This document shows, one piece after another, positions 1 through 64,000 of a stretch of DNA of 64,000 nt. Numbering within the stretch: position 1 is the stretch's first letter; every line of letters begins with the position of its first letter. Made by a program: the position numbers and the translations under genes. This DNA is from an uncultured Eubacteriales bacterium (GTDB lineage: Bacteria > Bacillota > Clostridia > Oscillospirales > JAKOTC01). The stretch is from assembly GCA_964587625.1 (NCBI GenBank), contig CAZPLU010000002.1, forward strand, positions 45,816-109,815, in the 5' to 3' direction. The notes below the pieces were generated by a model, which made no database searches, was not told where the DNA came from, and saw only the letters and a program-made list of their open reading frames with translations.

Positions 1-585
1 GACGGCATCAGAGCCGATCAAAACGGCGTCCGATTTACCATCCATTATCCCGGCGGATCATTCGAGGCGCGCACCAAGTTATTGGGGCGTCATAATGTCG
101 TCAACATCCTTGCCGCGGTTGCCGTCTGCGCCGAATTCGGCGTCGACCCCAAAAAGACCGCCGGAGCCATCGCCAAGCTCGAACCGATCCCCCACCGGCT
201 CGAAATGCATAAAAACCCGTTCGGCCTGACCGTCATCGACGACGCCTACAACTCCAACCCCGCGGGGGCGGCGGCCGCGCTGGAGGCGCTGTCGTGGTTT
301 GACGGCATGAAGATCGCGGTCACGCCCGGCATGGTCGAGCTCGGCGCGAAAGAGGAAGCGGAAAACCGTCGGCTCGGCGAAAACGCCGCAAGGGTTTGCG
401 ACTTGCTGATCTTGGTCGGCGGCAAGCGCACGGACGCCATTCATGACGGCGCAATTTCGGCGGGGCTTGACGGGGATAAAATCATTAGGGTCGGGACATT
501 CGGGGAGGCCAAAGAGATATTCAACCGGTATGCGTCGCAAAACGCGGTCGTCTTATTGGAAAACGACCTGCCCGACAATTATTGA
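1..585 (+). CDS. murF: UDP-N-acetylmuramoyl-tripeptide--D-alanyl-D-alanine ligase, C-terminal part (5' end lies outside the window)
   Basis: Frame is open from base 1. The translation (...GRHNVVNILAAVAV...VIDDAYNSNPAGAAAALEAL...TPGMVELG...) reads like a Mur ligase C-terminal domain. ddl follows directly, as in many Firmicutes. Confidence 0.85.
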   Translation, partial: DGIRADQNGVRFTIHYPGGSFEARTKLLGRHNVVNILAAVAVCAEFGVDPKKTAGAIAKLEPIPHRLEMHKNPFGLTVIDDAYNSNPAGAAAALEALSWFDGMKIAVTPGMVELGAKEEAENRRLGENAARVCDLLILVGGKRTDAIHDGAISAGLDGDKIIRVGTFGEAKEIFNRYASQNAVVLLENDLPDNY

Positions 586-603
586 GTTCGGAGGTACTTG
601 TCA

Positions 604-1761
604 ATGAAAATCAATCTCTGCGTCATCATGGGCGGAAAAAGCGTCGAACACGAGATTTCGATCATCACCGCCGTCCAAGCCATCAATTCGCTCGACAAAG
701 AAAAATACAGGATCATCCCCCTCTATATCACCAAAAAAAGCGAGTTGTACACCTCGCCCGCGATGTGTGACATCGACAGTTTTAACGATATCCCCGCCCT
801 GCTGCGAAAATCGGAGCGGGTGGCTTTTGTGCGCAGGGGCGGCACGGTCTATTTGGAAGGTGAAAAAAAGGGATTGAAAAAGCCGTTTGGCATCCATATC
901 GACGTCGCGTTCCCGATCGTTCACGGCACCAACGCCGAGGACGGGACGCTGGCGGGCTTTTTGAACCTGCTCGACCTGCCTTACTGCGGGTGCGATATGC
1001 TCTCGGCGGCCAACAGCATGGATAAACTGACGACCAAGGATATTTTGAGGGCAAAAGGCATCCCGGTGCTGTATGCGACCGATTTTTACGCCGACCGATG
1101 GGCTTCGGAGCGCGAGGGCGTCCTCGATTTGATCGAAAAGAACCACCGCTACCCGATCATCGTCAAACCGGTCAATCTCGGCTCGAGCGTCGGCGTGTAT
1201 AAAGTCAAGACCCGCGGCGATCTGGCGGCCGCCATCGATGACTGTCTGCTGCTGTGCAGCCGGGTGATGATCGAAAACGCGGTCGAGAACCTGCGCGAGG
1301 TCAACTGCTCGGTGCTCGGCGACGTCTACGAGGCCGCCGCAAGCCCCTGTGAGGAACCGGTCGGCGCGGATGCGATCTTGTCCTACGGCGACAAATATAT
1401 GAGCGGGCAAAAAGGCATGGGCGGGCAGAGCCGGAAATTGCCCGCCGACCTCCCCGAGGGACAGACCGAGGCGATTCAAAAATACGCCGTCGAGGCCTTT
1501 CAAGCGCTCGGTTGCGGCGGCGTGGCGCGCATTGACTTTTTGACCGACGCCGAAACCGGCGAGATCTATGTCAACGAGCTCAACACCATCCCCGGCTCGC
1601 TGTCGTTTTACCTCTGGGAGGCGGCCGGGATGGAATATCGCGAACTTTTGGATAAAATAATCGCGTTGGCGTTCAAGCGGGATCGCGAACGTAAAAACTT
1701 GAATTTTTCGTTTGACACCGACATCCTGTCGGGCTTTTCGTTCGGCGGGCTGAAAAAATAA
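604..1761 (+). CDS. ddl: D-alanine--D-alanine ligase
   Basis: MKINLCVIMGGKSVEHEISIITA... N-terminus and ATP-grasp body (IVKPVNLGSSVGV, ARIDFL, VNELNTIPG). GGAGG lies 9 nt upstream of ATG 604. The ORF-track start at 598 is a TTG two codons upstream. Confidence 0.9.
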   Translation: MKINLCVIMGGKSVEHEISIITAVQAINSLDKEKYRIIPLYITKKSELYTSPAMCDIDSFNDIPALLRKSERVAFVRRGGTVYLEGEKKGLKKPFGIHIDVAFPIVHGTNAEDGTLAGFLNLLDLPYCGCDMLSAANSMDKLTTKDILRAKGIPVLYATDFYADRWASEREGVLDLIEKNHRYPIIVKPVNLGSSVGVYKVKTRGDLAAAIDDCLLLCSRVMIENAVENLREVNCSVLGDVYEAAASPCEEPVGADAILSYGDKYMSGQKGMGGQSRKLPADLPEGQTEAIQKYAVEAFQALGCGGVARIDFLTDAETGEIYVNELNTIPGSLSFYLWEAAGMEYRELLDKIIALAFKRDRERKNLNFSFDTDILSGFSFGGLKK

Positions 1762-1898
1762 CAACGGCTTGGTGATAAAATCACAAAAACTTCACCGATT
1801 ATATAATATAATTAATCTATACTGAAATGGTATCTTTTTCGTGTGATCCCTTTATACGCAAAAGCGAACACGGTTCAATCTCAGAAAGGACGGTTATC

Positions 1899-2141
1899 AT
1901 GATGGCAAAAACAACATTAAAAATCGGCGGAATGGCTTGCGCGGCCTGCAGCGCCGCCTGTGAGCGCTCGCTCAAACGCAAAAAAGGCGTGATCAGCGCA
2001 AATGTCAACGCCGCGACCGGAAAAGGCGCGGTGGAATATGACCCCGCGGTCTGCACCATGACCGATTTGATCGACGCGGTCGAATCCGCCGGGTACACGG
2101 TTGAAAAATCAGACGAGGAGAAACCGGACGGCTTTGCCTGA
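1899..2141 (+). CDS. Heavy-metal-associated (HMA) domain protein, i.e. the N-terminal metal-binding domain of CopA, ended by an in-frame UGA
   Basis: MMAKTTLKIGGMACAACSAACERSLKRKKGVISANVN... carries the GMxCxxC HMA motif. GAAAGGA RBS precedes ATG 1899. The stop TGA at 2139-2141 is in the same frame as the ATPase ORF that follows. Confidence 0.8.
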   Translation: MMAKTTLKIGGMACAACSAACERSLKRKKGVISANVNAATGKGAVEYDPAVCTMTDLIDAVESAGYTVEKSDEEKPDGFA

Positions 2142-2177
2142 AGGAAATTTATTTTTGCGGCGGTCTTCGCGCTGCCG

Positions 2178-4118
2178 TTGCTTTATATTGCCATGGCGCC
2201 GATGATATCAAACAAGCTTCCGGCGATTTCTCCGACGGCAAATCCCGTGCTTTTCAGCGTTGTGCAGTTTTTATTGTGCGTCCCGGTGCTGGTCGCGGGC
2301 GGGCGGTTTTTCACCGCCGGTATCTCGGCGGCCTTTCGCGGCGCACCCACCATGGATACCTTGGTCGCGGTCGGCAGCGGCGCGGCGGTCATCTACAGCG
2401 TCATCAACACCATCAAAGTTTTTGCGGGCGATCAACACGCGGTTCACGGATTATACTTCGAGTCGGCGGCTATCATAATCACGCTGGTGATGTTGGGCAA
2501 AACGCTTGAGGGCTCCGCCAAACGGCGCACCGGGCAAGCGGTTGAAAAACTGATCAAGCTCGCTCCCAAAACCGCCACGCTGTTTGTTGACGGCGAACAA
2601 AAAACCGTCGCCGTCTCGGAGATTCAAATCGGCGATCATATTTTGGTCAAGCCGGGCGAATCGTTTCCGGTCGACGGCGACGTGACCGGCGGCGACTCCC
2701 GCGTCGACGAGAGCATGTTGACCGGGGAGAGCGTTCCGGTGAAAAAAAGCGCCGGCGACCGCGTGTTCGCGGGCACGCTCAACCAAAACGGCAATTTGGT
2801 TTATGCCGCAAAGGGCGTCGGCGCGGACACCGTGCTCTCGAAGATCGTCGCCGCCGTCGAAAACGCCCAGAACACCAAACCGCGGCTTGCCAAACTCGCC
2901 GACAAGGTGGCCGGTGTTTTTGTACCCGTTGTGTTCGGCATCGCCGTTTTGTCGGCTGTCGCCTGGGCGGTTGCGGGCAAGGACTTCGAATTTTATCTCA
3001 ATATCTTCATCACCGTACTCGTTATCGCCTGCCCCTGCGCGCTCGGACTCGCCACGCCGATCTCGGTGGTCGTCGGAACCGGTCTCGGGGCGTCGCGCGG
3101 CATTTTATTCAAAGACGCGCAGGCGCTTGAAACCCTCTCCGGCGTGGACACGGTGGTCTTTGACAAAACCGGTACGCTGACCGTCGGAAAACCCGAGCTG
3201 ACCGATGTATTTGAATTTGACGCCGACCGAGCGCACATCCTGACATTGGCGGCTTCGCTCGAAGCCCTTTCGGAACACCCGCTGGCGACCGCAATCACCT
3301 CCCATGCCAAAAACAACAATGTTCCGCTGCTGCCCGCCGAGCGCTTTGAAGCGGTTTCGGGCATGGGCGCAAAAGCCGTGATTGACGGAAAACACATCGC
3401 CGCCGGGAACGCGGCTTTGATGGCGCTCGAACAGGTCGATTTCGCCAAAGCCGAAAAGCAGGCCGAAAAACTTTCCGCAGCTGCCCGGACGGTGGTTTAT
3501 CTGTCCGAGGACGGTCGGCTGATCGGCCTGTTCGGCATCAGCGATAAAGTCAAGCCCGACAGCGAAGCGGCAATTGCCCGCCTCGAAAAGGCGCATATCT
3601 CGACCGTGATGCTGACCGGAGACAGTGAGCACACCGCAAAAGCCATCGCAGACGAACTCGGTATTCATCAAATCATTGCCAAAGTCCTCCCGACAGAAAA
3701 GGCGGATAAAATCGCCCAACTTCAAGCCGAAGGTCGAAAAGTCGCCATGGTCGGCGACGGCATCAACGACGCGCCCGCTCTCGCGAAAGCCGAGGTCGGC
3801 ATCGCGGTCGGCAGCGGCAGCGACATCGCCATCGACGCAGCCGGTGTGGTGCTGGTCGGCAACAGCCCGCTCGGCGCCGCAGATGCGATTAAGCTCAGCC
3901 ATGCCACCGTGCGCAAGATCAGACAAAATCTGTTCTGGGCGTTTATTTATAATATTTTGGGCATTCCGGTTGCGGCGGGGTTGCTGTATTTGATCGACGG
4001 CAGCACGCTGCTCAGCCCGATGATCGCCGCGGCGGCAATGTCTCTTTCCTCGGTCAGTGTGGTCATAAACGCCCTGTTTTTACGCCGGACGCGGTTGGGC
4101 GCCTCTGACGCTGTGTGA
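2178..4118 (+). CDS. copA: Copper-translocating P1B-type ATPase, core (lacks its own metal-binding domain and a clear start)
   Basis: Motifs seen: [20 protein letters not shown] (CPC), [22 protein letters not shown]. The frame is continuous with the HMA ORF except for one TGA codon. The ORF-track start is a TTG inside the first TM helix. Confidence 0.85.
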
Positions 4119-4208
4119 CGCGGTCACATTCAAAGAGACCATTTTCGTTGTATACTCCATCCATATCCCGAAAGGGAACAAGTTTCATTGCGAAAGGAAG
4201 GCAATAAA

Positions 4209-4517
4209 ATGTCAGTCGTCACTTTAACAAAAGATAATTTCGTCGATGAGGTCCTCAACAGCCGAATTCCCGTTCTCGTCGATTTCTGGGCGCCGTGGTG
4301 CGGTCCGTGCCGCATGGTATCGCCGGTCGTCGACGAAATCGCGAAAGAGCATACCGACATCAAAGTCGGTAAAGTCAATGTGGACGATGAAGGAGAACTC
4401 GCCATGCAGTACCGCGTGATGAGCATCCCCACCCTGCTGGTCTTTAAAAGCGGCAAACTCACCGCTTCGTCGATCGGCGCAAAACCCAAAGCGGATATTC
4501 TCGCAATGCTCGCATAG
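4209..4517 (+). CDS. trxA: Thioredoxin
   Basis: About 100 aa with a WAPWCGPC active site. AGGAAGG RBS precedes ATG 4209. Confidence 0.9.
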   Translation: MSVVTLTKDNFVDEVLNSRIPVLVDFWAPWCGPCRMVSPVVDEIAKEHTDIKVGKVNVDDEGELAMQYRVMSIPTLLVFKSGKLTASSIGAKPKADILAMLA

Positions 4518-4590
4518 GCGATCGACTGTTCGCAACACCGGCTCCGCCCGCCGGTCTGTTCGGTGTACTACATAGCCGATGAGGTAACGC

Positions 4591-5292
4591 ATGCAATATT
4601 TGGTTTCATTTTTAGAGGGTATCATCACCTTCATCTCGCCGTGTATATTGCCGATGATTCCGGTCTATCTGCTGTATTTCACGGGCGGCAGCGCCGACGA
4701 TTACAAAGGAACGGTTCATAAAACCCATACAGTCGGCGCAAGGGTCTTTGTCAACGCGCTCGGATTTGTGCTCGGGTTTTCAATCGTCTTCGTCGCGTTA
4801 GGGGCATTGGCGTCGGTCATCGGCGGCCTGCTGTGGCGGTATAAAATCCTGATCAACATCATCACCGGCGCGGTCGTAGTCGTTTTCGGCCTGAATTTTA
4901 TCGGCGTTTTCACAATCGGTTTTTTAAACCGCAGTAAAAAAGTCGAAACCGCCGTCAAGCCGCTGGGGTTTTTTCCGGCTGTGTTGTTCGGGTTGATCTT
5001 CGCGGTCGGCTGGACGCCCTGTGTCGGCGCCTTTTTGGGTTCGGCGCTCGGGCTTGCGGCCAACACCGCAACCGTCGCCGAGGGCATCTTGCTGTTGCTG
5101 GTCTATTCGCTCGGACTCGGCGTTCCGTTTTTGCTGAGCGCCGTCCTGATCGACCGACTAAAAGGCGTCTTCGGCTTCATCAAAAAGCACTATCAAATTG
5201 TCAACATCGTCAGCGGTTCACTGCTTGTCGTCATGGGTATTTTGATGATGGCGGGTGTTACGGATCGCCTGATGGCGGCGTTTAATACATAA
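4591..5292 (+). CDS. ccdA: Cytochrome c biogenesis / thiol-disulfide electron transfer membrane protein, CcdA (DsbD) family
   Basis: Polytopic membrane protein with FISPCILPMIPVYL and a second WTPCVG Cys motif, typical of CcdA. Confidence 0.85.
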   Translation: MQYLVSFLEGIITFISPCILPMIPVYLLYFTGGSADDYKGTVHKTHTVGARVFVNALGFVLGFSIVFVALGALASVIGGLLWRYKILINIITGAVVVVFGLNFIGVFTIGFLNRSKKVETAVKPLGFFPAVLFGLIFAVGWTPCVGAFLGSALGLAANTATVAEGILLLLVYSLGLGVPFLLSAVLIDRLKGVFGFIKKHYQIVNIVSGSLLVVMGILMMAGVTDRLMAAFNT

Positions 5293-5314
5293 TGTGAAAG
5301 GATGGTTATAAAAA

Positions 5315-5872
5315 ATGAAACAATCCGCGAAAGTCCTCATTTGGGCGGCGGCCGTCGTTTTTGTGCTCGGCGGTGCATATATCGTCTATCGTCTATTGGG
5401 GAAAAATTACGCTCAAAACCAATCTTCGCAAATCGTATCTATCTCCAACTCTCAAGCGACATCCCCGGCTCCTGATTTTACCGTCTATGACGACGGCGGA
5501 AACAAGGTCACGTTGTCGTCGAAATTCGGCAAACCCATTGTGCTCAACTTTTGGGCGTCCTGGTGCGGTCCCTGCAAGGAGGAATTGCCCGATTTTGACA
5601 AGGTCTGCGCCGAGCTCGGCGCGAAGGTCGAATTTTTCATGGTCAACGTTGACAGCCCCGGCACCGAGGCCGACGTCAAGGCCTTTTTAGCGGAGAACGG
5701 CTACGATTTCCCGGTCTATTACGACACCGATTACGACGGCGTAACGGCCTACAACGTCTCGGGAATTCCGATCAGTTATTTTATCGACGCCGACGGAGAA
5801 ATCGCGGTCACCCAACGCGGAACCATCAGCGAAAAAACCCTACGCGACGGCATCACACAAATTACCGATTAA
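5315..5872 (+). CDS. Membrane-anchored thiol-disulfide oxidoreductase, TlpA/ResA family
   Basis: N-terminal TM anchor followed by a thioredoxin fold with FWASWCGPCKEELP. Confidence 0.85.
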   Translation: MKQSAKVLIWAAAVVFVLGGAYIVYRLLGKNYAQNQSSQIVSISNSQATSPAPDFTVYDDGGNKVTLSSKFGKPIVLNFWASWCGPCKEELPDFDKVCAELGAKVEFFMVNVDSPGTEADVKAFLAENGYDFPVYYDTDYDGVTAYNVSGIPISYFIDADGEIAVTQRGTISEKTLRDGITQITD

Positions 5873-5886
5873 AATGCGACAAATAC

Positions 5887-5919
5887 AACCCCCCACGCGG
5901 CAAGCCGCGCGGGGGGGTT
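5887..5919. terminator. GC-rich hairpin between convergent genes (possible bidirectional terminator)
   Basis: aaccccccacgcgg-caag-ccgcgcgggggggtt with one mismatch. It sits between the + gene ending at 5872 and the - gene ending at 5930. Confidence 0.6.
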
Positions 5920-5929
5920 ATTGTACGCC

Positions 5930-6721
5930 TTAAATCATAACGTCCCGATACCGGACGATATTGGTGACGACCTTTCGCAGCGTGCGCGCGTCGAGCCGTT
6001 CGACGCCGGGTCGGTCTGCTTTTTCGTCGCAAAAATCCGAGCGGTACAGTTCCAGTTTGATGTCCAGCGGCATGATCGGTCGATACGGCTTGAACTCGCC
6101 CGCGAACGCCCTTTCCGTCGCCTTTTTGGCCGCGTCATAAATACGCCGCTCGGCCACTTCGAGCGGCTCGAGTTTTGCCCGGTTGCGTCCGACGCCGTAT
6201 TTGACCACGGCGGTCTCGATGTCTCCGAGCAGCGCCTTGGCCTCGACGCAGGCGGCCTCGTCCCCCGCCAGCATGCAAAATGGGATGTTATAAGCGCCCG
6301 CAAGCAACGCAAGCTGTCCGGTCTCGCCCATTTTGCGCCCGTTGACATAGTAATTATACCATTGGCGCGAGTTCTGGGTGTGATCTAAAAAGCCGTTTTG
6401 AGTGCCCGCCATCGCGTGCGCGCCGACCTCCATAAACAAGTCGATCCCGCCGTTGATAATGATTTCATCCCATTTGAACCGATCCTCTGGCATCAGCGCG
6501 CGCTTGTCGATTTCCTCATAAACAAGACCGCCGCTGCCGTGTCCGTCAAACACCCAGATCTTGTCCGCGCCGCCGTCGAAACACCCGGCGATTGCCGCGT
6601 TCAAATCCGCCGTCAGCCGCTGTTTGGCATACCGGTGTCCCTCGGAGCCCTCCTCGCTGACCTGCTCAATCCGGTCGACGCCGCTCGCGCCCTCGAGATC
6701 GGTGATGATGTAAACCGTCAT
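5930..6721 (-). CDS. D-aminopeptidase, peptidase M55 (DppA) family
   Basis: MTVYIITDLEGASGV... VFDGHGSGG ... GAHAMAGT ... MLAGDEAACVEA resembles B. subtilis DppA-type M55 peptidases. Confidence 0.75.
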   Translation of the reverse strand: MTVYIITDLEGASGVDRIEQVSEEGSEGHRYAKQRLTADLNAAIAGCFDGGADKIWVFDGHGSGGLVYEEIDKRALMPEDRFKWDEIIINGGIDLFMEVGAHAMAGTQNGFLDHTQNSRQWYNYYVNGRKMGETGQLALLAGAYNIPFCMLAGDEAACVEAKALLGDIETAVVKYGVGRNRAKLEPLEVAERRIYDAAKKATERAFAGEFKPYRPIMPLDIKLELYRSDFCDEKADRPGVERLDARTLRKVVTNIVRYRDVMI

Positions 6722-7332
6722 AAATATTCCTCCGTCTTATTTAAAGTTTTTAAAATCAGTTCTTCGATGACTTCGACTGTGACGAATGTCGGCGGCTCCG
6801 GCGGCAAGGTTGCGTAATAATTATTCAGGGTGTATTTTAACCAGCGTCCGGCCAGTTCTGCGGAGACGCTTCCGATGCCTGTGGGGACGGTTTTTTCGAG
6901 CAGCGGTTTGATTTTTTCATTCCACCAAAACCCGTCCATCACCGTTCGGTCGAACCGGAAGCACTCGTCCCAGCCCGGCCTCATCCCGCTGTGTTCGGGA
7001 TAGGTCAGCGTTTTTGCGCGCTCCCAGATGCCGTCATGGAAAAACTCGTCGAAAGCGGCGTCGGCGATGCAGTGGACGCAATAGCCGAGCAGCAGGTCAT
7101 GGCCGTATTTTTTTCGGTTTTCGCAATAAAACCTGCCGACATTTTTATACCACGCGCGGGGCGTTTCGGCGCGTAGATGCGCTGCCCAGCGCACATTTTT
7201 CGGCGCAAAGCCGTCGATATTGACGCTGTCGGGCAAAATGCAGCCGAGATAAAACTCCCCCGCGCCTTTTACGCGGCTGTCGGCTTTGGCGATCCCCTCG
7301 CCGACCAGCAGATGCATCATGGTGGACGCCAA
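6718..7332 (-). CDS. Hypothetical protein (tentatively zinc-dependent phospholipase C-like)
   Basis: 204-aa ORF whose stop overlaps the downstream gene's start by 4 nt. His/Asp-rich pattern (MMHLLVG..., LPDSVN, HCIADAAFDEFFHD). The family assignment is tentative. Confidence 0.3.
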   Translation of the reverse strand: MASTMMHLLVGEGIAKADSRVKGAGEFYLGCILPDSVNIDGFAPKNVRWAAHLRAETPRAWYKNVGRFYCENRKKYGHDLLLGYCVHCIADAAFDEFFHDGIWERAKTLTYPEHSGMRPGWDECFRFDRTVMDGFWWNEKIKPLLEKTVPTGIGSVSAELAGRWLKYTLNNYYATLPPEPPTFVTVEVIEELILKTLNKTEEYL

Positions 7333-7583
7333 TCTTATAACCCCTTTCGCGCAGACGAAAAAATTTTATCCGTATTCGAAAAACGGACGGGATCCGCTTG
7401 ATCCATTGCGCGTCTTCTTTTTGACGCGAAAAAATAAAACCCTTGAATACGACAACTTGTCTTCATGCTCCCATCCTCTCTGTTCGTATTATATCAGGTA
7501 AACATGATTGCCGCAAGCGATCCGCCCGTCCGTTTCGGCGGAATATTCGTTTTAAAAAAATTGGAGGACGGGGCGTTTCGCCG

Positions 7584-7612
7584 TTGACAAATTCGGCAAA
7601 TAAATCTATTAT
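7584..7612 (+). promoter_or_regulatory. Sigma70-type promoter candidate
   Basis: TTGACA (7584-7589), 17-nt spacer, TATTAT (7607-7612), about 38 nt upstream of ATG 7650. Confidence 0.5.
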
Positions 7613-7649
7613 GAATGCACCACCCGCCGAAAGGACATCGATTTTCATT

Positions 7650-8573
7650 ATGAACACCGTCACGTTTTCGCTGTTTGCCGATCTGCACCACTACCCGGGC
7701 GTCTTTTTCAGCCGCACTCCCGAACACCTGTTCCAAATCCAGCAACGCGCCATGGATCAAAAATCCGATTTCATCCTCCACTTGGGCGATCTGACCCACC
7801 AGCCGCACCTTTGCGGGGACTTTATCGGCCTCTACGACAATTTTACGATCCCGAGCCATCACTGCCTTGGAAATCACGACACCGACGGAACCCCTTTCGA
7901 GGAAGCGCTGCGGTGTTATCATCTGGAAAAGGGCTATTATTGTTTCGACGTCAACGGCTTCCGTATGATCGTCCTCGATCCCAATTATCTTTATGAAAAC
8001 GGGGTCTACACCCATTATTCGCTCGGTAATTATTACGGCAAAAACGCGGTCTGCGAGTACATCCCGCCCGAGCAGCTGGGGTGGCTGCGCGAAGTCCTTT
8101 TATCGTCGCCGTACCCCTGCTGCCTGTTCTCCCACCAGAGTTTGGAACGCGAGGCGGACGGGGTAAAAAACCTCGCAGCCGTGCGGGGGCTGATCGCCGA
8201 AGCCAACCGCGTCCGACCGGGCGCGGTTCTGCTGGCCGCCAACGGGCATCTGCACCGCGACAACCTCCGCATCGTCGACAACGTCTGTTATCTGGACTTG
8301 AATTCCGCCTCGTTCGATTGGGTCGAAAAAGAACACAACTGCTATCCCGAAGAATTGAACCGGCAATACTCGCGCATGAACCACATCGTCGCCTACGAGG
8401 ACCCGATCCACGCCGTCGTCACCCTCTCCGGGGACGGCACGATCGCCATTGAGGGGATGGAGAGCCGGATGTTCATGGGCGTCACGCGCGAAATGACCGG
8501 CAACAAGCCCCTCGACGCGATGGGCCGCCCGGTCGTGCCCAGGGTCTCGAGCGCGAAAATACGGATTTTGTAA
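7650..8573 (+). CDS. Metallophosphoesterase (calcineurin-like)
   Basis: FADLHH, GDLTH, GNHD and ANGHLH motifs. GAAAGGA RBS precedes ATG 7650. The longer ORF-track N-terminus (from 7443) looks non-coding. Confidence 0.75.
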   Translation: MNTVTFSLFADLHHYPGVFFSRTPEHLFQIQQRAMDQKSDFILHLGDLTHQPHLCGDFIGLYDNFTIPSHHCLGNHDTDGTPFEEALRCYHLEKGYYCFDVNGFRMIVLDPNYLYENGVYTHYSLGNYYGKNAVCEYIPPEQLGWLREVLLSSPYPCCLFSHQSLEREADGVKNLAAVRGLIAEANRVRPGAVLLAANGHLHRDNLRIVDNVCYLDLNSASFDWVEKEHNCYPEELNRQYSRMNHIVAYEDPIHAVVTLSGDGTIAIEGMESRMFMGVTREMTGNKPLDAMGRPVVPRVSSAKIRIL

Positions 8574-8588
8574 AAAGGAAGGTCATAT

Positions 8589-10520
8589 ATGAAACCGCAT
8601 GAAATTATTTTTTCAGCGCCCTGTTTTTCGCTCAATTTTAACGGGGCGCCCGCAATCCTGACGGCGGCTCCCCCCGTTGAAACAAAAGGGGGAACGTATG
8701 TCACGAAATACGAGATTAGCGCCTCCCTGCGAATCACGAGGGAAGTCACCCTCTATCCCGAGCACGACGCCCTGCGCTGGGTGCTGTGGCTGGAAAACCC
8801 CTCGGACCGCGAGAGCGGGATCGTGTCGGATTTGCGCGACTGCGACGTCACACTCCCATTGGCGGGCGGCGCAACCATCTCCACGCTCAAGAGCACCAGT
8901 CTGACAAAGGACGAATTTTCCCCCGCAAGCGTTGGGATCGATCCGGGGCAGACGCGCCGATATAAAACCTACGACGGGGTCTCCTCCCAGAGCTGCCGCC
9001 TGCCCTTCGATAAAAACCCCGGCGAGGACGAGGGCTTTGAACACGGCGGGTTTCCGTTTTTTGACGTCAACGCGCAAGCACAGGGGTATATCCTCGCCAT
9101 CGGCTGGACCGGCCAGTGGAACGCGGCGTTTCAACGCAATCATACAGAGATCAAGGCGATTACCGGCCTGGAGGACTGCCGTTTCAAACTGCTGCCGGGC
9201 GAGCGCATCCGCACCTCCTCCACCCTGCTGATGGCCTATGAGGGAGACGGGGCGGAGGCGCACAACCGGTTCCGCAGGTTACTTTTCAAGCATTTTTCGC
9301 CCGCCAATCTGACCTCCGCGCCCAAAAAGGCGGTCTGTATGTGGGGCGGCGTCCGCTCGGAGCAGATGTTGCAAAAGATCGACGGCCTGCTTACAAACCA
9401 AATCCCCTTCGATTATTTTTGGATCGACGCCGGCTGGTACGGCTGTTCGCAGGCGGACGAGCCCGACCAATCCAAGAGCAGCTGGGGTCTGCACACCGGA
9501 GAATGGTATCCGAATCCTCTTTATCACCCAAACGGCCTGCGGGATGTGGCCGACAAGCTACACGCGAACGGCAAAAAACTGCTGCTGTGGCTCCAGCCGG
9601 AGCTGGTGCACGTGACCAGCCATTCCTATCGGGACAATCGGGATAAGCTTTTCAAGCATAACGAAACCAGCCGCAACGTCCTGCTGGATCTGGGCAGGCC
9701 GGAGGTGCTGGATTATGTCTATGAGTGCGTCGCCGCGCAAATCCGCAAGCTGCGCGTCGATTGCTACAGGCAGGATTTTTGCGCGTTTCCGCTGGTCATG
9801 TGGCGGCTGAGCGACGCGCCCGACCGTAAAGGGATCAGCGAGATCAAGCATATCATGGGATTGTACGCGTTCTGGGACAGGTTGCTGGCCGAGTTCCCGC
9901 ACCTTGTCATCGACAACTGCGCGGGCGGCGCGCGGCGGTTCGACATCGAGATGTACAGCCGCAGCGTGAACCTGTGGCGGAGCGACTTTGAGTCCGATTG
10001 GGATGAAAAGCAGGCGCAGACAAGCGCGCTCTATCCCTGGGCGGTCAGCGCCGCGATCGCCTCCGGTTCCAACCGGGAATACGGGGACACCTATGCCGTC
10101 CGCTCGGTGTACGGCAGCGACCTGGCCGTGAATTATTGGGGCACCGGGGACCAGAATCTCACGGATACCCCCGATCTGGACTGGGTCAAACAGCGCTTCG
10201 CCGAATACGACCGGCTGTATCCGCTGATCTATAAGGATTTTTATCTTTTGACGCCTTACAGTTATCTGCCCGATTGCTGGTGCGTCTGGCAATATCACGA
10301 CCCCGACGGCGACAAGGGGGCCGTGCTGGCTTTCCGGCGCGGCGAATGCGGACAAGAGAGCGTCGCGCTGGCTTTGAAGGGCCTGACGCCCGGCGCGCGG
10401 TATGTGTTTGAGGACGCGGATACCGGAAAGGAGCGGGAGTCGTCGGGCGAAACAGTTTCGATCACCCTGCCCGAAAAACGGAGCAGCCGCCTGCTGTTTT
10501 ATGAACGCAAGCGGCGCTGA
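8589..10520 (+). CDS. Glycoside hydrolase, GH36-like (alpha-galactosidase clan)
   Basis: FDYFWIDAGWY and IDNCAGGARRFD resemble the GH36/GH27 clan catalytic region. 643 aa. Confidence 0.6.
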   Translation: MKPHEIIFSAPCFSLNFNGAPAILTAAPPVETKGGTYVTKYEISASLRITREVTLYPEHDALRWVLWLENPSDRESGIVSDLRDCDVTLPLAGGATISTLKSTSLTKDEFSPASVGIDPGQTRRYKTYDGVSSQSCRLPFDKNPGEDEGFEHGGFPFFDVNAQAQGYILAIGWTGQWNAAFQRNHTEIKAITGLEDCRFKLLPGERIRTSSTLLMAYEGDGAEAHNRFRRLLFKHFSPANLTSAPKKAVCMWGGVRSEQMLQKIDGLLTNQIPFDYFWIDAGWYGCSQADEPDQSKSSWGLHTGEWYPNPLYHPNGLRDVADKLHANGKKLLLWLQPELVHVTSHSYRDNRDKLFKHNETSRNVLLDLGRPEVLDYVYECVAAQIRKLRVDCYRQDFCAFPLVMWRLSDAPDRKGISEIKHIMGLYAFWDRLLAEFPHLVIDNCAGGARRFDIEMYSRSVNLWRSDFESDWDEKQAQTSALYPWAVSAAIASGSNREYGDTYAVRSVYGSDLAVNYWGTGDQNLTDTPDLDWVKQRFAEYDRLYPLIYKDFYLLTPYSYLPDCWCVWQYHDPDGDKGAVLAFRRGECGQESVALALKGLTPGARYVFEDADTGKERESSGETVSITLPEKRSSRLLFYERKRR

Positions 10521-10545
10521 AACCATTTCCTTGGTGCATTTTTAT

Positions 10546-12534
10546 TTATATTATTTTTATCGCGCAATAACCCGTAAACGACCCCGCGGGGATCGTGAAT
10601 TCGAGCCGCCCTTTGTCACTGATGAACTTGAGCGGCAGCGGGTTTTCGGTTTCCGGGGAGTACAGCGTGACCGATTCGGACTTTTTCAGCGCGTTGACTT
10701 TTACCTTGACTTCTCCAATTTTAGGCGCTTCCGGGCAAAACGCCGGGATCGGGTCGGCATGTCCGGCGTCGCCGTTCTTTTTGACCGAGCCGCCGATATT
10801 GACGAGATGCAATGTATGGCAGGACGGATTTTTAAACAAAGACGCAAACAGTTCGGTTTCACTTTTTGCCTCGAATACGGTTTCGCCGAGGCGCTTGCGC
10901 AGCGCTTTTCCGCCGGTCTCGCGCAGCAGGTCGAGGACATACGGCCGAACCTGCACCCGTCCCGCGAGGTCTTTTTGGCGCGAAATCCCCAAAATCTGCT
11001 GATAAGCGTCGGCGCATTCCGACGGTTTGAGTAAAACGACTTCGCCTTTTCCGAGTTTTTGATTCGCGCAGAGCGCGGGGCGTTCCCTCCGGCTGCCGTC
11101 GGGTTGATAAATCCCGAAATCCCCGACGATCATCAATTTTCCGCCGTCTTTGACATACATTTCAAGCTCATGCAAGGTCTTTTCGGAGAGCATCGCGGTA
11201 TGGGGCGCAAAAATTACTTTGTGATTGCCGAACTGCTTTCCGTCGTCCTCGAAAACCATGTCGGTTGCGATTCCCGACAGCATCGACGCCTGCATCCATT
11301 GTAAAAACTTTTGCATATACCCGTCGCACCCGTCGGCATAATCGCGGGTGTTCTGGGACATTAAAAACGCAAGGTCGCTTATTTTGGCGGGGCGTTCGTA
11401 CAATTCGGCATGCGCTGTCTCAAAGCGGCGCAGCTTGCCCTCGTCGAGGTAATTGTCCAAATTTTCGCCGCCGCACTGGGTGAACAACTCGCCCCAGGAA
11501 ACCGCCAGCGCCCAGCCGAAATACAGCGCCGAATCCGTGCAGGGATAAAACATCGACATCGCCGGAACGCCCCGTTTGCGCGCCATGCAGACGCGGTGGA
11601 CGGCCTCTGTGGCGAAGGACGGCCAGGACTGCGAGATGATGTGGGCATTACAGTTTTCCTGAAAAACGCAATCCCAGATCTCGGCGCATTTTTCAAACGG
11701 GTAAGCGGTCACATTGGTCGGAATCGCATGGGAGATGTAATTCGGCCGCAGCATTTTGTAACCCAAATCCTCGTAATGCTTTTTGACCGCATAGACGAAA
11801 TCGAGCGTGGACTCGTCCTTGAACCGCTTCCAAGCCACGAATGCGGGGTCTTTGAAATTCCAATAAAAGTCCTTCCAACCCTCGGGGCCGGGGAGTTCAT
11901 ACCCGGTCTTTTCTTTGAGCAGGCGGCGGCAGTGTTCGCAGGTGCAGGCGTTAAACGATGCCCAGCCGGTGCCGTCGTTGCCGAAATACTGCACGTCGTC
12001 GGTCATAATGCCGTCGACACCTTGCCGGTAAACATCTTCGAGGTAACGAAAATAAATCCGCCGGTAATCGGGGTTGTTAAAGCATAATCCGTAGCCGTGA
12101 TAAGTCGTTATGCCGGCTTTGCCGCTGCGGCCGGAGATTTGGCGCATGCCCGACATCGAAACGCCGTCGATCATCGGGTCGCCGCAGGCGTCCTCCCAAA
12201 AGCCCGGCCAGTCCCCGGGTTTTGAATGCCGTGACGCCAATACCCCTTCGGTCCATCTCCGGTCTTCATCATTTTGCGGATTTAAGGTCAAATGGCTGCT
12301 GTGGTGTTCGACATACAAAATGCCGTATCGATGGCAGGCATTAACCAATTTTCCGATACAGGCGTTGATTTTGTCCCAATGGCGATAAAACGACCAGCGG
12401 AAATGCGTGCAGCTGAAGCCGATCAATACCGTGATGCCGACGTCGGCATACCGCTTGACTTTGGCGTCCATGTCCTCCTGCGAAAATATCAAAATCTCCT
12501 CCGCATCATACCAAATCCAACCGTACCTCGTCAT
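10546..12534 (-). CDS. Uncharacterised putative glycoside hydrolase (TIM-barrel-like N-terminal part, GH42-like C-terminal module)
   Basis: 662-aa ORF next to a sugar transporter and GH genes. VGITVLIGF...YVEHHSSH and a later KVIFAPHTAMLSEKTLHELEMYVKDGGKLMIVGDFG segment. No confident family. Confidence 0.4.
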   Translation of the reverse strand: MTRYGWIWYDAEEILIFSQEDMDAKVKRYADVGITVLIGFSCTHFRWSFYRHWDKINACIGKLVNACHRYGILYVEHHSSHLTLNPQNDEDRRWTEGVLASRHSKPGDWPGFWEDACGDPMIDGVSMSGMRQISGRSGKAGITTYHGYGLCFNNPDYRRIYFRYLEDVYRQGVDGIMTDDVQYFGNDGTGWASFNACTCEHCRRLLKEKTGYELPGPEGWKDFYWNFKDPAFVAWKRFKDESTLDFVYAVKKHYEDLGYKMLRPNYISHAIPTNVTAYPFEKCAEIWDCVFQENCNAHIISQSWPSFATEAVHRVCMARKRGVPAMSMFYPCTDSALYFGWALAVSWGELFTQCGGENLDNYLDEGKLRRFETAHAELYERPAKISDLAFLMSQNTRDYADGCDGYMQKFLQWMQASMLSGIATDMVFEDDGKQFGNHKVIFAPHTAMLSEKTLHELEMYVKDGGKLMIVGDFGIYQPDGSRRERPALCANQKLGKGEVVLLKPSECADAYQQILGISRQKDLAGRVQVRPYVLDLLRETGGKALRKRLGETVFEAKSETELFASLFKNPSCHTLHLVNIGGSVKKNGDAGHADPIPAFCPEAPKIGEVKVKVNALKKSESVTLYSPETENPLPLKFISDKGRLEFTIPAGSFTGYCAIKII

Positions 12535-12568
12535 AACCGCGCCGCCTTTTTTATTAAAATTCGGGCGT

Positions 12569-13954
12569 TCAGCCCGGGGTCTTTTTTTGCTCGCGTTTTT
12601 GGAGGAAAAAGACGACCGCAGCCAAAATCAACATCAGACAAAACGAGATGATGAAATGGTACATGCGGTTGCCGACCGCGAATCCGAACAGGTTCAGCGT
12701 GATCCCCTCGGTCCACTGCACGAAAAATTTTCCGAACAGAGCGCCCGCGAACGCGGCCGAGCTGACTGCGGTCGCGTAAAACGCGAGGCAGGACGACTTC
12801 GATTCCTCGGGCATCCGCATAAACGGCAGATTGGTGATCCCGAGCGTGACGCCCGGACTGACAAAGTTGGAATAGATCGACAGCACGGGATACAGCCACA
12901 GCGTTTTTTGCGTGAGCAGCATGTTGAAAAACTGCGGAATCGCGTACAGCGCCAACGAAAACGCGAGGGCGTAAAACCATCCGACCCGCTTGATCAGCTT
13001 GTTCCAAAACGGCAGCACGACCAAAATAATCGGCATTGCGAAAATGCCCACGAACGTGAAATAGGTATAACTCACCTTGACCGTCTCGAGCATGTGTACG
13101 GTGAAATATTGCCCCTGAATCGCCACCGTAATGTTGTAGGCGACGCCGATCAAGACCAGTTGCATAAATCCCCTGTTCTTGATCGGCGCGGAAAAAATCG
13201 AAAAAAAGTCGAGTTTTTCCGGCTTGAGGTATTCAACCTCCCGGATGCGGAAAAACATGTTGCATTCCAGCCCGATGAACACCAGCGCGACGCCGCGCAG
13301 CAATAAAATACCGGTCAGCGCCGCGCCGCGCCCCTCGAACTGATCCAATAAAAATCCGCACAAGACGCCGGTCACGGCGTTGAGCGCGGTATAGACCATC
13401 TGTTGGATTGAAAAATAATCCGCGCGCCGGTCGGGGGTGATGTAGGTGATGTGCCAAGCCGAGATCGCGGGACTGTTGATTGAAATCGAAATCTGCATGA
13501 CCACCATCAGGGCGATAAAAACGCCGATTTGCTGCTTTTGCGGCAACGGCAGCAATGGCACGAGCGGCAATAAAACCGCGTTGATCCCATAATAGATCAG
13601 GCGCGTGGTAAAGACAAACACCTTGCGGGATTTTAAGCGCTCGATCAGCACGGGCGCGAAAATCTGCGTCACGCCGCAGGCCGTCATGATGCTGACGATG
13701 GTTCCGATATAGGAATTTTTGACGCTGTCGCTCTCGCTTTTCAGCAAAATCAAAATCAGCCCCGTGAAAAATACGCCGTTCATCGCCACCGACGCGAGGT
13801 TTGCGAAAGCATTGCCCCAAAATACCCGGCGCAAATCCGCCGCGTAACCGTCGTGATTGTTATATAGGGCGTTAAAGCGGCTCTCTTTGATGCCGGAGAT
13901 ATAGTTGAACATCCAGCCGCTCAAATGCGGGAAAAAATTTCGGAAAAACTTCAT
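12569..13954 (-). CDS. MFS/GPH-type sugar transporter
   Basis: About 12 predicted hydrophobic segments and glycoside-pentoside-hexuronide-like length. Start placed at ATG 13954 (MKFFRNFF); the longer ORF would overlap the glpK promoter. Confidence 0.7.
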
Positions 13955-14067
13955 GTTCTGTCTGCACACCATCCACAGATTTGCCAAAAATGCGGTATGC
14001 CAATGCGGCCGATCACGCCCTGACAAAGTCCATGATATTCTATCGGGTTGCGCTTGTCAATCAATTC

Positions 14068-14096
14068 TTGAAAATGTTTTCGCGGCGCGGTATAAT
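14068..14096 (+). promoter_or_regulatory. Sigma70-type promoter candidate for glpK
   Basis: TTGAAA (14068-14073), 17-nt spacer, TATAAT (14091-14096), 30 nt before ATG 14127. Confidence 0.55.
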
Positions 14097-14126
14097 GGAA
14101 AAAACACGCGGCGGAGGGAGATAAAA

Positions 14127-15611
14127 ATGACTTATATCATGGCCCTGGACTGCGGCACGACCAGCGCTCGCTGCATTCTGTTCGACCACGGGGGAAACGT
14201 CAAAGGCGCTGCGCAAAAAGACATCCGTCAGATCTATCCGCAGCCCGGCTGGGTCGAACACGACCCGATGCAGATTTTTACCGCCCAGCTCGGCGCGGCG
14301 CAGGAGGTCTTGCGAAAAACCGGTGTATCTGCGCGCGACGTCGCGGCAATCGGCATCGCCAACCAGCGCGAGACCGCGATTGTGTGGGATAAAAACACCG
14401 GCGAGCCCATGTATAACGCCATCGTCTGGCAGTGCAGGCGCACCGCGCAATACTGCGACGAACTCAAATCCAAGGGGCTGGCCGAAAAGTTCCGTCAAAA
14501 GACCGGACTGGTGATCGACGCGTATTTTTCCGGCACGAAGCTGCGTTGGATTTTGGAAAACGTCCCCCACGCGAGAGAGCGCGCCGAGCGCGGCGAGCTG
14601 CTGTTCGGCACGGTCGAGAGCTGGTTGATCTGGCGGCTGACCGGCGGGGTACATATTACCGATTGTTCCAACGCCTCGCGCACCTTTTTATATAACATCA
14701 ACGACCTGTGCTGGGACAAGGAAATCCTCGCCGAACTCGATATCCCCGCATGTATGCTGCCCGAGGTCAAGCCGTCGTCGTTCGTCTGCGGCGAAGTGCT
14801 GCCCGACTTTTTCGGCGGCCCGATTCAAATCGGCGGCGCGGCGGGCGACCAGCAGGCGGCGCTGTTTGGGCAGACCTGCTTTTATCCCGGCGAAGCCAAA
14901 AACACCTACGGCACCGGCGGATTTTTATTGATGAACACCGGCGAAAAACCCGTGTTCTCCGAAAACGGCTTGCTCACGTCCGTCGCGTGGGGCGTCGGCG
15001 GCAAGGTCGAATACGCGCTCGAGGGCTCGGTCTTCGTCGCCGGAGCCGCCGTCCAGTGGCTGCGCTACGAACTGCGCCTGATCCGCGACGCCGCCGAGAC
15101 CGAATGTTGCGCCGAAAAAGTCCCCGACACCGCCGGATGTTATGTCGTCCCGGCCTTTACCGGGCTCGGCGCGCCGCACTGGGACCCGTACGCGCGCGGC
15201 TGCATTGTCGGGCTGACCCGCGGCGTCACCCGCGAGCACATCATCCGCGCGACGCTGGAGTCCGTCGCTTACCAGACCGCCGACGTGATCTCTGCGATGG
15301 AGCGCGACCGCGGGCAAAAACTGCGCTCGCTGCGCGCCGACGGCGGCGCCTCGGCGAACAACTTTTTAATGCGATTTCAAGCCGATGTCATCGGCGCGCC
15401 GGTCCTCCGCCCCGCCTGCGTCGAGACCACTGCGCTGGGCGCGGCGTATCTCGCGGGGCTTGCGGTCGGCTTTTGGAACGGTAAAGACGAGATCGAAAAA
15501 AACCGGCAAAACGAGCGCGTCTTCGAGCCGGAGATGTCCGAAACGCGGCGGCAGGAGCTCCTTTCCGGTTGGAAAAAGGCCGTCGCCTGCTCGCGGGGTT
15601 GGGCGAAATAA
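14127..15611 (+). CDS. glpK: Glycerol kinase
   Basis: [20 protein letters not shown]..., [28 protein letters not shown] and [16 protein letters not shown] are classic FGGY/GlpK motifs. GGAGGGAG RBS. Confidence 0.95.
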
Positions 15612-15633
15612 AAAATATCGGGAGGAAATCACC

Positions 15634-16446
15634 ATATTTCACACAGAAGAACTGCCGGAGGCCATCCGGCGGCATATCGGGGGGAAGCCCTATCGGGCGG
15701 ACGGCATCGGCTGTTCAAAAGCGAGCGTTTTGCTCTTTGACGACATGGTTTTAAAAACCGCAAAATCCGATTCGGACAAGGAGCGGAAGATTCTCACCTG
15801 GTTGGACGGAAAACTGCCCGCGCCGCGCCTGATCGCCTTTGAACGACAGGACGGATACAGCTACCTGCTGATGTCGAAAATCCCGGGCGAGATGGCTTGC
15901 TCGGAAAAGAATATGCAAAACCCCGCGCCGGCGGTCAAAGCGCTGGCCGACGGCCTGAAAGCGCTCCGGGCGGTCAATACCACGGATTGCCCGAACAGCA
16001 ACACGCTTGAGATCACGCTTGCGAACGCCCGCTATAATCTCGAAAACGGCTTGATCGACCTCAAGGAAATCGACGAAGACCGGATTTTTGCGCATGGTTT
16101 TTCCGGTATGGACGATCTGTTTAGATTCCTTGACAAAAACCGCCCGGATGAAGAAATTGTCTTTTCGCACAACGACTATTGCCTGCCGAACGTCTTTCTC
16201 GATAACGGCGCATTTTCCGGTTTGGTCGATTTGGGCGACGCGGGCATCGGGGATCAATGGCAGGACATCGCCCTCTGCGTCCGTTCGCTCGAATACAATT
16301 TAGTAAAACTTTCGAAGTACAGCCGCAGCGATTATGAGCGCTATAAGGCCCTGCTGTTTGACGAGCTCGGATTCGCCGAGGACGAGGATATCATCAGATA
16401 TTACATCCTGCTCGACAATTTTTATAAAGTTTATAGCCGTACATAA
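15634..16446 (+). CDS. Aminoglycoside 3'-phosphotransferase, APH(3') family (non-canonical start)
   Basis: Aligns by eye with APH(3')-III: KILTWLDGKLPAPRLIAFERQDGYSYLLMS, FSHNDYCLPNVFLDNGAFSGLVDLGDAG, YYILLDNF. No ATG/GTG/TTG lies between the GGGAGGA RBS (15620-15626) and the conserved N-terminus. ATA 15634 or ATC 15628 is the only option. Confidence 0.7.
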   Translation: MFHTEELPEAIRRHIGGKPYRADGIGCSKASVLLFDDMVLKTAKSDSDKERKILTWLDGKLPAPRLIAFERQDGYSYLLMSKIPGEMACSEKNMQNPAPAVKALADGLKALRAVNTTDCPNSNTLEITLANARYNLENGLIDLKEIDEDRIFAHGFSGMDDLFRFLDKNRPDEEIVFSHNDYCLPNVFLDNGAFSGLVDLGDAGIGDQWQDIALCVRSLEYNLVKLSKYSRSDYERYKALLFDELGFAEDEDIIRYYILLDNFYKVYSRT

Positions 16447-16527
16447 AAACGAAAACCCAACGCTCCCGAAAAAAAACCGAGGCCGAAGCGTGGTATGCCG
16501 AACTGACGAAGGAGTTGGAAAAACAAC

Positions 16528-17427
16528 ATGGTTGACGACATCAAAAAAGCCGCTTTTGAGAGCGGTATGAAACTCGAAGTGCTCCCGATCGGCAAAATGG
16601 CCGAACTGAAAGCGGATATTGACAAAGTCGCTGCCGAAAATGCGATCAACGGATTCCAAAAATGGATTATCGAAAAGAAATATGTCTATACCCCGGAAGT
16701 CGATTTTGAGGTCAAATCCGTTGTCGTCGCAGTGTGGCCGCAGCGGGTCGTCAAGTTGGTTTTTCAGTATCGGGGGAAAACGGCCTCCTGCATTGCGGAC
16801 GACGGTTTTTTACATACCACCGAACGGGACAACGCTTTGAAAGCGCTCTTTGAACAGCGCGGTTTTCATCTCAAGCCCTTTTCATGGATGCCGCAAAAGC
16901 GGCTTGCGGTCTGCGCGGGATTGTGCGAATACGGGCGCAGCAACATCACCTATTGCGGCGAGTGGGGCAGCTTTATCAAATTGAATTCTTATGCGACCGA
17001 CCTGCCCGCTGAGGACTATTCTTGGCGCGGGGCCGTCACCATGGATTTGTGCGATATCTGCGGGAAGTGCATCGCAAATTGTCCGACCAAAGCGATTTTA
17101 CCCGACCGATATTTGATCGACAACGAGATCTGCCTTGCCTGCGTCAATTCCCGAGATGACAAGGATATTCCCGACTGGGTGCCGAAAACGGCGCATCATG
17201 GGCTGCTTGAATGCACGAAATGTCAGGACATCTGCCCGATGAATCGAAAGTGTCTTGCGAATCTTGAAGTAATCGAGTTCTCTGAGGAAGAAACCGAGAC
17301 CATGCTCTGCAGTTCCTCTTTCAAGGAGTTCCCGGAAGCGGTCAAAGAAAAACTCTGGATTTACAGCAACGGCGACGAATTAAAATGCATTCCGCGAAAT
17401 CTGCGGCTGATGTTGGAAAACGCGTGA
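16528..17427 (+). CDS. 4Fe-4S dicluster protein, epoxyqueuosine-reductase/reductive-dehalogenase-like
   Basis: CDICGKCIANCP and CTKCQDICPMN ferredoxin-type Cys clusters in the C-terminal half. 299 aa. Confidence 0.5.
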   Translation: MVDDIKKAAFESGMKLEVLPIGKMAELKADIDKVAAENAINGFQKWIIEKKYVYTPEVDFEVKSVVVAVWPQRVVKLVFQYRGKTASCIADDGFLHTTERDNALKALFEQRGFHLKPFSWMPQKRLAVCAGLCEYGRSNITYCGEWGSFIKLNSYATDLPAEDYSWRGAVTMDLCDICGKCIANCPTKAILPDRYLIDNEICLACVNSRDDKDIPDWVPKTAHHGLLECTKCQDICPMNRKCLANLEVIEFSEEETETMLCSSSFKEFPEAVKEKLWIYSNGDELKCIPRNLRLMLENA

Positions 17428-17436
17428 GGAAAAAGA

Positions 17437-18360
17437 ATGAATCAAACCGATATCATCAACTATTTGCAAGAACATTACTCGCTCAAAGCCGACACAATTG
17501 AACTGGTTCGCGAGGGCGGCAGTCAGGCGTATGTCGTCACGGCGGGCGGCCGAAAATTCTTTTTGCGCGCCGTCAAGCCCGCGTTCTTCGACACCGCGGC
17601 AGCCGCTGTCGATATTCAATATTATTTGCAAAAACAGGACTTCCCCGTTCCGCCCATCCTCCCTGCAGACGATGGGTCACCGTGTGTGCATTGGCGTATT
17701 ACGGATGAAAAGCGCCTTTGCGTGCTGTATGAATATATCGAAGGCAAAGAATCCGAGCCGGAACGGGACGCGGAGGCGATCGGAGAGCTGATCGGAAAAC
17801 TGCACAAGACCATGAAGGGATACCCCGGTCCTCTTATAAAACACGATAAACCGTTTTTCATCAGCCGGTACATCGATATTCTGCACCGGAAGCAATACCC
17901 GAAAGCGGATGAATTCGCCGCATACGGCGATGCGGTTTGGGATCGGATAAAAAATTTGCCGCGCGGGTATTGCCACGGGGATATGTATCCGGGCAACATC
18001 CACAAAACGACGGACGGAAAGCTCTATGTGCTGGATTTTGACACCTCGTGCGAGGCCTTTCCGGTTTATGATTCGGTGTTGGTCTGCAACCGCACACACT
18101 ATTTTGATTTCGACCCGCAGGGATATGAAAAATCCAGAGCGGTTTTTGCGCGCTTTTTGCCGGGGTATTTGAAATACAGCCCGCTCAGCCGAGCCGAGAT
18201 CGACGCCCTTTTCGATTTGATCGCCGTCTACCACTTTCAGGTGCAGGCGACGGTCATCGAGATCAACGGACTCGACTGCGTGGACGCGGCTTTTCTCGAC
18301 CGGCAATATGACTGGCTCTGCCGCTGGCGAGAGCAATGTGAGAGCAAAATGCTAAGATAA
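17437..18360 (+). CDS. Phosphotransferase (APH/choline-kinase-like) family protein
   Basis: Kinase-fold catalytic loop CHGDMYPGNIH and YVLDFDTS. 307 aa. Confidence 0.7.
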   Translation: MNQTDIINYLQEHYSLKADTIELVREGGSQAYVVTAGGRKFFLRAVKPAFFDTAAAAVDIQYYLQKQDFPVPPILPADDGSPCVHWRITDEKRLCVLYEYIEGKESEPERDAEAIGELIGKLHKTMKGYPGPLIKHDKPFFISRYIDILHRKQYPKADEFAAYGDAVWDRIKNLPRGYCHGDMYPGNIHKTTDGKLYVLDFDTSCEAFPVYDSVLVCNRTHYFDFDPQGYEKSRAVFARFLPGYLKYSPLSRAEIDALFDLIAVYHFQVQATVIEINGLDCVDAAFLDRQYDWLCRWREQCESKMLR

Positions 18361-18375
18361 AACAGGAGGATAACC

Positions 18376-19314
18376 ATGTCTGTTGAACTGTTTGACAACC
18401 CCCTTTTATGTACCGCATATACAGGGCTGGTGGCTTCCGGGTTTGATATGACAGACCCGGAGGACATTGCTCTGCAAACCCTCTGCGCGGAAATTCGCAA
18501 GCTACCGATTGACGGGGAGACCCGCGCTTGGTTTGCGAATGCGCGCGGTGAAAACAAAGTAAACCCGTATTTCCCGAAGGGTTCGGATATTTCCGTTGCC
18601 TGCTTTTTCATAAACTCCGATACGCTTCTATGGGACACGTTTGAGGCGTTTCTTGAGTTTACAGACAGTTGCGGTGGTGAAAAAATGGACGAACAATACC
18701 GGCAATGGATATGCAAACTGCCTGAAATGCTCGCCCGGGTGATCTCCGCATCGGGTTATGACGATCTGTGCGAACAATACAATAAAATATTGCAGGAACG
18801 CACGCCCGGATTTATCGGTAAACTCGAAAAAGCGTCCCAAGCGGCGGCGCGGTTTTCCCGCTCACCCGCCGATATCCGCTTTGCCCCGAATCTCTTGCAA
18901 TCGCCTTATTGCTGCGATTTTGTCAAAAAGGATGAAATCACTTTTGTCATTTCTGCAAAACCGAATATAAACGGAATCCTGCATGAATACTTACACCCAT
19001 TTGTTGCAAAACACCGCACACTGATCACCCGTCTTCTGCAAAACCGCCCCGAGGGCGTCGCCGACCCGGAGCGGATGAAGTTTTACGGCTATATGTGGGA
19101 TGATTCGATTGAATCATATGTGCATGCCGCCGAGGATTGTATTGTCAGAGGGCTTTCGCTGGCATTATCGGAATTGCGTCCATCTGAATTAGAAAACGCT
19201 TATCATAACAGTACGGACAGCGGATTTTTACTTGTCAAACCCGCCGCCGAATATACGCTTGCGCATTCGACTGATGAGAAAACTCTCGTTGAGATGATAG
19301 AAAATATTCTATAA
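18376..19314 (+). CDS. Hypothetical protein with an HExxH motif (possible metallopeptidase)
   Basis: 312-aa ORF, 15 nt after the kinase gene. Contains GILHEYLHPF (HExxH). No family recognised. Confidence 0.4.
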   Translation: MSVELFDNPLLCTAYTGLVASGFDMTDPEDIALQTLCAEIRKLPIDGETRAWFANARGENKVNPYFPKGSDISVACFFINSDTLLWDTFEAFLEFTDSCGGEKMDEQYRQWICKLPEMLARVISASGYDDLCEQYNKILQERTPGFIGKLEKASQAAARFSRSPADIRFAPNLLQSPYCCDFVKKDEITFVISAKPNINGILHEYLHPFVAKHRTLITRLLQNRPEGVADPERMKFYGYMWDDSIESYVHAAEDCIVRGLSLALSELRPSELENAYHNSTDSGFLLVKPAAEYTLAHSTDEKTLVEMIENIL

Positions 19315-19322
19315 TGAACTTC

Positions 19323-21989
19323 CTATAACAATTTTCCCTCAATTCGGTAACTGCCGCAGACCAGTTCCAAAACCGGTTTGCCGTTTTCGTTATGCACCAC
19401 AACGCCCTCGGCTTCTTCGGCTTTTACATCGCCCTCGGTCAGGTCGCGGCAATCCGGTAAATACAAAGTGGCGCGACAGGGGGACGGGATATCCAGTTCG
19501 ACGGTAAATGCGCCGTTTGCGATATGCCAGCGGCAGCCGACCGGTCCGCGCACCGTCGAGATTTCGCAGCGCGCGCTCGAAAACCCCGAGGTCAACGCGG
19601 GTCTGGCGACGATATGCGCATACCCCGGTTCTGTTTCGTCGGCACTGATGCCGGCGATGTACTTGTAAAAAAACGCGGAGAGGTCGCTGAACATGTGGTG
19701 GTTGTGCGAACCGCCGCCGTTCCAGGTCTCCCAGAGGGTGTTGGCGTTCAACTCGACCCACCGACGAATACTCGGAAAATCCGGCTGCAGCAGCATGCTG
19801 ATACCGGCATGACCCAATCCCGCCGCACCCAGTGTATGCATAACGGCTTTATTACCCAAAACGCCGAAATCGAGATGCCCGTTTTGCTCATCTATCTGCG
19901 TCAACAAGCGAGCATACAGGCCGGGAAGCTCCTCCGGCTCGGCAAACCCATGATAGATCATCACCCCTGTCGAGGTCTGGCAATTCCCCGCGACCAGATC
20001 GTTCTTCGCGTCGAAAAACGCATCCCGGAAGGCCTTTTTAATTTCTTTGGCGCGTTTTTGATAATGTAAAGCGTCACGTTTTTTACCCAAAATTTCAGCC
20101 ATCTGCCAAAGCCGCCTTGCCGCCGTGTGGTAATAAGCCGTATCGGTGACTTCGGTGGGGCATTTGAACTTGCTCATGTTCACCGTGACGGCTTCGCCCT
20201 CGAACGGCGGACACCAGTCGCCGAGGCCATAACGCACGATATCATCGGTCGCCATGCGCTCCATAAAGTCGAAGTGCTTTTGGACCGCTTTATAGTTTTC
20301 CGCCAACATGTGCCGATCACCGCTCGCGGCATAGAGATTCCACGGGATGTCGACGATCGCGGACGACCAGTCCGGCCCGTTCAGGGCGTTATATCCCCAT
20401 CCGGCGGTCGGCGCGATACAGGGTATCAACCCGTCGATGCGCTGCGCGCGGCGGATGTCGCCGAGCCATTTGCTTAAAAACGCCTTTACCCCGAAGTTGA
20501 TCAACAGCTGTTCCGAGGACAGCGACCCGTCGCCCGTCCAGGCGCTTTTTTCGCGGTGGGTGTCGCTTGCGAAAATCCCCGTCATGCACGACGTCGACGA
20601 CCTGCGGCACATGTGCTGCACCCTGTTCAACACCTCGTCGGAACAATTGAAAAAACTCGCGCCGTCCACGTCGTTGTGCAGCGTCAGCGCCGTCACGTCG
20701 GAGAGCTGCGGCGTGTAGTCGAGGCCCGACAATTCGATGTACTGAAAGCCGTGATAGGTGAAAATCGGGTGCCAGATCTCTTCCCCGTCGGTCTTTTTGA
20801 TGTATTTATCGGTCTGAAAACAATGATTTTTAATAAAGACGTCGAGTTCCTTTTGGGTCAGCCGCCGATCCGGCGTCAATAAATCGGAATAGCGGATCGT
20901 GATCTCGGTTCCCGCTTTGCCCCGAAAGACAAACGCGCCGACGCCCGCCTGATTTTGCCCAACGTCGAAGACCCAGCCGTCGGGCGTCCGCCACAGGTCG
21001 ATTGCCGGGAACCGCTCGCAGATGCGGATCGGCTCCATCTCCATGGCCTTCAAAATACCGCCCGGACTTCTCATGATCCGCGCCGGCCGCCATCCGGAAT
21101 CGTCGAAGCCGGTGTCGTTCCAGCCGGGTTGCTCGGCGCGGGCATCATAATGTTCGCCGTGGCGGATGCCGTTAAAAAAGATCGGCCCCCTGTCCGATTT
21201 CCAACCGCCGTCGGTCGGGATCAGCGCCGCTGTGCCGTCGGTATAGGCGATATGCAGCTCCCCGATCATCCGGGGCCAGCCGCGCCAGGGCGCGTGGCTC
21301 GAATCCCACGGGTCGTCGGTGAAGCAGTTGTAAAAACCGTTTCCGAGCACCGCCGCAAGGGCGTTTTCACCTGTTTTAAGCTGCCTTGTCACGTCGAACA
21401 CACGGTAAAAAGAGAGCAGGTCGTATTGGGTGGGCGGCGTCGATAAAACATCGTCCCCGACTTTTTTGCCGTTCACATACGCCTCGAAATACCCGAGTCC
21501 GCAAATCGCCAACCGAGCCGATTCAACCGGCTTTTTAAGCGAAAAGGTCCTGCGCAGATAGGGCGCGGCCAGCGCGTCCTGTTCTTTTTGCGCGAATTTT
21601 AACGCGCTGTCGATGAAGTCGGCGGTGATCCACTTGGCTTCCCACGGCTCGTCCAGCTTCGCGGTCTCGAAAAATGCGATTTCCGACCGAACCTCTTTGC
21701 CGTTCTCACCCCTGCACCAAACGCGCCAGAAATAGCGCGTCAGCGGATTTAATTTTTCGCCGGAATAGGGGATATACAAGGACTCTTGCGAACGGATCCA
21801 GCCGCTGTCCCAGATTGCGCCCGTGTTTTTTTCAAGTTCCCTGCGATTTTGAGAAACCAATACGCGCCGCTGCATTTGGCTTTCCCCGCGTTTGGAGGCG
21901 CGTATCTTCCATGAAAACCTGGGCGGCGTGTCAAAGCCGATATAATTTTTTAAATCGTTGACCGACAGATCGCAAACCGTAAACGCCAT
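19323..21989 (-). CDS. Alpha-L-rhamnosidase (GH78)
   Basis: N-terminus PPRFSWKI...IWDSGWIRSQESLYIPYSGEKLNPLTRYFWRVW is the GH78 signature pattern, on a large six-hairpin body. GGAGGA RBS precedes ATG 21989. Confidence 0.85.
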   Translation of the reverse strand: MAFTVCDLSVNDLKNYIGFDTPPRFSWKIRASKRGESQMQRRVLVSQNRRELEKNTGAIWDSGWIRSQESLYIPYSGEKLNPLTRYFWRVWCRGENGKEVRSEIAFFETAKLDEPWEAKWITADFIDSALKFAQKEQDALAAPYLRRTFSLKKPVESARLAICGLGYFEAYVNGKKVGDDVLSTPPTQYDLLSFYRVFDVTRQLKTGENALAAVLGNGFYNCFTDDPWDSSHAPWRGWPRMIGELHIAYTDGTAALIPTDGGWKSDRGPIFFNGIRHGEHYDARAEQPGWNDTGFDDSGWRPARIMRSPGGILKAMEMEPIRICERFPAIDLWRTPDGWVFDVGQNQAGVGAFVFRGKAGTEITIRYSDLLTPDRRLTQKELDVFIKNHCFQTDKYIKKTDGEEIWHPIFTYHGFQYIELSGLDYTPQLSDVTALTLHNDVDGASFFNCSDEVLNRVQHMCRRSSTSCMTGIFASDTHREKSAWTGDGSLSSEQLLINFGVKAFLSKWLGDIRRAQRIDGLIPCIAPTAGWGYNALNGPDWSSAIVDIPWNLYAASGDRHMLAENYKAVQKHFDFMERMATDDIVRYGLGDWCPPFEGEAVTVNMSKFKCPTEVTDTAYYHTAARRLWQMAEILGKKRDALHYQKRAKEIKKAFRDAFFDAKNDLVAGNCQTSTGVMIYHGFAEPEELPGLYARLLTQIDEQNGHLDFGVLGNKAVMHTLGAAGLGHAGISMLLQPDFPSIRRWVELNANTLWETWNGGGSHNHHMFSDLSAFFYKYIAGISADETEPGYAHIVARPALTSGFSSARCEISTVRGPVGCRWHIANGAFTVELDIPSPCRATLYLPDCRDLTEGDVKAEEAEGVVVHNENGKPVLELVCGSYRIEGKLL

Positions 21990-22078
21990 AAATCCTCCGA
22001 AACGCTTTTTTATTATTTTATCAGCGATCCCGCGCAAACGCAACCTCGTTCCTCCATTTTATCAATTTTAAAAAATTG

Positions 22079-22107
22079 TTTTAAAAATCATTCGTATTTG
22101 TTATAAT
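22079..22107 (+). promoter_or_regulatory. Extended -10 promoter candidate for the first WYL regulator
   Basis: TGtTATAAT (22099-22107) with a weak -35 (ttttaa), about 44 nt upstream of ATG 22151. Confidence 0.4.
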
Positions 22108-22150
22108 CGTAATGGAAACTTTCAATCAGATCGACGACACGGAGACATTT

Positions 22151-23044
22151 ATGAAAATCGACCGACTCATCGGCATACTGGCCGTTTTGCAACAAAACCG
22201 AAAAGTGACCGCGCCCTACCTCGCCGAAAAGTTCGAGGTCTCGCGGCGCACCATCAACCGCGACGTCGAGGATATCTGCCGCGCGGGGATCCCGGTTGTC
22301 ACCGCACAGGGGCAAAACGGCGGCATCTCTCTGATGGACGGCTTTTGCCTCGACACGACCGTGTTCACCGAGGAGGAATTGCAATCGATCTTCATCGGCT
22401 TAAAGACGCTCGACAGCGTGTCGGATAGTCCGAAATCGGGGCTGCTGGCGCAAAAGCTCAACGCGCCGCCCGCCGATTTGATGCGAATTGACCTCTCGTC
22501 TTTTTACAAAGAAAGCTTGTCGGCCAAAATCGAGCTGTTAAAAACCGCGATTGCACAGCGCCGCTATGTCTCGTTTCATTATTACTACACCAAGGGCGAA
22601 GAGGACAAGCGGATCGAGCCGTACATGATCGCCTACCAGTGGGCGGACTGGTATGTGTTCGGCTGGTGTACCGGGCGGAAGGATTTTCGGCTGTACAAGC
22701 TCAACCGGCTTTGGGAACTGCGCCTATGCGACGAGACATTTGCCCCGCGCGAGATCCCCGAGGAAAAAAAACGGTTCGGAACCAATTTCACCGACGACTA
22801 TTTTATCACCGCGATTTTCGACCCGTCCCTGAAATACCGGCTGGTCGAGGACCGGGGGCCGGGCTCTTTTACCGTCCTGCCGGACGGGCGGCTGAAAATG
22901 CGGTGGGGCTTCACCGACCCCGACGCCGCCGTTTTGTGGTTTTTGGGCTTCGGGGACAAGGTCGAAATCACCGACCCTCCCGAGATACGGGACAAGCTCA
23001 AATCGACCGCACGAAAAGTTTTTAAAAAGTATTCCGAATCATGA
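22151..23044 (+). CDS. HTH-WYL transcriptional regulator (YafY/PafBC-like architecture), copy 1
   Basis: MKIDRLIGILAVLQQNRKVTAPYLAEKFEVSRRTINRDVEDICRAGIPV (wHTH), then a WYL-type core ...RIEPYMIAYQWADWYVFGWCTGRKDFRLYKLNRL. Confidence 0.85.
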   Translation: MKIDRLIGILAVLQQNRKVTAPYLAEKFEVSRRTINRDVEDICRAGIPVVTAQGQNGGISLMDGFCLDTTVFTEEELQSIFIGLKTLDSVSDSPKSGLLAQKLNAPPADLMRIDLSSFYKESLSAKIELLKTAIAQRRYVSFHYYYTKGEEDKRIEPYMIAYQWADWYVFGWCTGRKDFRLYKLNRLWELRLCDETFAPREIPEEKKRFGTNFTDDYFITAIFDPSLKYRLVEDRGPGSFTVLPDGRLKMRWGFTDPDAAVLWFLGFGDKVEITDPPEIRDKLKSTARKVFKKYSES

Positions 23045-23051
23045 CATACTC

Positions 23052-23075
23052 CTGTCGTGTTCGATGGGTTATCCT
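23052..23075 (+). promoter_or_regulatory. TTGTCRKGT-N9-TAnnnT element, site A
   Basis: CTGTCGTGT-tcgatgggt-TATCCT. It starts 7 nt after the WYL-1 stop and lies 28 nt before ATG 23104. Confidence 0.55.
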
Positions 23076-23103
23076 ATAACAAATCGAATAGGGGGTATTT
23101 AAA

Positions 23104-23397
23104 ATGAACCAAGATAAAATCGATTCGCGGTGCGGGCTGCGTTGTTCCGATTGTACATATAAACAATCGCATGGCTGCGGCGGCTGTATCGAAACCAAAG
23201 GGAACCCGTTTCACGGAAAATGTCCCGTGGCCGCCTGTTGCCGGGACAGGGGCTTCGGCCACTGCGGGCAATGCCCCGACATCCCCTGCGAACTGCTGAC
23301 GCAATATTCCTGCGACCCCGAACACGGGGACACGCCCGCCGGCGCGCGCATCGAGCGGTGCAGGCGCTGGGCGCGAAACGAACCGATCAAAGTATAG
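23104..23397 (+). CDS. DUF3795-type cysteine-rich protein
   Basis: 97 aa with CGLRCSDC...GCGGC...CPVAACC...CGQCPDIPC. This small Cys-rich family is often found beside YafY-type regulators. Confidence 0.7.
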   Translation: MNQDKIDSRCGLRCSDCTYKQSHGCGGCIETKGNPFHGKCPVAACCRDRGFGHCGQCPDIPCELLTQYSCDPEHGDTPAGARIERCRRWARNEPIKV

Positions 23398-23475
23398 CGC
23401 GCCGCGGCGCGGGCATTTGGGTTGTAATGCGGAATTCTATGCCCCGCCGCTCAAATCGAAGGAAGGATTTTATTT

Positions 23476-23847
23476 ATGAAGTTGTGTTTTTTCATTCTCA
23501 ATGTGAACGATATTGAAATGATGAAGGCGTGGTACCGGGATGCCGCCGGTCTTAAATTGGTTTCCGAGTCCGCGGGTTATAAGGAATTTTTCACCGAAGA
23601 CGGGTTTTCGTTCAATCTCTGCCAAAAAAATCCGGCAGGGGCTTCACCGGCAAAACCGATCAACGAAACGATGAATATCGGCTTCGACCTCCCGACCTTC
23701 CGCGAGCTTGACGCCGCGTACGAGCGCCTGGTCAACGCCGGGGCGACGCCCGTGACCCCGCCGGCCACCGCCCCGTGGGGACACCGGATCGCCTATCTGG
23801 CCGACCCCGAGGGGAACATCCTCGCGCTGAATGCGATGAGGGAATAA
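23476..23847 (+). CDS. VOC (glyoxalase/bleomycin-resistance/dioxygenase) family protein
   Basis: 123 aa ending ...PWGHRIAYLADPEGNILAL, the typical VOC C-terminal motif. Confidence 0.8.
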   Translation: MKLCFFILNVNDIEMMKAWYRDAAGLKLVSESAGYKEFFTEDGFSFNLCQKNPAGASPAKPINETMNIGFDLPTFRELDAAYERLVNAGATPVTPPATAPWGHRIAYLADPEGNILALNAMRE

Positions 23848-23903
23848 ATACAAGGAGAGGTCATCCGTCCGCATGTGACGGCTTTTGGCCGAAGGATGAA
23901 CCA

Positions 23904-24812
23904 ATGGCAGGATATCATATCAAAATTGACGAGCTATGCAGAAGGTGCGGCATCGGCGGGCTCATAACAGCGCCCGTTCCGATTTCCGGCGGTCTGCTGC
24001 ATCAAATGTACGATGTGAGCACAACGGCCGGGAGGTTCGTCGTCAAAGTGTTAAATCCCGAAATCATGGCGAGAAGCGGCGCTTTCGGCAGTTACGCCGT
24101 CTCCGAAAAAATTGCCCGCAAGCTTTCCGGCAGCATCCCTGTGAGCTGTGCAAAACGTTGTGGAGAAAATGATATACAGGAACTGGAAGGGCAATATTAC
24201 TTGATTTATGACTTTATAAACGGAAAGTCGCTGCGGCAACGCGAAATTACGCCGCGGCACGCGCAAAAAGTCGGAGCTGTCGTCGCAAAAATCCATACGA
24301 CCGACTTTTCCGAACTGAATCTTATAAATGTTCGTCCGACCAACCCCCGGGTTTTCGATTGGCTTTCGCTCGCGCGAACAGGTGAGAGCCGCGATTTGAT
24401 ATGGCATCCGCTAATAACGGCAAACCTTGAAAAGCTGTCTTTTTTAACGGACCGCATGAACGAATCCCGCGCGGCTTTGTCTTCGAACGAAACCATTTGC
24501 CACGGTGACCTTGATTCGAAAAACGTCTTATGGCAAAACAATATCCCCACAATTATCGATTGGGAATCGGCATGGTTTTATAATCCTTGCCATGATTTTC
24601 TCGATACAGCGCTTTACTGGTCGAAAAACGAGAATGAGTCCATTGATTATATGAGATTTTCCGCTTTTATCGACGGTTACAGGAGTATCAAAATCATCCA
24701 GAATACTGACTGGAAAACGGTTTTGTACAGCGGATATTCCGCAAAACTCGGATGGCTTTACTATAACTTAAAACGTTCTGCCGGTGTCGATTGTTATGAT
24801 GAAGCAGAGTAA
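23904..24812 (+). CDS. Phosphotransferase (APH-like kinase) family protein, possibly truncated by an in-frame TAA
   Basis: ICHGDLDSKNVLW and IIDWES kinase motifs. GAAGGA RBS precedes ATG 23904. After TAA 24810-24812 the same frame stays open for 34 more codons. Confidence 0.7.
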   Translation: MAGYHIKIDELCRRCGIGGLITAPVPISGGLLHQMYDVSTTAGRFVVKVLNPEIMARSGAFGSYAVSEKIARKLSGSIPVSCAKRCGENDIQELEGQYYLIYDFINGKSLRQREITPRHAQKVGAVVAKIHTTDFSELNLINVRPTNPRVFDWLSLARTGESRDLIWHPLITANLEKLSFLTDRMNESRAALSSNETICHGDLDSKNVLWQNNIPTIIDWESAWFYNPCHDFLDTALYWSKNENESIDYMRFSAFIDGYRSIKIIQNTDWKTVLYSGYSAKLGWLYYNLKRSAGVDCYDEAE

Positions 24813-24929
24813 AATATCGGAACGGAGCAAGTTACGGCGACAATGAACGAAATCCTTGCATATGAAGAACACATAGACCAAATTTCGGACTTTTTAAAAA
24901 GAGAACTTGAATGATTTAAGGAGAAACAT

Positions 24930-25322
24930 ATGTTAATACCCCACCTTCACTTTAACGGTACTTGCAAACAAGCCGTCACCTTATATGAAGCCGCGTTCGG
25001 CGCAAAGGCCGAGAGCGTGATTTACAGCCATCAATACGACCCGTCTCAGCCCGTTAGCGACCGCGTCGCCCACGCCGTGATGAAAATCCACGGGCAGACG
25101 GTCTTTTTGAACGACCGCTTCGGCAACAAAGACCGAACCACCGACTGCGCCGTCCATCTGATTGTGATGTTCGAGAGCAAGGCCGCGTTATTATCTTGTT
25201 ACGAGCTTCTGAAAGAGGACAGCATCACGGTTGACCCGATGCAGGAATTGGCCTACAGCCTGCTCTGTGTGCAGTTCATCGATCGGTTCGGCGTGCTGTG
25301 GGGCTTTATGGTTGAGCAATGA
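24930..25322 (+). CDS. PhnB-like VOC superfamily protein
   Basis: LIPHLHFNGTCKQAVTLYEAAFGA... and C-terminal DRFGVLWGF are typical of the PhnB/3-demethylubiquinone-methyltransferase-like domain. Confidence 0.7.
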   Translation: MLIPHLHFNGTCKQAVTLYEAAFGAKAESVIYSHQYDPSQPVSDRVAHAVMKIHGQTVFLNDRFGNKDRTTDCAVHLIVMFESKAALLSCYELLKEDSITVDPMQELAYSLLCVQFIDRFGVLWGFMVEQ

Positions 25323-25380
25323 TCAAGCAAAACTTCTGTAAGTAATAATTTATTTTACTGTATACAAACACGTCATACTA

Positions 25381-25404
25381 TTGTCGTGTTCGTTGTGGTA
25401 ATAT
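25381..25404 (+). promoter_or_regulatory. TTGTCRKGT-N9-TAnnnT element, site B
   Basis: TTGTCGTGT-tcgttgtgg-TAATAT, 27 nt before ATG 25432. Confidence 0.55.
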
Positions 25405-25431
25405 GATAAAAAAACGGGAGGAAAAGTACAA

Positions 25432-25782
25432 ATGATTACGAAATTCCGCGGCATAAACATCTCTACAAAAAATCCAAAACGACTTGTTCTTTTTTATAAA
25501 GAGATATTGGGGCTTAAAATATTGGAAGACGATCCGAATGATGACGGCGTGGCGTTCGGCAATGGGGAAAATGAACCCGTCTTTTGGATTTGGGACGAAA
25601 ACAAGTGGGGGAAATCGACAACCGGAACGGTCACGCTGGTTTTTGACTGCGACGATCCCCAAAAAACATATGAGGAATTAAAACAAAAAGGCGTTGCGCT
25701 TGACCCTCCGTCCGTCGCGGATTGGGGCGGGACGGAACTTATTGTGAAAGACCCCGACGGCAACACGATCTTAATTTTATAA
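25432..25782 (+). CDS. VOC/glyoxalase family protein
   Basis: 116 aa. FYKEILGLK..., ...WGGTELIVKDPDGNTILI. Confidence 0.8.
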   Translation: MITKFRGINISTKNPKRLVLFYKEILGLKILEDDPNDDGVAFGNGENEPVFWIWDENKWGKSTTGTVTLVFDCDDPQKTYEELKQKGVALDPPSVADWGGTELIVKDPDGNTILIL

Positions 25783-25971
25783 TTTAAAGGGATTTTACGG
25801 GGTTTCAATCGGGCGTTTCCGCAACGGCCCGTATGATTTGAACGACGTCGTCACGGACCTGCCGGACGCCGAAACCCGAATGGATGAAATCCTCGGGGCC
25901 GTCCGTACGGCCAATTTCGGGAAATCCCCGAAGCGGTTTATGGGAAAAGAAATTTGAATCGGGGTGCGAAA

Positions 25972-26337
25972 ATGAAAAGATCGATGATGCAGGTCTATGT
26001 GAAAAACAGCGCGCAGGCAGTCCCGTTTTATCAAAACACATTCGGCGCGAAAGTAATTTGCTGCCATTATAACGCCGACAAAACCGTCGCCCACGCCGAG
26101 TTGGACGTTTTCGGGCAAATCCTTGCGATTTGCGAATCCGGAGAAAAAGAGACGGTCACGGGCAACGCCATGCAGTTTTGCCTGCATTTCGGCGCAGGAA
26201 ACGAGGAACTGGTGCGAAAAATCATCGGCAATCTCAGCCAGGATGGAAAAATTGTTTTCTCCGATCCGGTTGACTGGAGTCCGTTAGCGGCGGGGATTGT
26301 GGACAAATTCGGCGTGAATTGGTGCGTTTTTGTCTGA
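25972..26337 (+). CDS. PhnB-like VOC superfamily protein
   Basis: MQVYVKNSAQAVPFYQNTFGAK... and C-terminal DKFGVNWCV. Paralogous in pattern to the gene at 24930. Confidence 0.65.
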   Translation: MKRSMMQVYVKNSAQAVPFYQNTFGAKVICCHYNADKTVAHAELDVFGQILAICESGEKETVTGNAMQFCLHFGAGNEELVRKIIGNLSQDGKIVFSDPVDWSPLAAGIVDKFGVNWCVFV

Positions 26338-26446
26338 TATAGATGATAAGGGAAAAACGGTATCATCACGGTTGAACCCGCCCGCGAAAAGTCGGGAAGC
26401 TTTCTTCCGCCTGCGCTATAATTTTTTCGAAAAGGGGGCTTCAACC

Positions 26447-27298
26447 GTGGAAACACCGGCAATTCTCCAACAACTCAACGGGGCGATGGAATACCTCGAA
26501 GCGCGCCTCGGCGATGAGATCGATTTAAATGATTTGGCGCGCGTCGCCTGCGTCGCGCCGGACAGCTTCCTGCGCTTTTTCAGCTACATGACCGGGATGT
26601 CGCTGAGGGAGTATATCCGACGCAGGAGATTGACCCGCGCGGCGTATGAGCTGCGAGCCACGAACGCAAAAGTGATCGACGTCGCCGTTAGGTACGGCTA
26701 CGACAGCGCCGACGCGTTTTCAAGGGCGTTTATCCGGCAGCACGGGATCACGCCGACGCAGGCCAGAAACCCGAGTCGGCCGCTGAAAGCGTTTCCGCCC
26801 GCCTCCTTTCACATTGTGATGAACGGAGCGAAAGAAATGGAATTCAAACTCATTCAGGCAGGCGAAATCAAACTGCGCGGACTCTCGAAACAATTCAGCG
26901 GAGCAGCCGCCGACCGTTTCGAACAGGAGCACATCATGTGGGCAGACCACCACGACGATGTGCAAAACAAGGTCAGCACCGATGTCCCCGGCACGTGGTA
27001 CGGCGTCTGGGACGCGGGAAAGTACGCAATCGCCCGGGCGGAACAAGACGTCAACAGTAAAGACCTTGACGAGATCACAATTCCCGCGGGGACATACGCC
27101 GTGTTCAACACCGGTCCGGGCGGCTTTGCGGGAGACGAACTGCCCAAACTGCGCGAACAGGTCTTCGGCGCATGGCTGTCCGATTCCGGCTATGTTCAAA
27201 CAGCCGACCGCGAAGTCGAGGTTTATCACCTGTTTTCGAAAACCGAAAAATCCAAGCGGTATTATGAACTTTGGATTCCGGTGAAAAAGAATCAATAA
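26447..27298 (+). CDS. AraC-family regulator with a C-terminal GyrI-like effector-binding domain, copy 1
   Basis: HTH region LREYIRRRRLTRAAYEL...GYDSADAFSRAFIRQHGITPTQAR, then a GyrI-like half ending VEVYHL...YELWIPV. GTG 26447 lies 8 nt after AAGGGGG. Confidence 0.85.
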   Translation: METPAILQQLNGAMEYLEARLGDEIDLNDLARVACVAPDSFLRFFSYMTGMSLREYIRRRRLTRAAYELRATNAKVIDVAVRYGYDSADAFSRAFIRQHGITPTQARNPSRPLKAFPPASFHIVMNGAKEMEFKLIQAGEIKLRGLSKQFSGAAADRFEQEHIMWADHHDDVQNKVSTDVPGTWYGVWDAGKYAIARAEQDVNSKDLDEITIPAGTYAVFNTGPGGFAGDELPKLREQVFGAWLSDSGYVQTADREVEVYHLFSKTEKSKRYYELWIPVKKNQ

Positions 27299-27306
27299 TT
27301 GTGGGT

Positions 27307-27338
27307 CTCCCGCCATGCCGATATCGGCATGGCGGGAG
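27307..27338 (+). terminator. Perfect hairpin after AraC-1 (terminator candidate)
   Basis: ctcccgccatgccgatatcggcatggcgggag, followed by an A/T-rich stretch. Confidence 0.55.
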
Positions 27339-27362
27339 ATATTATATCTATATTCACGTTTT

Positions 27363-27401
27363 AAACCTGACATAGAGTTGTCAGGTTTGTTGTTTTATGA
27401 T
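27363..27401 (+). promoter_or_regulatory. TTGTCRKGT-N9-TAnnnT element, site C, embedded in a 10-bp perfect inverted repeat
   Basis: AAACCTGACA-tagagt-TGTCAGGTTT (27363-27388). TTGTCAGGT-ttgttgttt-TATGAT (27378-27401). Confidence 0.55.
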
Positions 27402-27487
27402 AAAATAAAGTCCGATGAATGAACGGGCAGCTTTCGCAAATTTTATCAACCATTTTCCCGTTCTGTCTGTTATCATGACAGCGTGAG

Positions 27488-28345
27488 GTGATCAAGCTGG
27501 AATATCATGAACATATCGGCGCCGCGCTCGACTATATCGAGGACAACCTGTGCGGGGAGCTGACGCTCGCGCGCATCGCCTGCGCGGCGGGCTATTCGGA
27601 ATACCACTTTCTGCGCATCTTCCGCGAAGCCACCGGGCTGACCCCCGCCGACTACATCCGCAAGCGGCGCCTGTCCGAAATCGTCCGGCGCATGCAGCGC
27701 CTGCGCATGATGAATGAGGACCGCCCCGCCTCGGAGATCGCCTTCGAGTTCGGCTTCAATTCCAAGGAAAATTTTTTGCGCGCGTTCAAGGCCGAGCACC
27801 ACATCCTTCCGACCGAATTCCGAAAAGCCGGAAACAGCTTGAAACTGTATGACCGGATCCGGTTCGACCCGCCTCCGATTCAGGCGGAGGGGCGGGTTTT
27901 AAAACTCGACGCCTTTGAATTGATCGTCTATCCGAGCGACGAGGATTATGCGCCCAACTTTTGGAACAAGTACAACGCGAAAAAATGGTCCGAGAAACTC
28001 TCCGGGGGTAAAATCGCCGAGGACTTCGGCGTCTGCAAATGGAACGAAACCGCCCAAAAACTCGATTATTACATCGGAATCCGAAGGAGCGACGTGCGCG
28101 GCGACCTCTCCGGGACGGTCATGCTTCCGATCCCCGGCGGGCTTTACGCCGTCTTCGACACGCCACCGTCGACGCCCTTCGACTTCGTCAACGCCATCCA
28201 CCGCACCTGGCGTTACATCGGCCGTGTCTGGCTGCCGCAAAACGGGTACCGGCGCACCGGTGGCTACGAGCTAGAGAGCTATGTCGAGCAGAGCCGCGCG
28301 TTTTCGGAGCGCATCTATATCCCAGTGGAAAAAGAGAGCCAATAA
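27488..28345 (+). CDS. AraC-family regulator with a C-terminal GyrI-like effector-binding domain, copy 2
   Basis: LTLARIACAAGYSEYHFLRIFREATGLTPADYIRKRRL...FNSKENFLRAFKAEHHILPTEFR, then a GyrI-like half ending ELESYV...RIYIPV. Confidence 0.85.
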   Translation: MIKLEYHEHIGAALDYIEDNLCGELTLARIACAAGYSEYHFLRIFREATGLTPADYIRKRRLSEIVRRMQRLRMMNEDRPASEIAFEFGFNSKENFLRAFKAEHHILPTEFRKAGNSLKLYDRIRFDPPPIQAEGRVLKLDAFELIVYPSDEDYAPNFWNKYNAKKWSEKLSGGKIAEDFGVCKWNETAQKLDYYIGIRRSDVRGDLSGTVMLPIPGGLYAVFDTPPSTPFDFVNAIHRTWRYIGRVWLPQNGYRRTGGYELESYVEQSRAFSERIYIPVEKESQ

Positions 28346-28428
28346 GAACGGGGCGGCTGCGTTTTGCCGTTGTAAATTTTACCCCGAACCCGACAGCTTC
28401 CCGTCAACTAAAACCCGGAGGCGATTTG

Positions 28429-29349
28429 ATGAAACTGGAGCGGCTGGTCGAGATCATCACGATCCTGCTGAACAAAAAGACCGTGACAGCGGCGGAGCTG
28501 GCCGGGCGGTTCGGCGTCTCGGTGCGCACGATCTACCGCGACGTCGAAGCGCTCTCGGCGGCGGGCGTCCCGGTCTGCACCGCGCAGGGGCAAAACGGCG
28601 GCATCTCGGTCATCGAGGGGTATGCGGTCAACCGGGCGCTGCTCTCCGATTCCGAGCGCGACAATATTTTGTTCGCATTGCATTCTTTACAAGCGACCAA
28701 ATACCCGGAGGTCGACGCGGTGCTTGAAAAACTCGGCACGATTTTCAAGAGTAACGCTTCCGACTGGATCTCGGTCGATTTTTCGCCCTGGGGCTCGAAC
28801 CCGAACGCCTACCACAAATTCACCGACATCAAGACCGCGATTTTGCATTGCAACGTGATCGAAATAGACTACCTGAACGCCCAGAACCAAAAATCCACCC
28901 GCCTTGTCGAACCGCTCCGGCTGGATTTCAAATATCAGGCGTGGTATTTATGGGGCTGGTGCCGCAAACGCGAGGACTACCGGATGTTCCGCATCTCGCG
29001 CGTCAAGCGGGTGCTCGTCACCGGCGAGATTTTCGACCGCTTCCGCAAACGCGACCCGAAGCCGCAAAAGGGCGGCGACGGCGAGGCCGGGCATAAACCG
29101 AACGTCCACTGCGTTCTGCAATTTACCGAAGAGGCGCTGTACCGCCTCTATGACGACTACGACGACGACCGAATCCGCGACAACGGCGACGGAACTTATA
29201 CGGTCGAGGTCGAATTTCCCGAGGACGGCTGGGTCTACGGCTATATCCTGTCGTTCGGGACCGCCGTCAAGGTGCTCTCCCCGCCCCATTTGCAAAAGAT
29301 CATCAGGGAGAAAAGCGGGAAAATTTTCGAATATTATCAGGATATATGA
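28429..29349 (+). CDS. HTH-WYL transcriptional regulator (YafY/PafBC-like architecture), copy 2
   Basis: MKLERLVEIITILLNKKTVTAAELAGRFGVSVRTIYRDVEALSAAGVPV, then ...RLVEPLRLDFKYQAWYLWGWCRKREDYRMFRISRV (literal WYL). CGGAGG RBS. Confidence 0.85.
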   Translation: MKLERLVEIITILLNKKTVTAAELAGRFGVSVRTIYRDVEALSAAGVPVCTAQGQNGGISVIEGYAVNRALLSDSERDNILFALHSLQATKYPEVDAVLEKLGTIFKSNASDWISVDFSPWGSNPNAYHKFTDIKTAILHCNVIEIDYLNAQNQKSTRLVEPLRLDFKYQAWYLWGWCRKREDYRMFRISRVKRVLVTGEIFDRFRKRDPKPQKGGDGEAGHKPNVHCVLQFTEEALYRLYDDYDDDRIRDNGDGTYTVEVEFPEDGWVYGYILSFGTAVKVLSPPHLQKIIREKSGKIFEYYQDI

Positions 29350-29356
29350 TAAACTG

Positions 29357-29380
29357 TTGTCAGGTCTGGCGTGGTAATAT
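29357..29380 (+). promoter_or_regulatory. TTGTCRKGT-N9-TAnnnT element, site D
   Basis: TTGTCAGGT-ctggcgtgg-TAATAT. It starts 7 nt after the WYL-2 stop and lies 36 nt before ATG 29417. Confidence 0.55.
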
Positions 29381-29416
29381 ATATAAAACAATATTGAGAA
29401 CTAAGAGGTAACAGTC

Positions 29417-30172
29417 ATGGGTAAAATGTGGACACCGTGGTCGGGTTGTTATCCGGCAAGTGAAGGTTGTAAATACTGTTATTTTTATGGTGAACATTCA
29501 AAGCGTCATAGGCAAAATGATGTTATAAAAACAAATGATTTTTACAAACCGCTTGAAACAATATATATGCCGCGTAAAAAGATCACGAAACTAAAAATTG
29601 AAAGCAGCGATAAAAATGTAGGCGTTTGTTTCGATTCAGATTTCTTTATAGAAGAAGCTGATGAATGGCGGAACGAAGCGTGGAGTATTATGAAAAAACG
29701 CCCCGATTTGACCTTTACTTTTTTAACAAAAAGAATCGACCGTTTTCACGTTTCACTCCCGGACGACTGGGGTGATGGGTACGATAATGTCCGAATAGGC
29801 TGTACGGTTGAAAATCAAGAAATGGCTGATTATCGAATGCCGCTGTATATATCTTTTCCTATCAAGCATCGGTTTGTTATATGCAGTCCATTACTCGGAA
29901 AAATAGACTTTACACCGTATTTACACCGAGTGGAATCGGTAGGCGTGCATGGCGAATCCGGCAGGGACGCGCGGGAGTGCGATTTTGGTTGGGTTCTCGA
30001 TATTAGAGAACAGTGTATCAATGCGGGCATTTCATTTGGTTTTGGAGGAACCGGTACGTTATTTCGCCGGGACGGAGAACTTCGTAAAATAAATCCTTAT
30101 ATGCAAAAACGCATGGCTCGTGAAATGGATATAAACATAGATTCAATATATGGTATCAATGACGTAGATTAA
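29417..30172 (+). CDS. DUF5131 (phage Gp37/Gp68-like, three-Cys motif) protein
   Basis: N-terminus MWTPWSGCYPASEGCKYCY (CX6CX2C) is typical of the Gp37/Gp68 family. The gene is visibly AT-rich compared with its neighbours. Confidence 0.7.
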   Translation: MGKMWTPWSGCYPASEGCKYCYFYGEHSKRHRQNDVIKTNDFYKPLETIYMPRKKITKLKIESSDKNVGVCFDSDFFIEEADEWRNEAWSIMKKRPDLTFTFLTKRIDRFHVSLPDDWGDGYDNVRIGCTVENQEMADYRMPLYISFPIKHRFVICSPLLGKIDFTPYLHRVESVGVHGESGRDARECDFGWVLDIREQCINAGISFGFGGTGTLFRRDGELRKINPYMQKRMAREMDINIDSIYGINDVD

Positions 30173-30216
30173 CGCCCGTATTTCAATGGTTTTGGATAGT
30201 TGTACATTGTGAACCG

Positions 30217-30237
30217 TTGTCAGGTTTGGTGTAATAC
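30217..30237 (+). promoter_or_regulatory. TTGTCAGGT element, site E (short-spacer variant)
   Basis: TTGTCAGGT-ttggtg-TAATAC, 20 nt before ATG 30258. The spacer is 3 nt shorter than in the other copies. Confidence 0.35.
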
Positions 30238-30257
30238 CGCTTTTTGAGGTGATGATA

Positions 30258-31007
30258 ATGGAATATTCGCGCGAACAGATTTTAGAGATCATGAATCATA
30301 GCCGGTATCCTCTCTCAAACAAATATAATTCTGATTGGATACTCCAAAACGCAATGGGGTCACATTGCCTTTGGCTGCAAGAATCATTGACGCAAGTCAT
30401 GAACTTAAAGCCTGATATGCGCGTGTTAGACATGGGTTGCGGAAAGGCCATCAGTTCAATTTTTCTCGCCAAAGAATTTGATGTCAGGGTATGTGCTGCC
30501 GATTTGCGAATCAGTCCCACCGATAACTGGAAACGGATTTGTGAAATGGGCCTTGAGGACAAGGTATTTCCTATCCGTGCCGACGCGAACGACCTGCCTC
30601 TCGCGGATCATTATTTTGATGTGATGGTAAGCATCAATTCTTTGTTTTTATATGCGACGGGAGAGACGTTTCTCAAAGAACATTTGTTGAGAAATATCAA
30701 GCCGGGCGGTGAAATCGGGATTATCGTCCCAAGTTTTCTGCGTGAATATTCCGATAACTACCCGGAAAGTTACAAACCATATATTGACGACTTTGGAATA
30801 AAAGGTTGGCATACAGAAGGGTGGTGGAAGAATCATCTTGAAAAAACAGGGCTGGTTGATGTAATCTTAGCGGATCATTTGGCTGAAAATGAGGGGAAAG
30901 AACTGTATCATAAATCGGCGTATATGTGGAACGCGCATGAAGAACCGTTTAATGTTGTCGCATGGGAAGATATAACCTTCGCAAGAATAATAGCAAAAAG
31001 AAAGTGA
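30258..31007 (+). CDS. Class I SAM-dependent methyltransferase
   Basis: Motif I VLDMGCGKAISSIFLA, then post-I AADL... and DVMVSINSL. AT-rich gene. Confidence 0.8.
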   Translation: MEYSREQILEIMNHSRYPLSNKYNSDWILQNAMGSHCLWLQESLTQVMNLKPDMRVLDMGCGKAISSIFLAKEFDVRVCAADLRISPTDNWKRICEMGLEDKVFPIRADANDLPLADHYFDVMVSINSLFLYATGETFLKEHLLRNIKPGGEIGIIVPSFLREYSDNYPESYKPYIDDFGIKGWHTEGWWKNHLEKTGLVDVILADHLAENEGKELYHKSAYMWNAHEEPFNVVAWEDITFARIIAKRK

Positions 31008-31164
31008 ATTGCATCGCTGGCTAACCCATGCTTTTGAAGTTGTACATCGTGCATTATTTTGGAGGTATTGTTATGCAGGAATATACTTATCATGATTTTT
31101 TAAATATTATCATGTGCAAGACAAAACGGTCTTTGCAATTTAAAATGAAAGTGAGGAATTAAAA

Positions 31165-31749
31165 ATGGCAAATACATCACCATTCGACAGCATGATCTCA
31201 ACGCTTCCCCAAGCCCTCAAAGACGAGATCACGCAAACCGATCAATCCTTAAAATCCCTGCGCCCGTTGAAATTCAAGCGTACCGTTGACCCGAAGGCAA
31301 AAAAGATCACCTATGTCGCCTCCGACTACGGCGTTTCCTACATGTTTAAAGTCACCGATGATGTGTTGGCGCACAATTTTCAATGGTACATCGTTTATAA
31401 CGGCAAACCGGAGACCTGGCACCGCAGAGCCGATTATATGGAAGAAACGCTTGTCTATATCGCTAAAAACGATTTTCCGTTGGCTGAACGCATTTATAAC
31501 GCGTTAAGAACCTGCCCCGGTCTTGATAATTGCTACGGCCAAAGATGTCTCGCGAGAACGGTTTATGCGTTTAACGGGCAGAAAAAGCTGACCTGCCACG
31601 GAAAAGTTGAACCAGGTTTTAATCATGAGGGTTTTCGTGACGCAAGGGAATTCTTCCGTTATTTTAACGAACTTGTAAAAGAAAAAATAGCCGACGGAGA
31701 GCCGCCGCCGGAAAAAATCATTGTGTGCAAAACAAAACGTTCGCTGTAA
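31165..31749 (+). CDS. Hypothetical protein carrying a C-terminal Cys module shared with the genes at 35810 and 40919
   Basis: 194-aa ORF with a GAGGAA RBS. C-terminal LRTCPGLDNCYGQRCLARTVYAFNGQKKLTCHGKVEPGF. Confidence 0.45.
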   Translation: MANTSPFDSMISTLPQALKDEITQTDQSLKSLRPLKFKRTVDPKAKKITYVASDYGVSYMFKVTDDVLAHNFQWYIVYNGKPETWHRRADYMEETLVYIAKNDFPLAERIYNALRTCPGLDNCYGQRCLARTVYAFNGQKKLTCHGKVEPGFNHEGFRDAREFFRYFNELVKEKIADGEPPPEKIIVCKTKRSL

Positions 31750-31787
31750 TGTAAAATATCGAACATTTTTATTATGCTCTTTAAAAG

Positions 31788-31822
31788 CTGACAGTCAGTT
31801 GTCAGGTTTGGCCTGATAAAAT
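31788..31822 (+). promoter_or_regulatory. TTGTCRKGT-N9-TAnnnT element, site F, with an inverted repeat
   Basis: CTGACA-gtcagt-TGTCAG (31788-31805). TTGTCAGGT-ttggcctga-TAAAAT (31799-31822), 30 nt before ATG 31853. Confidence 0.55.
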
Positions 31823-31852
31823 GGTATCATCAATTCGGAAAGGGTTTTGCAA

Positions 31853-32293
31853 ATGGAACCGAAAATCATCAAAAAGAAGCGGATGACCCTCGCGGGGCTC
31901 TGGGGCGACGGCAGAATGACCGCCGCGCTTTGGCAGGATTTTGAGGAAAAAGCCGAAAAATCCGGCTTCACCGCAGCCGACAGCTGCGGCTGGGAGATCC
32001 GCACCGACGGGGAGCCCGGATATGATTGCTTTGTCGGCTTTGCGGCCGGCGAAAAGGCCCCGGAAGGTTTTCAAGCGGTCACGCTCCCCGCCTCGGAATA
32101 CACAGCGTTCGACGTGATGGTCGCCAACGGTTATGCCAGCGAAAACGCCAACATGAACGCGTGGCTCGAGACCAATAAAGAGAAATACACGCAAGCCGAA
32201 CTCGACGGGAAAAAGTTCGTGCTCGAGTGTTACAGCGAGCGTTTCAAGCAAGGCATCGTCGAAATTTGGATCCCGTTAAACAAATCCATTTGA
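31853..32293 (+). CDS. GyrI-like small-molecule-binding domain protein
   Basis: 146 aa. MEPKIIKKKRMTLAGLWG... ending ...VEIWIPL, the usual GyrI-like/SbmC pattern. Confidence 0.7.
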   Translation: MEPKIIKKKRMTLAGLWGDGRMTAALWQDFEEKAEKSGFTAADSCGWEIRTDGEPGYDCFVGFAAGEKAPEGFQAVTLPASEYTAFDVMVANGYASENANMNAWLETNKEKYTQAELDGKKFVLECYSERFKQGIVEIWIPLNKSI

Positions 32294-32429
32294 TCTTTTT
32301 TACGCGGATTTTTCACCGGAAATGATCGGAGGCTGATGGAAAATGCGGACGCCCCTTCGATTTAATTTAGCGCGCCGCGCGGACGAACTGAAAAGAATAG
32401 TTTTTGAGAATGACAAAGGAGGGTTCATT

Positions 32430-33119
32430 ATGCAACCGGTAAAGTTTTTTCAAAAGGGCGAAATTCTGTTGGGGGGATTTCATGTCGGCTCGGATATAGA
32501 CAAACGCTGGGATAAATTCGGACAGGAAGAAGAAAAAGCGAAACTGACCAACATCGTGGATGGAACCGGCTTTGAAAGACGGGTTTATTCGTCAGACGGG
32601 ATAAATATTTTTACGGGTGTTGAAGTGACCGATAAAAATATATTGCCCAGCTACGAACTGCTGGTCATCCCTCCCGCTCATTATGCGGTGTTTGAAGTAA
32701 ATTGCAATGCCGACATAGATCGGCAATTTTCAGAGATCGATAGCTGGCTTGCCGACAATAAGAATCAGTACGGTCAAGTGAAGTGGGAAAATGGCGATGC
32801 GGCTTATCGGATTATTTGGTCTGGGCGATATGAAAAAGAAATGATCTGTGAGATGTGGATTCCCGTTTTCAGGTTCTGCCAATCCTGCGCCATGCCCATG
32901 ACCAAGCCGGAGGACTTCGGCACAGAAGCCGACGGAAGCAAAAGCAGTGATTACTGTTGCCACTGTTATCAGAACGGAAAATTCACTTGTGGGAACACAC
33001 TCGAAGAAGCCGTTGAAGAAAACATACGGTTCTGGCGCAAAGATGGTGATAAGAGCGACGACGAAGCGCGGGCGCGTATCATGGGGGTGTTCCCGAAACT
33101 CAAGAGGTGGGTGAAATGA
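32430..33119 (+). CDS. GyrI-like domain protein with a C-terminal zinc-ribbon
   Basis: The GyrI-like half ends CEMWIPV. Then FCQSCAMPM...SSDYCCHCYQNGKF (putative zinc ribbon). AAAGGAGGG RBS. Confidence 0.7.
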   Translation: MQPVKFFQKGEILLGGFHVGSDIDKRWDKFGQEEEKAKLTNIVDGTGFERRVYSSDGINIFTGVEVTDKNILPSYELLVIPPAHYAVFEVNCNADIDRQFSEIDSWLADNKNQYGQVKWENGDAAYRIIWSGRYEKEMICEMWIPVFRFCQSCAMPMTKPEDFGTEADGSKSSDYCCHCYQNGKFTCGNTLEEAVEENIRFWRKDGDKSDDEARARIMGVFPKLKRWVK

Positions 33120-33559
33120 TCTTAACACCCTACCTCATCGTGAAGGATATGGAAAAATCCCTTGCGTTTTACACGGCGTTTTTCGGAGCGGAACCGGATA
33201 CCTACTGTCCGGGGCGATTCGTTAATTTTGATGCAGGAAATACGCGCCTGTCTTTATATAATCCTCTATACGATGATTCGCTTTTCCAAAGCGGCGCTGA
33301 TCTTAGCGAAAAATTCAATGAAGCGTACATAGCGGCGAAACAGATGCCTGTGCAATACGGAAACAATGTTGTCTTGAATATCGGCGTCGATGATTTGGCA
33401 AGCGAATATGAGCGGGTAAAAAAGCTGGGGATCGGTGAAATGTCCGAATTGGTCTATATCAATATCGCCGCGCCCTATTGGTGTTTTTGGCTGACCGACC
33501 CGGACGGAAATTGCATTGAAATTACAGGCGCATATACGCCGGAGAGGAAATCATCATGA
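33116..33559 (+). CDS. VOC/glyoxalase family protein
   Basis: MILTPYLIVKDMEKSLAFYTAFFGAEP... ending WLTDPDGNCIEI. Its ATG overlaps the previous stop (ATGA). Confidence 0.7.
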   Translation: MILTPYLIVKDMEKSLAFYTAFFGAEPDTYCPGRFVNFDAGNTRLSLYNPLYDDSLFQSGADLSEKFNEAYIAAKQMPVQYGNNVVLNIGVDDLASEYERVKKLGIGEMSELVYINIAAPYWCFWLTDPDGNCIEITGAYTPERKSS

Positions 33560-33965
33560 CCGAACTCGAAAAAGTAAGCCAAGAAACCATGCGTTTCATG
33601 CGGGGGAAATATGGGCGGAAAATATGCGGATTTCATTCTGCGATGGTGTGCGTACCCGTTACCTTGAATCCGGGGAAAAACGCCCGGATAAGCACCAGCT
33701 TCTGCTTGATTTCGACGATGACTCGGCTATCGTCTGCTCGGTTCAGATGTACGGCGGCAGCCCTAAAATCCACATTAAAGGATATGCGTGACGGCGGCGG
33801 GCGCGATACCGAAAAAGACCTGTACGGCAAGCCGGGCGGCTACCAAACAACCCTATCGAGCAAAACACTGGCATATCCCTGCCGCGCCTGTGGCGACGGA
33901 TTAAAGCGTGAGGCGTATTTGGGCGGTAATATCTATTCTGCCCTACCTGCCAGCCGTTGGAGAGG
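33556..33965 (+). pseudogene. Chimeric remnant: 5' end of a 34548-like gene fused to internally deleted, frameshifted Fpg/Nei-like fragments
   Basis: Bases 33571-33613 repeat 34572-34614 (43 nt, 1 mismatch). Frame-2 FCDGVRTRYL...PDKHQLLLDFDDDSAIVCSVQMYGG matches the middle of the Fpg/Nei paralogs. DMRDGGGRDTEKDLYGKPGGY...YPCRACGDGLKREAYLGGNIY matches their C-termini. The H2TH region is missing and a 1-nt deletion breaks the last CxxC. Confidence 0.7.
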
Positions 33966-33975
33966 AAGTAGTTTT

Positions 33976-34551
33976 ATGAAACATACCGTAACAACCGAAT
34001 TTTTTGCGGCAGGGGAATTTCTTGTCCTAAAAGGAATCGTAAAACTGTACGATTCGGAGGATTCATCTATCCCTGCGAATGACGAAGAAACATGGGATAT
34101 AATCAGACGGTGGTTGAACGACGGCTCTGTTGACCGTTTAAAAAAAGCGGCGGGTTCCGACGCCGTGTATATATTATTTTGCAACACCTGTGTGCGTAAC
34201 GACGCCGAAAAATGTTACGACTGCTCGTGCGACATAGCCTGCGAAAACTTTGGCGGCGCGAATGCTGCGGACGGATATGAAATTGTCCGGCTGCTGCCGT
34301 GTGAATACGCTGTGTTCGACTGTGATTTCAACGGCGAAATTACAATGCCGAAAGCGCACGAGAAACCGGACGCTATGTTTTGGGGCGAATGGCTGAAAAA
34401 GAATCCGTATGTTTCCGCGATTGACGATCCCGCGAACTGGTTAGGCAACGGATATGCTTCGATTGAGCTTTACACGCCTTTCGACCCGGACGCGAATAAA
34501 TTTAACGCGAAGATATGGTATCCGATTGTCAGAAAGGAAGAAAATCCATGA
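33976..34551 (+). CDS. GyrI-like/effector-binding-domain-like protein (tentative)
   Basis: 191 aa starting MKHTVTTEFFAAGEFLVLKG and ending ...IELYTPFD...AKIWYPI. Its own RBS (GGAGAGGAAG) lies inside the remnant's 3' end. Confidence 0.5.
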   Translation: MKHTVTTEFFAAGEFLVLKGIVKLYDSEDSSIPANDEETWDIIRRWLNDGSVDRLKKAAGSDAVYILFCNTCVRNDAEKCYDCSCDIACENFGGANAADGYEIVRLLPCEYAVFDCDFNGEITMPKAHEKPDAMFWGEWLKKNPYVSAIDDPANWLGNGYASIELYTPFDPDANKFNAKIWYPIVRKEENP

Positions 34552-35168
34552 GCGGCAAAACCGAAATGCAGAAAGTCAGCCAAGAAACCATGCGTTTCAT
34601 GCGGGGGAAATATGCGCTGGATGAGTTCGGCAACGGAAAAGACCAGCTTGCTTTTATCGACGGCGACGAAACCGTGTTGACCATTGCCATACGAAACGGT
34701 TATTATGATTTTGCAGTTGGGCAAGAGGTCATACGGGTTGCCGATCTCGACGCGCTCGAAAAAGCCAAAGAGATGATCACGGCCGCAAAAAACCCCAACC
34801 GCAAGCCGTTCCCGAAAACCCATATTCATTTTTCCAATTGCGGGCATCGCTGCGATCTTTGCGTTCATTACAAAGGCGAGACCCCGGTCGGCGCCGAGGA
34901 GCGTGATTTTGTTTTAGAGTGTCACAAAGCAGTATACGGTGATTTTGTTTGGGAGATGAATTGCGGCGGCTGTCATTTTCCCGATTGTACCGTCGAAAGC
35001 GTGCATTGTAAAAAAGGGAAAGGCATTGATCGGTGTTGGGCCTGCGAAAATTATTCAACATGCCTGAAAACGGCGGGCTGGCCGCCTGAAATCCATACGC
35101 GCGCCATTACCGCAGATCAAGTGACACGGGCGATACTGCCTTATGTGAAAGGGCAATACGGAAATTAA
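34548..35168 (+). CDS. Hypothetical protein with a C-terminal DUF3795-like Cys-rich domain
   Basis: ATG overlaps the previous stop (ATGA). C-terminal half CGHRCDLCVHY...CGGCHFPDC...CWACENYSTC. Confidence 0.5.
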   Translation: MSGKTEMQKVSQETMRFMRGKYALDEFGNGKDQLAFIDGDETVLTIAIRNGYYDFAVGQEVIRVADLDALEKAKEMITAAKNPNRKPFPKTHIHFSNCGHRCDLCVHYKGETPVGAEERDFVLECHKAVYGDFVWEMNCGGCHFPDCTVESVHCKKGKGIDRCWACENYSTCLKTAGWPPEIHTRAITADQVTRAILPYVKGQYGN

Positions 35169-35193
35169 CGATAAAAACAGGAGGCGCAAAAAG

Positions 35194-35817
35194 ATGAACG
35201 TCAAATCCTATCTAACCGAAATCGCCGTACAAAACGGCCTTGCCGCAGAATCCATGCAATTCCCCGACTGCGAGATCGACCCCGCGAAAATCAAGGTCAT
35301 GATGATCAACGAAGTGGTGCCGAAAAACCCGGACGACTGGTTTTACAGCGAAGCCCGCGACCCTGAAAACAGGAGAAACGCGCTCGGCTTGTTCGAGGGC
35401 GCGGGCGTACCCGTCAAAAGCATGCGCGACATCCTCGATTTGGGCATCTATATCACCGCCGCTTTAAAAACCCCGAAAGTAGGTTCTGCAGCCGATCCCG
35501 AAGCCATCCGGGCGCAGCTCCCGCTGCTGGAAGCGGAACTCGCGCTGTTCCCGAACCTCAGGGTCATCATGCTCATGGGCGACGTGGCGATAAAAATGGT
35601 CAACATGATTGCGAAGGCGCAAACGAAAAAGAACGCCTGCCAATCGGGCGCGGCGGGCAGACGCCGGCATTGGGCTAACGAAAAATTTTATTGGAACGGC
35701 ATCCGCGTTTTTCCGTCCTATATCATGACCGGCAAGAACCTTCTGATCGAGCCGTTCAAACGCGACACGATTACGGAGGACATCCGCAAAATGATGGAGG
35801 TGATCAAGAATGTCTGA
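35194..35817 (+). CDS. Uracil-DNA glycosylase superfamily protein with divergent motifs (tentative)
   Basis: 207 aa. KVMMINEVVP stands where UDG motif A (GxxPG / GINPG) lies, and VFPSYIMTG where motif B (HPS...) lies. Length and spacing are consistent with the UDG fold. Confidence 0.5.
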   Translation: MNVKSYLTEIAVQNGLAAESMQFPDCEIDPAKIKVMMINEVVPKNPDDWFYSEARDPENRRNALGLFEGAGVPVKSMRDILDLGIYITAALKTPKVGSAADPEAIRAQLPLLEAELALFPNLRVIMLMGDVAIKMVNMIAKAQTKKNACQSGAAGRRRHWANEKFYWNGIRVFPSYIMTGKNLLIEPFKRDTITEDIRKMMEVIKNV

Positions 35818-37093
35818 ACAAAATAAGCTTACCGCCGAAAAAGACGTGAAGAACGCCGGCCTGAGCGAAGACCTACAAAAAGCGCACCTCGGATTTTTGC
35901 GTTTTTTAAGAGATACCGAGTTCTCGGTCGAAGCGGAAGACGACGGGAACGGATGGAAAATCATCGATTTGAACGCGTGCGTCGGTCATATAAATTTTGC
36001 CAACGCGGGCATTTGGATTGACGCCTGCGATTTTGGCGGCGTCGGTTGGGCGGACGAGGCCTTGAAAGAAACCACATGGGCTCACGTGAGGGTGTGCGAG
36101 CATTTCAGTTCGAACGGAACGAAGTGCGGCTGCGGCAGGCAACCGGGTTTTGACGGAAACCTTTTCGGAAAGGAATATAAAAACCTCTGTTTTGCCCGTT
36201 TGGAGTTTATAAATCCCGACATTGAAACATTGGAAAGTATTAAAAAATTGATGTTATCGTATCGGCAAAACAAAAAAAATATTGATATGACCCCATATGA
36301 ACTGATGGTCAAGACCAACCACTATTTGATCAAGGGCGGCGAGCTGACCGGCGGGCAAAAAGAAAACATCGTCCGGCGGCTGCTGGCCGCGAAAAGCACG
36401 ACCGAACAAGCCGCTCGTTTTTATACCGGGGTGCGTTTCCCGGGAAATACCGACACGGGCGGACGCAAAATGTACCCGGAATTTTTCATCCCGCCTTACA
36501 ACGGCGGCGAAAAATACAGGACCGTTCTCGGACAAACGCCCAAGACCCATATCTTGTCGGCGAATCTTTATGAGCTTGAGATTTTACGGCTTTTACACTT
36601 GTTCACGCCCGACGATCCGGAGATCAAAAATATGACCGGAAAAACGCTTGCGCGGCTCAAAACCACCTGCTTCGGTTCTCAGGACGACGGCGTCGGCGAG
36701 TGCTTCGACGCCAACCTGGTCGTGCTCCGTTTTCTGGCTGCCGCCGCGCCGCGCGAGACGGACTGGATCAACGGCCGGATCGAAAATTATAACCGCCATG
36801 CGAACGATAAAAAGCGCCCGTGGTTCAGCCGGTGGTATTTTTGGCTCTACCTGTCGGAGCTGCCGTTTGAACTGGCTAAGCCGGAGGTCGATAAATACAA
36901 GCGCGAGATGGCACATTGGCTCGATTACAAGAGCTGCGTGATGAACAGCGAATCCGACCGGATCATCCACCCGACGCTGCTGTGCATCCTGCGCAACAAT
37001 CTGGCAAGGTACCCCGAATACGCGCACATCAAAGACCGACAGCCGTTTGTGAGCGAACGTGACGGGCGATTGCATTTTGATACGGAGAAGTGA
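35810..37093 (+). CDS. Hypothetical 427-aa protein (N-terminal shared Cys module plus unknown C-terminal domain)
   Basis: Its start overlaps the UDG-like stop by 8 nt (ATGTCTGA). Contains VRVCEHFSSNGTKCGCGRQPGFDGNLFGKEYKNLCFARLEFINP. No recognisable family. Confidence 0.5.
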   Translation: MSEQNKLTAEKDVKNAGLSEDLQKAHLGFLRFLRDTEFSVEAEDDGNGWKIIDLNACVGHINFANAGIWIDACDFGGVGWADEALKETTWAHVRVCEHFSSNGTKCGCGRQPGFDGNLFGKEYKNLCFARLEFINPDIETLESIKKLMLSYRQNKKNIDMTPYELMVKTNHYLIKGGELTGGQKENIVRRLLAAKSTTEQAARFYTGVRFPGNTDTGGRKMYPEFFIPPYNGGEKYRTVLGQTPKTHILSANLYELEILRLLHLFTPDDPEIKNMTGKTLARLKTTCFGSQDDGVGECFDANLVVLRFLAAAAPRETDWINGRIENYNRHANDKKRPWFSRWYFWLYLSELPFELAKPEVDKYKREMAHWLDYKSCVMNSESDRIIHPTLLCILRNNLARYPEYAHIKDRQPFVSERDGRLHFDTEK

Positions 37094-37096
37094 TGA

Positions 37097-37414
37097 ATGA
37101 AAACCGATTTTAGAAAAATCAATCCCTGCGGCGGGTGCTGTGATGATTGCGGTTTTAGGAAAAGCGGCGAGTGCAGGGGCTGCCGTGATTCAAAAGGCAA
37201 ATGCGTAAAATTATGGTCAAACGGCTGCCGGATTTATGAGTGCTGCGAAAAGCATAACGTCTATTTTTGCGGTGATTGCGACGAATTCCCCTGCGAATGG
37301 ATTGTCAATAAAATCGGCGAATGGGACAAGCAGGGAATCGAAAAATTAAAAATGCTCCGGGAAGATAAAAAACGTTCAGCCGGTTTAAATACGATAAAGA
37401 GGGCGTTTAAATGA
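37097..37414 (+). CDS. DUF3795-type cysteine-rich protein
   Basis: 105 aa. CGGCCDDCGF...CRGC...CRIYECC...CGDCDEFPC. Confidence 0.7.
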   Translation: MKTDFRKINPCGGCCDDCGFRKSGECRGCRDSKGKCVKLWSNGCRIYECCEKHNVYFCGDCDEFPCEWIVNKIGEWDKQGIEKLKMLREDKKRSAGLNTIKRAFK

Positions 37415-38136
37415 ACAAAACCATTTTGATCACGGGCAGCGCTTCGGGCATCGGTAAAGCCACGGCCAAATTATTCGCAAAGAATCAATACAACGTCTTT
37501 CTGATCGACATTGACGAACAAAATAACCAAAACGTCGCCGACGAGATCAACAACGGCGGAAACGCTGTTGCTTTTTCCGCGGATGTGCGGATTGAGGACG
37601 AGGTCTCGAATGCGGTGAAACGATGCATTGAAGTGTTCGGCGCGCTCGACTGCGCATTCAACAACGCCGGGATCGCCGTCAGCAAAAACACGGTCGACTG
37701 CACGGAAGACATTTGGGACCGCGTGATCGACACGAATTTAAAAGGGTACTGGCTGTGCATGAGGCATGAATTAAAGCAGATGCATACGCAGGGGCACGGA
37801 AACATTGTGAACACCGCGTCCATTAGCGGCCTGATCGCCCGCGCGGGGGACATGCCGTACAACGTCAGCAAATTCGGGATCGTGGGCCTGACGAAGACGG
37901 CGGCCCTTGAAAACGCCGGTAAGAACATCCGGGTGAACTGCATATGCCCCGGCGCGGTGCAGACGCCCTGGGTGAAAAAAGTGACCAAAGGGCTGAACGA
38001 ATTGCAGCCGATGGGGAGGATCGCCCAGCCGGAGGAAATCGCCGAAGCCGTGTTGTGGCTCTGCTCCGACCGCTCTGCTTTTATGACCGGCCACGCCCTC
38101 GTACTGGACGGCGGCCGGATCGCGGGCGAGTGGTGA
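37411..38136 (+). CDS. SDR-family oxidoreductase
   Basis: TGSASGIGKATA, NNAG and YNVSK motifs. Its ATG overlaps the previous stop. Confidence 0.9.
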   Translation: MNKTILITGSASGIGKATAKLFAKNQYNVFLIDIDEQNNQNVADEINNGGNAVAFSADVRIEDEVSNAVKRCIEVFGALDCAFNNAGIAVSKNTVDCTEDIWDRVIDTNLKGYWLCMRHELKQMHTQGHGNIVNTASISGLIARAGDMPYNVSKFGIVGLTKTAALENAGKNIRVNCICPGAVQTPWVKKVTKGLNELQPMGRIAQPEEIAEAVLWLCSDRSAFMTGHALVLDGGRIAGEW

Positions 38137-38156
38137 AAGTGAAAACGGAGGGTAAA

Positions 38157-39143
38157 ATGAACGAAAAAGTAATCGACTGGCTGCTTGAAGAAAAAGAACC
38201 GTCCATCCGTTACCGGACATTGACCGAATTGCTGGAATATCCGAGTGACTGCGAAGAAGTAATGTCGGCCAAGGAAAAAGCGTTCGATTGCGAAAACGTC
38301 CGGCGCATTTTTTCAAGGACGGACGAAAAGGGGATTTTCCCCCATAAGGCGGAGTATTACGGAAATTGGACGACGTTTTGCTATCTGACCGCGCTTGCCG
38401 AATTGGGGATCACGAAAGAAGATAAACGTGTTTGGCCGATCGTCGACTGGATTTTAACCCCCGGAGAGGATAAACTCGAACGCTTTGTGCAAAAAGAATT
38501 CGCCCCCGCTTATCTGCTTGAAGAGGACAATTTGGGCGGCTGCCGTCAAATCCGCTTTTTAAGCACGCTCGTCCGGCTCGGTTATTTAGATGACCCGCGC
38601 GTGAAACGGATGATTGACGTGTTCGCGGAAAAGGGCAGATTCGACGGCGGGTATTTGTGCAAATGGAAGAAAAGCAGGCACAAGGGACAGGAACCGAAGA
38701 GTTGTTATATCGCTGCCGTACCCGCTTTGTATTTATATTCCGTCTTGCCCGCTTGTTATAGACAGGGAAAAAATTACGACGCTCTGATCGATTATTTTAT
38801 AAGCAGAGAGATTATTTACAGCAAAACAGAACCCGGGAAAATCATATGCGACACGCGGCTCGGCTTTTTCAGCACCGGTTATACGCAGATCCTCACCGTC
38901 GCAAACGCAATGGGCAAATTGGGACTGGGTGATACCCCGCAGATGAGAAGCGTGTGGGAGATCATCCAAAATAAAACGGTTGACGGGAAATACATTCTCG
39001 AAACCGAAGAAACCAAAAGGACTATTTTGATGGACAGGGTCGGAAAACCAAACAAATGGATCACTTTTCAAGTCCTCCTCGCCCAAAAAGAAGCGGGGCG
39101 CTTGTCAAACGGAAATCCGCAAAAAAGAGTCATGAACGAGTGA
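38157..39143 (+). CDS. Hypothetical protein (possibly an alpha/alpha-toroid, prenyltransferase-like repeat protein)
   Basis: 328-aa ORF with a GGAGGG RBS. MNEKVIDWLLEEKEPSIRYRTLTELL.... The family call is a guess. Confidence 0.35.
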   Translation: MNEKVIDWLLEEKEPSIRYRTLTELLEYPSDCEEVMSAKEKAFDCENVRRIFSRTDEKGIFPHKAEYYGNWTTFCYLTALAELGITKEDKRVWPIVDWILTPGEDKLERFVQKEFAPAYLLEEDNLGGCRQIRFLSTLVRLGYLDDPRVKRMIDVFAEKGRFDGGYLCKWKKSRHKGQEPKSCYIAAVPALYLYSVLPACYRQGKNYDALIDYFISREIIYSKTEPGKIICDTRLGFFSTGYTQILTVANAMGKLGLGDTPQMRSVWEIIQNKTVDGKYILETEETKRTILMDRVGKPNKWITFQVLLAQKEAGRLSNGNPQKRVMNE

Positions 39144-39171
39144 TACAACTATTTGAAAGGATGAAGCCATC

Positions 39172-39996
39172 ATGATCGAACTGCCCGAGGCCCATGTGCT
39201 TGCAAACCAGCTCAACCAGGCGTTTTTGGGAAAAACCATTGTCAGCGCCGCGGCCAACACCTCACCGCACGGTTTCGCGTGGTATTCCGGCGACCCCGCG
39301 CTGTACAACCAAAAGCTCGCCGGAAGAAAAATCACGGGCACCGCTGCTTATGGCGGGCGTCCCGAAATGCGCGCCGACGGGATGATCGTCTCGTTTTTCG
39401 ACGGCGTGCGGGCGCGCCGCCTGTCCGCGCCGGAAGAACACCCCGACAAACACCAGCTTTTGCTCGAGTTTGACGACGGCTCCGCCCTCTGCTGCACCGT
39501 ACAGATGTACGGCGGCATGACGGCTTTTCCCGACGAACCCAACGACGATTTTTACTACAACGTCGGCAGGAAAAAACCGTCCCCTTTTTCGGAGGCGTTC
39601 GACAGGTCTTATTTTGACGGGCTGTTCGAGGGGGTTAAAAAGTCGCTCAGCGTCAAAGGGCTGCTTGCGACCGAGCAGCGTATCCCCGGCCTCGGCAACG
39701 GCGTCCTACACGATATTTTATTCAACGCCCGCATCCACCCCAAGCGCAAGGCGGAAACGCTGTCCGACAGCGAGCGGGATTCGCTGCACCGCGCCGTGGT
39801 ATCCACGCTGCGTGAAATGCGGGACGGCGGCGGGCGCGACACCGAACGCGATTTGTTCGGCAATCCGGGCGGCTACGGCACCATCCTTTCAAGCAAGACC
39901 GTCGCCTACCCCTGCCGCGTCTGCGGAAACGGGCTGAAGCGCGAGGCCTATATGGGCGGCAATATTTATTACTGTCCGACATGTCAAAAGGTATAA
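39172..39996 (+). CDS. Fpg/Nei-family DNA glycosylase-like protein with Ile in place of the catalytic Pro2, paralog 1
   Basis: MIELPEAHVL... (canonical MPELPEVE). H2TH ATEQRIPGLGNGVLHDILFNARIHPK. C-terminal zinc finger CRVC-N16-CPTC. Confidence 0.8.
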   Translation: MIELPEAHVLANQLNQAFLGKTIVSAAANTSPHGFAWYSGDPALYNQKLAGRKITGTAAYGGRPEMRADGMIVSFFDGVRARRLSAPEEHPDKHQLLLEFDDGSALCCTVQMYGGMTAFPDEPNDDFYYNVGRKKPSPFSEAFDRSYFDGLFEGVKKSLSVKGLLATEQRIPGLGNGVLHDILFNARIHPKRKAETLSDSERDSLHRAVVSTLREMRDGGGRDTERDLFGNPGGYGTILSSKTVAYPCRVCGNGLKREAYMGGNIYYCPTCQKV

Positions 39997-40056
39997 GGAT
40001 GTGTATAAATTCCCATTGCATGTTTTTCAACAACTATTTGAAAGGATGAAGTCATT

Positions 40057-40896
40057 ATGATCGAACTGCCCGAGGCCTATGTGCTCGCCGAGCAAATCAA
40101 CCGCACGCTCGCCGGAAAGACGATTCAAAACGCGACGGCCAACGCCTCGCCGCACAAATTCGCCTGGTACAGCGGCGACCCGGCCGTGTACCAGCAAAAA
40201 CTGGCCGGTAAGACGGTTACATCGGCAAATCCCGGAACCGGTTACACCTGCGGCGGCAACACCGAGATCGTCTGCGGCGACATGCTGCTTGTGATCTCGA
40301 CGCCGATCAAGTACCACGCGCCCGGCGAAAAGCTGCCGGCCAAGCACCAGCTCTGGCTGGAATTCGAGGACTTCTCGTCGATGACCTGCACCGTGCAGAT
40401 GTGGGGCGCGATGTTTTGCTATCCGCTCGGCGAAAACGGCTTGCCGAAGGGATATAAAGTCAACAAAACCCCGACGCCGCTCGAGAACGGATTCGATCGG
40501 ACATACTTTGAAGCGCTGCTCTCCGGCGCGCCGAAAAATTTGTCCGCCAAGGCCTTTTTGGCCACCGAGCAGCGTATCCCGGGCTTCGGCAACGGCGTTT
40601 TACAAGACATTTTATTCAACGCGAAAATCCACCCCAAGACCAAACTTGAAAAGCTGATCGACGCGGAAGTCGAAAATTTATATCAATCGGTCAAAAAGAC
40701 GCTGTTCGCCATGACCGCGCAGGGCGGGCGCGACACCGAAAAGGACCTGTTCGGCTGCCCGGGCGGCTACAAGACCATTTTGTCGGCGAATACCCTCAAT
40801 GACCCCTGCCCCGTCTGCGGCGGCAAAATCGTGCGCGAGGCGTATTTGGGCGGCAATATCTATTACTGCCCGACCTGCCAGCCGTGGAAAAAATAA
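40057..40896 (+). CDS. Fpg/Nei-family DNA glycosylase-like protein with Ile in place of the catalytic Pro2, paralog 2
   Basis: MIELPEAYVL.... H2TH ATEQRIPGFGNGVLQDILFNAKIHPK. Zinc finger CPVC-N16-CPTC. Confidence 0.8.
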   Translation: MIELPEAYVLAEQINRTLAGKTIQNATANASPHKFAWYSGDPAVYQQKLAGKTVTSANPGTGYTCGGNTEIVCGDMLLVISTPIKYHAPGEKLPAKHQLWLEFEDFSSMTCTVQMWGAMFCYPLGENGLPKGYKVNKTPTPLENGFDRTYFEALLSGAPKNLSAKAFLATEQRIPGFGNGVLQDILFNAKIHPKTKLEKLIDAEVENLYQSVKKTLFAMTAQGGRDTEKDLFGCPGGYKTILSANTLNDPCPVCGGKIVREAYLGGNIYYCPTCQPWKK

Positions 40897-40918
40897 CAGC
40901 GAAAGGAATTGTTTTAAT

Positions 40919-41434
40919 ATGATCGAACAATTGATTTCGGAGGAGCGTTTTGACTTTATCGCCCCGGAAAACAAACAATTCATCGTCGCGTTCACAAACG
41001 CGCTCGCGGACATTGGATACACCTTCAGAGGCGAAATCGAAAGGGGCTATTGCTGGGGCAGGTATATGCTGGTTTTTACAAAAGCCAACGTCAAATCTAA
41101 AAAGGTGGCCGCGCGCATCTATATCCGCGAAAAAGGGCTCGCGCTTCGGCTGTTTTTCAACGATGTCACCAAGCACGCGCCATATATTTCGCAGGCGCCC
41201 GACTTTATCAAAGAGGTTTTCATCGGATCGTACGCCACCTGCAAGCACTGCAAGGGAGAGCGGTGCAAATTCCAAAAGACCTATGACATCGGGGGCGTCC
41301 GTTATGAAAAATGCAACGGGCTGACTTTTGAATTCCAACGTCCCGGAATGAGCCGCCTGGACGATTATCTGGGGCTGTTTAAAGAATTTTACCCGGTTTC
41401 CCGTCGCTGCGTGATGAAGATCACAAGGCCCTGA
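40919..41434 (+). CDS. Hypothetical protein carrying the shared Cys module
   Basis: 171 aa with a GAAAGGAA RBS. ATCKHCKGERCKFQKTYDIGGVRYEKCNGLTFEFQRP. Confidence 0.45.
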   Translation: MIEQLISEERFDFIAPENKQFIVAFTNALADIGYTFRGEIERGYCWGRYMLVFTKANVKSKKVAARIYIREKGLALRLFFNDVTKHAPYISQAPDFIKEVFIGSYATCKHCKGERCKFQKTYDIGGVRYEKCNGLTFEFQRPGMSRLDDYLGLFKEFYPVSRRCVMKITRP

Positions 41435-41447
41435 CCGTGCGAACCGA

Positions 41448-42533
41448 TTATTGAAACAAATATTTTATCCCCCGCGCCATACGCCTTGCGGCGGACGCGC
41501 ATTTCCGAATCGGCCCCGCGATTTTAGCCGCCCGGAGCATTTGGCGTTCCTTTAACAGTGAAAACCCGTACAGCGGGCGGCGGAAAGCGGTCTCAAGCGG
41601 CTGTTCGATGATATGTTTGAAAAACGCCTCCAATTCCGAAAAAATACGCCCCGGAAGCTCGGGGTCGAGCAGCGCGGGCTGCGACAGCATTTCCAAATAG
41701 GCCTCGTCGTTGTTGTCGAGGTATTTGATCTTTTCAATCGCAGCGTCAAAATCCCCCCGCCCGCCGACATAGACGAACGCCTTCGGATTGAAAATTTTTA
41801 CCGCTTCCGGGCTGCCCCAATAGATCGGGACCGTGTGCGCGGCGAAGCCCTCGAGGATTTTTTCCGTGATATAACCGTCTACGCGGCAGTTTTCGAAGAC
41901 CATCGAAAATTTGCGCGCCGAGGCGAACGCGAGCTTGTCCTTCACGCCGTCTTTTTGCCCGATATTGTTGCGAAAGCGCCCGCCGGAATCGATTTTTTTA
42001 TATGCGCAGAGCCGGTCGAAAAACGCCTCGCGAATGGGGTCCGCCATCCGGTTGTTACTGACCACAAAGGAACAAAACCCGGTTTTTTTAACAAAATCCT
42101 CTTTGGCCGTCAGGTGTTTGTTTATGGCGAGCGCGACGTTCTTTTCGCAGTCACCGTGGTCGAAGCAGTACGGGTGCGGCAAATGGCGGTCGCCGTAAAG
42201 AAGCGGATAACAGGTGACGGCGTAATCGTACAGATCAAAATCCGGCCAGAGGTTTTCAAACGAGATAAAAATCCTGACCGCGTTCCTGTATTTTAACGCG
42301 CCGGAATTTAACAGGCCAAAGGACGACCCGAACACATAATCGGGGTCGCCGCCGAGCTCGACTTGATAATTCTTTTCAAGCAACCGGTAAAACAGCGTCT
42401 TTTGAATTCTTTCAAACGGCATCGCAAAATCGACGAACGCCGCTTTGATTTCGGGTTTTTCCACCGCCGCCTCCCATCGTTTTTGTGAAAATCGTTTTAA
42501 ACAAAAAAGGTCGTCCCGTTCATTTTGGGACAA
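41448..42533 (-). CDS. Glycosyltransferase family 10 (alpha-1,3/4-fucosyltransferase)
   Basis: FCSFVVSNNRMADPIREAFFDRL...GGRFRNNIG...FENCRVDGYITEKILEGFAAHTVPIYWGSPEAVKIFNPKAFVYV closely parallels Helicobacter FucT (...YVTEKILDAYFSHTIPIYWGSPSVAKDFNPKSFVNV, recalled from memory). Confidence 0.85.
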   Translation of the reverse strand: MSQNERDDLFCLKRFSQKRWEAAVEKPEIKAAFVDFAMPFERIQKTLFYRLLEKNYQVELGGDPDYVFGSSFGLLNSGALKYRNAVRIFISFENLWPDFDLYDYAVTCYPLLYGDRHLPHPYCFDHGDCEKNVALAINKHLTAKEDFVKKTGFCSFVVSNNRMADPIREAFFDRLCAYKKIDSGGRFRNNIGQKDGVKDKLAFASARKFSMVFENCRVDGYITEKILEGFAAHTVPIYWGSPEAVKIFNPKAFVYVGGRGDFDAAIEKIKYLDNNDEAYLEMLSQPALLDPELPGRIFSELEAFFKHIIEQPLETAFRRPLYGFSLLKERQMLRAAKIAGPIRKCASAARRMARGIKYLFQ

Positions 42534-42608
42534 CCTTTTTATTTTATGCAGTTTTACAGTAAACCATTTACCGTTTACCGTTTATTCAATGTTTGATTTT
42601 AGGCGATT

Positions 42609-43619
42609 TCACGGATTTGATCCGCGAAAGCGTTTTTGCGCCTCTTCGATCATCGCGCGGGCGTTTTCATAGGGCACGTCGGCTTGGATGCTCTGCGCGG
42701 GCGCAAGGATATACCCCCCGCCCTTTCCCAATATCCCGACCACCTGAGAAATTTCGTCCCTGACTTCGTCCGGCGTGCCGTAAGGCAGCGTCCGCTGGGT
42801 GCTGACGCCGCCCCAGAACGTCAGCATTTCGCCGTGCTCCCGCTTGATTTTGGCCAGATCCATGCACTCGGGCTGCACGGGGTTCAGCACGTCGACGCCC
42901 ATTGTGACCAGGTCGCCCATGATGGCCTCGACGTTGCCGCACGAATGCACCCAGACGTCCTTTCCGCCCCCGTGGATCAAGTCGTATTCGCGCCGCTCGC
43001 CCGGGGCGATCATTTCGTGCCAGACGTCGGGCGACATCAGCAGCGATTTTTGGGAGCCCCAGTCGCTGCCGAGCAGTATTCCGTCGATCTCGGGGATGTT
43101 GACGATATTTTCAAGCATGACGATGTTTTTGCGGATGATCATATCCAGCAGCGATTTGGCGTATTCCGGCTCTCCGGCCATATCGGCGAGGAAATTTTCA
43201 ATCCCGCGCGCGAAATACGCCTTTTCAAAATGGCTGCCCCAGACCGTGACCAGCATATAGCAGCCCGTCGCCGCTTTGACGGCCTTGATCTTGTCGGCGA
43301 ATCCCGTATAGCTGCCGTACCCCATGGTCTTGGGCAAAAAATCCGGCGCGTCATAGTCCGAATAGGACTTGGGCAGGTCGTGCCAGTTCCACCACGGGCA
43401 GCCGAACGCGAACACGCTGTTGCCGATGCCGAGGCGGACGGCCTCGTCCAAATCGAGCCGCCCGGCCTCGTATTCGCTTTTCACCCATCCGGTGACAAAA
43501 TCGGCAATCAGCCGCTCCCCGTATGCCTCGTATGCGTCCCTCGCGAAGGTGATGGCATACGGCAGCGACGCGCAGGGTTTATGCGCGATGGCGGTCTTGA
43601 CGATGTCGTGTTTTTCCAT
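42609..43619 (-). CDS. Uroporphyrinogen decarboxylase (URO-D) family protein, MtaA/CmuA-like
   Basis: 337 aa. ...DVWVHSCGNVEAIMGDLVTMGVDVLNPVQPECMD.... GGAGGC RBS precedes ATG 43619. Confidence 0.7.
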   Translation of the reverse strand: MEKHDIVKTAIAHKPCASLPYAITFARDAYEAYGERLIADFVTGWVKSEYEAGRLDLDEAVRLGIGNSVFAFGCPWWNWHDLPKSYSDYDAPDFLPKTMGYGSYTGFADKIKAVKAATGCYMLVTVWGSHFEKAYFARGIENFLADMAGEPEYAKSLLDMIIRKNIVMLENIVNIPEIDGILLGSDWGSQKSLLMSPDVWHEMIAPGERREYDLIHGGGKDVWVHSCGNVEAIMGDLVTMGVDVLNPVQPECMDLAKIKREHGEMLTFWGGVSTQRTLPYGTPDEVRDEISQVVGILGKGGGYILAPAQSIQADVPYENARAMIEEAQKRFRGSNP

Positions 43620-43789
43620 TCCGAAAAATGCCTCCGATGCGACGAATTCTGATTTTATTTTATAACATTTCCGCCGAATCCGCAACCCCGAAAACATCAG
43701 CCCTCGGAACTTGACAAATCCGTTCCGACATAGTATCATCAAGCCGCGGACTTAAAAACGCAAAAAAACGCATGGCGAAGGATGTTTTT

Positions 43790-45163
43790 ATGACAGTCAA
43801 AACGGTATACGCGAGCGCGTTCGCGCCGCTGGACAGCAACGTGTTTACGGGCGGCGGCACCAACGTCACGAGACAGCTTCAACAGGTGCTCGACAGGGCC
43901 GAGACCGAGGGCGGAATCCGCCTTGTGATGGACGGCGCGGCGCTGGTGAGCGGTCTGGTCGTCCATTCCAACACCACGATCGAATGCCTGACGAAGGACT
44001 GCGGGTTCTTTTTGGACGATCAATCCAACCGCGCTATTTTAATCAATGCACGGCGGGATAAAAAGGTCATCAAAGATCGCTGCATCACCCTTTTGGGCGG
44101 AACCTACAACCACAACGCCAAAAATCAGCTGCACCACGTCCCCACCGACGAGGCCGTTTTGGATGTCGGCGACGATTTCGACGGCAATCATCTCGTGATG
44201 GCGCTGGAATTTTACGGCGTCGAATACCTGACCATCAGAGATATCACCATCCGCGACCAACGGTCCTGGGCGGCGGTCATCTGCAACTGGCGGCATGTGG
44301 TGGTGGAAAACGTGGACATCGACCTGCCCGAGCACATGGACGGCCAAAATCAGGACGGTCTGCACTTCTGGGGCCCGGGGCGCTTTTTGAGCATCAAAAA
44401 CCTCAGCGGCCGCACGGGGGACGACATCCTTGCGCTCGCCCCGGATGAATCCGACATGGAGTCCGACATCACCGACGTCGAGGTGGACGGTCTGTTTATG
44501 GACAACGCAGATCAGGGAGTGCGCCTGCTCTCGAGGGCGAAAGGCCGGCTCGACCGGGTCACGATCCGCAATGTCAGCGGAACGTATAAGTGTTTCGGAT
44601 TTTATATCAATCCGTGGTTCCACGACGCCTACGGCTCTTTCGGAAATATTTTGATCGAAAACGTCGACCTGCGCCAAACCGAGCCCAATTACCACTACAC
44701 CAACCCCTTTTTGTTCCGCATCGGCGGCGACATCGAGTGTTTGACTTTGAAAAACATCCGGCATCATTATCCCCGCGACGGCCGGCCCGTCGCCGAAATC
44801 GGCATTCCTTTCGTGTCGAAGAAGCAAAATGCGGAAAAAGCCGCCGGTCAGCATATGAATACGATCATCATCGACGGCCTGACCGTCTTGGAAGAGGGAA
44901 ACGCGACTGCCGATGCCGAATATATCAAAGTAGTAGGCGCGGTGGACAACCTGATATTGAAAAATGTCGTTGCCGTGCGTAAATGTGAAAACGAGACGCC
45001 GTGCGGCAAAATCCTTGTCATCGATCAAAAAAAAGGCAGCGCCGAAAACCTTTTGATCGACGGGGCGTATTGCAAGGGCTACGAGAGCTTCGCCGAAACC
45101 AACGGAAAGGCCGCCCATGCCGACGTTTACAACGCGGTGTGCGACTGCGAGCCGTTGAAATAA
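43790..45163 (+). CDS. Right-handed beta-helix glycoside hydrolase, GH28-like
   Basis: GQNQDGLHF, RTGDDILAL and NADQGVRLLSR stand at the spacing of the GH28 NTDG / DD / HG / RIK motifs. The start could also be ATG 43772. Confidence 0.55.
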   Translation: MTVKTVYASAFAPLDSNVFTGGGTNVTRQLQQVLDRAETEGGIRLVMDGAALVSGLVVHSNTTIECLTKDCGFFLDDQSNRAILINARRDKKVIKDRCITLLGGTYNHNAKNQLHHVPTDEAVLDVGDDFDGNHLVMALEFYGVEYLTIRDITIRDQRSWAAVICNWRHVVVENVDIDLPEHMDGQNQDGLHFWGPGRFLSIKNLSGRTGDDILALAPDESDMESDITDVEVDGLFMDNADQGVRLLSRAKGRLDRVTIRNVSGTYKCFGFYINPWFHDAYGSFGNILIENVDLRQTEPNYHYTNPFLFRIGGDIECLTLKNIRHHYPRDGRPVAEIGIPFVSKKQNAEKAAGQHMNTIIIDGLTVLEEGNATADAEYIKVVGAVDNLILKNVVAVRKCENETPCGKILVIDQKKGSAENLLIDGAYCKGYESFAETNGKAAHADVYNAVCDCEPLK

Positions 45164-45181
45164 AAATTCCTTTTTCAAATC

Positions 45182-45240
45182 ACACGAATCCTGCGGGTGG
45201 CAGACGCCGCCCGCAGGATTCGTGTTTATTTTATTTTTAT
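45182..45240 (+). terminator. Rho-independent terminator
   Basis: acacgaatcctgcggg-tggcagacgccg-cccgcaggattcgtgt, followed by ttattttatttttatttt. Confidence 0.75.
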
Positions 45241-45419
45241 TTTAAAAATTGATAAATCCATTTTTAAAGCGATCGGGGATCGATTCAATCACGCGGGGAT
45301 CGAAACGGGAAAAGCCGCGTCATGTTGATTTTGTAAAAAGCCCTGTGCTTTCACCGCCGCAGGAGAGATTGAACCGTCGCTTTTACCGGTCGCTAAATCA
45401 GAAATCCACGTTTTATCGT

Positions 45420-47291
45420 CTATCGGTCATACCATTTTGCCTGCTCATGATACAGCCGCGCGTATTCGCCGCCGCCCGCCAATAATTTTTCATGAGTTCC
45501 GCTCTCGGCGATTTTGCCGCCGCCGAACACCACCACGCGGTCGGTCAACGCCGCGATGCTGATGCGGTGGGTCACGAACACCACCGTCTTGTCGCGCGAC
45601 ATCTCGGTATAGCGCTTAAAAATCTCGGCCTCCGCCAGCGGGTCGAGGTTTCCGGTCGGCTCGTCGAGCAGGATCAGATCCCTGTCCCGGTAGTAGGCGC
45701 GGGCGATCGCGAGCTTTTGCCACTGCCCGCCCGAGAGATCGGCGCCGCCGACGTCTTTGCCGAGCGCGAGATCGCCTTCCAGTTCCGGGCAACCCGCTTT
45801 TTTCAGGCAGTCCGCGATCAGACCCTCGTCCCTCGCGCGTTTGGCATCGCCCAAAAACACGTTGTCCGAGACCGTGAAGGTGGTATATTTGGCCGGGTCC
45901 TGGAATACCGCCGACATGCGGTCGTATTTGGTCCCGGGGTCGAGTTTGCGGCTGTCGGCGCCGTTGACGGACAACACGCCCCCGGACGGTTCCAGCATCC
46001 CGCACAACAGCTTGACAAAGGTCGATTTCCCCGCGCCGTTCTCGCCGACCAGGGCGACTTTTTCCCCGCGCCTGATCTCGAGATCAACCCCCTCGAGCAC
46101 ATATTTTTCGGTCATCGGATAACGGTAACGCAGGCCTTGTGCCTTGATTTCGGCAATTTCTCCGGTCTTTTCCCCTTCTTGCGTCTGGGACGGCAGTTCC
46201 ATCAGCTCAAAAAACATCGCCGCCTCGTTTTTGTTGGACATGAATTTTCCGAGCGCGGAGAACAGCGCGCCGGTGTCGGAAACAAGGGTCTGAATCAATG
46301 ACATCACCGAGCCCAGCGCGCCGAGCGTGATGCGCCCCGCCGTCATCAGCGCGATGGCGAGCGCATAGGCGGCCGAGAGCGTCAACGCCGAAATCGCGTT
46401 GCGGATCGCCCCGAGCGCGCTCGAGCGGAACTGCTTTTTGCGCTCCAGCGCCGTGTATTCGTCGGCGGCTTTTTTCCATTTGCCGAAGAAGAAATCGAAC
46501 AGGCCGAGGGTGCGCATTTCCTTTGCTCCGGTATTCAACATGATGTTTTGAAGATAATTGCCTTTCCGGGCCAGTTCGGAGTTGTCCTTGAGAAACCTGA
46601 ACGAGAGCTTCGAATCGATATAGGTCGTATACAGCGTCGGAATCGGCGCGATCAAAATCAACAGGCACAGCCACGGGCTGAAGAGATACAGCGTCGCCGC
46701 GATCGTGAGCACCGAGACGGTCCTGGCGATGATCGAATAGCCGTTCATCATGACCATCCGGTTCAGCCCGCTCCAGCCGTCGGCCGTGAACCTGAACACC
46801 CGCTCGATCAGGTCGTTGGTCTTGGCGATCTCAAGGTATTCGGGGGAGAGAGAAGCCAGCTTGCGGTAAAGTCGCGCGTCCAGCTTTTCCTGAAAGCGGT
46901 TGGCCTGCACGATATCGACCCGCTCGATCTGCTCGTACATATACAGATAACGGTTGAGCAGCGCGCACAGATAATTGAGCGCGAAATATCCTAAAATCAT
47001 TCCGGCCATCGTAAAAATTCCCGTTTCCGGCGAATAGGAATTGGCCGCGTCGATGTATTTCCCCCAGAGGGCCGCAAGCGCCGGCCGGAGCAAACTCAAC
47101 AAAATCGACAGCGCCAAGATCAGGGCGCACATAAACTTCGCCGAGGAAAAGACAAACCCGAACAGCTTGAAAATCGTCTTGGTTTTGGCGGGTTTTTGTT
47201 TGCTCATTTCCTCCTCGAGCGGCGTGGTGAAATCGCGCGGCAGCCCGGTGAGGTCGTCTTTCGGCCCTGTTCTGACTTTTTCTTTTTTCAT
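45420..47291 (-). CDS. ABC exporter, fused permease/ATP-binding protein
   Basis: N-terminal 6-TM domain, then Walker A GENGAGKST, signature LSGGQWQK and Walker B LILLDEPT. Its ATG overlaps the upstream stop (ATGA). Confidence 0.9.
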   Translation of the reverse strand: MKKEKVRTGPKDDLTGLPRDFTTPLEEEMSKQKPAKTKTIFKLFGFVFSSAKFMCALILALSILLSLLRPALAALWGKYIDAANSYSPETGIFTMAGMILGYFALNYLCALLNRYLYMYEQIERVDIVQANRFQEKLDARLYRKLASLSPEYLEIAKTNDLIERVFRFTADGWSGLNRMVMMNGYSIIARTVSVLTIAATLYLFSPWLCLLILIAPIPTLYTTYIDSKLSFRFLKDNSELARKGNYLQNIMLNTGAKEMRTLGLFDFFFGKWKKAADEYTALERKKQFRSSALGAIRNAISALTLSAAYALAIALMTAGRITLGALGSVMSLIQTLVSDTGALFSALGKFMSNKNEAAMFFELMELPSQTQEGEKTGEIAEIKAQGLRYRYPMTEKYVLEGVDLEIRRGEKVALVGENGAGKSTFVKLLCGMLEPSGGVLSVNGADSRKLDPGTKYDRMSAVFQDPAKYTTFTVSDNVFLGDAKRARDEGLIADCLKKAGCPELEGDLALGKDVGGADLSGGQWQKLAIARAYYRDRDLILLDEPTGNLDPLAEAEIFKRYTEMSRDKTVVFVTHRISIAALTDRVVVFGGGKIAESGTHEKLLAGGGEYARLYHEQAKWYDR

Positions 47292-49120
47292 GATACCGCC
47301 GCCTCCTTTCCGTTTTCGTACCACTGCTTTTGGGCGTTGAACATCTTACTGTAAATCCCGCCGGTCGCCATCAATTCGGCATGCGTGCCCTCCTCGGCGA
47401 TTTTTCCCTCCGAGATCACGAGGATCCGGTCGGTGATCATGGTCGAAGCCAGCCGGTGGGTGATGAAGATCGCGCTCTTTTTTTCGGTCATTTCGGCGAA
47501 TTCGGCGTACAGATGCGACTCGGCGATCGGGTCGAGCTGGCTGGTCGGCTCGTCGAGCAGCAACACCGGCTTATCCCCCATAAAAGCGCGGGCGAGGGCG
47601 ATGCGCTGCCACTGTCCGCCCGAGAGGTCGACGCCGCCCTTGAAGTCGCGGCCCAACAGCGTGTCGTATCCGTCCTTGAGCGAAGGCGCGAACTCGTCCA
47701 CTTTTGCTTTTTGGCAGGCGCGTTTGAACACGTCCCCGTTTTCGATATCGGCGATATGGCCTACGGCGATATTTTCACGCAGCGGAATGCTGTAGCGCAT
47801 AAAGTCCTGAAAGATCGGGGCGAAGATCTCGGAGCGCCGCTCCGCCGAATAGGACGTCAGCGGTTTTGAGCCGAGCAGGATCTCCCCGCCGTCGGGTTCG
47901 AACAGCCCGAGCAGCAGCTTGATCATCGTGGTTTTGCCCTCGCCGTTTTCTCCGACGACCGATACCTTTTCCCCGGCCCGTACCTTGAACGACAACCCTT
48001 TTAAAATCTCGCGTCCGGTATTGGGATAGGCAAACCGCACGTTTCTGAACTCAATCTCATAATCCCCCGGCAATTCGGCGCATTCGGATTCGGGGTCCTC
48101 GGAGAGCGCGAAAAATTTGTTGTAATAATCCAGGAACTGGATGTGAAAGCCGCTGGCTTTAAAAAAGATCGTCGCGCCGCTTAACGAATCGTACAACCCG
48201 CCGAACACGCATAAAGTCAACGCGATAAATGAACCGACGCTCGCCTTGCCGCCGATGAACAGCAGCAGCAAAAACACCGCGTTCCCGAGCGTCGCCAGCG
48301 CGGTCACCCAACTCGAGGCGAAGCGCATTTTCAGGTGCTTGAAATAATAATATTTTTCATATTCGCGGTTGCGCTCATTCAGGCGTTTTTAATAGGTGTC
48401 GACCAAAAAATCGGACGATCCGAACAGCTTTTGCTCCCTGGCGTAGTCGCGCGAGCGCAGATAGCCCCCGAGCCGCCGATATCGGCGCTCCTTGTCCCAA
48501 TATTTTTGCAACTCGTCATAGACCGAGAACGACCGCTTGGCGCTGATGAAGAGGTCCAGCGCGAACGGCGCGAGCAGGGTCGGCAGCAGCCACGGCGATA
48601 TCTGCGCAAACTGCCATAAAAGGCCGGCGCTTGCGACCAAGCTCGAAATCTCCCGCGTGACGTACATCGGGAACATGTGGCGCACGGAATCCTCGGCATG
48701 GTCAAAAGCCATGTCCATGATCTTGACCGAGGCGGGGTCTTCGAAGTGGGCGTATTTGAGCCGCTTGAGCTTTTGGAGCATCTTCCCCCGGTAGGTCGTG
48801 CGCAAAATCAATTGTGACCGCTCCTGCACATGGCCGTAGACATAGGCGTTGACCACCAGGTCGGGGATAACGGAAGCAAGGAGAAATAAAATAATATACG
48901 GGATATACTGCCCGAAGGTCAGGGTTCCGGCAGCCACTTTTAGCCCGTCGTCGAAGATATGCCCGCCCGCGAACACCGCCGCCGTCGTGGCAAAACCGGA
49001 TAAAACCGCCGCGGCAAAGGTGCCGGCCACCATCCGGGGGGCTTCTTTTGCGATGATGCCGATCAGCATTTTATAATGCCCGAAAAGCTCCTTGAGCCTG
49101 TACTGATGTTTATTTTCCAT
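47288..49120 (-). pseudogene. ABC exporter, fused permease/ATP-binding protein, interrupted by one in-frame TAA
   Basis: ORFs 48389-49162 (TMD N-terminal part) and 47288-48328 (rest of TMD plus NBD: GENGEGKTT, LSGGQWQR, VLLLDEPT) are in the same frame. Reading through gives ...FLVDTY*KRLNERNREYEKYYYFKHLKMRFASSW.... Confidence 0.8.
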
Positions 49121-49988
49121 TGGGTTTCTTCTTTCCCTCCGGCCGAATCGTCTCGGCGGCATCGAAATACGGTTTTTTACGCATTCCGGTCTGGAAGCAG
49201 TAACCGCTCGGTCGGCGGATGATGCGGTTCGCGAATTCCAGCATCGGCATGAACGCGGGGTTTTGATGATAATTATAATTACTTCCGTAAACGTCTATTT
49301 GGTCGTTGTCGAGCGTCAGCTGGGATTTGCTCACGAGCTTATAACCGACGAATCGATCGAGGATTTCGGCGGCGCGCTCGACGGCGATTCCGATTTCCGA
49401 GGCCACCCATTTGGCCGTGAACGGGTTTTCGTCCCGCGAATAGAGCAATATGAGCGTGTCAAAGGCGTCCCGCTGTCCGAGCAGGGCGAAAAACGCCGTC
49501 TGTTCTTCGGGTTTGTACAGTATTTTGCCGAATCCGCACTCGGGCTCGGGCATCAGCATAAAATAATTCAACCGCCTGTCCAGCCGCATCAGCGAGATCC
49601 CCTCGTTGAAAATGGCCTCGGAAAACGACTCGGTAGCGAGATATTTATCGAGATTGTCATGCTTGTCAAGCTTGGAACCGAACATGGAACGCTGAATCGT
49701 CCAGCACAGTTCCTCGGCGGTCCGAAGCTGCTGCTCGCGCGGCGCCGCGCGTATGTGCGCGCAAATCACATCGTCGATGTTTTGAGATCCCGCTTTCCGC
49801 CCGAACAGCGCGTCGATCGAGACCCTGAAATAATCGGCGACGCGCGGCAGCATCTCGGCGTCCGGCACGCCGCCGTTTTCCCACTTGCTGACCGCCTGCG
49901 CCGAAATTGACAGCGCCTGCCCCAGTTGTTCCTGCGTCACGCCCTGTTCTTTCCGCAGTTCCGCAATCATTTTCCCGATGTTTTCCAC
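49110..49988 (-). CDS. XRE-family HTH transcriptional regulator with a large C-terminal domain
   Basis: VENIGKMIAELRKEQGVTQEQLGQALSISAQAVSKWENGGVPD is a Cro/C1-type HTH. GTG 49988 lies 5 nt after GGGAGGGA. Confidence 0.75.
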   Translation of the reverse strand: MENIGKMIAELRKEQGVTQEQLGQALSISAQAVSKWENGGVPDAEMLPRVADYFRVSIDALFGRKAGSQNIDDVICAHIRAAPREQQLRTAEELCWTIQRSMFGSKLDKHDNLDKYLATESFSEAIFNEGISLMRLDRRLNYFMLMPEPECGFGKILYKPEEQTAFFALLGQRDAFDTLILLYSRDENPFTAKWVASEIGIAVERAAEILDRFVGYKLVSKSQLTLDNDQIDVYGSNYNYHQNPAFMPMLEFANRIIRRPSGYCFQTGMRKKPYFDAAETIRPEGKKKPNGK

Positions 49989-50017
49989 CAGAATCCCTCC
50001 CGTCGGTTGATGGCTTG

Positions 50018-50046
50018 ATGATACCACAAACCATGGTTGAGTTCAA
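50018..50046 (-). promoter_or_regulatory. Sigma70-type promoter candidate for the XRE regulator/ABC operon
   Basis: On the minus strand: TTGAAC (50046-50041), 17-nt spacer, TATCAT (50023-50018). Confidence 0.5.
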
Positions 50047-50104
50047 TCGAGGCCATTTGTAGTAAACTCAACCGTCGGTTTATTTAAAATCGGATTCAAC
50101 CGCT

Positions 50105-50146
50105 ATAAAAACCGCGGCGAACGGGCAGGCCCGTTCGCCGCGGTTT
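50105..50146 (-). terminator. Rho-independent terminator of the aminotransferase gene
   Basis: On the minus strand: accgcggcgaacgggc-ctg-cccgttcgccgcggt, followed by ttttat. Confidence 0.75.
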
Positions 50147-50155
50147 CTATATGTC

Positions 50156-51442
50156 TTATTTGTCCGACAGCAGTTTTTCAACCGCCGCGAGTTTCGCCGA
50201 GGCGCAGAAGACATCCATCGCCTCCGCGAGTTGACTCGCCGGCGGGAAACTCGGGGAGATGCGGATATTGGCGTCGTTGGGATCCATTCCGTAGGGGAAA
50301 GTCGCGCCCGCGGGCGTCAGGATCAATCCGGCGTCCTTGCACAGCGCCACCGTGCGCTTGGCACAGCCGGGCAACAGATCGACGCTGACGAAATAGCCGC
50401 CCTTTGGCTCTGTCCACTCGGCGACGCCGGACGCACCCAACCCCTCCTTGAGTTTGGCGCAGACCGTCTCGAACTTCGGCACGAGCAGCCCCATGTATTT
50501 TTCCATGTGCGCGGCAACACCCTCGAGGTTTTTATAATAACGCGCATGGCGCAGTTGATTGAGTTTATCGTGTCCGATGGTCTGATAGGAGAGCAATTTT
50601 CTATAAAAAGCCAAATTCTCCGCGCCCGAGGCGATGGCCGAAACGCCGCCGCCCGCAAAACTGATCTTGCTGGTCGAGGTGAACATGTACACCATGCTGC
50701 CGTTTCCGCGTTTTTGCGCTTCGGTCAGCAGATTGGTGACTTTGGTTTTTGCCACTCCGGCAAAGGTGTGCATCACATAGGCGTTGTCGCAGTAGATTCT
50801 GAAATCGTGCGAAGCCGGTTTCAAAGCCGCCAGACGCTCGATGACTTTGTGCGAATAAACCGCTCCGGTCGGATTGGCATAGACCGGGACGCACCAGATG
50901 CCCTTGATGTCCGGGTCTTCGTTGACATACCGTTCGACCAAATCCATATCCGGACCGTCGTGAAACATCGGGATGCCGACCATGTCAAAGCCGAATTTGT
51001 CCGTGATGGCAAAATGGCGGTCGTAACCCGGCGCGGGGCACAGCCATTTCCGGTTTTTACACTCATAAAGCGGCACGCCGCCCGCGAACACGCCGAAAAT
51101 CATCGCCTTCGCCAGCGTGTCGTACATCAGGTTCAAGCTCGAGTTTCCGTAGACGATCAGGTTTTCGGCCGGGACGCTCAAAATCTCGGAAAACAGCCGT
51201 TTCGCCTCCGGGATGCCGTCGAGCCCGCCGTAGTTGCGCGCATCCAGGCCGTCCTCGGATCTCAGGTCGGAATCCGGGCCGAGCGCCGACAAAATGGGGT
51301 TGGCAAGCGAGAGCATCTCGGGCGCGGGCTTGCCGCGCGAGATGTCGAGTTTGAGCCCCTTGGCCTTGTAATCGTTGTAAACGCCTTGTAAAAGGGCTTT
51401 TTGAATTAATAATTGTTCGCGGGAGAGTTTTATATAATTCAT
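50156..51442 (-). CDS. PLP-dependent aminotransferase, class I/II fold
   Basis: MNYIKLSREQLLIQKALLQGVYNDYKAKGLKLDISRGKPAPEML... with TSTSKISFAGGG (PLP lysine region). Start chosen at the ATG 7 nt after GGTGG. Confidence 0.75.
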   Translation of the reverse strand: MNYIKLSREQLLIQKALLQGVYNDYKAKGLKLDISRGKPAPEMLSLANPILSALGPDSDLRSEDGLDARNYGGLDGIPEAKRLFSEILSVPAENLIVYGNSSLNLMYDTLAKAMIFGVFAGGVPLYECKNRKWLCPAPGYDRHFAITDKFGFDMVGIPMFHDGPDMDLVERYVNEDPDIKGIWCVPVYANPTGAVYSHKVIERLAALKPASHDFRIYCDNAYVMHTFAGVAKTKVTNLLTEAQKRGNGSMVYMFTSTSKISFAGGGVSAIASGAENLAFYRKLLSYQTIGHDKLNQLRHARYYKNLEGVAAHMEKYMGLLVPKFETVCAKLKEGLGASGVAEWTEPKGGYFVSVDLLPGCAKRTVALCKDAGLILTPAGATFPYGMDPNDANIRISPSFPPASQLAEAMDVFCASAKLAAVEKLLSDK

Positions 51443-51547
51443 ATGCATGCCACCTATGTTATCATATTTTTTGCGCGTCTGTAACATCTTCCGCTGTGAA
51501 TTTGCGCAATAAAAGCCGCTCTGTTTTTAGCGCAAACCTTTACCCTG

Positions 51548-52936
51548 TTATACCAGCGTCTTTGGGGTGCGCGGGAACAGCAGCACGTCGCGGATGTTTC
51601 CCACGCAGGTCAGGTACAGCAGCAGGCGTTCCAATCCCAGCCCGAAGCCGGCGTGTTTTGTGCCGCCGTAACGGCGCAGGTCGAGGTACCAGCCGTAGTC
51701 GTTTTTATCCAACCCGCATTCCTCCATGCGGCGCTCGAGCACGTCGAGGCGCTCCTCCCTCTGGCTGCCGCCGATGAGCTCGCCGACGCCCGGCACCAAT
51801 AAATCCATCGCGGCGACCGTCTTGCCGTCGTCGTTGAGGCGCATATAAAACGACTTGATCTCCTTGGGATAGTTGATCAAAAACACCGGTGCGTTAAAAT
51901 GGGTCTCGGTCAGCCAGCGTTCGTGTTCTTTTTGCAAGTCGCAGCCCCAATAGACGGGGTATTCAAACACCAGCCCGCTGTTTTTGAGCAGGTCTATCGC
52001 CTCAGTATATTCGCAGACCTTGAAATCGGCGTTGATCAGCGCGTTCAGGCGGTCGAGCAGGCCGTTGTCATAGTGCTCGTTAAAAAACGCCAATTCGTCC
52101 GGACACTGCTCCAGGACGTATTTGACGATGAAGACCATCATATCCCGCGCCAGCTGCATATCGTCCGAAAGGTCGGCGAAGGCGATCTCCGGCTCGATCA
52201 TCCAAAACTCCGACGCGTGGATCGGCGTGTTGGAATTTTCGGCGCGAAACGTCGGCCCGAAGTTGTAGACCTTGCCGTAGCAGAGCGCGAACGCCTCGGC
52301 CTCGAGCTGCCCCGAGACCGTCAGCGACGCGGTCCGCGCGAAAAAATCCTTTGAAAAATCGACTTCGCCGGATTCGGTCAACGGCGGATTCTTCGCGTCC
52401 AAAGTGGTCACGCGAAACATCTCTCCCGCGCCCTCACAATCGCTGCCGGTGATGATCGGCGAATGGGTATAGATAAATCCATTTTCGGTGAAAAACTTGT
52501 GGATGGCGTAGCTGACGACCGAACGCAGCCGGTAGACCGCGCCGAGGGTGTTGGTACGCGGGCGCAGGTGCGGCATGGTGCGCAAAAATTCCAGCGAGTG
52601 GCGCTTTTTTTGCAGCGGATAATCGGGCGAGGATGTCCCCTCGACCATGATGCCGGTCGCTTTCAGCTCAAAGGGCTGTTTGCCGTCCGGGGTTGCGACC
52701 AAAACGCCCTCGACGGCCAAAGCGCACCCGTTGTTTTGGCGGGTCGCCTCGGCATAGCCGGGCATATTTTCCTCGGCCACGACCTGAAGATTTCGAAAGC
52801 AGCTCCCGTCGTTGAGTTCAATGAACGAGATCCCTTTGGACACGCGCAGGGTCTTGGCCCAACCGCATACCGTGAGGTTGTTTCCGATAAATTGTTCAGG
52901 TGTTTCGAAGAGTTTGGCGACTTCGACGCGTTTCAT
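51548..52936 (-). CDS. asnS: Asparagine--tRNA ligase
   Basis: N-terminal OB-fold GWAKTLRVSKGISFIELNDGS. Class II motifs FRAENSNT...EFWMIEPE and GGSQRE...GGTKHAGFGLGLERL. Confidence 0.93.
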   Translation of the reverse strand: MKRVEVAKLFETPEQFIGNNLTVCGWAKTLRVSKGISFIELNDGSCFRNLQVVAEENMPGYAEATRQNNGCALAVEGVLVATPDGKQPFELKATGIMVEGTSSPDYPLQKKRHSLEFLRTMPHLRPRTNTLGAVYRLRSVVSYAIHKFFTENGFIYTHSPIITGSDCEGAGEMFRVTTLDAKNPPLTESGEVDFSKDFFARTASLTVSGQLEAEAFALCYGKVYNFGPTFRAENSNTPIHASEFWMIEPEIAFADLSDDMQLARDMMVFIVKYVLEQCPDELAFFNEHYDNGLLDRLNALINADFKVCEYTEAIDLLKNSGLVFEYPVYWGCDLQKEHERWLTETHFNAPVFLINYPKEIKSFYMRLNDDGKTVAAMDLLVPGVGELIGGSQREERLDVLERRMEECGLDKNDYGWYLDLRRYGGTKHAGFGLGLERLLLYLTCVGNIRDVLLFPRTPKTLV

Positions 52937-52987
52937 AAATTTTAACTGCCCCTTCCGAAGATATGGATGGGGAGTATTTTACCACAT

Positions 52988-55351
52988 TCAGGCCTTTAAT
53001 GCAATCCCCTTCGCGGCCAAATCGACCATCACGGCCTGCGTATGGGAATCGATTTCTTCGCGCGAGAGGGTCTTTTCCGTCGAGGCATAACTGAAGCGGA
53101 TTGTAAGCGTTTTTACTTCTCCCTCGTATCGGTCAATCACCTTGACGCCGGTCAGGTACGCGCAGGGGTTTTTGCCCAGCGTTTGCTCGATCTGCGCGTA
53201 TTTGAATCCTTCTTTCAATACAAATGTCAGATCGACGTCGATGCCCGGAAATTTAGACGGTTCGGCGTATTTTAACACCTGCGCGGGCACGGACGAAAAC
53301 AAATCCATATCGATTTCGGCGAACACGACGACCGCGGTTTTATCCAATTTTTCATTCACGGACGGATGGATCGCCGAGACAAAACCGATCGCTTGTTCTC
53401 CGAGCGTGACCGCCGCGGTGTTGCGCGGGTGCTGCCAATCGTGCTTGGGCGCGATATTCGAAAAAACGGGTTTTAGATGTTTCAATTCGCCGCAGAGATC
53501 ACCGACGATTGAGAGCAACTCATAAAACAGCGCTTTCTCGGTTCCCTCGCGGTCATACAGCGCGATGCCGAGCGTTCTGCGCTCATTACAAGTCCCGTTT
53601 TCCCTCGTGCCGTTGAAAGTTCGGCCGATCTCGAAGATGCCGAATCGGGGGGCGAAATTGCGGTTTTCATTGACAAAGCATAACAACGACGGGGTCATCG
53701 CGTTTCGCAGCGTGCCGAGTTCAGGCGTTGGGATGTTTAAAATCCGGACATTGTCCTCGACTGCGATACCCAGCTTCCTTACTTTTTTGCCGTCGCACCA
53801 GATATACGAATGCACCTCGTGCAATAAATACTTATCCACGAGCAGGGTCTTGACGTTGCCCTCGTCGGTCTTCGCAACGGTCTTTGCCACCGGGCGCAAC
53901 GCGCTCCTCGTCGTGGCGGCCTCGAAGTTGTCATAGCCGTAGACGCGCGTGATCTCCTCGATGATGTCGGCGGCGATGGTCACGTCCTTGGTCGCGCGCC
54001 AGCTCGGGACACCGACCTTGAAACGGTTGTCGAAATATTCGGCTTTGAAACCGAGCGCGCGTAAAGTCGTCAAAATCTGATTGTTTGAAATCTCGATGCC
54101 GGTGTAGCGGTCGACATAATTTTTATCGAACGCGATTGTGATCGGCGGATATTTTTTGACGTAGCGGTCGGTGAATTTCGAGATGATCTTCACGCCCGGA
54201 TCGGCGTCGGCCAGCAGTTTTAAAAACCGCCCGAGCGCGGGCATGGTCAATTCGGGGTCGAGGGTCTTTTCGTAGCGCATGCTCGAATCGGTGCGCAGAC
54301 CGAGCCGCTGCGACGATTTGCGCGTGCCGACCGCGTCGAAATTGGCCGATTCCAGCAGCAGCGAATCGGTCTCGCCGACGATCCCCGAATCCAGCCCGCC
54401 CATGATGCCCGCCACCGCGACGGGCCGGTCGTCGGAACAGATCATCAGCGTGCTCTCGTCGATGTCGCGCTCGATGCCGTCGAGCGTTGTGAATTTGAAC
54501 GGCGCGTTAAAATTTTTCACCCGGATGTTGCCGACCTTTTTCAGATCGAACGCGTGCATCGGCTGGCCGAGTTCGAGCATGACATAGTTGGTCAGATCGG
54601 CGAGCAGGTTGATGGCGCGCAGGCCGCAGTAAAACAGCCGGATGCGCAGATCGACCGGGCTGACTTTTGCGCGGATGTTTTCGACCTTGACCGAACTGTA
54701 CCGGTAACACAGTTCTTTATTGACAATTTCGAGCGCGACCTCGGGCAAACTCTCATACGGCGCGCCGTCGGCAACCTCGGGCTTTTTTAATTCCCTGCCG
54801 GTCAGCGCGGCGAATTCGCGCGCGATGCCGTAATGACCCCAGAGGTCGGGGCGGTTGGTCAGCGATTTGTTGTCGATTTCGAAAACGGTATCTTCAATGC
54901 CGTAAACTTCTTTTATATCCGTACCAAGCGGGCAATTTTTGAAAATCTCCATCAAACCGGAATGGTCGGCGGAGATGCCGAGCTCGAATTCGGAGCAGCA
55001 CATGCCCTCGGACGGGTAGCCCGCGACCGTCGCGGCGCGGATCGGATTGCCGCAGACGCTCCCGCCCGCGCAGGCGAACGCCACCCTCATGCCCTCGCGA
55101 ACATTCGGCGCGCCGCAGACGCAGTCGACGATTTTGTCGCCGCGGTCGATTTTTAACAGGTGCAGCTTTTTCGAGTTCGGATGCGCCTCGACCGAAAGCA
55201 CTTTGGCGACGACGACGTTTTTGATGTCCGCGCCCTTATGGCAGACGTCCTCGACCTCGGCGGCCGAGAGGGTGAAACGGCGGATGAGCTGTTCGACATC
55301 CAGCCCGTCGAGATTGACAAAATCCCGAATCCAGTTCATTGATACCAACAT
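52988..55351 (-). CDS. pheT: Phenylalanine--tRNA ligase beta subunit
   Basis: MLVSMNWIRDFV..., a tRNA-binding domain (AKVLSVEAHPNSKKLHLLKID) and B3/4 and B5 domains. 787 aa. Confidence 0.95.
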   Translation of the reverse strand: MLVSMNWIRDFVNLDGLDVEQLIRRFTLSAAEVEDVCHKGADIKNVVVAKVLSVEAHPNSKKLHLLKIDRGDKIVDCVCGAPNVREGMRVAFACAGGSVCGNPIRAATVAGYPSEGMCCSEFELGISADHSGLMEIFKNCPLGTDIKEVYGIEDTVFEIDNKSLTNRPDLWGHYGIAREFAALTGRELKKPEVADGAPYESLPEVALEIVNKELCYRYSSVKVENIRAKVSPVDLRIRLFYCGLRAINLLADLTNYVMLELGQPMHAFDLKKVGNIRVKNFNAPFKFTTLDGIERDIDESTLMICSDDRPVAVAGIMGGLDSGIVGETDSLLLESANFDAVGTRKSSQRLGLRTDSSMRYEKTLDPELTMPALGRFLKLLADADPGVKIISKFTDRYVKKYPPITIAFDKNYVDRYTGIEISNNQILTTLRALGFKAEYFDNRFKVGVPSWRATKDVTIAADIIEEITRVYGYDNFEAATTRSALRPVAKTVAKTDEGNVKTLLVDKYLLHEVHSYIWCDGKKVRKLGIAVEDNVRILNIPTPELGTLRNAMTPSLLCFVNENRNFAPRFGIFEIGRTFNGTRENGTCNERRTLGIALYDREGTEKALFYELLSIVGDLCGELKHLKPVFSNIAPKHDWQHPRNTAAVTLGEQAIGFVSAIHPSVNEKLDKTAVVVFAEIDMDLFSSVPAQVLKYAEPSKFPGIDVDLTFVLKEGFKYAQIEQTLGKNPCAYLTGVKVIDRYEGEVKTLTIRFSYASTEKTLSREEIDSHTQAVMVDLAAKGIALKA

Positions 55352-55491
55352 ATAATAATCTTTCCCTTCCTTTTATGGAACATTCTACCCGTTTAAAACT
55401 CGTAAACGGATTTGGCGTATTGAATTAACTTTATTTAACCGAGATCCTTCCACTTCGCGCGGGGCGCTCCGTTCAGGATGATAAAAATGTT

Positions 55492-56520
55492 TTATTTTTG
55501 CGCGAACTGTGACAGCGCCTTGAGGTTTCCGCTGTTTAAAATCCGGATGTCCTTGATGCCGTAGCGCATCATCGCGAGCCGAGTCAGTCCGAGCCCGAAG
55601 GCGAATCCGGTGTATTTTTCGCTGTCGATGCCGCCGTATTTCAAGACGTTGGGATGAATCATGCCGCAGGGGCAGAGTTCTACCCAGCCGCCGTTTTTGC
55701 AGGTCGGGCAGCCGGAACCGCCGCAAATCAGGCAATTGATGTCGAGTTCGAAGCCCGGTTCGACAAACGGGAAAAAGCCCGGGCGCAGGCGTACCTTCAC
55801 GTCGCGCTTGAACACCTCGGACAGCATCGTCTTCATAAAGTAGATGAGATTCGAGATCGAGATGTCGGTATCGATCATGATGCCTTCCATCTGAAAAAAG
55901 GTGTTCTCGTGGCTGGCGTCGGTGGCCTCGTTGCGGAAGCATCGGCTCGGGAACACCGCGCGCAGCGGCGCGCCGTATTTGCGCATGATCGTGTTCTGTG
56001 CGGCCGAGGTGTGGGTCTTTAACAACTGCCCGTTCGAGAGATAAAACGTGTCCTGCATATCGCGGGCGGGGTGGTGCTTCGGGATATTCAGCGACTCGAA
56101 ACAGTTATAGTCGTCGGTGACCTCGGCATAGTCCTCGATCGTGAAGCCCATGCTCGCAAAGACCTCCTCGACCTCTTTTTGAATCAGCGTGATCGGGTGG
56201 TAAGAACCCGTTTCCGCCTGCGCCGGCAGGGTCACGTCGTATTGCTCCGCGCAGTCGAGCCGTGCCTGTTGTTCGGCGGCGGCGACGTCTGCCTGCGCCT
56301 TTTCGATGTCGGCCTCGGCCTGCTTTTTGAGTTCGTTGATCTGCTGGCCGAGTTCGCGTTTTTGTTCGCCCTCGGCGTCTTTGAGCAGCTTTAAAAGTTC
56401 CGTGATCCGCCCCTTTTTGCCCAAAAACTCCACGCGGATCTGCTCGACCGCAGCCGAGTCCTTGGCTGCTTCGAGCCGTTTTTGCAACTGTTCGGACACT
56501 TGCCTGATATTTGTTTCCAT
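55492..56520 (-). CDS. pheS: Phenylalanine--tRNA ligase alpha subunit
   Basis: HPITLIQKEVEEVFASMGF, HPARDMQDTFY, FRNEATDASH and GFAFGLGLTRLAM. Confidence 0.95.
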   Translation of the reverse strand: METNIRQVSEQLQKRLEAAKDSAAVEQIRVEFLGKKGRITELLKLLKDAEGEQKRELGQQINELKKQAEADIEKAQADVAAAEQQARLDCAEQYDVTLPAQAETGSYHPITLIQKEVEEVFASMGFTIEDYAEVTDDYNCFESLNIPKHHPARDMQDTFYLSNGQLLKTHTSAAQNTIMRKYGAPLRAVFPSRCFRNEATDASHENTFFQMEGIMIDTDISISNLIYFMKTMLSEVFKRDVKVRLRPGFFPFVEPGFELDINCLICGGSGCPTCKNGGWVELCPCGMIHPNVLKYGGIDSEKYTGFAFGLGLTRLAMMRYGIKDIRILNSGNLKALSQFAQK

Positions 56521-56559
56521 GTGACTTTCATCCCTTCAATAAGGTTTTTGAAATTAAAA

Positions 56560-56806
56560 AATCAAAAAGCGCGCTCAATCCGAAATAGGACGAAGCGCGC
56601 TCCGCGGTACCACCTAAATTCCCCATAGATTTTATGGGGCTCTTGATCCCGATAACGGCGGGAGACCGGTACATCTTACTAGATTTCAGTTCGGATGCAC
56701 TGCTCGGGAGTGAACTTCGCCGGTTTTGTCCGCGAGCGCCTTTCAGCCGCCGAGCGCTCTCTCTTTCGCGGTTTTCGCCGGGTACTCTCTCCGTCGGGGC
56801 ATTTAC
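56560..56806 (-). promoter_or_regulatory. T-box riboswitch leader (Phe, UUC specifier) with terminator
   Basis: On the minus strand: AATTTAGGTGGTACCGCGGA T-box sequence (plus 56601-56620). Terminator GCGCGC...GCGCGC+TTTTT (plus 56564-56600). Stem I GCUCGG...GAAG-UUC-A-CU-CCGAGC with UUC at plus 56712-56714. AGAGAG K-turn-like element. Confidence 0.85.
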
Positions 56807-56812
56807 ACCGTT

Positions 56813-56840
56813 ATTATATCATCAAAACGCAAAAAGTCAA
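56813..56840 (-). promoter_or_regulatory. Sigma70-type promoter (extended -10) for the pheST T-box leader
   Basis: On the minus strand: TTGACT (56840-56835), 16-nt spacer ending TGa, TATAAT (56818-56813). Confidence 0.6.
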
Positions 56841-56845
56841 CAAAA

Positions 56846-57556
56846 TTACGCAAAAGCGCTTGCGGGGGCGGTTGCCAACGCCGACTCGATGGCGTTGGAA
56901 ATCAGACGGTGACCCTCCTCGTTGGGATGGATGCCGTCTTCACACAACAGCCGCTCATAATTTTTTTCCTGCAAAAAGACGCTGCGGATGTCGATGAATA
57001 ACACATCGAGCTTTTTTGCGAGGTTTGCGACCTGCAGGTTATACATCTCGTGCCAGCGGTAGATGTACTGCTCGCTGCCGCCGAGCCATTTCAAGATGTT
57101 TTCCCTGCTCACGCCGCGGCTAATCCAAGCAAAATATTTTTTCGGGTCCAGCGGGGGCAATGAAAGCACGACCGGTTTGCTGCCGAGGGCTTTGATTTTT
57201 TCGATGATATTGGTATACCCCGTGAGAAACCGATCCATTGGCGTATTGGGGAAATGGTCGTCGTCCGGGGTTTCGGCGATCTTTGCCCACTCGAAATCGC
57301 AGTCGTTGCCGCCGACCTCGATCACGCAAAATTCGGTTTTTGCGATTTTCCCGGCGTTCTTTTCGACGATTTTTTCGGCGGCCTCGACCGTGCAGCCGAA
57401 TTTGGCCAGATTTTCGATCTCGATACCCGTCTTTTCGCCGATGACGTTGGCAAAGCAGTTTTTTAAGAAGACGTATTTCCCGCGCACCGCGTCGAAAATC
57501 ACGCCCCTCGCAACCGAGTCGCCGATTAAGCAGACCTTTTTCAAAATCACATTCAA
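56846..57556 (-). CDS. SGNH/GDSL-family hydrolase
   Basis: Block I LIGDSVARG, block III EVGGNDCD, block V DGIHPNEEGH. TTG 57556 lies 6 nt after GAGGTG; the ORF-track start at 57565 lies inside the RBS. Confidence 0.8.
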   Translation of the reverse strand: MNVILKKVCLIGDSVARGVIFDAVRGKYVFLKNCFANVIGEKTGIEIENLAKFGCTVEAAEKIVEKNAGKIAKTEFCVIEVGGNDCDFEWAKIAETPDDDHFPNTPMDRFLTGYTNIIEKIKALGSKPVVLSLPPLDPKKYFAWISRGVSRENILKWLGGSEQYIYRWHEMYNLQVANLAKKLDVLFIDIRSVFLQEKNYERLLCEDGIHPNEEGHRLISNAIESALATAPASAFA

Positions 57557-57594
57557 ATTACACACCTCGTCTCAAAAAGCAAAAGCGTTTTCAT

Positions 57595-59895
<2,301 letters not shown>

Positions 59896-59911
59896 TGAAT
59901 AATTCCTTTCA

Positions 59912-60502
59912 TCAATAGGTCTGTTTGGCAATCTCCTTGATATCTCTGCCGGTCAGCGCGGCTTTTGCAAACACGCCGACCATAACTTCCGCATATGCCC
60001 ACATGGAAAAGGCCAGCATTGCAAGCAGCAGAGCGGATATCGCAAGCATCGCGGTTTCGCGCATGTGCGGGAAAAATGTGAATGCGGCCACCGCGCAGTA
60101 GATCAAAAACGTCGTGATTTTTCCCCACCATTTGGCGCTCACCACAATGCCCCTTTTGAGCACCCAAAATCCCACCGAGAGCATGATCAATTCTTTGTAG
60201 GCAATGAAACAGAACAAAGGCAGGAGATTTGAAAATTTTATATACAGACAGACAAAGACCGCCACCTGCGTCAATTTATCCGCAAGCGGATCGAGCACCT
60301 TGCCGAGTTCACTGATTTGATTGTATTTTCGCGCAATCGCGCCGTCCAGCAGATCGGTCAGTCCCGAGACGACCAGCACGCTCCCCGCGATGGCGGCGCC
60401 GCTCTGATAATCGGAAAAGTACAGCCAAGCATAGACCGGAATCAAAACGATTCTGAAAATCGAGAGTATGTTTGGTATGGTCAAACCGGTTTCCCCTTTC
60501 AA
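59912..60502 (-). CDS. pgsA: CDP-diacylglycerol--glycerol-3-phosphate 3-phosphatidyltransferase
   Basis: NILSIFRIVLIP... and the CDP-alcohol transferase motif DLLDGAIARKYNQISELGKVLDPLADK. Its TTG start overlaps the upstream stop (TTGA). Confidence 0.85.
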   Translation of the reverse strand: MKGETGLTIPNILSIFRIVLIPVYAWLYFSDYQSGAAIAGSVLVVSGLTDLLDGAIARKYNQISELGKVLDPLADKLTQVAVFVCLYIKFSNLLPLFCFIAYKELIMLSVGFWVLKRGIVVSAKWWGKITTFLIYCAVAAFTFFPHMRETAMLAISALLLAMLAFSMWAYAEVMVGVFAKAALTGRDIKEIAKQTY

Positions 60503-61797
60503 TCCTGTTCGGCCGGGACGCCGTCCTCGCTGAAATCGAAATCGTCCTCGCTGAAATCGAAATCATCTTCATTGAAGACATATTCGTCCTCTTGACCGGA
60601 ATCCCCGACGGTGACGGTATCCTCATTTCCGCCGTCTGCATAGATCATCTTGGTGACCGTGCGGCAGATCAGGGAATTATCCACCGCCTGAACATACCGA
60701 TCATCGGTGATCAGCGGGGAGACGCTGACTACGCCGACGACCAACACGGCTGAAATAATCAATCCGCCCGCAATACCGAGTATGCCGCCGAGCAGTTTGT
60801 TTATGCCGCTGACGACCGGTATCTTATCTATTATACCGCTCAACAGCTTTGCAAGCAACATCAAAACAAGTCGGATCAAAATGAATAAAATCACAAACAC
60901 CACGCTGCTGACCAATTTAATTGCTATGGTGCGGGCCGCCTGCTTTGCCGTTGATATGATATCCTCGGTGAACCCCTCGACCGTATCCGTGATAATGTTG
61001 CCCTGGGAGACGACCGAAGCGGCGGAAGAAGTTGCCGATGAGACCCGGGAGGACGCCGTCTTGGAGGAGGCATTCTTCGAGGCGGCCGTTTTGGAAGAAA
61101 CCGCTCCTGATGTTTTTGAGGCGGCCGCTTTTGAGGACGAGGCGGCTTTTGAAGCGGCGGCAGCCGCGGCGACAGCGGCTTCCGCATTCTTTTTTTGAAC
61201 GTTTATGATTGGATTTTTGACGTCGATTTTCATACCGAGTAAGCTGATTGCCGCCGGTATTTTTGTGCTGCCGCTCACACCGGCCGCTTTTAAAATCGGA
61301 CCGGCGTCGACCTTCGTGCCGTATTTTTTGTTATATGCGCTCACGCACGAGGAGATGCTTTTATTGGCGCAAGCCGAGGAACATAAAAAATTGACCAGCT
61401 TTTGCATCTCGGCAGCGTCCATTTTTTCGACCGTTTTGGGGTCGAGATTGGAGATCAAACCCTCAATGTTTTTAAGCTTTGAGATGTCGATCGCGGCGGC
61501 GCGTTTTGGCGCAATATAGGCATAATTCCCGCCAATGAACAGCGGGCGGCTGGTTTCGGGAACCGTTTCGATGTCGATATCGACTTCCTGCTCGGGAATT
61601 CCCAGTTGTTTTGATAATACCGGTTCCAGGTGATTGTCGTATAATTTTTCGGAGAGGGGGGGCGCAAAGGTATATGCGAGGAGAAAAGCCAGCACCAAGC
61701 TGACCAGTCCGACCAGGGTCTTGACAAACCCGCGTTTGAAACCGACGAGCACGCTGATGACTACAACCAGCGCAATGATAAGATCGACAACCGACAT
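60499..61797 (-). CDS. CvpA-family membrane protein with long internal low-complexity and acidic C-terminal repeats
   Basis: MSVVDLIIALVVVISVLVGFKRGFVKTLVGLVSLVLAF... is a CvpA-type N-terminus, with further TM segments near the C-terminus. A Ser/Ala/Lys-rich tract lies in the middle. Confidence 0.7.
   Translation of the reverse strand: MSVVDLIIALVVVISVLVGFKRGFVKTLVGLVSLVLAFLLAYTFAPPLSEKLYDNHLEPVLSKQLGIPEQEVDIDIETVPETSRPLFIGGNYAYIAPKRAAAIDISKLKNIEGLISNLDPKTVEKMDAAEMQKLVNFLCSSACANKSISSCVSAYNKKYGTKVDAGPILKAAGVSGSTKIPAAISLLGMKIDVKNPIINVQKKNAEAAVAAAAAASKAASSSKAAASKTSGAVSSKTAASKNASSKTASSRVSSATSSAASVVSQGNIITDTVEGFTEDIISTAKQAARTIAIKLVSSVVFVILFILIRLVLMLLAKLLSGIIDKIPVVSGINKLLGGILGIAGGLIISAVLVVGVVSVSPLITDDRYVQAVDNSLICRTVTKMIYADGGNEDTVTVGDSGQEDEYVFNEDDFDFSEDDFDFSEDGVPAEQD
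60523..60564 (-). repeat. Perfect 21-bp tandem duplication inside the cvpA-like gene
   Basis: gtcctcgctgaaatcgaaatc x2 on the plus strand, encoding the repeated EDDFDFS peptide. Confidence 0.9.
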
Positions 61798-61923
61798 ATT
61801 GATGTCTCCTCTCAAACAACTCCGGAAAACGGTACCGATTTGGCGAGTATCCCCACTTCTGCCATCTATAACATTTTATACCGCCGCTTGCATTTTTGCA
61901 AGAGACCGGCGGATTTTCAGATT

Positions 61924-63096
61924 TTAACCCTTTATCTCCGAAAGCAACACCCGTGTGATTTTGTCCTTCCCGACCAAAGCGATGAATTTTTCCCCGAAGG
62001 CCGCGCAATAAGTGTCTAAGGTGCATTCGGCCATACCGGCGCTCTGTCCGTTTTCATCCAACACAAAGACCTGACCGCCCGCCAAATAAGCGGCCTGCCC
62101 CTCCCGGACCGAGAGCCCCTTGGCCTGCCCCGAGACCCGCGCAGTCCAAAGTTCGCCCCCCGCGCCGCAGACCTTGAGCGTGCAGCCGATGCCCTCCGTA
62201 TCGTCGAGCAATAATCCGACCGTGCCGTCCGGTGCGGTTGCGAAAGCCGCAAGTCCGTCGAAATCGACTTTCCAAGCGATTTCATTTTTTGCATTCAAGC
62301 GCACGGCGGCGCGGTCAAAAAAGATGACGAGCCCCCCGTCGCTGCAGTATTTCATATCCAGCGCCAGCAGTCCGGTAAAGCTGTGTGTGTACACCGGATC
62401 CGGCAAGCCCGTGTCATAAACCCAAAGCTTACTGCAAAGCTGCCCGTCAACCGTCTCCAAAGCGATCACCGCGCAATATTGGGCGGAGTTGTTCAAGGCG
62501 ATTCGAGTCAAATGCGGGGTCTGGAAAAATTGTGAGAATAATTGCGTGTGGGTGCTTGCATAGATGGTGAGTTTAGATGAATATTCGCTCGGCGCGGTCA
62601 TCAACGCGTAACTGCCGTTTTTTGCGACCGCCATTTGAACAATCTTGTCTGTGCTCTCCTGCTCGAACACCCTGCCCTCGGCATTGAAATATTGAAATTT
62701 TACGCCGCCCTTTTCATAGACCAGCGCCGCTCTGTCGCCGATCGCGGCCGTCGTCGAGGCCATGGCGTATTGAAAATAGAGCGCGCTATCCAAACGCAGC
62801 AAAAAGCAACCCGAATCAGCCGCGAGAATCCCGCCGCCGCCGAATCCCGAAATACCGGCAATCTGCTTACCGGCGATGTCGGCGGGATATTCCGTCACCA
62901 TGCCCGCGCCGTTTTTTGCCGCCTGAACGCGCTGTAAAATCGCCACCGGGGAAAGCCACTCCCAGTTGAAAGCGGTGAAAGCGATCACGGCGGCGGCAAT
63001 CAAAAGCATGATAAACCGTTTGGTTTTGATCTTGCGGCGCTTTTGGCTTGAACGCTTGCCGCTCCGCTCCGACTGTCTCCGATCATTCACGGTCAT
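61924..63096 (-). CDS. Hypothetical membrane-anchored protein (DUF5711-like, tentative)
   Basis: Basic N-terminus, one TM (FIMLLIAAAVIAFTAF), then a roughly 330-aa extracytoplasmic domain. ATG 63096 overlaps the truA 3' end by 14 nt. Confidence 0.5.
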   Translation of the reverse strand: MTVNDRRQSERSGKRSSQKRRKIKTKRFIMLLIAAAVIAFTAFNWEWLSPVAILQRVQAAKNGAGMVTEYPADIAGKQIAGISGFGGGGILAADSGCFLLRLDSALYFQYAMASTTAAIGDRAALVYEKGGVKFQYFNAEGRVFEQESTDKIVQMAVAKNGSYALMTAPSEYSSKLTIYASTHTQLFSQFFQTPHLTRIALNNSAQYCAVIALETVDGQLCSKLWVYDTGLPDPVYTHSFTGLLALDMKYCSDGGLVIFFDRAAVRLNAKNEIAWKVDFDGLAAFATAPDGTVGLLLDDTEGIGCTLKVCGAGGELWTARVSGQAKGLSVREGQAAYLAGGQVFVLDENGQSAGMAECTLDTYCAAFGEKFIALVGKDKITRVLLSEIKG

Positions 63097-63865
63097 TTTC
63101 CCCGGCTCCTTTCTCGTAGGTGTTATCATAAAAGACCTGATCTAAGTACAGCCCGTGCGGCGGCAGCGTCTTGCCCGCACGCTTCCGGTCGCCCGAAGCG
63201 ATGATGTCGGGGATTGAGTCGGCTTCGAGTTTCCCCGCCGAGACATACAGCAAAGTACCGGCCATAATACGCACCATATTGTATAAAAATCCGTTCCCGG
63301 CGACATAATACCGCACCATATCGCCCTCACGCAACACGTCGGAGCGGAAAATCGTGCGGCCGCCGGTCACGTTCTGCGCGCCCGAGGCGCAAAAAGCCGA
63401 AAAATCGTGATGCCCCAAAAAATGTTTCGCCGCTTTGTCCAGCGATTGATCGTCCATCGGATATTCATAATGCAGGGCATAACGGTCCAAAAACGGGTTG
63501 CGGCTAACGGTATTGCTGAACTGATAGACGTACTGCTTCGCCACCGCCGAAAACTGCGCCGAAAAGTCGAGGCCGACCTGTTTGACCGAAAGCACCGCGA
63601 TGTCGGCGGGCAGCGTGACGTGCAGGGCGCGGAACAGCCCGTTTTCGGGGATTTCGCTCTCGGTCTTGAAATTGAAGACATAGCCGTAGGCGTGCACGCC
63701 CGCGTCGGTTCTGCCGCAGCCGGTGACCCTGTGGCGGGTTTTTAAAATCTTTTTCAGCGCGTCCTGCACCGCCTGCTGGATCGTATAGCTGTTTTTTTGG
63801 ATCTGCCAGCCGCCGTAATTGCCGCCGTCGAAGGCGATCGTGACTTTGAAGTTTTTCATGCTCAT
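63083..63865 (-). CDS. truA: tRNA pseudouridine(38-40) synthase
   Basis: KVTIAFDGGNYGGWQIQ and the catalytic GCGRTDAGVHA. Its ATG overlaps the ecfT stop (ATGA). Confidence 0.95.
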   Translation of the reverse strand: MSMKNFKVTIAFDGGNYGGWQIQKNSYTIQQAVQDALKKILKTRHRVTGCGRTDAGVHAYGYVFNFKTESEIPENGLFRALHVTLPADIAVLSVKQVGLDFSAQFSAVAKQYVYQFSNTVSRNPFLDRYALHYEYPMDDQSLDKAAKHFLGHHDFSAFCASGAQNVTGGRTIFRSDVLREGDMVRYYVAGNGFLYNMVRIMAGTLLYVSAGKLEADSIPDIIASGDRKRAGKTLPPHGLYLDQVFYDNTYEKGAGENDRE

Positions 63866-64000
63866 CTCAAAATCACCGACGGCAAAACGGCGTTCAGCCA
63901 GATCACGCCCGCCGTGACCGCCGCCGTGAACAGCGCGGCATAAACGTCGAGTGAGGTGGCCTTCATCTGTTTTAAACGCGTTCTGCCTTTCCCGCCGGTA
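63862..64000 (-). CDS. ecfT: Energy-coupling factor transporter transmembrane protein EcfT, C-terminal end (5' part outside the window)
   Basis: The minus-strand frame reads ...GGKGRTRLKQMKATSLDVYAALFTAAVTAGVIWLNAVLPSVILR*. Its position just upstream of truA is typical of Firmicutes ecfA-ecfA-ecfT-truA. Confidence 0.65.
   Translation of the reverse strand, partial: TGGKGRTRLKQMKATSLDVYAALFTAAVTAGVIWLNAVLPSVILR

Follow-up and report, generated by a model that had tools for sequence, protein, structure and literature searches.

PafBC and SiwR are described WYL regulators with which the locus reported here can be compared. PafBC, a DNA-damage activator, recognizes the motif tGTCgg(N10)tA(N3)T, a −26 element in promoters that have no −35 element. 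The binding site of SiwR is an imperfect palindrome of 19 bp located between the −35 and −10 elements; under genotoxic stress, SiwR activates adjacent small detoxification-like genes. The residues essential in PafBC have been shown experimentally; RNA and unidentified ligands are further binding partners of WYL domains. We analyzed a 64,000-nucleotide stretch of DNA (the window) from an uncultured Clostridia bacterium, in which a one-directional, 19-kb block (22151–41434) contains two WYL regulators and a five-site operator system that constitutes our main new result. At slightly better than even odds (roughly 0.55), the whole is a WYL-switched array of stress genes partitioned by operators.

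ORF listing, translation, and Pfam searches bear out the 26 plus-strand ORFs and single remnant described in an earlier note on this DNA; the remnant is a decayed Fpg-like gene. The recurring families reported there also stand, with counts as given and some matches below the Pfam cut-off: two HTH-WYL-WCX regulators, two AraC proteins with GyrI-like domains, three stand-alone GyrI-like proteins (one with a Zn_ribbon_2 tail and one that starts at 33976 within a 331-aa “chimera” ORF), three VOC and two PhnB-like proteins (each of the latter just under the cut-off), three DUF3795 proteins, two Fpg/Nei-like proteins, one UDG-like protein, and one each of APH kinase, SDR, class-I methyltransferase, and DUF5131 protein. 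Four ORFs of the array have no match in Pfam. On either side, the neighboring genes encode a GH78 rhamnosidase and a GT10 fucosyltransferase and lie on the minus strand, which makes the block discrete. Co-orientation by itself is unexceptional, since another long same-strand run occurs in the window (45.4–63.9 kb, all minus). G+C content is mosaic, as previously noted (per-gene GC 0.40–0.60, GC3 0.35–0.79), and the genes of low GC are those without counterparts in related loci.

The same locus occurs between the same flanking genes in three related lineages (L003, L009, and L169), and the closest relatives are MAGs that carry the label Oscillospiraceae or Eubacteriales. Amino-acid identity to these three loci is 72–88% for the backbone and 65–88% for the flanking genes. 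Shared flanks and similar identities rule out a recently acquired island; by this comparison, the block belongs to the chromosome and is inherited vertically. The array is no single fixed system: the backbone is shared, and the cargo differs among the four closely related loci. Paralogues within the array share 24–55% identity and, judged from their sequences, are all old and not products of local duplication.

All features described below lie on the plus strand. WYL1 (22151–23044; 297 aa, counted from Met14 of an ORF that starts at 22112) contains WYL, HTH_11, and WCX domains, has an ortholog of 84% identity in the corresponding place in L003, and is 28% identical to WYL2. WYL2 (28429–29349; 306 aa) is an HTH-WYL-WCX regulator resembling PafBC; its Pfam matches include HTH_PafC (34.6 bits vs. 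a cut-off of 32), and orthologs in L003, L009, and L169 are 83–90% identical. The WYL family profile aligned best with PafBC (6sj9; 2.6e-39) and PafC (5e-27), followed by CapW (6e-6), DriD (5e-5), and BrxR (3.5e-4); both regulators are closest to PafBC and far more distant from BrxR or CapW. Residues conserved in the family, comprising R-x3-R-D in the recognition helix, the WYL tyrosine, and an R-x-F-R/K-x2-R loop between β4 and β5, match those shown to be essential in PafBC. The phage-defense context raised as an alternative gained no support, and the search turned up no phage-defense system.

Five intergenic plus-strand sites share the form TGACA-N6-TGTC[A/G] followed, after exactly 12 nt in all five full sites, by TAnnnT. 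Motif A is present in four copies and motif B in two, all intergenic and on the plus strand, and these counts were reached by none of 100 shuffles. Two sites begin at stop codons of the regulator genes. In B1 (23042–23075; TGACATACTCCTGTCG, then TATCCT), which is kept in L003 at 3893, the opening triplet doubles as the WYL1 stop codon; A2 (29347–29380; TGATAAACTGTTGTCA, then TAATAT) starts with that of WYL2. B2 (25371–25404; CGTCATACTATTGTCG, then TAATAT) has two mismatches relative to the palindrome. A1 (27368–27401; TGACATAGAGTTGTCA, then TATGAT) has a near-identical counterpart in L169, where it lies 5′ of a UvrD-like helicase gene and WYL2. A4 (31789–31822; TAAAAT) is the perfect palindrome TGACAGTCAGTTGTCA, has orthologous sites in L003, L009, and L169, and heads a tightly packed run of genes (31847–41434). 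A degenerate copy of motif A (30216–30229; GTTGTCAGGTTTGG) retains only the 3′ half, with a poor −10 and wrong spacing. WYL1 itself is preceded by a sigma-70-like promoter (22080–22107; TTTAAA-16-TGnTATAAT), and the intergenic sequence there contains no WYL-type operator.

Because the palindrome lies exactly 12 nt 5′ of the −10 hexamer, its 3′ half-site falls at about −26; the canonical −35 spacing is seen for neither half-site. This is the −26 element geometry of PafBC and SiwR. An operator spanning −35 to −24 could equally serve repression, as for BrxR and CapW. Position and conservation of the sites lead us to infer that WYL1 and WYL2 bind the palindrome.

The block is partitioned by at least five promoters and at least one strong internal terminator; the five operators and the terminator split it into at least five units. 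WYL1 forms a unit with its own promoter. B1 precedes genes for a DUF3795 Cys-rich protein (23104–23397; orthologs 79–80% in L003 and L169), a VOC/glyoxalase-fold protein (23476–23847; Pfam Glyoxalase 52.6 bits; L003 ortholog 74%), an APH-family phosphotransferase (23904–24812; Pfam APH 85 bits; low GC of 0.47) absent from related loci, and a PhnB-like (3-dmu-9_3-mt) VOC-fold protein (24930–25322; 23.3 bits vs. a cut-off of 24) with orthologs of 80–86% in L003 (frameshifted) and L169. The B2 unit comprises a second VOC protein (25432–25782; Pfam; low GC), a second PhnB-like protein (25972–26337; 19.5 bits, under the cut-off; 71% ortholog in L169), and an AraC-type HTH regulator with a GyrI-like effector domain (26330–27298; Pfam; L003 ortholog 78%, frameshifted). 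It ends at a terminator-like hairpin (27305–27340; 16-bp stem, 11 GC pairs) that closes the first half of the array. A1 serves a second AraC-type regulator with a GyrI-like/Cass2 domain (27488–28345; Pfam) and WYL2. Behind A2 lies the DUF5131 gene (29417–30172; 132.8 bits), a lineage-specific insert with the lowest GC of the array (0.40; GC3 0.35); the unit possibly extends to a low-GC class-I SAM methyltransferase of small-molecule type (30249–31007; Pfam) and unk194 (31165–31749; 194 aa), which has orthologs in L009 and L169 and no match in Pfam or NCBIfam.

The A4 unit holds 13 genes. It begins with a stand-alone GyrI-like/Cass2 protein (31847–32293; Pfam; orthologs 72–81%), the usual first cargo of its regulator family, followed by a GyrI-like/Cass2–Zn_ribbon_2 fusion (32343–33119; Pfam) and a third VOC protein (33107–33559; Pfam). 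A recombination scar (33559–33957) then contains a 58-nt copy of the next DUF3795 gene's 5′ end (33559–33616; 90%) and, after it, the Fpg-like pseudogene (33670–33957), which is frameshifted, internally deleted, and 77–78% identical in DNA to the first Fpg-like gene. Next come a 191-aa GyrI-like protein (33976–34551; from Met141 of the 33556–34551 ORF), a DUF3795 protein with an N-terminal extension (34515–35168; Pfam), a divergent UDG-superfamily-like protein (35194–35817; 23.9 bits vs. a cut-off of 24.3), and unk427 (35810–37093; 427 aa). The UDG-like protein matches family-5 UDG (PDB 2d3y) at 4.7e-4 over 58 residues, and homologues (53–64%) adjoin Fpg-like genes in L009, L041, L049, L067, and L169. 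In unk427, a unique N-terminal segment of 158 aa precedes a conserved 268-aa all-α domain that occurs elsewhere as a protein of its own; its AlphaFold model (pLDDT 89.7) has no match in PDB. The unit continues with a third DUF3795 protein (37097–37414; Pfam), an SDR (37411–38136; Pfam), a 328-aa α/α-toroid protein (38157–39143; PF13243/PF00432 in distant homologues) whose model (pLDDT 91.3) weakly matches GH88 and terpene-cyclase folds, two Fpg/Nei-like proteins (39172–39996 and 40057–40896), and unk172 (40916–41434; 172 aa), which has relatives 3′ of an Fpg-like gene in L003, L014, and L169. The Fpg/Nei-like proteins are 55% identical, and the second has an 82% ortholog in L169.

The operator is conserved well beyond the window. 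In L003, both motifs lie directly 3′ of the orthologous WYL stop codons; motif B is assigned to WYL1 from the window and this one related locus. The palindrome also lies 3′ of WYL2 homologues of 40–54% identity in L013, L026, L028, L039, L066, and L088. In a set of 80 metagenome loci, the palindrome lies 3′ of the WYL gene in 49/78 (background 0.08 per 160 bp) and 5′ of it in 29/78, with a sharp peak of −10 starts 11–12 nt 3′ of the palindrome. After collapse at 90% identity into 69 assessable clusters, the site is perfect in 26; in 39, the palindrome has ≤1 mismatch and a −10 at the correct spacing. About 40% of WYL2 homologues have no recognizable downstream site. Records of Priestia megaterium and Monoglobus pectinilyticus contain the site as well. 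Sites of one form in the array, conservation in dozens of lineages, and likeness to PafBC thus lend sequence support to the proposal that the block is WYL-controlled.

Of 45 related modules, 24 have a GyrI-like gene and seven a Zn_ribbon_2 gene as the first one 3′ of the operator; later genes encode radical SAM (8), GNAT (3), Fpg-like (2), DUF3795 (2), PhnB-like (2), and UDG (1) proteins. The GyrI-like, Zn_ribbon_2, Fpg-like, DUF3795, PhnB-like, UDG, and methyltransferase families of the array thus turn up again in other loci as cargo of this regulator. A co-oriented operator lies ≤5 kb upstream of the Pro-less Fpg-like gene in 21/76 distant species (sites in those loci: 29 co-oriented vs. 5 opposite), and the immediate neighbors of this gene in 75 species span 184 Pfam families. 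Much of the cargo in other loci is xenobiotic- or antibiotic-modifying chemistry of a generic kind that has no link to DNA (GNAT, isochorismatase, SnoaL, and MFS). Sister loci appear to share a DNA-damage theme: the UvrD-like helicase behind the orthologous operator in L169, a DUF1706 (ClbS-family) gene adjoining the Fpg-like gene in L013, and radical SAM cargo of the Rv2578c/PA0069 family. Rv2578c in M. tuberculosis is LexA-bound and RecA-dependent.

The earlier proposal of one layered genotoxin-defense system has partial support, because the cargo is swappable, the GyrI-like domains are not of the cyclopropane-hydrolase type, the Fpg-like proteins lack the catalytic proline, and the signal is our inference. 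The GyrI-like domains, likened to cyclopropane hydrolases, match SA2223/3lur-type binders instead; a membership test showed no relation to lin2189/YtkR7-type hydrolases. The analogy with glycosylases failed such a test as well, since the Fpg/Nei-like proteins lack the catalytic Pro2 nucleophile (the first begins MIELPE), so glycosylase activity is putative. Genes for an AP endonuclease or an AlkD/AlkZ-type glycosylase are absent.

In the mechanism we favor, WYL1 and WYL2, as PafBC/SiwR-type regulators, would each control promoters carrying TGACA-N6-TGTC[A/G], probably as homodimers on the palindrome by analogy with PafBC, SiwR, and DriD. Once its WYL domains bind damage-derived single-stranded DNA, the regulator would recruit or adapt RNA polymerase. 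Among the induced products, GyrI-like, VOC, kinase, methyltransferase, and SDR proteins would sequester planar or DNA-reactive xenobiotics or modify them, and Fpg-like and UDG-like proteins may process unusual base lesions; these enzymatic activities are predicted ones. By analogy, the arrangement suggests a switch-on response to DNA-damaging chemicals. A WYL regulator, an operator, and a GyrI-like gene with variable cargo form, in this order, a widespread Bacillota module, of which the array in the window is an unusually large version, enlarged through insertion and recombination.

The array at window positions 22151–41434 contains 26 open reading frames, all on the + strand, and is flanked by - strand genes for a GH78 rhamnosidase and a GT10 fucosyltransferase. 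ORF listing, translation, and Pfam scans reproduced the family inventory that the earlier note had drawn from the sequence. The array encodes two HTH-WYL-WCX regulators (WYL1, 22151–23044, and WYL2, 28429–29349), two AraC+GyrI-like regulators, three stand-alone GyrI-like proteins (one of them fused to Zn_ribbon_2), three VOC proteins, two PhnB-like proteins, three DUF3795 proteins, two Fpg/Nei-like proteins (Fpg1, 39172–39996, and Fpg2, 40057–40896), a weakly matching UDG-like protein, one each of an APH kinase, an SDR, a class-I methyltransferase, and a DUF5131 protein, and four proteins without a Pfam match. The G+C content of individual genes ranges from 0.40 to 0.60, a mosaic that the note had also described. 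Its "remnant" is an Fpg-like pseudogene at about 33.67–33.96 kb that is frameshifted and internally deleted; directly before it lies a 58-nt copy of the 5' end of DUF3795b, the second of the DUF3795 genes. Because of the pseudogene and this copy, we read the 331-aa ORF at 33556–34551 as a scar joined to a GyrI-like gene that starts at 33976.

Paralogue pairs within the array are all old; every pair is only 24–55% identical, which rules out local tandem duplication as their source. An integron cassette array was also rejected: the flanks contain no integrase, and attC sites are excluded between 32.3 and 41.4 kb because the intergenic gaps (-37 to 60 nt) are too short. No tRNA gene was found in the window and no Rfam family inside the array. 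The sole Rfam match in the window is a T-box leader (RF00230, 118 bits; 56583–56806, - strand) that lies upstream of a - strand ORF at 55492–56520 and is unrelated to the array. The 25 nt preceding the Fpg1 and Fpg2 starts (39146–39170 and 40031–40055) are nearly identical (CAACTATTTGAAAGGATGAAG[C/T]CAT), and this shared leader suggests that the second Fpg copy was acquired by recombination through it. By eye, a Cys-rich C-terminal pattern is common to unannotated proteins or segments at 31165–31749, 35810–36283, and 40916–41434, which may form one further paralogue family; BLASTP revealed no links among the three.

Two motifs recur in the intergenic regions of the array on the + strand: GTTGTCAGGTYTGG in four copies and TGTCGTGTTCGWTG in two. 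The observed number of copies was reached in none of 100 shuffles. Both motifs represent the 3' part of a palindrome, TGACA-N6-TGTC[A/G], of which there are five full sites, each separated by exactly 12 nt from a TAnnnT hexamer that we designate the -10 element. The palindrome and the -10 element start at 23042 and 23070 in site B1, 25371 and 25399 in B2, 27368 and 27396 in A1, 29347 and 29375 in A2, and 31789 and 31817 in A4, all on the + strand; a sixth site at 30216 is a degenerate half-site. The TGA stop codons of WYL1 (23042–23044) and WYL2 (29347–29349) form the first three bases of the next unit's operator, and this overlap at WYL genes recurs in many related loci. A hairpin with a 16-bp stem (27305–27340) divides the array into two halves. 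The 5' half-site lies 22–23 nt and the 3' half-site 11–12 nt from the -10 element, as compared with 17 nt for a canonical -35 element. Because of its distance of 11–12 nt, the 3' half-site falls at about -26. The sites have the layout of "-26"-type promoters, which pair a canonical -10 with an element near -26 that is specific to the factor and which lack a -35 at the proper distance.

In a database search, a 119-kb NCBI contig and a small number of Logan contigs were the only ones to carry the exact array proteins. Their relatives occur in metagenome-assembled genomes (MAGs) labelled Oscillospiraceae or Eubacteriales, and the array backbone is common to three related lineages, represented by loci L003/L004, L009, and L169. 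The arrays of L003/L004 and L169 sit between the same GH78 and GT10/URO-D genes as that of the window. L003/L004 begins with WYL1, flavin reductase, DUF3795, VOC, PhnB (frameshifted), AraC-GyrI (frameshifted), and WYL2, and continues with a GyrI-like protein, a 268-aa protein, a paralogue of the 328-aa toroid protein encoded at 38157–39143 of the window, Fpg1, a DUF6434-like protein, GNAT, and DUF6144. L169, which is without WYL1, opens with DUF3795 and PhnB and, further on, has a second PhnB, a UvrD-like helicase, WYL2, the unannotated protein of 31165–31749, and a GyrI-like protein; the remainder consists of a UDG-like gene (frameshifted), the 268-aa protein, the toroid, Fpg2, the unannotated protein of 40916–41434, and DUF6144. 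L009 is a partial third version on a 9.7-kb contig that ends short of the flanking genes. Identity to these loci is 72–88% for the backbone and 65–88% for the flanking genes; the backbone has therefore been inherited along with the chromosome. The array is thus a conserved chromosomal locus with a vertically inherited backbone and is not a recent island. Variable presence among relatives, which the earlier note had raised, applies in part: the backbone is kept, but the content is not fixed and the cargo differs at each locus.

Compared with these relatives, the genes specific to the window are insertions. They encode the kinase, VOCb, AraC-GyrIb, DUF5131, the methyltransferase, the GyrI-Zn-ribbon protein, VOCc, DUF3795b, DUF3795c, and SDR (letters number paralogues in gene order); the presence of both Fpg copies together is likewise specific to the window. 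The low-GC genes of the array are several of these inserts, foremost the DUF5131/methyltransferase pair. This pair constitutes an insert with a GC of 0.40–0.42 at 29417–31007, between a full operator and the degenerate half-operator. In L169, positions 4130–7415 hold an operator orthologous to that at window 27368; behind it lie a UvrD-family helicase of 722 aa and, next, WYL2. The AraC-GyrI regulator of the window occupies the place of this helicase, so that one promoter is kept and its first gene has been exchanged.

The operators are conserved along with the regulators. Orthologous sites are kept directly after the WYL1 and WYL2 stops in L003, sites of the first motif are kept also in L009 and L169, and in distant species the palindrome follows WYL2 homologues of 40–54% identity. 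In a metagenome sample of 80 loci anchored on WYL2 homologues, 78 of which were counted for palindrome position, 49 carry the palindrome within 150 nt past the WYL stop, against a background rate of 0.08 per 160 nt; in 46 of the 49, a -10 stands at the right distance from it. A palindrome upstream of the WYL gene in 29 of the 78 suggests that the gene is autoregulated. After reduction to 69 assessable clusters at 90% identity, 26 had a perfect site and 39 a site with at most one mismatch. Over all loci, the start of the -10 element shows a sharp peak 11–12 nt past the palindrome. Annotated records of cultured organisms provide further examples: in Priestia megaterium, of the Bacillus group, a perfect site is located between a "YafY family protein" gene and the NTF2-family gene behind it, and another lies ahead of a "GyrI-like domain-containing protein" gene in Monoglobus pectinilyticus. 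On the P. megaterium plasmid NZ_CP085445.1, perfect TGACA-N6-TGTCA sites at 3890 and 4912 flank the "YafY family protein" gene; one is in a divergent promoter shared with an SDR gene, and the other precedes the NTF2-family gene. A search of plasmids with WYL2 returned such annotated, operator-bearing examples and no sign of a plasmid-specific module. From the position and conservation of the palindromic sites, we infer that WYL1 and WYL2 bind them.

Both regulators match HTH_11, WYL, and WCX above the Pfam cut-offs, and WYL2 matches HTH_PafC with 34.6 bits (cut-off, 32). The closest solved relative is PafBC: a profile of the WYL family matched PafBC (6sj9) at 2.6e-39 and PafC at 5e-27, and was far weaker against DriD (5e-5), CapW (6e-6), and BrxR (3.5e-4). 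The R-x3-R-D pattern of the recognition helix is kept, matching R44/R48 of PafB, as are the WYL loop R-x-F-R/K-x2-R and the WYL tyrosine. [quoted passage not shown] Among ten family members, R185, W172, and Y173 are invariant, F187 is nearly so, and position 188 is R or K; these loop positions align with the R-x-F-R-L-x-R stretch of PafB and PafC. WYL1 has Y and K at two of the ligand-loop positions.

Mycobacterial PafBC promoters have the form tGTCgg(N10)tA(N3)T; they carry a -26 element but lack a -35 (PMC8635444, PMC6789036). The window promoters resemble them: a GTC-containing element precedes a canonical -10 by approximately 11–12 nt, and a -35 at the proper spacing is missing. PafBC is a heterodimer (one fused chain in some actinobacteria) that recognizes a non-palindromic site and controls about 150 genes across the genome, recA among them (PMC8635444, PMC6789036), whereas the window site is a two-fold palindrome, its visible targets are only local, and its spacing is 1–2 nt longer. 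The palindromic site suggests a homodimeric WYL regulator. In the SiwR and dinS operon system of Mycobacterium smegmatis, a homodimeric HTH-WYL-WCX factor, SiwR, is encoded beside small detoxification-like genes; it recognizes an imperfect palindrome of 19 bp located between -35 and -10, requires a -26 element, and activates the adjacent genes under zeocin, H2O2, or mitomycin C through binding of single-stranded DNA (PMC10693628). The window shares with SiwR the regulator architecture, a palindromic operator at the same promoter position, and adjacent small cargo genes. It differs in phylum, in operator sequence, and in cargo (GyrI-like, VOC, DUF3795, and Fpg-like proteins rather than DinB-like). 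Compared with one operon of two genes there, the window has a pair of predicted regulators, 24 cargo genes, and five or more putative operators.

WYL regulators often accompany defense systems, and the earlier note had entertained a phage-defense context. The WYL proteins would then be BrxR/CapW-type repressors of a system encoded by the array, for example the DUF5131 protein with the methyltransferase, or glycosylases acting on modified phage DNA, whose bases are a possible glycosylase target in principle. BrxR and CapW, which accompany BREX and CBASS, share the HTH-WYL-WCX architecture and the local regulation of neighbors that we propose for the window, but their sequence relationship is weak, about 30 orders of magnitude worse than that of PafBC by WYL profile. 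A PADLOC scan of ten island proteins returned generic WYL models, two PDC candidates for DUF5131 (PDC-M41B and PDC-M30B), and a partial, weak match of the methyltransferase to mad2; among those ten proteins it found no known anti-phage system near the WYL genes and no effector such as a nuclease, ATPase, TIR, or cyclase. DUF5131 also weakly matches "radical SAM mobile pair protein A". The DUF5131/methyltransferase pair is a lineage-specific insert outside the conserved core, and the cargo is dominated by a small GyrI-like binder. These results make phage defense highly improbable.

Genes behind the operator fall into recurring families. In 45 loci, the first gene is GyrI-like in 24, Zn_ribbon_2 in seven, and SnoaL in two; an Fpg-like protein, GNAT, isochorismatase, and a few others appear once each. 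The second and third genes (n = 56) include radical SAM (eight), GNAT (three), Fpg-like, DUF3795, PhnB-like, and GyrI-like (two each), and UDG and methyltransferase (one each). The radical SAM cargo belongs to the PA0069/Rv2578c family; Rv2578c of M. tuberculosis is a LexA-bound, RecA-dependent gene. In five WYL2 modules from metagenomes (L114, L120, L142, L149, and L153), a member of this family repeatedly follows the GyrI-like gene, often paired with an unannotated protein of 210–260 aa. One Oscillospiraceae MAG (L013, 7053–10822) carries a WYL2 homologue, an operator, VOC, DUF3795, an unknown protein, DUF1706, and an Fpg-like gene in succession; DUF1706 is the family that includes the colibactin-resistance protein ClbS.

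Viewed from the Fpg-like gene, the neighborhood is heterogeneous. Pfam counts on pooled immediate neighbors gave 184 families in 142 genes from 75 species, the commonest being GNAT (five), GyrI-like (four), and Zn_ribbon_2 (three). Co-occurrence by tblastn against 80 Fpg-anchored loci found few partners, in a search that is insensitive for small divergent families. Nevertheless, 21 of 76 distant species have a co-oriented operator with a -10 within 5 kb upstream of the Fpg-like gene, seven of them within 300 nt, and operators in those loci are co-oriented in 29 cases versus opposite in five. Co-occurrence of the components, which the earlier note had asked about, is partial: the same families recur with the regulator, but they form no fixed operon. 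Because of the cargo counts and the placement of the operator, we regard the families of the window as a recurring guild tied to the WYL regulator.

The array might instead be no system at all, simply a recombination or insertion hotspot that piles up co-oriented accessory genes, with the motif a promoter fragment spread by recombination. The differing content of four related loci, the G+C mosaic, the past recombination marked by the pseudogene and the 58-nt duplication, the degenerate half-operator beside a low-GC insert, and the diversity of Fpg-like neighbors fit such a hotspot. It does not account for a palindrome and 11–12-nt spacing kept by WYL genes only 40–55% identical in many lineages, including Bacilli, or for cargo families far above their frequency as ordinary neighbors (GyrI-like, 24 of 45 first genes versus 4 of 142 Fpg neighbors). 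We consider this explanation unlikely.

What the cargo proteins do is approached here through their folds and conserved residues. The Fpg-like family has more than 7,600 matches, and 592 confirmed stretches in a one-genome-per-species collection span archaea and several bacterial phyla. Its members have the N-terminal domain, H2TH, and C-terminal zinc finger of Fpg/Nei/NEIL proteins (Pfam Fapy_DNA_glyco, H2TH, and zf-FPG_IleRS) and align end to end with Lactococcus lactis Fpg, the best solved match (2.8e-25). E3, the zinc-finger arginine R257 near the C terminus, and four cysteines are invariant. They depart from Fpg/Nei/NEIL at the N terminus, which reads M-[I/L]-E-[L/I]-P-E rather than M-P-E-L-P-E in both window copies and nearly all of the 120 relatives listed. 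Pro2, the Schiff-base nucleophile, is replaced by Ile or Leu; the RGK and RKF positions of Fpg align with G-G-R and Q-M-Y; and NCBIfam scores are far below the cut-offs (PRK01103, 83.4 versus 212 bits; TIGR00577, 79.2 versus 203.3; Nei, 47.4 versus 252). NEIL3 uses Val2. With Ile or Leu at position 2 the initiator Met is normally retained, and for this reason the chemistry of the Fpg-like proteins may differ. A literature search on Fpg-like proteins without Pro2 found nothing relevant. The UDG-like assignment is marginal: Pfam UDG scores 23.9 bits over 80 residues, just under the cut-off of 24.3, and the single PDB match is a family-5 UDG (2d3y; 4.7e-4 over 58 residues).

SbmC/GyrI of Escherichia coli, an SOS-induced, LexA-controlled protein thought to protect against DNA-targeting toxins, offers a parallel as a stand-alone GyrI-like protein under a damage-responsive regulator, which is what we propose for the window. 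Here the regulator would be a WYL factor instead of LexA. When the five GyrI-like domains of the island were combined into a profile, SbmC (1jyh) scored no better than E = 0.68, and 3lur and SA2223 were matched at about 2e-4. The concept put forward in the earlier note, a GyrI-like protein that disarms the compound alongside a dedicated glycosylase that excises the adduct, is that of yatakemycin/CC-1065 self-resistance, where the GyrI-like hydrolase YtkR7 or lin2189 acts with the glycosylase YtkR2 (PMC5684135). An acidic pair, E157 and E185, together with an aromatic cage, marks the cyclopropanoid cyclopropyl hydrolases (YtkR7, C10R6, and lin2189); in the island domains only the C-terminal Glu general to GyrI-like proteins could be seen, in four of the five. 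Cyclopropane hydrolysis by the island proteins is not supported, since their profile finds the SA2223/3lur binders and matches no lin2189 or YtkR7 chain up to E = 10. In place of an AlkD- or AlkZ-type glycosylase the island has glycosylase-like proteins of the Fpg fold, and no biosynthetic cluster is present.

The three VOC proteins score 33.7–52.6 bits against a Pfam Glyoxalase-type cut-off of 20.6, and the PhnB-like pair scores 23.3 and 19.5, below the cut-off of 24. The 328-aa protein is predicted to be an α/α toroid (model pLDDT, 91) with weak, nonspecific fold matches. The 268-aa domain (36287–37093) is 60–82% identical across many Clostridia and a Paenibacillus; it is confidently modeled as all-α (pLDDT, 89.7), and Foldseek returned no solved structural relative (best E = 0.19). 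Only the organism of the window was found to have this domain fused to an N-terminal part of 158 aa. The 268-aa protein and the toroid together lie beside the Fpg-like gene in L003, L012, L081, and L169, and the toroid alone in L057.

The same proteins could constitute a generic xenobiotic or antibiotic-stress array, in which the WYL factors, perhaps with the AraC-GyrI regulators, sense a signal other than DNA damage, the cargo detoxifies small molecules, and the Fpg- and UDG-like proteins are non-repair proteins or passengers. WYL ligands are diverse, both AraC-GyrI regulators are of the type usual among multidrug-response factors that sense ligands, the GyrI-like domains are akin to the multidrug binders SA2223/3lur, and in other loci the regulator family has GNAT, isochorismatase, SnoaL/NTF2, PNPOx, MFS, and methyltransferases among its cargo. 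The missing catalytic proline of the Fpg-like family points the same way. However, the nearest relative of the regulators is a damage-response factor whose ligand-loop residues they keep; the Fpg-like family retains H2TH, the zinc finger, Glu3, and the C-terminal Arg and appears repeatedly behind the operator; and the cargo of sister modules includes a UvrD-like helicase and radical SAM proteins of an SOS-linked family. We hold the xenobiotic explanation to be rather doubtful.

We favor, at a probability of roughly 0.55, a model in which the WYL regulators respond to DNA damage and, through the palindromic operators, switch on cargo directed at DNA-reactive compounds and the lesions they cause. 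Two paralogous regulators, probably homodimers, would sit on the operators of five promoters. As in SiwR and PafBC, single-stranded DNA arising from damage would bind to the WYL domains, and the housekeeping polymerase would then be recruited to the -35-less promoters. The proteins made in response would capture or alter compounds that intercalate into or react with DNA and would deal with unusual lesions; direct sensing of ligands may be contributed by the AraC-GyrI regulators. The array anatomy and the comparative evidence are observed; which protein binds the operators, the sign of its effect, the signal it answers, and every activity are predictions of the model.

More tentatively, it is conceivable that Bacillota, anaerobes included, possess a widespread, undescribed, LexA-independent damage response of the PafBC-like kind. 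It would be driven by a homodimeric WYL activator at a TGACA-N6-TGTCA "-26-type" operator and would have two signature effectors, a toxin binder of the GyrI-like type and an Fpg-like enzyme that lacks Pro2, whose chemistry would be non-canonical and might be directed at bulky, intercalated, or cross-linked adducts. The largest known assembly of this regulon would then be that of the window.

WYL regulators are common, and to our knowledge operators and targets are known for only a handful: PafBC, DriD, SiwR, BrxR, and CapW. A local, stress-induced WYL-factor regulon is already known as a kind. New here, and absent from the searchable literature, are the family operator, the GyrI-like-first cargo, and the link to the Pro-less Fpg-like family; no paper in that literature mentions both "WYL domain" and "GyrI". 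The locus yields a concrete, conserved candidate operator for a large WYL family of Bacillota, together with a defined cargo spectrum: GyrI-like first, then Zn-ribbon, Fpg-like, DUF3795, PhnB-like, radical SAM, and UDG-like proteins. It makes testable the roles of the GyrI-like, DUF3795, and two structurally uncharacterized proteins, the existence of an SOS-independent damage response in Clostridia, and the working of an Fpg-fold protein without the catalytic proline. If the genotoxin reading is true, these modules would bear on how anaerobic communities tolerate DNA-reactive natural products and drugs.

Follow-up and report, generated by a model that had tools for sequence, protein, structure and literature searches.

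Probable palindromic operator-promoters lacking a -35 box accompany two WYL regulators in an uncultured Eubacteriales bacterium

Introduction

Which protein reads the TTGTC element that recurs in front of the genes of an island in an uncultured Eubacteriales bacterium, and what does it do there? The island holds two genes for HTH-WYL-WCX regulators and lies in a stretch of 64,000 nucleotides (64 kb), which we call the window. An earlier note on this DNA had listed six copies of the element and likened it to the -26 box of PafBC. It had proposed that both WYL proteins drive one regulon, in an architecture that it knew from Actinobacteria only.

Five probable operator-promoters in the window

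The motif TTGTCRKGT-N9-TANNNT, with at most one mismatch, has six + strand matches in the 64 kb (23052, 25381, 27378, 29357, 30217 and 31799); shuffled sequence is expected to give 0.43, and none of 100 shuffles reached six. We also used a position weight matrix built solely from sites of other species, for which 1.08 Mb of shuffled DNA served as the null and gave a maximum of 14.4. Sites C (37.8), F (29.1), B (25.7), A (24.5) and D (15.4, barely over the null maximum) exceeded this value, and apart from these five no position in the 64 kb scored 8 or more. These five sites are genuine. The sixth match, site E (an isolated TTGTCAGGT, 30217..30240, + strand), scored below 8 and lacks a distal half; only 9 nt instead of 12 nt separate its TAATAC from TGTCA. 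E breaks the 12-nt rule of the family described below, a functional role for it finds no support, and the six sites initially listed are reduced to five. The intergenic placement of all six, 20-90 nt before + strand start codons, was reproduced, as was the finding that A and D, as first delimited, begin 7 nt past WYL stop codons.

Each of the five elements is an imperfect palindrome of 20-22 bp, (C/T)GACA-N6-TGTC(A/G). The distal halves, CATGACA in A, CACGTCA in B, CCTGACA in C, TATGATA in D and GCTGACA in F, stand 6 nt before the proximal half; they are degenerate in B, where the core carries a single change (GTC replacing GAC), and in D. From the proximal half, TGTCR, 12 nt lead to a TAnnnT -10 box in all five, frequently with a TG extension, and a -35 box is absent throughout. 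TTGTCR is thus too near the -10 box for a -35 role, as had been argued. The box originally reported is the genuine proximal half of the palindrome, of which the distal half had been missed.

All regulator genes and elements lie on the + strand. WYL-1 (22151..23044; 297 aa) is an HTH_11-WYL-WCX regulator (Pfam WYL 1.4e-15, HTH_11 8.9e-13, WCX 7.9e-12) with an ordinary sigma-A-type promoter (22080..22107; TTTAAA-16-TATAAT with a TG extension, 10/12 matches in a consensus scan). A palindrome was looked for 5' of WYL-1 and none was found, its own promoter being without an operator. The WYL-1 stop codon TGA (23042-23044) is a piece of the distal half-site of operator-promoter A (CATGACA-N6-TGTCGTG, 23040..23075), whose -10 box TATCCT (23070-23075) lies 12 nt past TGTCG. 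To A we assigned genes for a DUF3795 protein (23104-23397), a VOC protein (23476-23847), an APH-type kinase (23904-24812) and a PhnB-like VOC protein (24930-25322). Operator-promoter B (CACGTCA-N6-TGTCGTG, 25369..25404), with the extended -10 TGgTAATAT (25396-25404), is followed by a VOC gene (25432-25782), a YjdN-like VOC gene (25954-26337) and the gene for AraC-GyrI regulator 1 (26448-27298), assigned with Pfam and NCBIfam; a terminator-like hairpin with a 16-bp stem (27305-27340) closes this operon.

Operator-promoter C (CCTGACA-N6-TGTCAGG, 27366..27401; -10 TATGAT, 27396-27401), the highest-scoring element, precedes the genes for AraC-GyrI regulator 2 (27488-28345) and WYL-2, with no terminator between them. 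In L161, a locus with an 89% orthologue, a near-identical counterpart of site C precedes an operon of a UvrD helicase plus a WYL regulator. Directly 5' of the WYL-2 ribosome-binding site lies a weak operator-like palindrome, ACCCGACA-N6-CGTCAACT (28388..28409), which has a GACA-N6-CGTC core and no -10 box; L161 has a better palindrome at the equivalent position, likewise without a -10 box. This palindrome may serve WYL-2 as an internal site of autoregulation.

WYL-2 (28429..29349; 306 aa) is an HTH_11/HTH_PafC-WYL-WCX regulator (Pfam WYL 5.3e-19, WCX 5.7e-15, HTH_PafC 1.9e-8). Its stop codon TGA (29347-29349) is a piece of the distal half-site of operator-promoter D (TATGATA-N6-TGTCAGG, 29345..29380; TGgTAATAT with the -10 at 29375-29380), and such placement at a regulator stop codon is the most frequent arrangement in the family. 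The Pfam-based gene set of D comprises DUF5131 (29417-30172), a methyltransferase that probably belongs to it as well (30258-31007) and a 194-aa gene of no named family (31165-31749). Operator-promoter F (GCTGACA-N6-TGTCAGG, 31787..31822; TGaTAAAAT with the -10 at 31817-31822) is followed by genes assigned through Pfam to GyrI-like (31853-32293), GyrI-like plus Zn_ribbon_2 (32430-33119), VOC (33107-33559), Cass2-domain (33556-34551), DUF3795 (34515-35168) and UDG-like (35194-35817) proteins.

Recurrence in other Bacillota

Homologous HTH-WYL-WCX genes have the same operator-promoter at their ends: of 160 loci drawn from Clostridia, Bacilli and metagenomes, 122 carry it, with 136 sites in total. 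Its spacing is conserved in related loci and the regulator stop codon frequently falls within the operator; about one third of the sites are located 5' of the WYL gene. When GACR-Nx-YGTC was counted within 150 bp of the ends of WYL-2-type genes, spacers N6 (46/74) and N5 (33/69) stood out from N4 (1/42), N7 (0/56) and N8 (1/38). At the ends of WYL-1-type genes N6 gave 61/93 and every other spacer 0-1. On the strand of the WYL gene, the distance from TGTCN to TAnnnT is exactly 12 nt in 125 of 140 cores, while a further 11 cores have 11 nt, compared to only 5 and 3 on the opposite strand, and the 12-nt distance is common to the N5 and N6 classes. The best -35 match at a 16-18 nt spacer was at most 2/6 in 87.5% of the sites, versus 53.6% of random positions. 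TG was present at -15/-14 in 78 of 136 promoters (57%), and many -10 hexamers are near consensus, TATAAT and TATACT being frequent.

The sequence TGTC followed by GTG occurs in 38 of 59 sites in WYL-1-type loci versus 0 of 77 in WYL-2-type loci: operator subtype and regulator clade vary together. The subtype of operator A, CATGACA/TGTCGTG, was also found next to WYL-1 orthologues. Because subtype follows clade, WYL-1 probably serves A and B, while C, D and F probably belong to WYL-2, its own operon included; with no terminator between AraC-GyrI regulator 2 and WYL-2, the latter is probably autoregulated. The earlier proposal is thus supported in that the boxes belong to the adjacent regulators, but these appear to have separate operator subtypes instead of one regulon in common.

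The two regulators

WYL-1 has at least 7101 homologues with E<=1e-20. It shares 28% identity with WYL-2, the recognition helix being nearly identical, and each regulator is one module (297 or 306 aa), with no PafB/PafC pair or fusion. In the PDB, the sequence relatives of WYL-2 were PafBC (5.6e-33) and PafC (3.9e-18); DriD was not among the matches of this search, its similarity being too low. A fold search returned PafBC (1e-15) and DriD (3e-13) above the repressors CapW and BrxR, ranks that are valid at the domain level only because the structure model is moderate (pLDDT 69, pTM 0.39). The comparison with PafB/PafC, DriD, BrxR and CapW that the earlier note had suggested therefore places PafBC and DriD closest. 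The invariant R33/R37 of both regulators align with the GTC-reading R46/R50 of PafB. The FRxxR loop of the WYL domain is the counterpart of the ssDNA-binding arginines in PafBC and SiwR, with Y-K in place of the loop F-R in WYL-1. The WYL triplet is canonical in both proteins (AWYLW, DWYVF), while the CapW/BrxR repressors have RWHVR.

Comparison with known WYL systems

DriD of Caulobacter crescentus and DdaA of Acinetobacter are WYL homodimers that activate responses to DNA damage independently of SOS, with ATACGACAGTAACTGTCGTAT and CGACAATATGTGTCG as their respective targets; DriD promoters miss the -35 box and keep a fixed -10 distance. The Bacillota systems resemble them in the HTH-WYL-WCX protein and in a pseudo-palindromic operator that covers the -35 position of promoters devoid of a -35 box, its distance to the -10 being fixed. 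The cores are alike, ATACGACA-N5-TGTCGTAT in DriD and CGACA-N5-TGTCG in DdaA versus TGACA-N5/6-TGTCR in Bacillota. By contrast, the window operators, like about three quarters of related sites, have their half-sites 1 bp wider apart (N6), and the -10 lies 12 nt from TGTCR rather than the ~11 nt that we counted for DriD from published oligonucleotides. Operators A and D embed a regulator stop codon, and in place of didA, recA or ssb the regulon seen consists of nearby genes of detoxification type. The design is thus not limited to Actinobacteria; Bacillota join an already known -35-less WYL operator-promoter design.

SiwR of Mycobacterium smegmatis is a homodimeric WYL activator, which needs HTH R-x3-R and WYL R-x2-R residues. 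Its regulon is local (DinB_2 and DUF664 small putative detoxification proteins, with a glyoxalase-like gene in some species) and responds to zeocin, H2O2 and mitomycin C; DinB_2, DUF1706 and glyoxalase genes occur behind the Bacillota operator too. The operon adjoining siwR has an imperfect palindrome between its -35 and -10 positions, a likeness by description. SiwR belongs to a different phylum and is divergent from its target, whereas the target promoter in the window begins before the regulator gene has ended.

The PafBC motif, tGTCgg-N10-tAnnnT, in which PafB R46/R50 read GTC, also occurs without a -35 box and matches the half-site in sequence and, within 1 nt, in position. Against it, TGTCRnn-N10-TAnnnT has the spacer 1 nt longer that the earlier note had described. 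However, PafBC is a heterodimer or fusion in which PafB alone sits on a non-palindromic DNA box and PafC on sigma domain 4, while the window has palindromic operators and single-module proteins. About 150 genes are under PafBC control, and the system has a link to pafA and the Pup-proteasome locus, whereas the Bacillota regulon seen is local. The PafBC-like reading was therefore only partly right: sequence, position and R33/R37 agree with it, the palindrome does not, and the core matches DriD, DdaA and the PafBC half-site alike, PafBC and DriD being the closest solved proteins. CapW and BrxR, which repress phage-defence systems, share the three-domain fold and are palindrome-binding homodimers with an ssDNA ligand, but their RWHVR motif, operator sequence and defence-system linkage were not seen in the window.

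Mode of action

The likeliest reading is that each of the two proteins activates as a homodimer, in the manner of DriD and SiwR, rather than both forming a PafBC-like heterodimer. In the model we favour, with a probability of about 60%, the five elements are regulator-dependent promoters, switched by ssDNA and serving defence. A WYL homodimer would bind (C/T)GACA-N6-TGTC(A/G) via its winged helix-turn-helix domains, so that the palindrome fills the missing -35 position (centre ~-33), and would help the housekeeping RNA polymerase initiate at the TAnnnT -10, often TG-extended. WYL-1 would act at A and B (CATGACA/TGTCGTG), and WYL-2 at C, D and F (TGACA/TGTCAGG), including its own operon. If DriD, DdaA, SiwR and PafBC are a guide, the WYL domain would sense damage-derived single-stranded DNA, which would turn the regulator on.

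The same elements and binders could instead serve repression of the CapW/BrxR kind, a dimer covering the -35 region until ssDNA or another ligand releases it. Extended -10 promoters of Bacillota can fire without a -35 box, so a repressor over the -35 region also fits: the promoters would be active unaided, in line with TG in 78/136 of them and with the frequent TATAAT/TATACT hexamers. Operator and core promoter overlap, the homodimeric HTH-WYL-WCX repressors CapW and BrxR leave their palindromes on binding ssDNA, and the -10-less palindrome ahead of WYL-2, in the window and in L161, resembles a roadblock or autorepression site. We nevertheless consider repression the less likely mode, though a serious competitor. 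The 12-nt phasing of the -10 box (125/140) persists across phylum-level divergence and two half-site spacings, which counts against a repressor because an activator that docks RNA polymerase needs phasing and a repressor does not. Moreover, DriD and DdaA, both activators, have the same core, as has the PafBC half-site, and the CapW site does not; the WYL triplet is canonical, not RWHVR; PafBC and DriD outrank CapW and BrxR by sequence and fold; and no defence system was seen nearby.

Activation by homodimers also has to be weighed against a strict PafBC analogue, a WYL-1/WYL-2 heterodimer with one HTH on an asymmetric -26 box, the other on sigma domain 4, and one shared DNA-damage regulon. The paralogous regulators are separated by just 5 kb, TTGTCRKGT and the distance from this half-site to the -10 come within 1 nt of the PafBC motif, and the top PDB sequence matches are PafBC and PafC. 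Yet the sites are palindromic with a conserved distal half, each clade's own genes adjoin a distinct operator subtype, and both single-module proteins carry the R-x3-R DNA-reading helix, of which PafC lacks the matching arginines, which makes such a heterodimer very improbable. Least credible is that the palindromes are RNA hairpins that end or attenuate upstream transcription, or sites for another factor such as the two AraC-family regulators (AraC-GyrI) of the island. Site C does fold at -15.1 kcal/mol (z -4.3) ahead of a T-rich run, F reaches -12.8, and a terminator scan flagged 27362-27389; but D forms no hairpin, A, B and typical homologous sites stay within ~1.5 sd of shuffles, and a proper U-tract is absent. 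The TGACA/TGTCA core is invariant in sequence rather than covarying, and neither the third of the sites 5' of a WYL gene nor the phased -10 box, which all sites have, suits a hairpin. As for another factor, the sites accompany WYL genes in 122/160 loci, and no AraC-family protein figures in the family counts made for first genes behind the operator.

Genes behind the operators

In one set of 51 first genes after the operator, 21 were GyrI-like, 17 Zn_ribbon_2, 5 DUF1706 (ClbS family), 4 DinB_2 and 4 SDR; another set of 35 included 15 GyrI-like, 9 DUF3795 and 4 Glyoxalase genes. These families have an association with genotoxin resistance. GyrI-like and Zn_ribbon_2, the most frequent families behind the operator in other species, both occur behind F, and the operator resembling site C in L161 has the UvrD helicase downstream. 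Read through family-level matches, the controlled set (GyrI-like, VOC/bleomycin-resistance, DUF3795, Zn-ribbon, ClbS-like, DinB-like) points to inducible genotoxin or xenobiotic resistance. In the island, the output would be GyrI-like, VOC/bleomycin-resistance-type, DUF3795, kinase, methyltransferase and UDG-like products as small-molecule-binding or detoxifying proteins, and the island would be an inducible defence against genotoxins or xenobiotics. The regulon seen within the 64-kb window is local, like that of SiwR.

Palindromic operators in the window

A search of the window with the pattern TTGTCRKGT-N9-TANNNT, allowing at most one mismatch, returned six matches, all on the + strand (A at 23052, B at 25381, C at 27378, D at 29357, E at 30217 and F at 31799), exactly where the earlier note had placed its boxes. 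Shuffled controls gave an expectation of 0.43 matches, and none of 100 shuffles reached six. When the flanks were read, boxes A, B, C, D and F each turned out to be one half of an inverted repeat, namely the promoter-proximal one: CATGACA-tactcc-TGTCGTG at A, CACGTCA-tactat-TGTCGTG at B, CCTGACA-tagagt-TGTCAGG at C, TATGATA-aactgt-TGTCAGG at D and GCTGACA-gtcagt-TGTCAGG at F. The pentamer cores of these palindromes lie 11 bp apart, centre to centre, the spacing that a dimeric helix-turn-helix protein requires.

The window was then scanned with a position weight matrix built exclusively from sites of other species. Site C scored 37.8, F 29.1, B 25.7, A 24.5 and D 15.4, and the maximum over 1.08 Mb of shuffled sequence was 14.4. 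Everything else in the 64 kb, site E included, scored below 8, and no further site was found. The recurrent element can therefore be kept for five sites, all scoring above the null, but not for E, whose TAATAC lies 3 nt too close and which is devoid of a distal half. A regular-expression candidate for a seventh site, at 61806 on the - strand, was also rejected, since it overlaps with a gene's ribosome-binding site and start codon and the operator flanks are missing from it. Beside site E lies one of two intergenic + strand copies of the 14-mer AGTTGTACATYGTG: that at 30198-30211 is upstream of the methyltransferase gene, and that at 31038-31051 is upstream of a 29-codon ORF (31074-31163). This 14-mer may be a site for a different factor.

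Operator and promoter form a unit with the regulator gene

The window encodes two HTH-WYL-WCX regulators on the + strand, WYL-1 (22151-23044, 297 aa) and WYL-2 (28429-29349, 306 aa), for which we retrieved at least 7,101 and 1,373 homologues, respectively, at E<=1e-20. Our survey covered 80 genome loci of the WYL-2 type (Clostridia, Paenibacillus, Enterococcus, Streptococcus, Lactobacillus) and 80 metagenome loci of the WYL-1 type, and the operator palindrome recurs at the ends of the WYL genes in both sets. As a control for the spacer, GACR-Nx-YGTC cores lying within 150 bp of WYL gene ends were counted as a fraction of all such cores in the loci. For the WYL-2 type the counts were 1/42 (N4), 33/69 (N5), 46/74 (N6), 0/56 (N7) and 1/38 (N8); for the WYL-1 type they were 1/15 (N3), 1/17 (N4), 0/9 (N5), 61/93 (N6), 0/20 (N7), 0/10 (N8) and 0/17 (N9). 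In total, 136 oriented sites were collected across 122 of the 160 loci; 32 of them have the N5 spacing, and all five window sites have N6. A second operator class, TGACA-N5-TGTCA, with half-sites 1 bp closer and the spacing of the WYL regulators DriD and DdaA, was seen for example at L075 8895, L064 8901 and L038 1788.

In the orientation of the WYL gene, TAnnnT stands exactly 12 nt behind TGTCN in 125 of 140 cores and 11 nt behind it in 11 more, compared with 5 and 3 cores on the opposite strand. The N5 class, examined in the WYL-2-type loci L001-L080, still has 12 nt between the proximal half-site and the -10 box. As this distance is equal in both spacing classes, the half-site in phase with the -10 box is the proximal one. 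TG is present at -15/-14 in 78 of the 136 sites. The best -35 match, with a spacer of 16-18 nt, reaches two of six positions or fewer in 87.5% of sites versus 53.6% of random positions, and four or more in 0.7% versus about 13%. Matches to -35 being rarer than at random and the phasing being fixed, the palindrome, centred near -33, takes up the -35 position. The promoter itself is predicted to be the operator plus a -10 box, often an extended one. With respect to WYL-dependent promoters that have a PafBC-like GTC box and no -35 box, the earlier note thus appears to have been right in spirit.

Other readings of these elements were considered. Site C can be written as a sigma-70 promoter, TTGTCA-17-TAAAAT, an arrangement absent from the other window sites and from the homologous sites, so that it is not general. 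The distal TGACA or TTGACA was discarded as a -35 box, its distance from the -10 box being 22-23 nt. An RNA hairpin or terminator was likewise ruled out as a general explanation of the palindromes.

WYL genes commonly end within the operator. Among 92 downstream sites, 38 have a TGA stop that at the same time supplies the first three letters of the distal TGACA, and a further 32 have a TAA stop inside the TAAT flank of the operator. Both window stops, 23042-23044 and 29347-29349, are of the TGA-of-TGACA kind, and a stop codon within the operator accounts for boxes A and D both starting precisely 7 nt behind a WYL stop codon. The operator and promoter thus make one compact unit with the regulator gene, set ahead of varied genes.

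Each regulator probably has its own operator subtype

Operators at WYL-1-type loci read CA-TGACA...TGTC-GTG, with GTG as the proximal triplet in 38 of 59 sites and CA before the distal TGAC in 49 of 59. At WYL-2-type loci GTG is found in 0 of 77, and AGG, ATA or AAG stands in its place. In the window, A and B belong to the WYL-1 subtype and C, D and F to the WYL-2 subtype. From this covariation we infer that WYL-1 serves A and B, and that WYL-2 serves C, D and F. The proposed single regulon common to both WYL proteins accordingly seems to give way to two regulator-specific operator subtypes.

WYL-1 has an ordinary promoter of its own (22080-22107). WYL-2 probably regulates itself, because site C heads the operon that contains its gene. 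A weak palindrome lacking a -10 box is also present at 28388-28409, just before the WYL-2 ribosome-binding site, and a clearer copy, again without a -10 box, occupies the same place (6959-6985) in L161, the locus of an 89% identical WYL-2 orthologue. It may be an internal roadblock or an autoregulatory site. At 4634-4677 the same locus carries an operator almost identical to site C, followed by a UvrD-family helicase gene (4768-6936) and the WYL-2 orthologue; in the window an AraC-GyrI gene holds the place of the helicase gene.

Genes behind the operators

Site A precedes genes for DUF3795, VOC/glyoxalase-bleomycin-resistance, APH-type kinase (23904-24812, intact) and PhnB-like VOC proteins. 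Site B precedes genes for a VOC protein, a YjdN-like VOC protein and an AraC-GyrI regulator, an operon that ends with a strong hairpin at 27305-27340. A second AraC-GyrI regulator gene and then WYL-2 follow site C. Behind D lie genes for a DUF5131 protein, a methyltransferase and a protein of no assigned family, and behind F genes for GyrI-like, GyrI-like plus Zn_ribbon_2, VOC, Cass2-domain, DUF3795 and UDG-like proteins. The DUF5131 protein (29417-30172) has a sub-cut-off match (5.6e-10) to NCBIfam TIGR04471, 'radical SAM mobile pair protein A', and no partner gene for such a pair is evident next to it. A PDB sequence search with the GyrI-like protein gave no informative match. The VOC protein had no more than weak matches (E about 1e-4), to PDB entries named simply as glyoxalase/bleomycin-resistance proteins, which we take to be the tiancimycin-binding TnmS set.

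In other species, the first gene after the operator was tallied for 51 WYL-2-type and 35 WYL-1-type loci. GyrI-like genes lead in both (21/51 and 15/35). Zn_ribbon_2 (17/51), DUF1706 of the ClbS family (5/51), DinB_2 (4/51) and SDR (4/51) were entered for the WYL-2 type only, and DUF3795 (9/35) and glyoxalase (4/35) for the WYL-1 type only. Nitroreductase, GNAT and Fapy glycosylase occur as single cases at WYL-2-type loci, and flavin reductases and GNAT also at WYL-1-type loci. In the literature, several of these families are connected with resistance to DNA-damaging natural products, namely through GyrI-like cyclopropane hydrolases, ClbS, VOC-type enediyne-binding proteins and NapW-like SDRs, and such genes are reported to be widespread outside producer organisms (PMC5684135, PMC9854587). 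At the level of protein families, this hints at a role of the controlled genes in genotoxin resistance.

Relation to known WYL regulators

In both window regulators the Pfam domains HTH_11, WYL and WCX score above cut-off, giving a winged HTH, a central WYL and a C-terminal WCX domain; WYL-2 also exceeds the cut-off for HTH_PafC. The two proteins share 28% identity overall and a near-identical recognition helix, VS-RTI-RDVE. R33 and R37 (RTIxRD), invariant in both family alignments, align with the RMFERD of PafB. In PafBC-like 'class A' HTH-WYL-WCX regulators, an F-R-x-x-R in the loop between WYL strands beta4 and beta5 serves to bind ssDNA. In this loop WYL-2 has FRISR, with F187, R188 and R191 invariant, and WYL-1 has YKLNR, a conservative change. 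The WYL triplet region reads QAWYLWG in WYL-2 and ADWYVFG in WYL-1. By sequence, the closest solved relatives are PafBC (5.6e-33) and PafC (3.9e-18), with BrxR and CapW ranking behind; by fold, using a moderate model (pLDDT 69), the order is PafBC (1e-15), DriD (3e-13), CapW (4e-11) and BrxR (2e-10). The subunit organization of PafBC is not seen here: PafB and PafC form a heterodimer or tandem fusion, whereas the window proteins are single-module, encoded 5 kb apart, with one operator subtype per clade.

PafBC recognizes tGTCgg-N10-tAnnnT at promoters without a -35 box, PafB R46/R50 reading the GTC and PafC contacting sigma domain 4 (PMC8635444). These arginines are conserved as R33/R37, and the proximal half-site matches the -26 element, with 1 nt more spacing here. 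The -26 element is non-palindromic, however, whereas the window sites carry a conserved distal inverted half-site. Rather than the PafBC-type box of the earlier note, they appear to be palindromic operators for homodimers. This design is already known outside Actinobacteria, although the earlier note had been aware of no such case. DriD, a homodimer, binds ATACGACAGTAACTGTCGTAT, a site that covers the would-be -35 position in promoters with no recognizable -35 box, its distance to the -10 box being constant; the contacts of DriD are with beta and the alpha C-terminal domain, not with sigma (PMC13004042). By our own count on the published 'optimised -35' oligonucleotide, 11 nt separate the end of its TGTCG from the -10 box. 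DdaA, an Acinetobacter activator, binds CGACAATATGTGTCG (PMC13010146). Their operator, CGACA-N5-TGTCG, and those of the window agree in the core but differ in spacing, N6 standing at all five window sites; the placement over the -35 position at a fixed distance from the -10 box is common to both.

SiwR of M. smegmatis activates as a homodimer from an imperfect palindrome that lies between the -35 and -10 positions of an adjacent DinB-type operon; in some species a glyoxalase-like gene takes the place of this operon. The recognition-helix arginines R38/R42 of SiwR are the counterpart of PafB R46/R50, ssDNA is bound via R204/R207, and zeocin, H2O2 and mitomycin C act as inducers (PMC10693628). 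CapW and BrxR are repressors with RWHVR in place of WYL and unrelated binding sequences (PMC11662680). RWHVR is absent from the window regulators, which have AWYLW and DWYVF instead. PADLOC gave strong matches to generic WYL models only, none specific to CapW or BrxR, and no phage-defence system (CBASS, BREX or similar) lies next to them, the neighbours being VOC, GyrI-like, DUF3795, AraC, kinase and methyltransferase genes. MbpR of Lactiplantibacillus plantarum was rejected as a model, since it is a monomer that binds inside coding regions and senses c-di-GMP.

Mode of action and significance

By analogy, the best explanation of these findings is activation of the DriD/SiwR type upon DNA damage. 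The palindrome, the conserved residues and the nearest relatives point to homodimers that would activate on binding ssDNA. A serious rival is that the WYL proteins act as repressors instead, and the extended -10 boxes carried by many of the promoters speak for it. If activation in response to ssDNA is nevertheless true, many gut and environmental Clostridia and Bacilli would induce resistance proteins upon DNA damage, among them ClbS-like, GyrI-like and bleomycin/enediyne-binding types, with a bearing on colibactin ecology and on microbiome drug inactivation.

Bacillota have about 2.8 WYL regulators per genome (PMC6789036). The one characterized Bacillota WYL factor that we found in the literature is MbpR, which works differently, and we found no study on the operator, promoter design or targets of promoter-binding Bacillota HTH-WYL-WCX regulators of this kind. 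The system described here is a member of a known design, documented in Bacillota across 122 loci. The analysis yields an operator-promoter consensus that is precise enough to be tested and that covers two very large families (1,373 and at least 7,101 proteins), a rule pairing each regulator with its sites and a list of controlled genes.

The position of the GTC half-site, common to PafBC, DriD and the Bacillota promoters, suggests a common mode of docking onto RNA polymerase. The regulator gene, the operator starting in its stop codon and the -35-less promoter may make up a portable module, and the genes behind it (GyrI-like hydrolases, ClbS-like DUF1706, bleomycin/enediyne-binding VOC, DinB, SDR) may be interchangeable. 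It is tempting, if distinctly speculative, to see in 'GTC about 26-28 nt upstream, no -35' an ancient WYL activation code across phyla (PafBC in Actinobacteria, DriD and DdaA in Proteobacteria, and the Bacillota families). In Bacillota it would have been packaged as such a module before genotoxin-resistance genes, giving gut and environmental Clostridia a resistome that DNA damage induces and that is directed at DNA-targeting natural products, colibactin-like ones among them.

Two further observations concern the setting of the locus. The G+C content is 0.42-0.49 across the genes behind D and F (29000-35000) versus about 0.55 on either side, which suggests a more recent acquisition of the D/F part of the island. 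A T-box leader lies at 56583-56806 on the - strand (Rfam RF00230, 118 bits) and, together with the names of the homologues, places the window in Bacillota, probably in Oscillospiraceae.

Follow-up and report, generated by a model that had tools for sequence, protein, structure and literature searches.

We propose that two adjacent genes in the window (the whole stretch of 64,000 nucleotides analysed here) are intact and under selection, that they belong to two old subfamilies within one large, uncharacterised clade of Fpg/Nei proteins, and that their products would act on, or bind, their ligand by a Schiff-base-independent route centred on Glu3. We hold this reading tentatively, at a probability of roughly 0.45. 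The clade comprises thousands of sequences in which the fold and the catalytic Glu are under strong selection, while the nucleophile has been dropped along with half of the residues that clamp DNA. Once its function is found, either a classic repair fold would gain a new reaction or damage-binding proteins would gain a new class, and a widespread annotation error would be corrected.

Background

The literature regards the N-terminal proline of Fpg/MutM/Nei enzymes as absolutely conserved, and it portrays the superfamily as dedicated to oxidative damage and absent from archaea (PMC4075521; PMC8307549). Full-text literature searches gave no report of bacterial Fpg/Nei homologues that lack the proline, and no solved structure or curated model was found for the clade.

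Methods

Residue conservation was tabulated for 87 diverse clade members (no more than 50% identical to one another) and is reported in Bst MutM numbering. Gene neighbourhoods were compared through all-versus-all ORF clustering of 80 loci, phmmer searches with 23 neighbour queries, and Pfam annotation of 231 immediate neighbours.

The gene pair and its start codons

The features of the pair are as follows.

39172-39996 (stop codon included), forward strand: gene 1, 274 aa, proline-less Fpg/Nei-like protein of subfamily A (MIELPEAH...)
40057-40896, forward strand: gene 2, 279 aa, proline-less Fpg/Nei-like protein of subfamily B (MIELPEAY...)
39175-39180 (gene 1) and 40060-40065 (gene 2), forward strand: Ile2 and Glu3 codons, read from the sequence
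39145-39204, forward strand: ribosome-binding region and first 33 nt of the gene 1 CDS, with a near-identical counterpart at the start of gene 2 (40030-40089)
39652-39750 (gene 1, residues 161-193, with K162, G173-x-G175-N176 and P190) and 40546-40644 (gene 2), forward strand: H2TH motif, from Pfam and alignment
39829-39852 (gene 1, residues 220-227) and 40723-40746 (gene 2), forward strand: clade-specific loop GGRDTERD, replacing the GGST(V/I)R start of the Fpg 8-oxoG-capping loop
39913-39984 (gene 1, C248-x2-C251-x16-C268-x2-C271) and 40807-40878 (gene 2, C251...C274), forward strand: zinc finger, CxxC-X16-CxxC

Both ORFs open with ATG ATC GAA CTG CCC GAG, encoding MIELPEA, and the H2TH stretch ATEQRIPG[LF]GNGVL[HQ]DILFNA[RK]IHPK is found in both proteins. 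The coordinates, M-I-E-L-P-E starts, Glu3, H2TH stretch and CxxC-N16-CxxC finger given in a preliminary description of this DNA are all reproduced in the ORFs and their translations. That description also named an upstream in-frame start, yielding another N-terminus, as an outcome that would overturn it; since ORFs were taken from the first ATG, GTG or TTG past the preceding stop, neither gene 1 nor gene 2 has such a start. An AAGGA Shine-Dalgarno sequence lies approximately 10 nt before the ATG of both genes, and 24 orthologous loci display a GGAGG-type Shine-Dalgarno sequence followed by ATG or GTG and M-[IL]-E-[LI]-P-E. The start codons of both genes are thus supported by ribosome-binding sites and by aligned N-termini.

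The two proteins are 55% identical, and gene 2 has a GTGYTCGGN insertion and STP instead of FDG. A 22-nt stretch, ACAACTATTTGAAAGGATGAAG, is exact at both gene starts (2 matches against 0 expected by chance). Given that the DNA of the pair is just ~70% identical outside the start region, the near-identical starts probably reflect either gene conversion or constraint on the start region.

Fold and family assignment

The gene 1 product scores 46.3 bits against the Pfam H2TH model (cut-off 34.7) and 26.4 bits against Fapy_DNA_glyco, while the gene 2 product, at 33.9 bits, falls slightly below the H2TH cut-off. A sequence search of the PDB matched Fpg/MutM chains at E = 1e-17 to 6e-26. AF2 models were obtained with a pLDDT of 92.9 for gene 1 and 92.9 for gene 2, and a Foldseek search of the PDB using the gene 1 model returned MutM/Fpg structures as its top 40 matches (E down to 3e-20; TM 0.76-0.84, MutM ~0.82). 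The resemblance far exceeds chance, and both proteins belong to the Fpg/Nei (H2TH) structural superfamily, which is composed of an N-terminal beta-sandwich, an H2TH region, and a C-terminal beta-hairpin zinc finger.

Neither protein reaches the curated NCBIfam equivalog thresholds for fpg, nei, or Nei2. The two score 83.4 and 78.0 bits against the fpg model NF002211 (cut-off 212), 79 and 72 bits against TIGR00577 (cut-off 203), and 47 and 39 bits against the nei model (cut-off 252). Membership of NFACT-N (RqcH/NEMF) was considered and rejected: gene 2 matches Pfam NFACT_N below threshold (E = 0.15; 11 bits against a cut-off of 31) and gene 1 not at all, both are stand-alone proteins of 274-279 aa, and the clade yielded no informative fusions. 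Domain fusions were likewise discarded as functional hints, longer clade members being frameshifted, mis-called, or extended by a low-complexity hinge insert.

Size and spread of the clade

The clade forms approximately 300 clusters at 50% identity (299 representatives, E <= 1e-30) and over 7,000 at 90%, and relatives are carried by at least 587 species-level genomes. Hosts are mostly anaerobic Bacillota, together with Chloroflexota, Spirochaetota, and a genuine archaeal contig. Clade proteins are labelled 'endonuclease VIII' or 'formamidopyrimidine-DNA glycosylase' in databases (e.g. WP_429148074.1); as functional statements these labels are very probably wrong.

Age of the subfamilies, selection, and a decayed third copy

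Orthologues of gene 1 are 86-98% identical to it, and gene 2 has orthologues of its own at up to 89% identity, with 120 matches at 64% or above. Genes 1 and 2 represent separate subfamilies, both of them old. A recent tandem duplication was rejected because each copy has closer orthologues elsewhere; among 80 species-level loci, the pair is present in this window alone. The preliminary description spoke of the same substitution in two diverged paralogs. The shared Ile2 does not stem from parallel substitutions: both genes received it from the ancestor of a large clade that never has Pro at residue 2.

Values of dN/dS against orthologues are 0.07-0.11 for gene 1 and 0.11-0.16 for gene 2, and both genes are under purifying selection. 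The further proposal of that description, selection rather than decay, is upheld by these values, by Glu3 in all 87 members tabulated, and by the contrast with a third copy that is decaying nearby:

33606-33965, forward strand: decayed remnant of a third Fpg-like copy (tblastn against gene 1: 78% over 59 aa and 63% over 51 aa)

The remnant encodes residues 65-115 in one frame and 208-266 in another, its H2TH region is deleted, and a 1-nt frameshift falls within the last CxxC. A less decayed version is found at locus L093 (1741-2157).

Residues kept and lost across the clade

Among the 87 members, position 2 is occupied by I (48), L (24), M (4), Y (3), or V (3), and by P in none. In the clade at large, position 2 takes I, L, M, V, Y or F but never P, and a few members have Val or Thr. 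Tabulating residue 2 over homologs was a check suggested in the preliminary description, whose central claim, that the canonical Pro2 nucleophile is absent, is borne out: as translated, both genes begin Met-Ile and would provide neither Pro2 nor a Val of the NEIL3 type as Schiff-base nucleophile. Its statement that Met1 is not efficiently removed before Ile agrees with the established specificity of methionine aminopeptidase, which does not cleave before Ile or Leu; with either residue at position 2, Met1 is probably retained.

Several elements of Fpg are kept, including Glu3 (87/87), Glu6 (86/87), the H2TH Asn N174 (80/87), the structural Lys160 (84/87), and, where Phe114 forms the wedge, an aromatic residue (82/87; Y 49, W 33). 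Others are lost. The position of Lys60 in the beta3 loop (Bst K60, Ec K56, Nei2 K51), which can be aligned to within one residue on either side and whose adjacent positions have no conserved Lys, is occupied among the 87 by G (36), S (10), K (10), A (7), or N (7), and is Gly62 in both window proteins. His74 is replaced by G or S. Within the void-filling/wedge triad, Met77 corresponds to a gap or a variable residue, and Arg112 is replaced by Gln in 42/87, with Arg in 9 only. The zinc-finger Arg264 (Ec R258), which binds the lesion phosphates in Fpg, is Gly in 79/87, including Gly263 of gene 1.

The lesion-pocket loop of Fpg is rebuilt as a strictly conserved GGRDTExD, with S220 replaced by R in 80/87 and R223 by E in 75/87, and this loop is better conserved in the clade than the corresponding loop is in true Fpg. 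Upon alignment to Fpg structures, new conserved residues appear to line the old active-site cleft. The clade is also far less basic than Fpg, with a median pI of 6.7 and net charge of -1 versus 9.2 and +8. This low charge, together with the loss of three phosphate-clamping residues, renders DNA binding itself uncertain, and the losses at Lys60, His74, Met77, Arg112, and Arg264, combined with the rebuilt pocket loop, weaken the case that canonical lesion binding has simply been retained.

Gene neighbourhood

Immediately upstream of the pair lies a recurrent, but not universal, neighbour:

38157-39143, forward strand: 328-aa protein without a family match, ending 28 nt upstream of gene 1

The protein has no match in Pfam, NCBIfam, or PADLOC, and its homologues adjoin Fpg-like genes at loci L055, L081, and L093. 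At locus L091 an unannotated ORF of comparable size occupies the same position.

No conserved operon partner was found across the 80 loci and 231 immediate neighbours, and no neighbour family exceeds ~9% of loci. The commonest neighbours are GyrI-like (7/231) and DinB_2 (4/231) proteins, WYL regulators (7/79 loci), UDG-like proteins (5/79 loci), and Zn_ribbon_2 proteins (5/79 loci); GNAT and glyoxalase proteins also recur, and none of the neighbours seen was an AP endonuclease, ligase, or polymerase partner. The pair itself is surrounded by GyrI-like, glyoxalase, and DUF3795 genes, an island association confined to some Oscillospiraceae loci. One archaeal member adjoins Hef, with FEN1 nearby.

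A phage or defence role was rejected, as neither protein matches a PADLOC defence profile and a search of 2.9 million viral contigs gave no relative. Cass2 neighbours had raised the idea of an integron cassette, which was dismissed given that intergenic gaps of 28-60 nt are too short for attC sites. A promoter/terminator scan of 27500-42000 gave counts near shuffled expectation and was uninformative.

Proposed mode of action and alternatives

Under the reading that we favour, the fold has been kept whole (N-terminal beta-sandwich, H2TH, and zinc finger), as have Glu3 and Glu6, the H2TH Asn and Lys, and the wedge aromatic. Given up are the N-terminal proline, the Lys, His, and zinc-finger Arg that clamp phosphates around the lesion, and the Met and Arg that occupy the space vacated by the flipped base. 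The Pro-Schiff-base glycosylase/lyase reaction would then not be possible for these proteins, but the old active-site cleft would still be used, with Glu3 as the catalytic acid. The ligand acted on or bound would be a nucleic acid other than an oxidised base in duplex DNA, and the likeliest form of action would be hydrolytic monofunctional base excision, or adduct recognition, on single-stranded, distorted, or alkylated DNA. The proteins would operate stand-alone and, in Oscillospiraceae, would be carried in a variable island of small stress/xenobiotic-type genes.

A precedent for proline-independent glycosylase chemistry in the Fpg/Nei fold is provided by Mycobacterium smegmatis Nei2, in which P2A keeps 5-hydroxyuracil glycosylase activity on ssDNA while E3A and K51A lose activity (PMC11323726). 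The recurrent GyrI-like, WYL, DinB_2, GNAT, glyoxalase, and UDG-like neighbours and the archaeal member next to Hef also speak in its favour. Against the proposal, the Lys on which Nei2 depends for this activity appears from the alignment to be mostly absent in the clade (K in 10/87), and the gene context is weak.

A broader reading, which we consider plausible though somewhat improbable, is that the clade as a whole represents an unrecognised functional class of H2TH proteins, spread horizontally through anaerobic bacteria and on to archaea, that would carry out Schiff-base-independent chemistry by means of Glu3 and a new Arg/Glu/Asp pocket. If so, it would serve to protect the genome in a non-oxidative context instead of repairing 8-oxoG. 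Such a class could, for example, process non-duplex DNA or excise alkylated or bulky adducts hydrolytically.

Of the alternatives to a Glu3-based activity, the most probable is that these proteins are non-catalytic nucleic-acid binders, which would sense or shield damaged or structured DNA or RNA, or recruit other factors to it, and perform no chemistry, much like the NFACT-N domain in its binding of tRNA and ribosomes. We regard this as unlikely, though a serious contender. The nucleophile, Lys60, and Arg264 are all gone, the genes stand alone outside any repair operon, and, according to Burroughs and Aravind, this fold cannot form a Schiff base without the proline (PMC4075521). However, Glu3 is invariant (87/87) among proteins no more than 50% identical, and the pocket loop is more conserved than that of true Fpg, a pattern less typical of generic binders than of active sites or pockets for a specific ligand. 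A net charge this low also speaks against a plain DNA-coating role.

By analogy with enzymes that use a non-proline Schiff-base nucleophile, such as NEIL3 (Val2) and T4 endonuclease V (Thr2), the proteins might still be bifunctional glycosylase/lyases in which the alpha-amine of Met1 takes over from the proline nitrogen, or that of residue 2 does so following unusual processing. The M-x-E-L-P-E register is identical to that of Fpg, and the few members with Val or Thr at position 2 could have it exposed by methionine aminopeptidase. Proline is, moreover, not obligatory, as NEIL3 demonstrates (PMC11323726). Yet with Met1 kept before Ile or Leu, the amine would lie one residue beyond that of every known enzyme, and the loss of the void-fillers and of Lys60, His74, and Arg264, which position the lesion sugar, disfavours canonical geometry. 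We therefore judge this alternative to be quite improbable.

More improbable still is that the fold has been recruited away from nucleic acids altogether, for instance to bind or transform small-molecule toxins. A near-neutral pI, a pocket rebuilt with charged residues, and an island made of small-molecule-binding families, with which the GyrI-like, glyoxalase, and DUF3795 genes are consistent, would all fit. DNA-contact elements (GxGN, K160, the wedge aromatic, and a complete zinc finger) are nevertheless strongly conserved, and the island is limited to some Oscillospiraceae loci, while an archaeal member lies beside Hef and near FEN1.

Finally, despite the real pseudogene copy close by, the suggestion that these are pseudogenes, or that a wrong start codon masks a normal Pro2, is refuted by the absence of an upstream start, the conservation of Shine-Dalgarno sequence and start in 24 loci, dN/dS values of 0.07-0.16, hundreds of full-length homologues with the same N-terminus, and confident AF2 models.

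Comparison with known systems

The closest known systems are Fpg/MutM enzymes (Geobacillus MutM, 1R2Y; L. lactis Fpg, 1TDZ; E. coli Fpg, 1K82), which share with the clade the three-part fold (TM 0.80-0.84 for the gene 1 model), length, x-E-L-P-E register, Glu3, Glu6, the inter-domain P-x-P hinge, the GxGN Asn, Lys160, CxxC-X16-CxxC, and the wedge aromatic. Identity to Fpg/MutM is only 20-25%, however, and fpg models score ~80 bits against cut-offs of 203-212. Pro2, Lys60, His74, Met77, Arg112, and Arg264 are replaced in the clade, whose loop starts GGRDTE rather than GGST(V/I)R and whose members are near-neutral where Fpg is basic. They also reside mainly in strict anaerobes, and in archaea as well.

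NEIL3 and mycobacterial Nei2 resemble the clade as Fpg/Nei folds that depart from the textbook scheme. NEIL3 has Val2, misses two void-filling residues, and prefers ssDNA or crosslinks. Mycobacterial Nei2 acts on ssDNA, and its glycosylase step is independent of Pro2 (PMC11323726). Both differ from the clade in having a small residue 2 that is exposed after Met removal and in keeping the catalytic Lys and the zinc-finger Arg, whereas clade members have Ile/Leu2 and have mostly lost the other two.

A further parallel is offered by the NFACT-N domain, which serves in tRNA and ribosome binding and which, like the clade, is an Fpg-like fold without a conserved proline. In RqcH/NEMF/Tae2 it consists of an Fpg-like beta-sandwich and an H2TH-type module and, having no conserved proline, forms no Schiff base (PMC4075521). 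NFACT proteins are, however, large and multi-domain (NFACT-R, coiled coil) and do not have the Fpg zinc finger, and the nearest relatives of the clade by both sequence and fold are true Fpg enzymes.

Mycobacterium tuberculosis Fpg2 (Rv0944) is an inactive Fpg paralogue that also has no N-terminal proline. It is a remnant that has lost its N-terminal part and occurs in some actinobacteria only, whereas the clade proteins are complete in length, occur widely, and experience strong purifying selection.

Gene starts and residue 2

Two Fpg/Nei-like genes had been reported from the window in the preliminary description, both with a MIELPE start, and they were recovered as co-directional ORFs at exactly the positions it had given:

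39172-39996, + strand: gene 1, ORF of 274 aa, Fpg/Nei-like (subfamily A)
40057-40896, + strand: gene 2, ORF of 279 aa, Fpg/Nei-like (subfamily B)

The codons ATG ATC GAA CTG CCC GAG were read in both ORFs, and the H2TH stretch and CxxC-X16-CxxC zinc finger described earlier were found in both proteins. In the ORF listing of the window each ORF was begun at the first ATG, GTG or TTG past a stop codon, which leaves neither gene an in-frame start further upstream. AAGGA is located approximately 10 nt 5' of the ATG in both genes, and in other organisms 24 orthologous loci have a GGAGG-type Shine-Dalgarno sequence ahead of an ATG or GTG encoding M-[IL]-E-[LI]-P-E. Despite only 55% protein identity overall and their assignment to different old subfamilies, the two genes are alike at their 5' ends (39145-39204 vs. 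40030-40089): their first 33 coding nt are almost identical, and a 22-nt upstream stretch, ACAACTATTTGAAAGGATGAAG, is exact in both, a pattern suggestive of gene conversion on a local scale or of constraint on translation initiation.

The same Ile2 is indeed shared by both paralogs, but it is a character of a whole clade of proline-less Fpg/Nei-like (H2TH) proteins and not particular to this pair. Nearly all of the best 120 gene 1 clusters (90% identity) begin M-I-E or M-L-E, and at residue 2 the 150 best representatives have I (52), L (28), or M, V, Y, F, R or T, and never P. When 1.84 billion representatives (50% identity) were searched exhaustively with a profile, 299 proteins reached E <= 1e-30, and these constitute the clade; roughly 2,800 more, presumably classical Fpg, fell between 1e-30 and 1e-10. 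Relatives were present in at least 587 genomes (scanned at one genome per species), mostly of Oscillospiraceae and other anaerobic Bacillota, and also of Chloroflexota, Spirochaetota (including the complete genome of Breznakiella homolactica), Coriobacteriia, Propionibacteriaceae, and Bacteroidota. Cultured carriers include Paenibacillus macerans, Robinsoniella peoriensis, Acetanaerobacterium elongatum, and Anaerotaenia torta (WP_429148074.1). Clade members are present in archaeal MAGs as well, including locus L048:

8001-8822: clade member on a truly archaeal Methanosarcinales MAG contig

This member is convergent with a gene for a Hef-type helicase/ERCC4/HhH nuclease (8945-11485, - strand), with FEN1 nearby (14929-15954). 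The clade is thus represented on a contig of genuine archaeal origin and, in this single case, beside fork-repair genes. [quoted passage not shown]

Family and fold

Pfam detected the H2TH and Fpg N-terminal domains in both proteins (gene 1 above the cut-offs, gene 2 slightly under), and the NCBIfam fpg/nei equivalog models aligned end to end with only ~80 bits against cut-offs of 203-423. Sequence and profile searches of the PDB matched only classical Fpg/MutM/Nei chains (E = 1e-17 with one sequence, 6e-26 with a profile) and returned no solved structure from the clade. Confident AlphaFold2 models of both proteins (pLDDT 92.9, pTM 0.89) were obtained, and that of gene 1, the one searched, superimposed on MutM/Fpg with TM 0.76-0.84 at 20-25% identity. 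Taken together, these results leave the Fpg-like fold not in doubt, yet do not describe an ordinary Fpg or Nei. No curated NCBIfam model covering the clade was found; its members are named 'endonuclease VIII' or 'formamidopyrimidine-DNA glycosylase' in public records.

Altered and retained residues

The two window proteins were aligned with 85 diverse representatives, Geobacillus (Bst) MutM and L. lactis Fpg (the latter two taken from PDB search matches; positions in Bst numbering). The clade lacks the canonical nucleophile and a number of lesion-clamping residues: Pro2 is lost, Lys60 is replaced by G, S, A or N (K in only 10/87), His74 by G or S, Met77 by a gap, Arg112 by Q in 42/87 (R in only 9), and the zinc-finger Arg264 by G in 79/87. 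Strong constraint acts on Glu3 and on the scaffold of H2TH and zinc finger: Glu3 is kept in 87/87, Glu6 in 86, Lys160 in 84 and H2TH Asn174 in 80, and the four zinc-finger cysteines are retained; the Phe114 wedge position stays aromatic (Y in 49, W in 33 of 87). Near-invariant residues specific to the clade are Gln13, His33, Pro91, Arg222 (at the Ser220 position) and Glu225 (at the Arg223 position). The last two belong to a GGRDTExD motif that opens the counterpart of the 8-oxoG-capping loop of MutM; this pocket loop has been rebuilt and is conserved in the clade.

Paralogy and selection

Orthologues of gene 1 are 86-98% identical to it, and those of gene 2 up to 89% (at least 120 clusters at 64% or more). 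With these separate orthologue sets the genes represent two old subfamilies; a recent duplication was rejected, each having its own closer orthologues. Among 80 species-level loci, side-by-side copies occur in this window only. In syntenic relatives this site, likewise beside the GT10 fucosyltransferase and URO-D genes, holds one copy, of A type in L081 and of B type in L091 and L093. A third copy has decayed:

33606-33965, + strand: Fpg-like remnant, 5'-truncated, frameshifted, H2TH region deleted

Two separate reading frames encode its residues 65-115 and 208-266, and within the last CxxC a 1-nt frameshift makes the ORF run on into the Cass2-like gene that follows (real start 33976). A related genome (L093, 1741-2157) has this remnant in a less decayed state, with one frameshift fewer, as an ORF of 138 aa. 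As had been proposed, the intact genes are clearly maintained rather than decayed, given their low dN/dS against orthologues (Nei-Gojobori; 0.07-0.11 for gene 1, 0.11-0.16 for gene 2) and the contrast with this visibly dead copy.

Genomic context

Both genes belong to a 13-kb co-directional array (28039-41434, + strand) and stand close to its end; its ~17 small genes, separated by short gaps, come in the order WYL regulator, DUF5131, methyltransferase, Zn_ribbon_2+Cass2, glyoxalase, Cass2-like, DUF3795, UDG-like, unknown, DUF3795, SDR, unknown, the two Fpg-like genes, and unknown. The first gene encodes a WYL/HTH (PafC-like) regulator; its 436-aa longest ORF (28039-29349) is overextended 5', the regulator occupying ~300 aa within it (domain match from residue 131). 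Cargo varies among close relatives (L081, L091, L093), while the right-hand border, the GT10 fucosyltransferase and URO-D-like genes (41448-43742, - strand), is constant. The array resembles an accessory island, hypervariable in content, of stress/xenobiotic-type genes. Three further members are:

35194-35817, + strand: UDG-like protein, 207 aa; Pfam UDG 23.9 bits, below the cut-off of 24.3
35810-37093, + strand: conserved 427-aa protein; no Pfam, NCBIfam or PADLOC match
38157-39143, + strand: conserved 328-aa protein; no Pfam, NCBIfam or PADLOC match

The UDG-like protein, with its sub-threshold match to the uracil-DNA-glycosylase superfamily, is possibly another atypical glycosylase-fold protein of the island; its homologues lie within 8 kb of Fpg-like genes at 5-6 of 79 loci. 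Those of the 328-aa protein stand immediately 5' of Fpg-like genes in L055, L081, L093, and probably L091; its 399-aa longest ORF (37944-39143) is overextended 5' and overlaps the SDR gene, the real start being 38157 according to gene calls in L085.

Across ~80 loci, neighbour clustering and homology and Pfam scans found no conserved neighbour. The commonest neighbour families (GyrI-like, WYL regulators, DinB_2, GNAT, Zn_ribbon_2, UDG-like) each occur at <10% of loci, and many clade members are solitary among housekeeping genes. PADLOC gave no defence-system match, 2.9 million viral contigs held no relatives, and the members examined had no informative domain fusions. The gene neighbourhood thus points only faintly to a setting of stress, xenobiotics or DNA damage.

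Mechanistic implications and comparison with Fpg and Nei2

The clade forms a genuine branch of the Fpg/Nei superfamily, widespread, under selection and without the proline, and a full-text literature search found no published description of such proteins. Loss of the nucleophile over thousands of conserved sequences would be expected to surprise base-excision-repair specialists, and the question of chemistry is directly testable with standard assays.

The Pro-Schiff-base reaction requires Pro2 and is impossible without it. In the favoured reading the old active-site cleft would still be in use, with Glu3 as the acid, either for chemistry that needs no Schiff base or to recognise a nucleic-acid ligand specifically, and this ligand would be something other than an oxidised base held by a clamp in kinked duplex DNA. 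That the proteins are pure binders or sensors, a reading that the missing nucleophile permits and that has to accommodate an invariant Glu3, is rather less likely than not. Methionine aminopeptidase leaves Met in place when Ile or Leu comes next, so the mature N-terminus should be Met1; its alpha-amine could substitute as nucleophile, which we consider unlikely. A role unconnected to nucleic acids, set against the retained H2TH and zinc-finger scaffold, is slightly less probable still, and decay or mis-annotation is scarcely credible beside the low dN/dS.

Compared with Fpg (median pI 9.2, net charge +8), clade proteins are far less basic (6.7, -1). M. smegmatis Nei2 is a precedent for glycosylase chemistry without Pro2, but the analogy is incomplete, since Nei2 needs K51 and the clade mostly lacks an equivalent lysine. 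In Nei2, P2A retained 5-hydroxyuracil glycosylase activity on ssDNA while E3A and K51A abolished it, and crosslink repair in vivo was independent of AP-lyase activity (PMC11323726).
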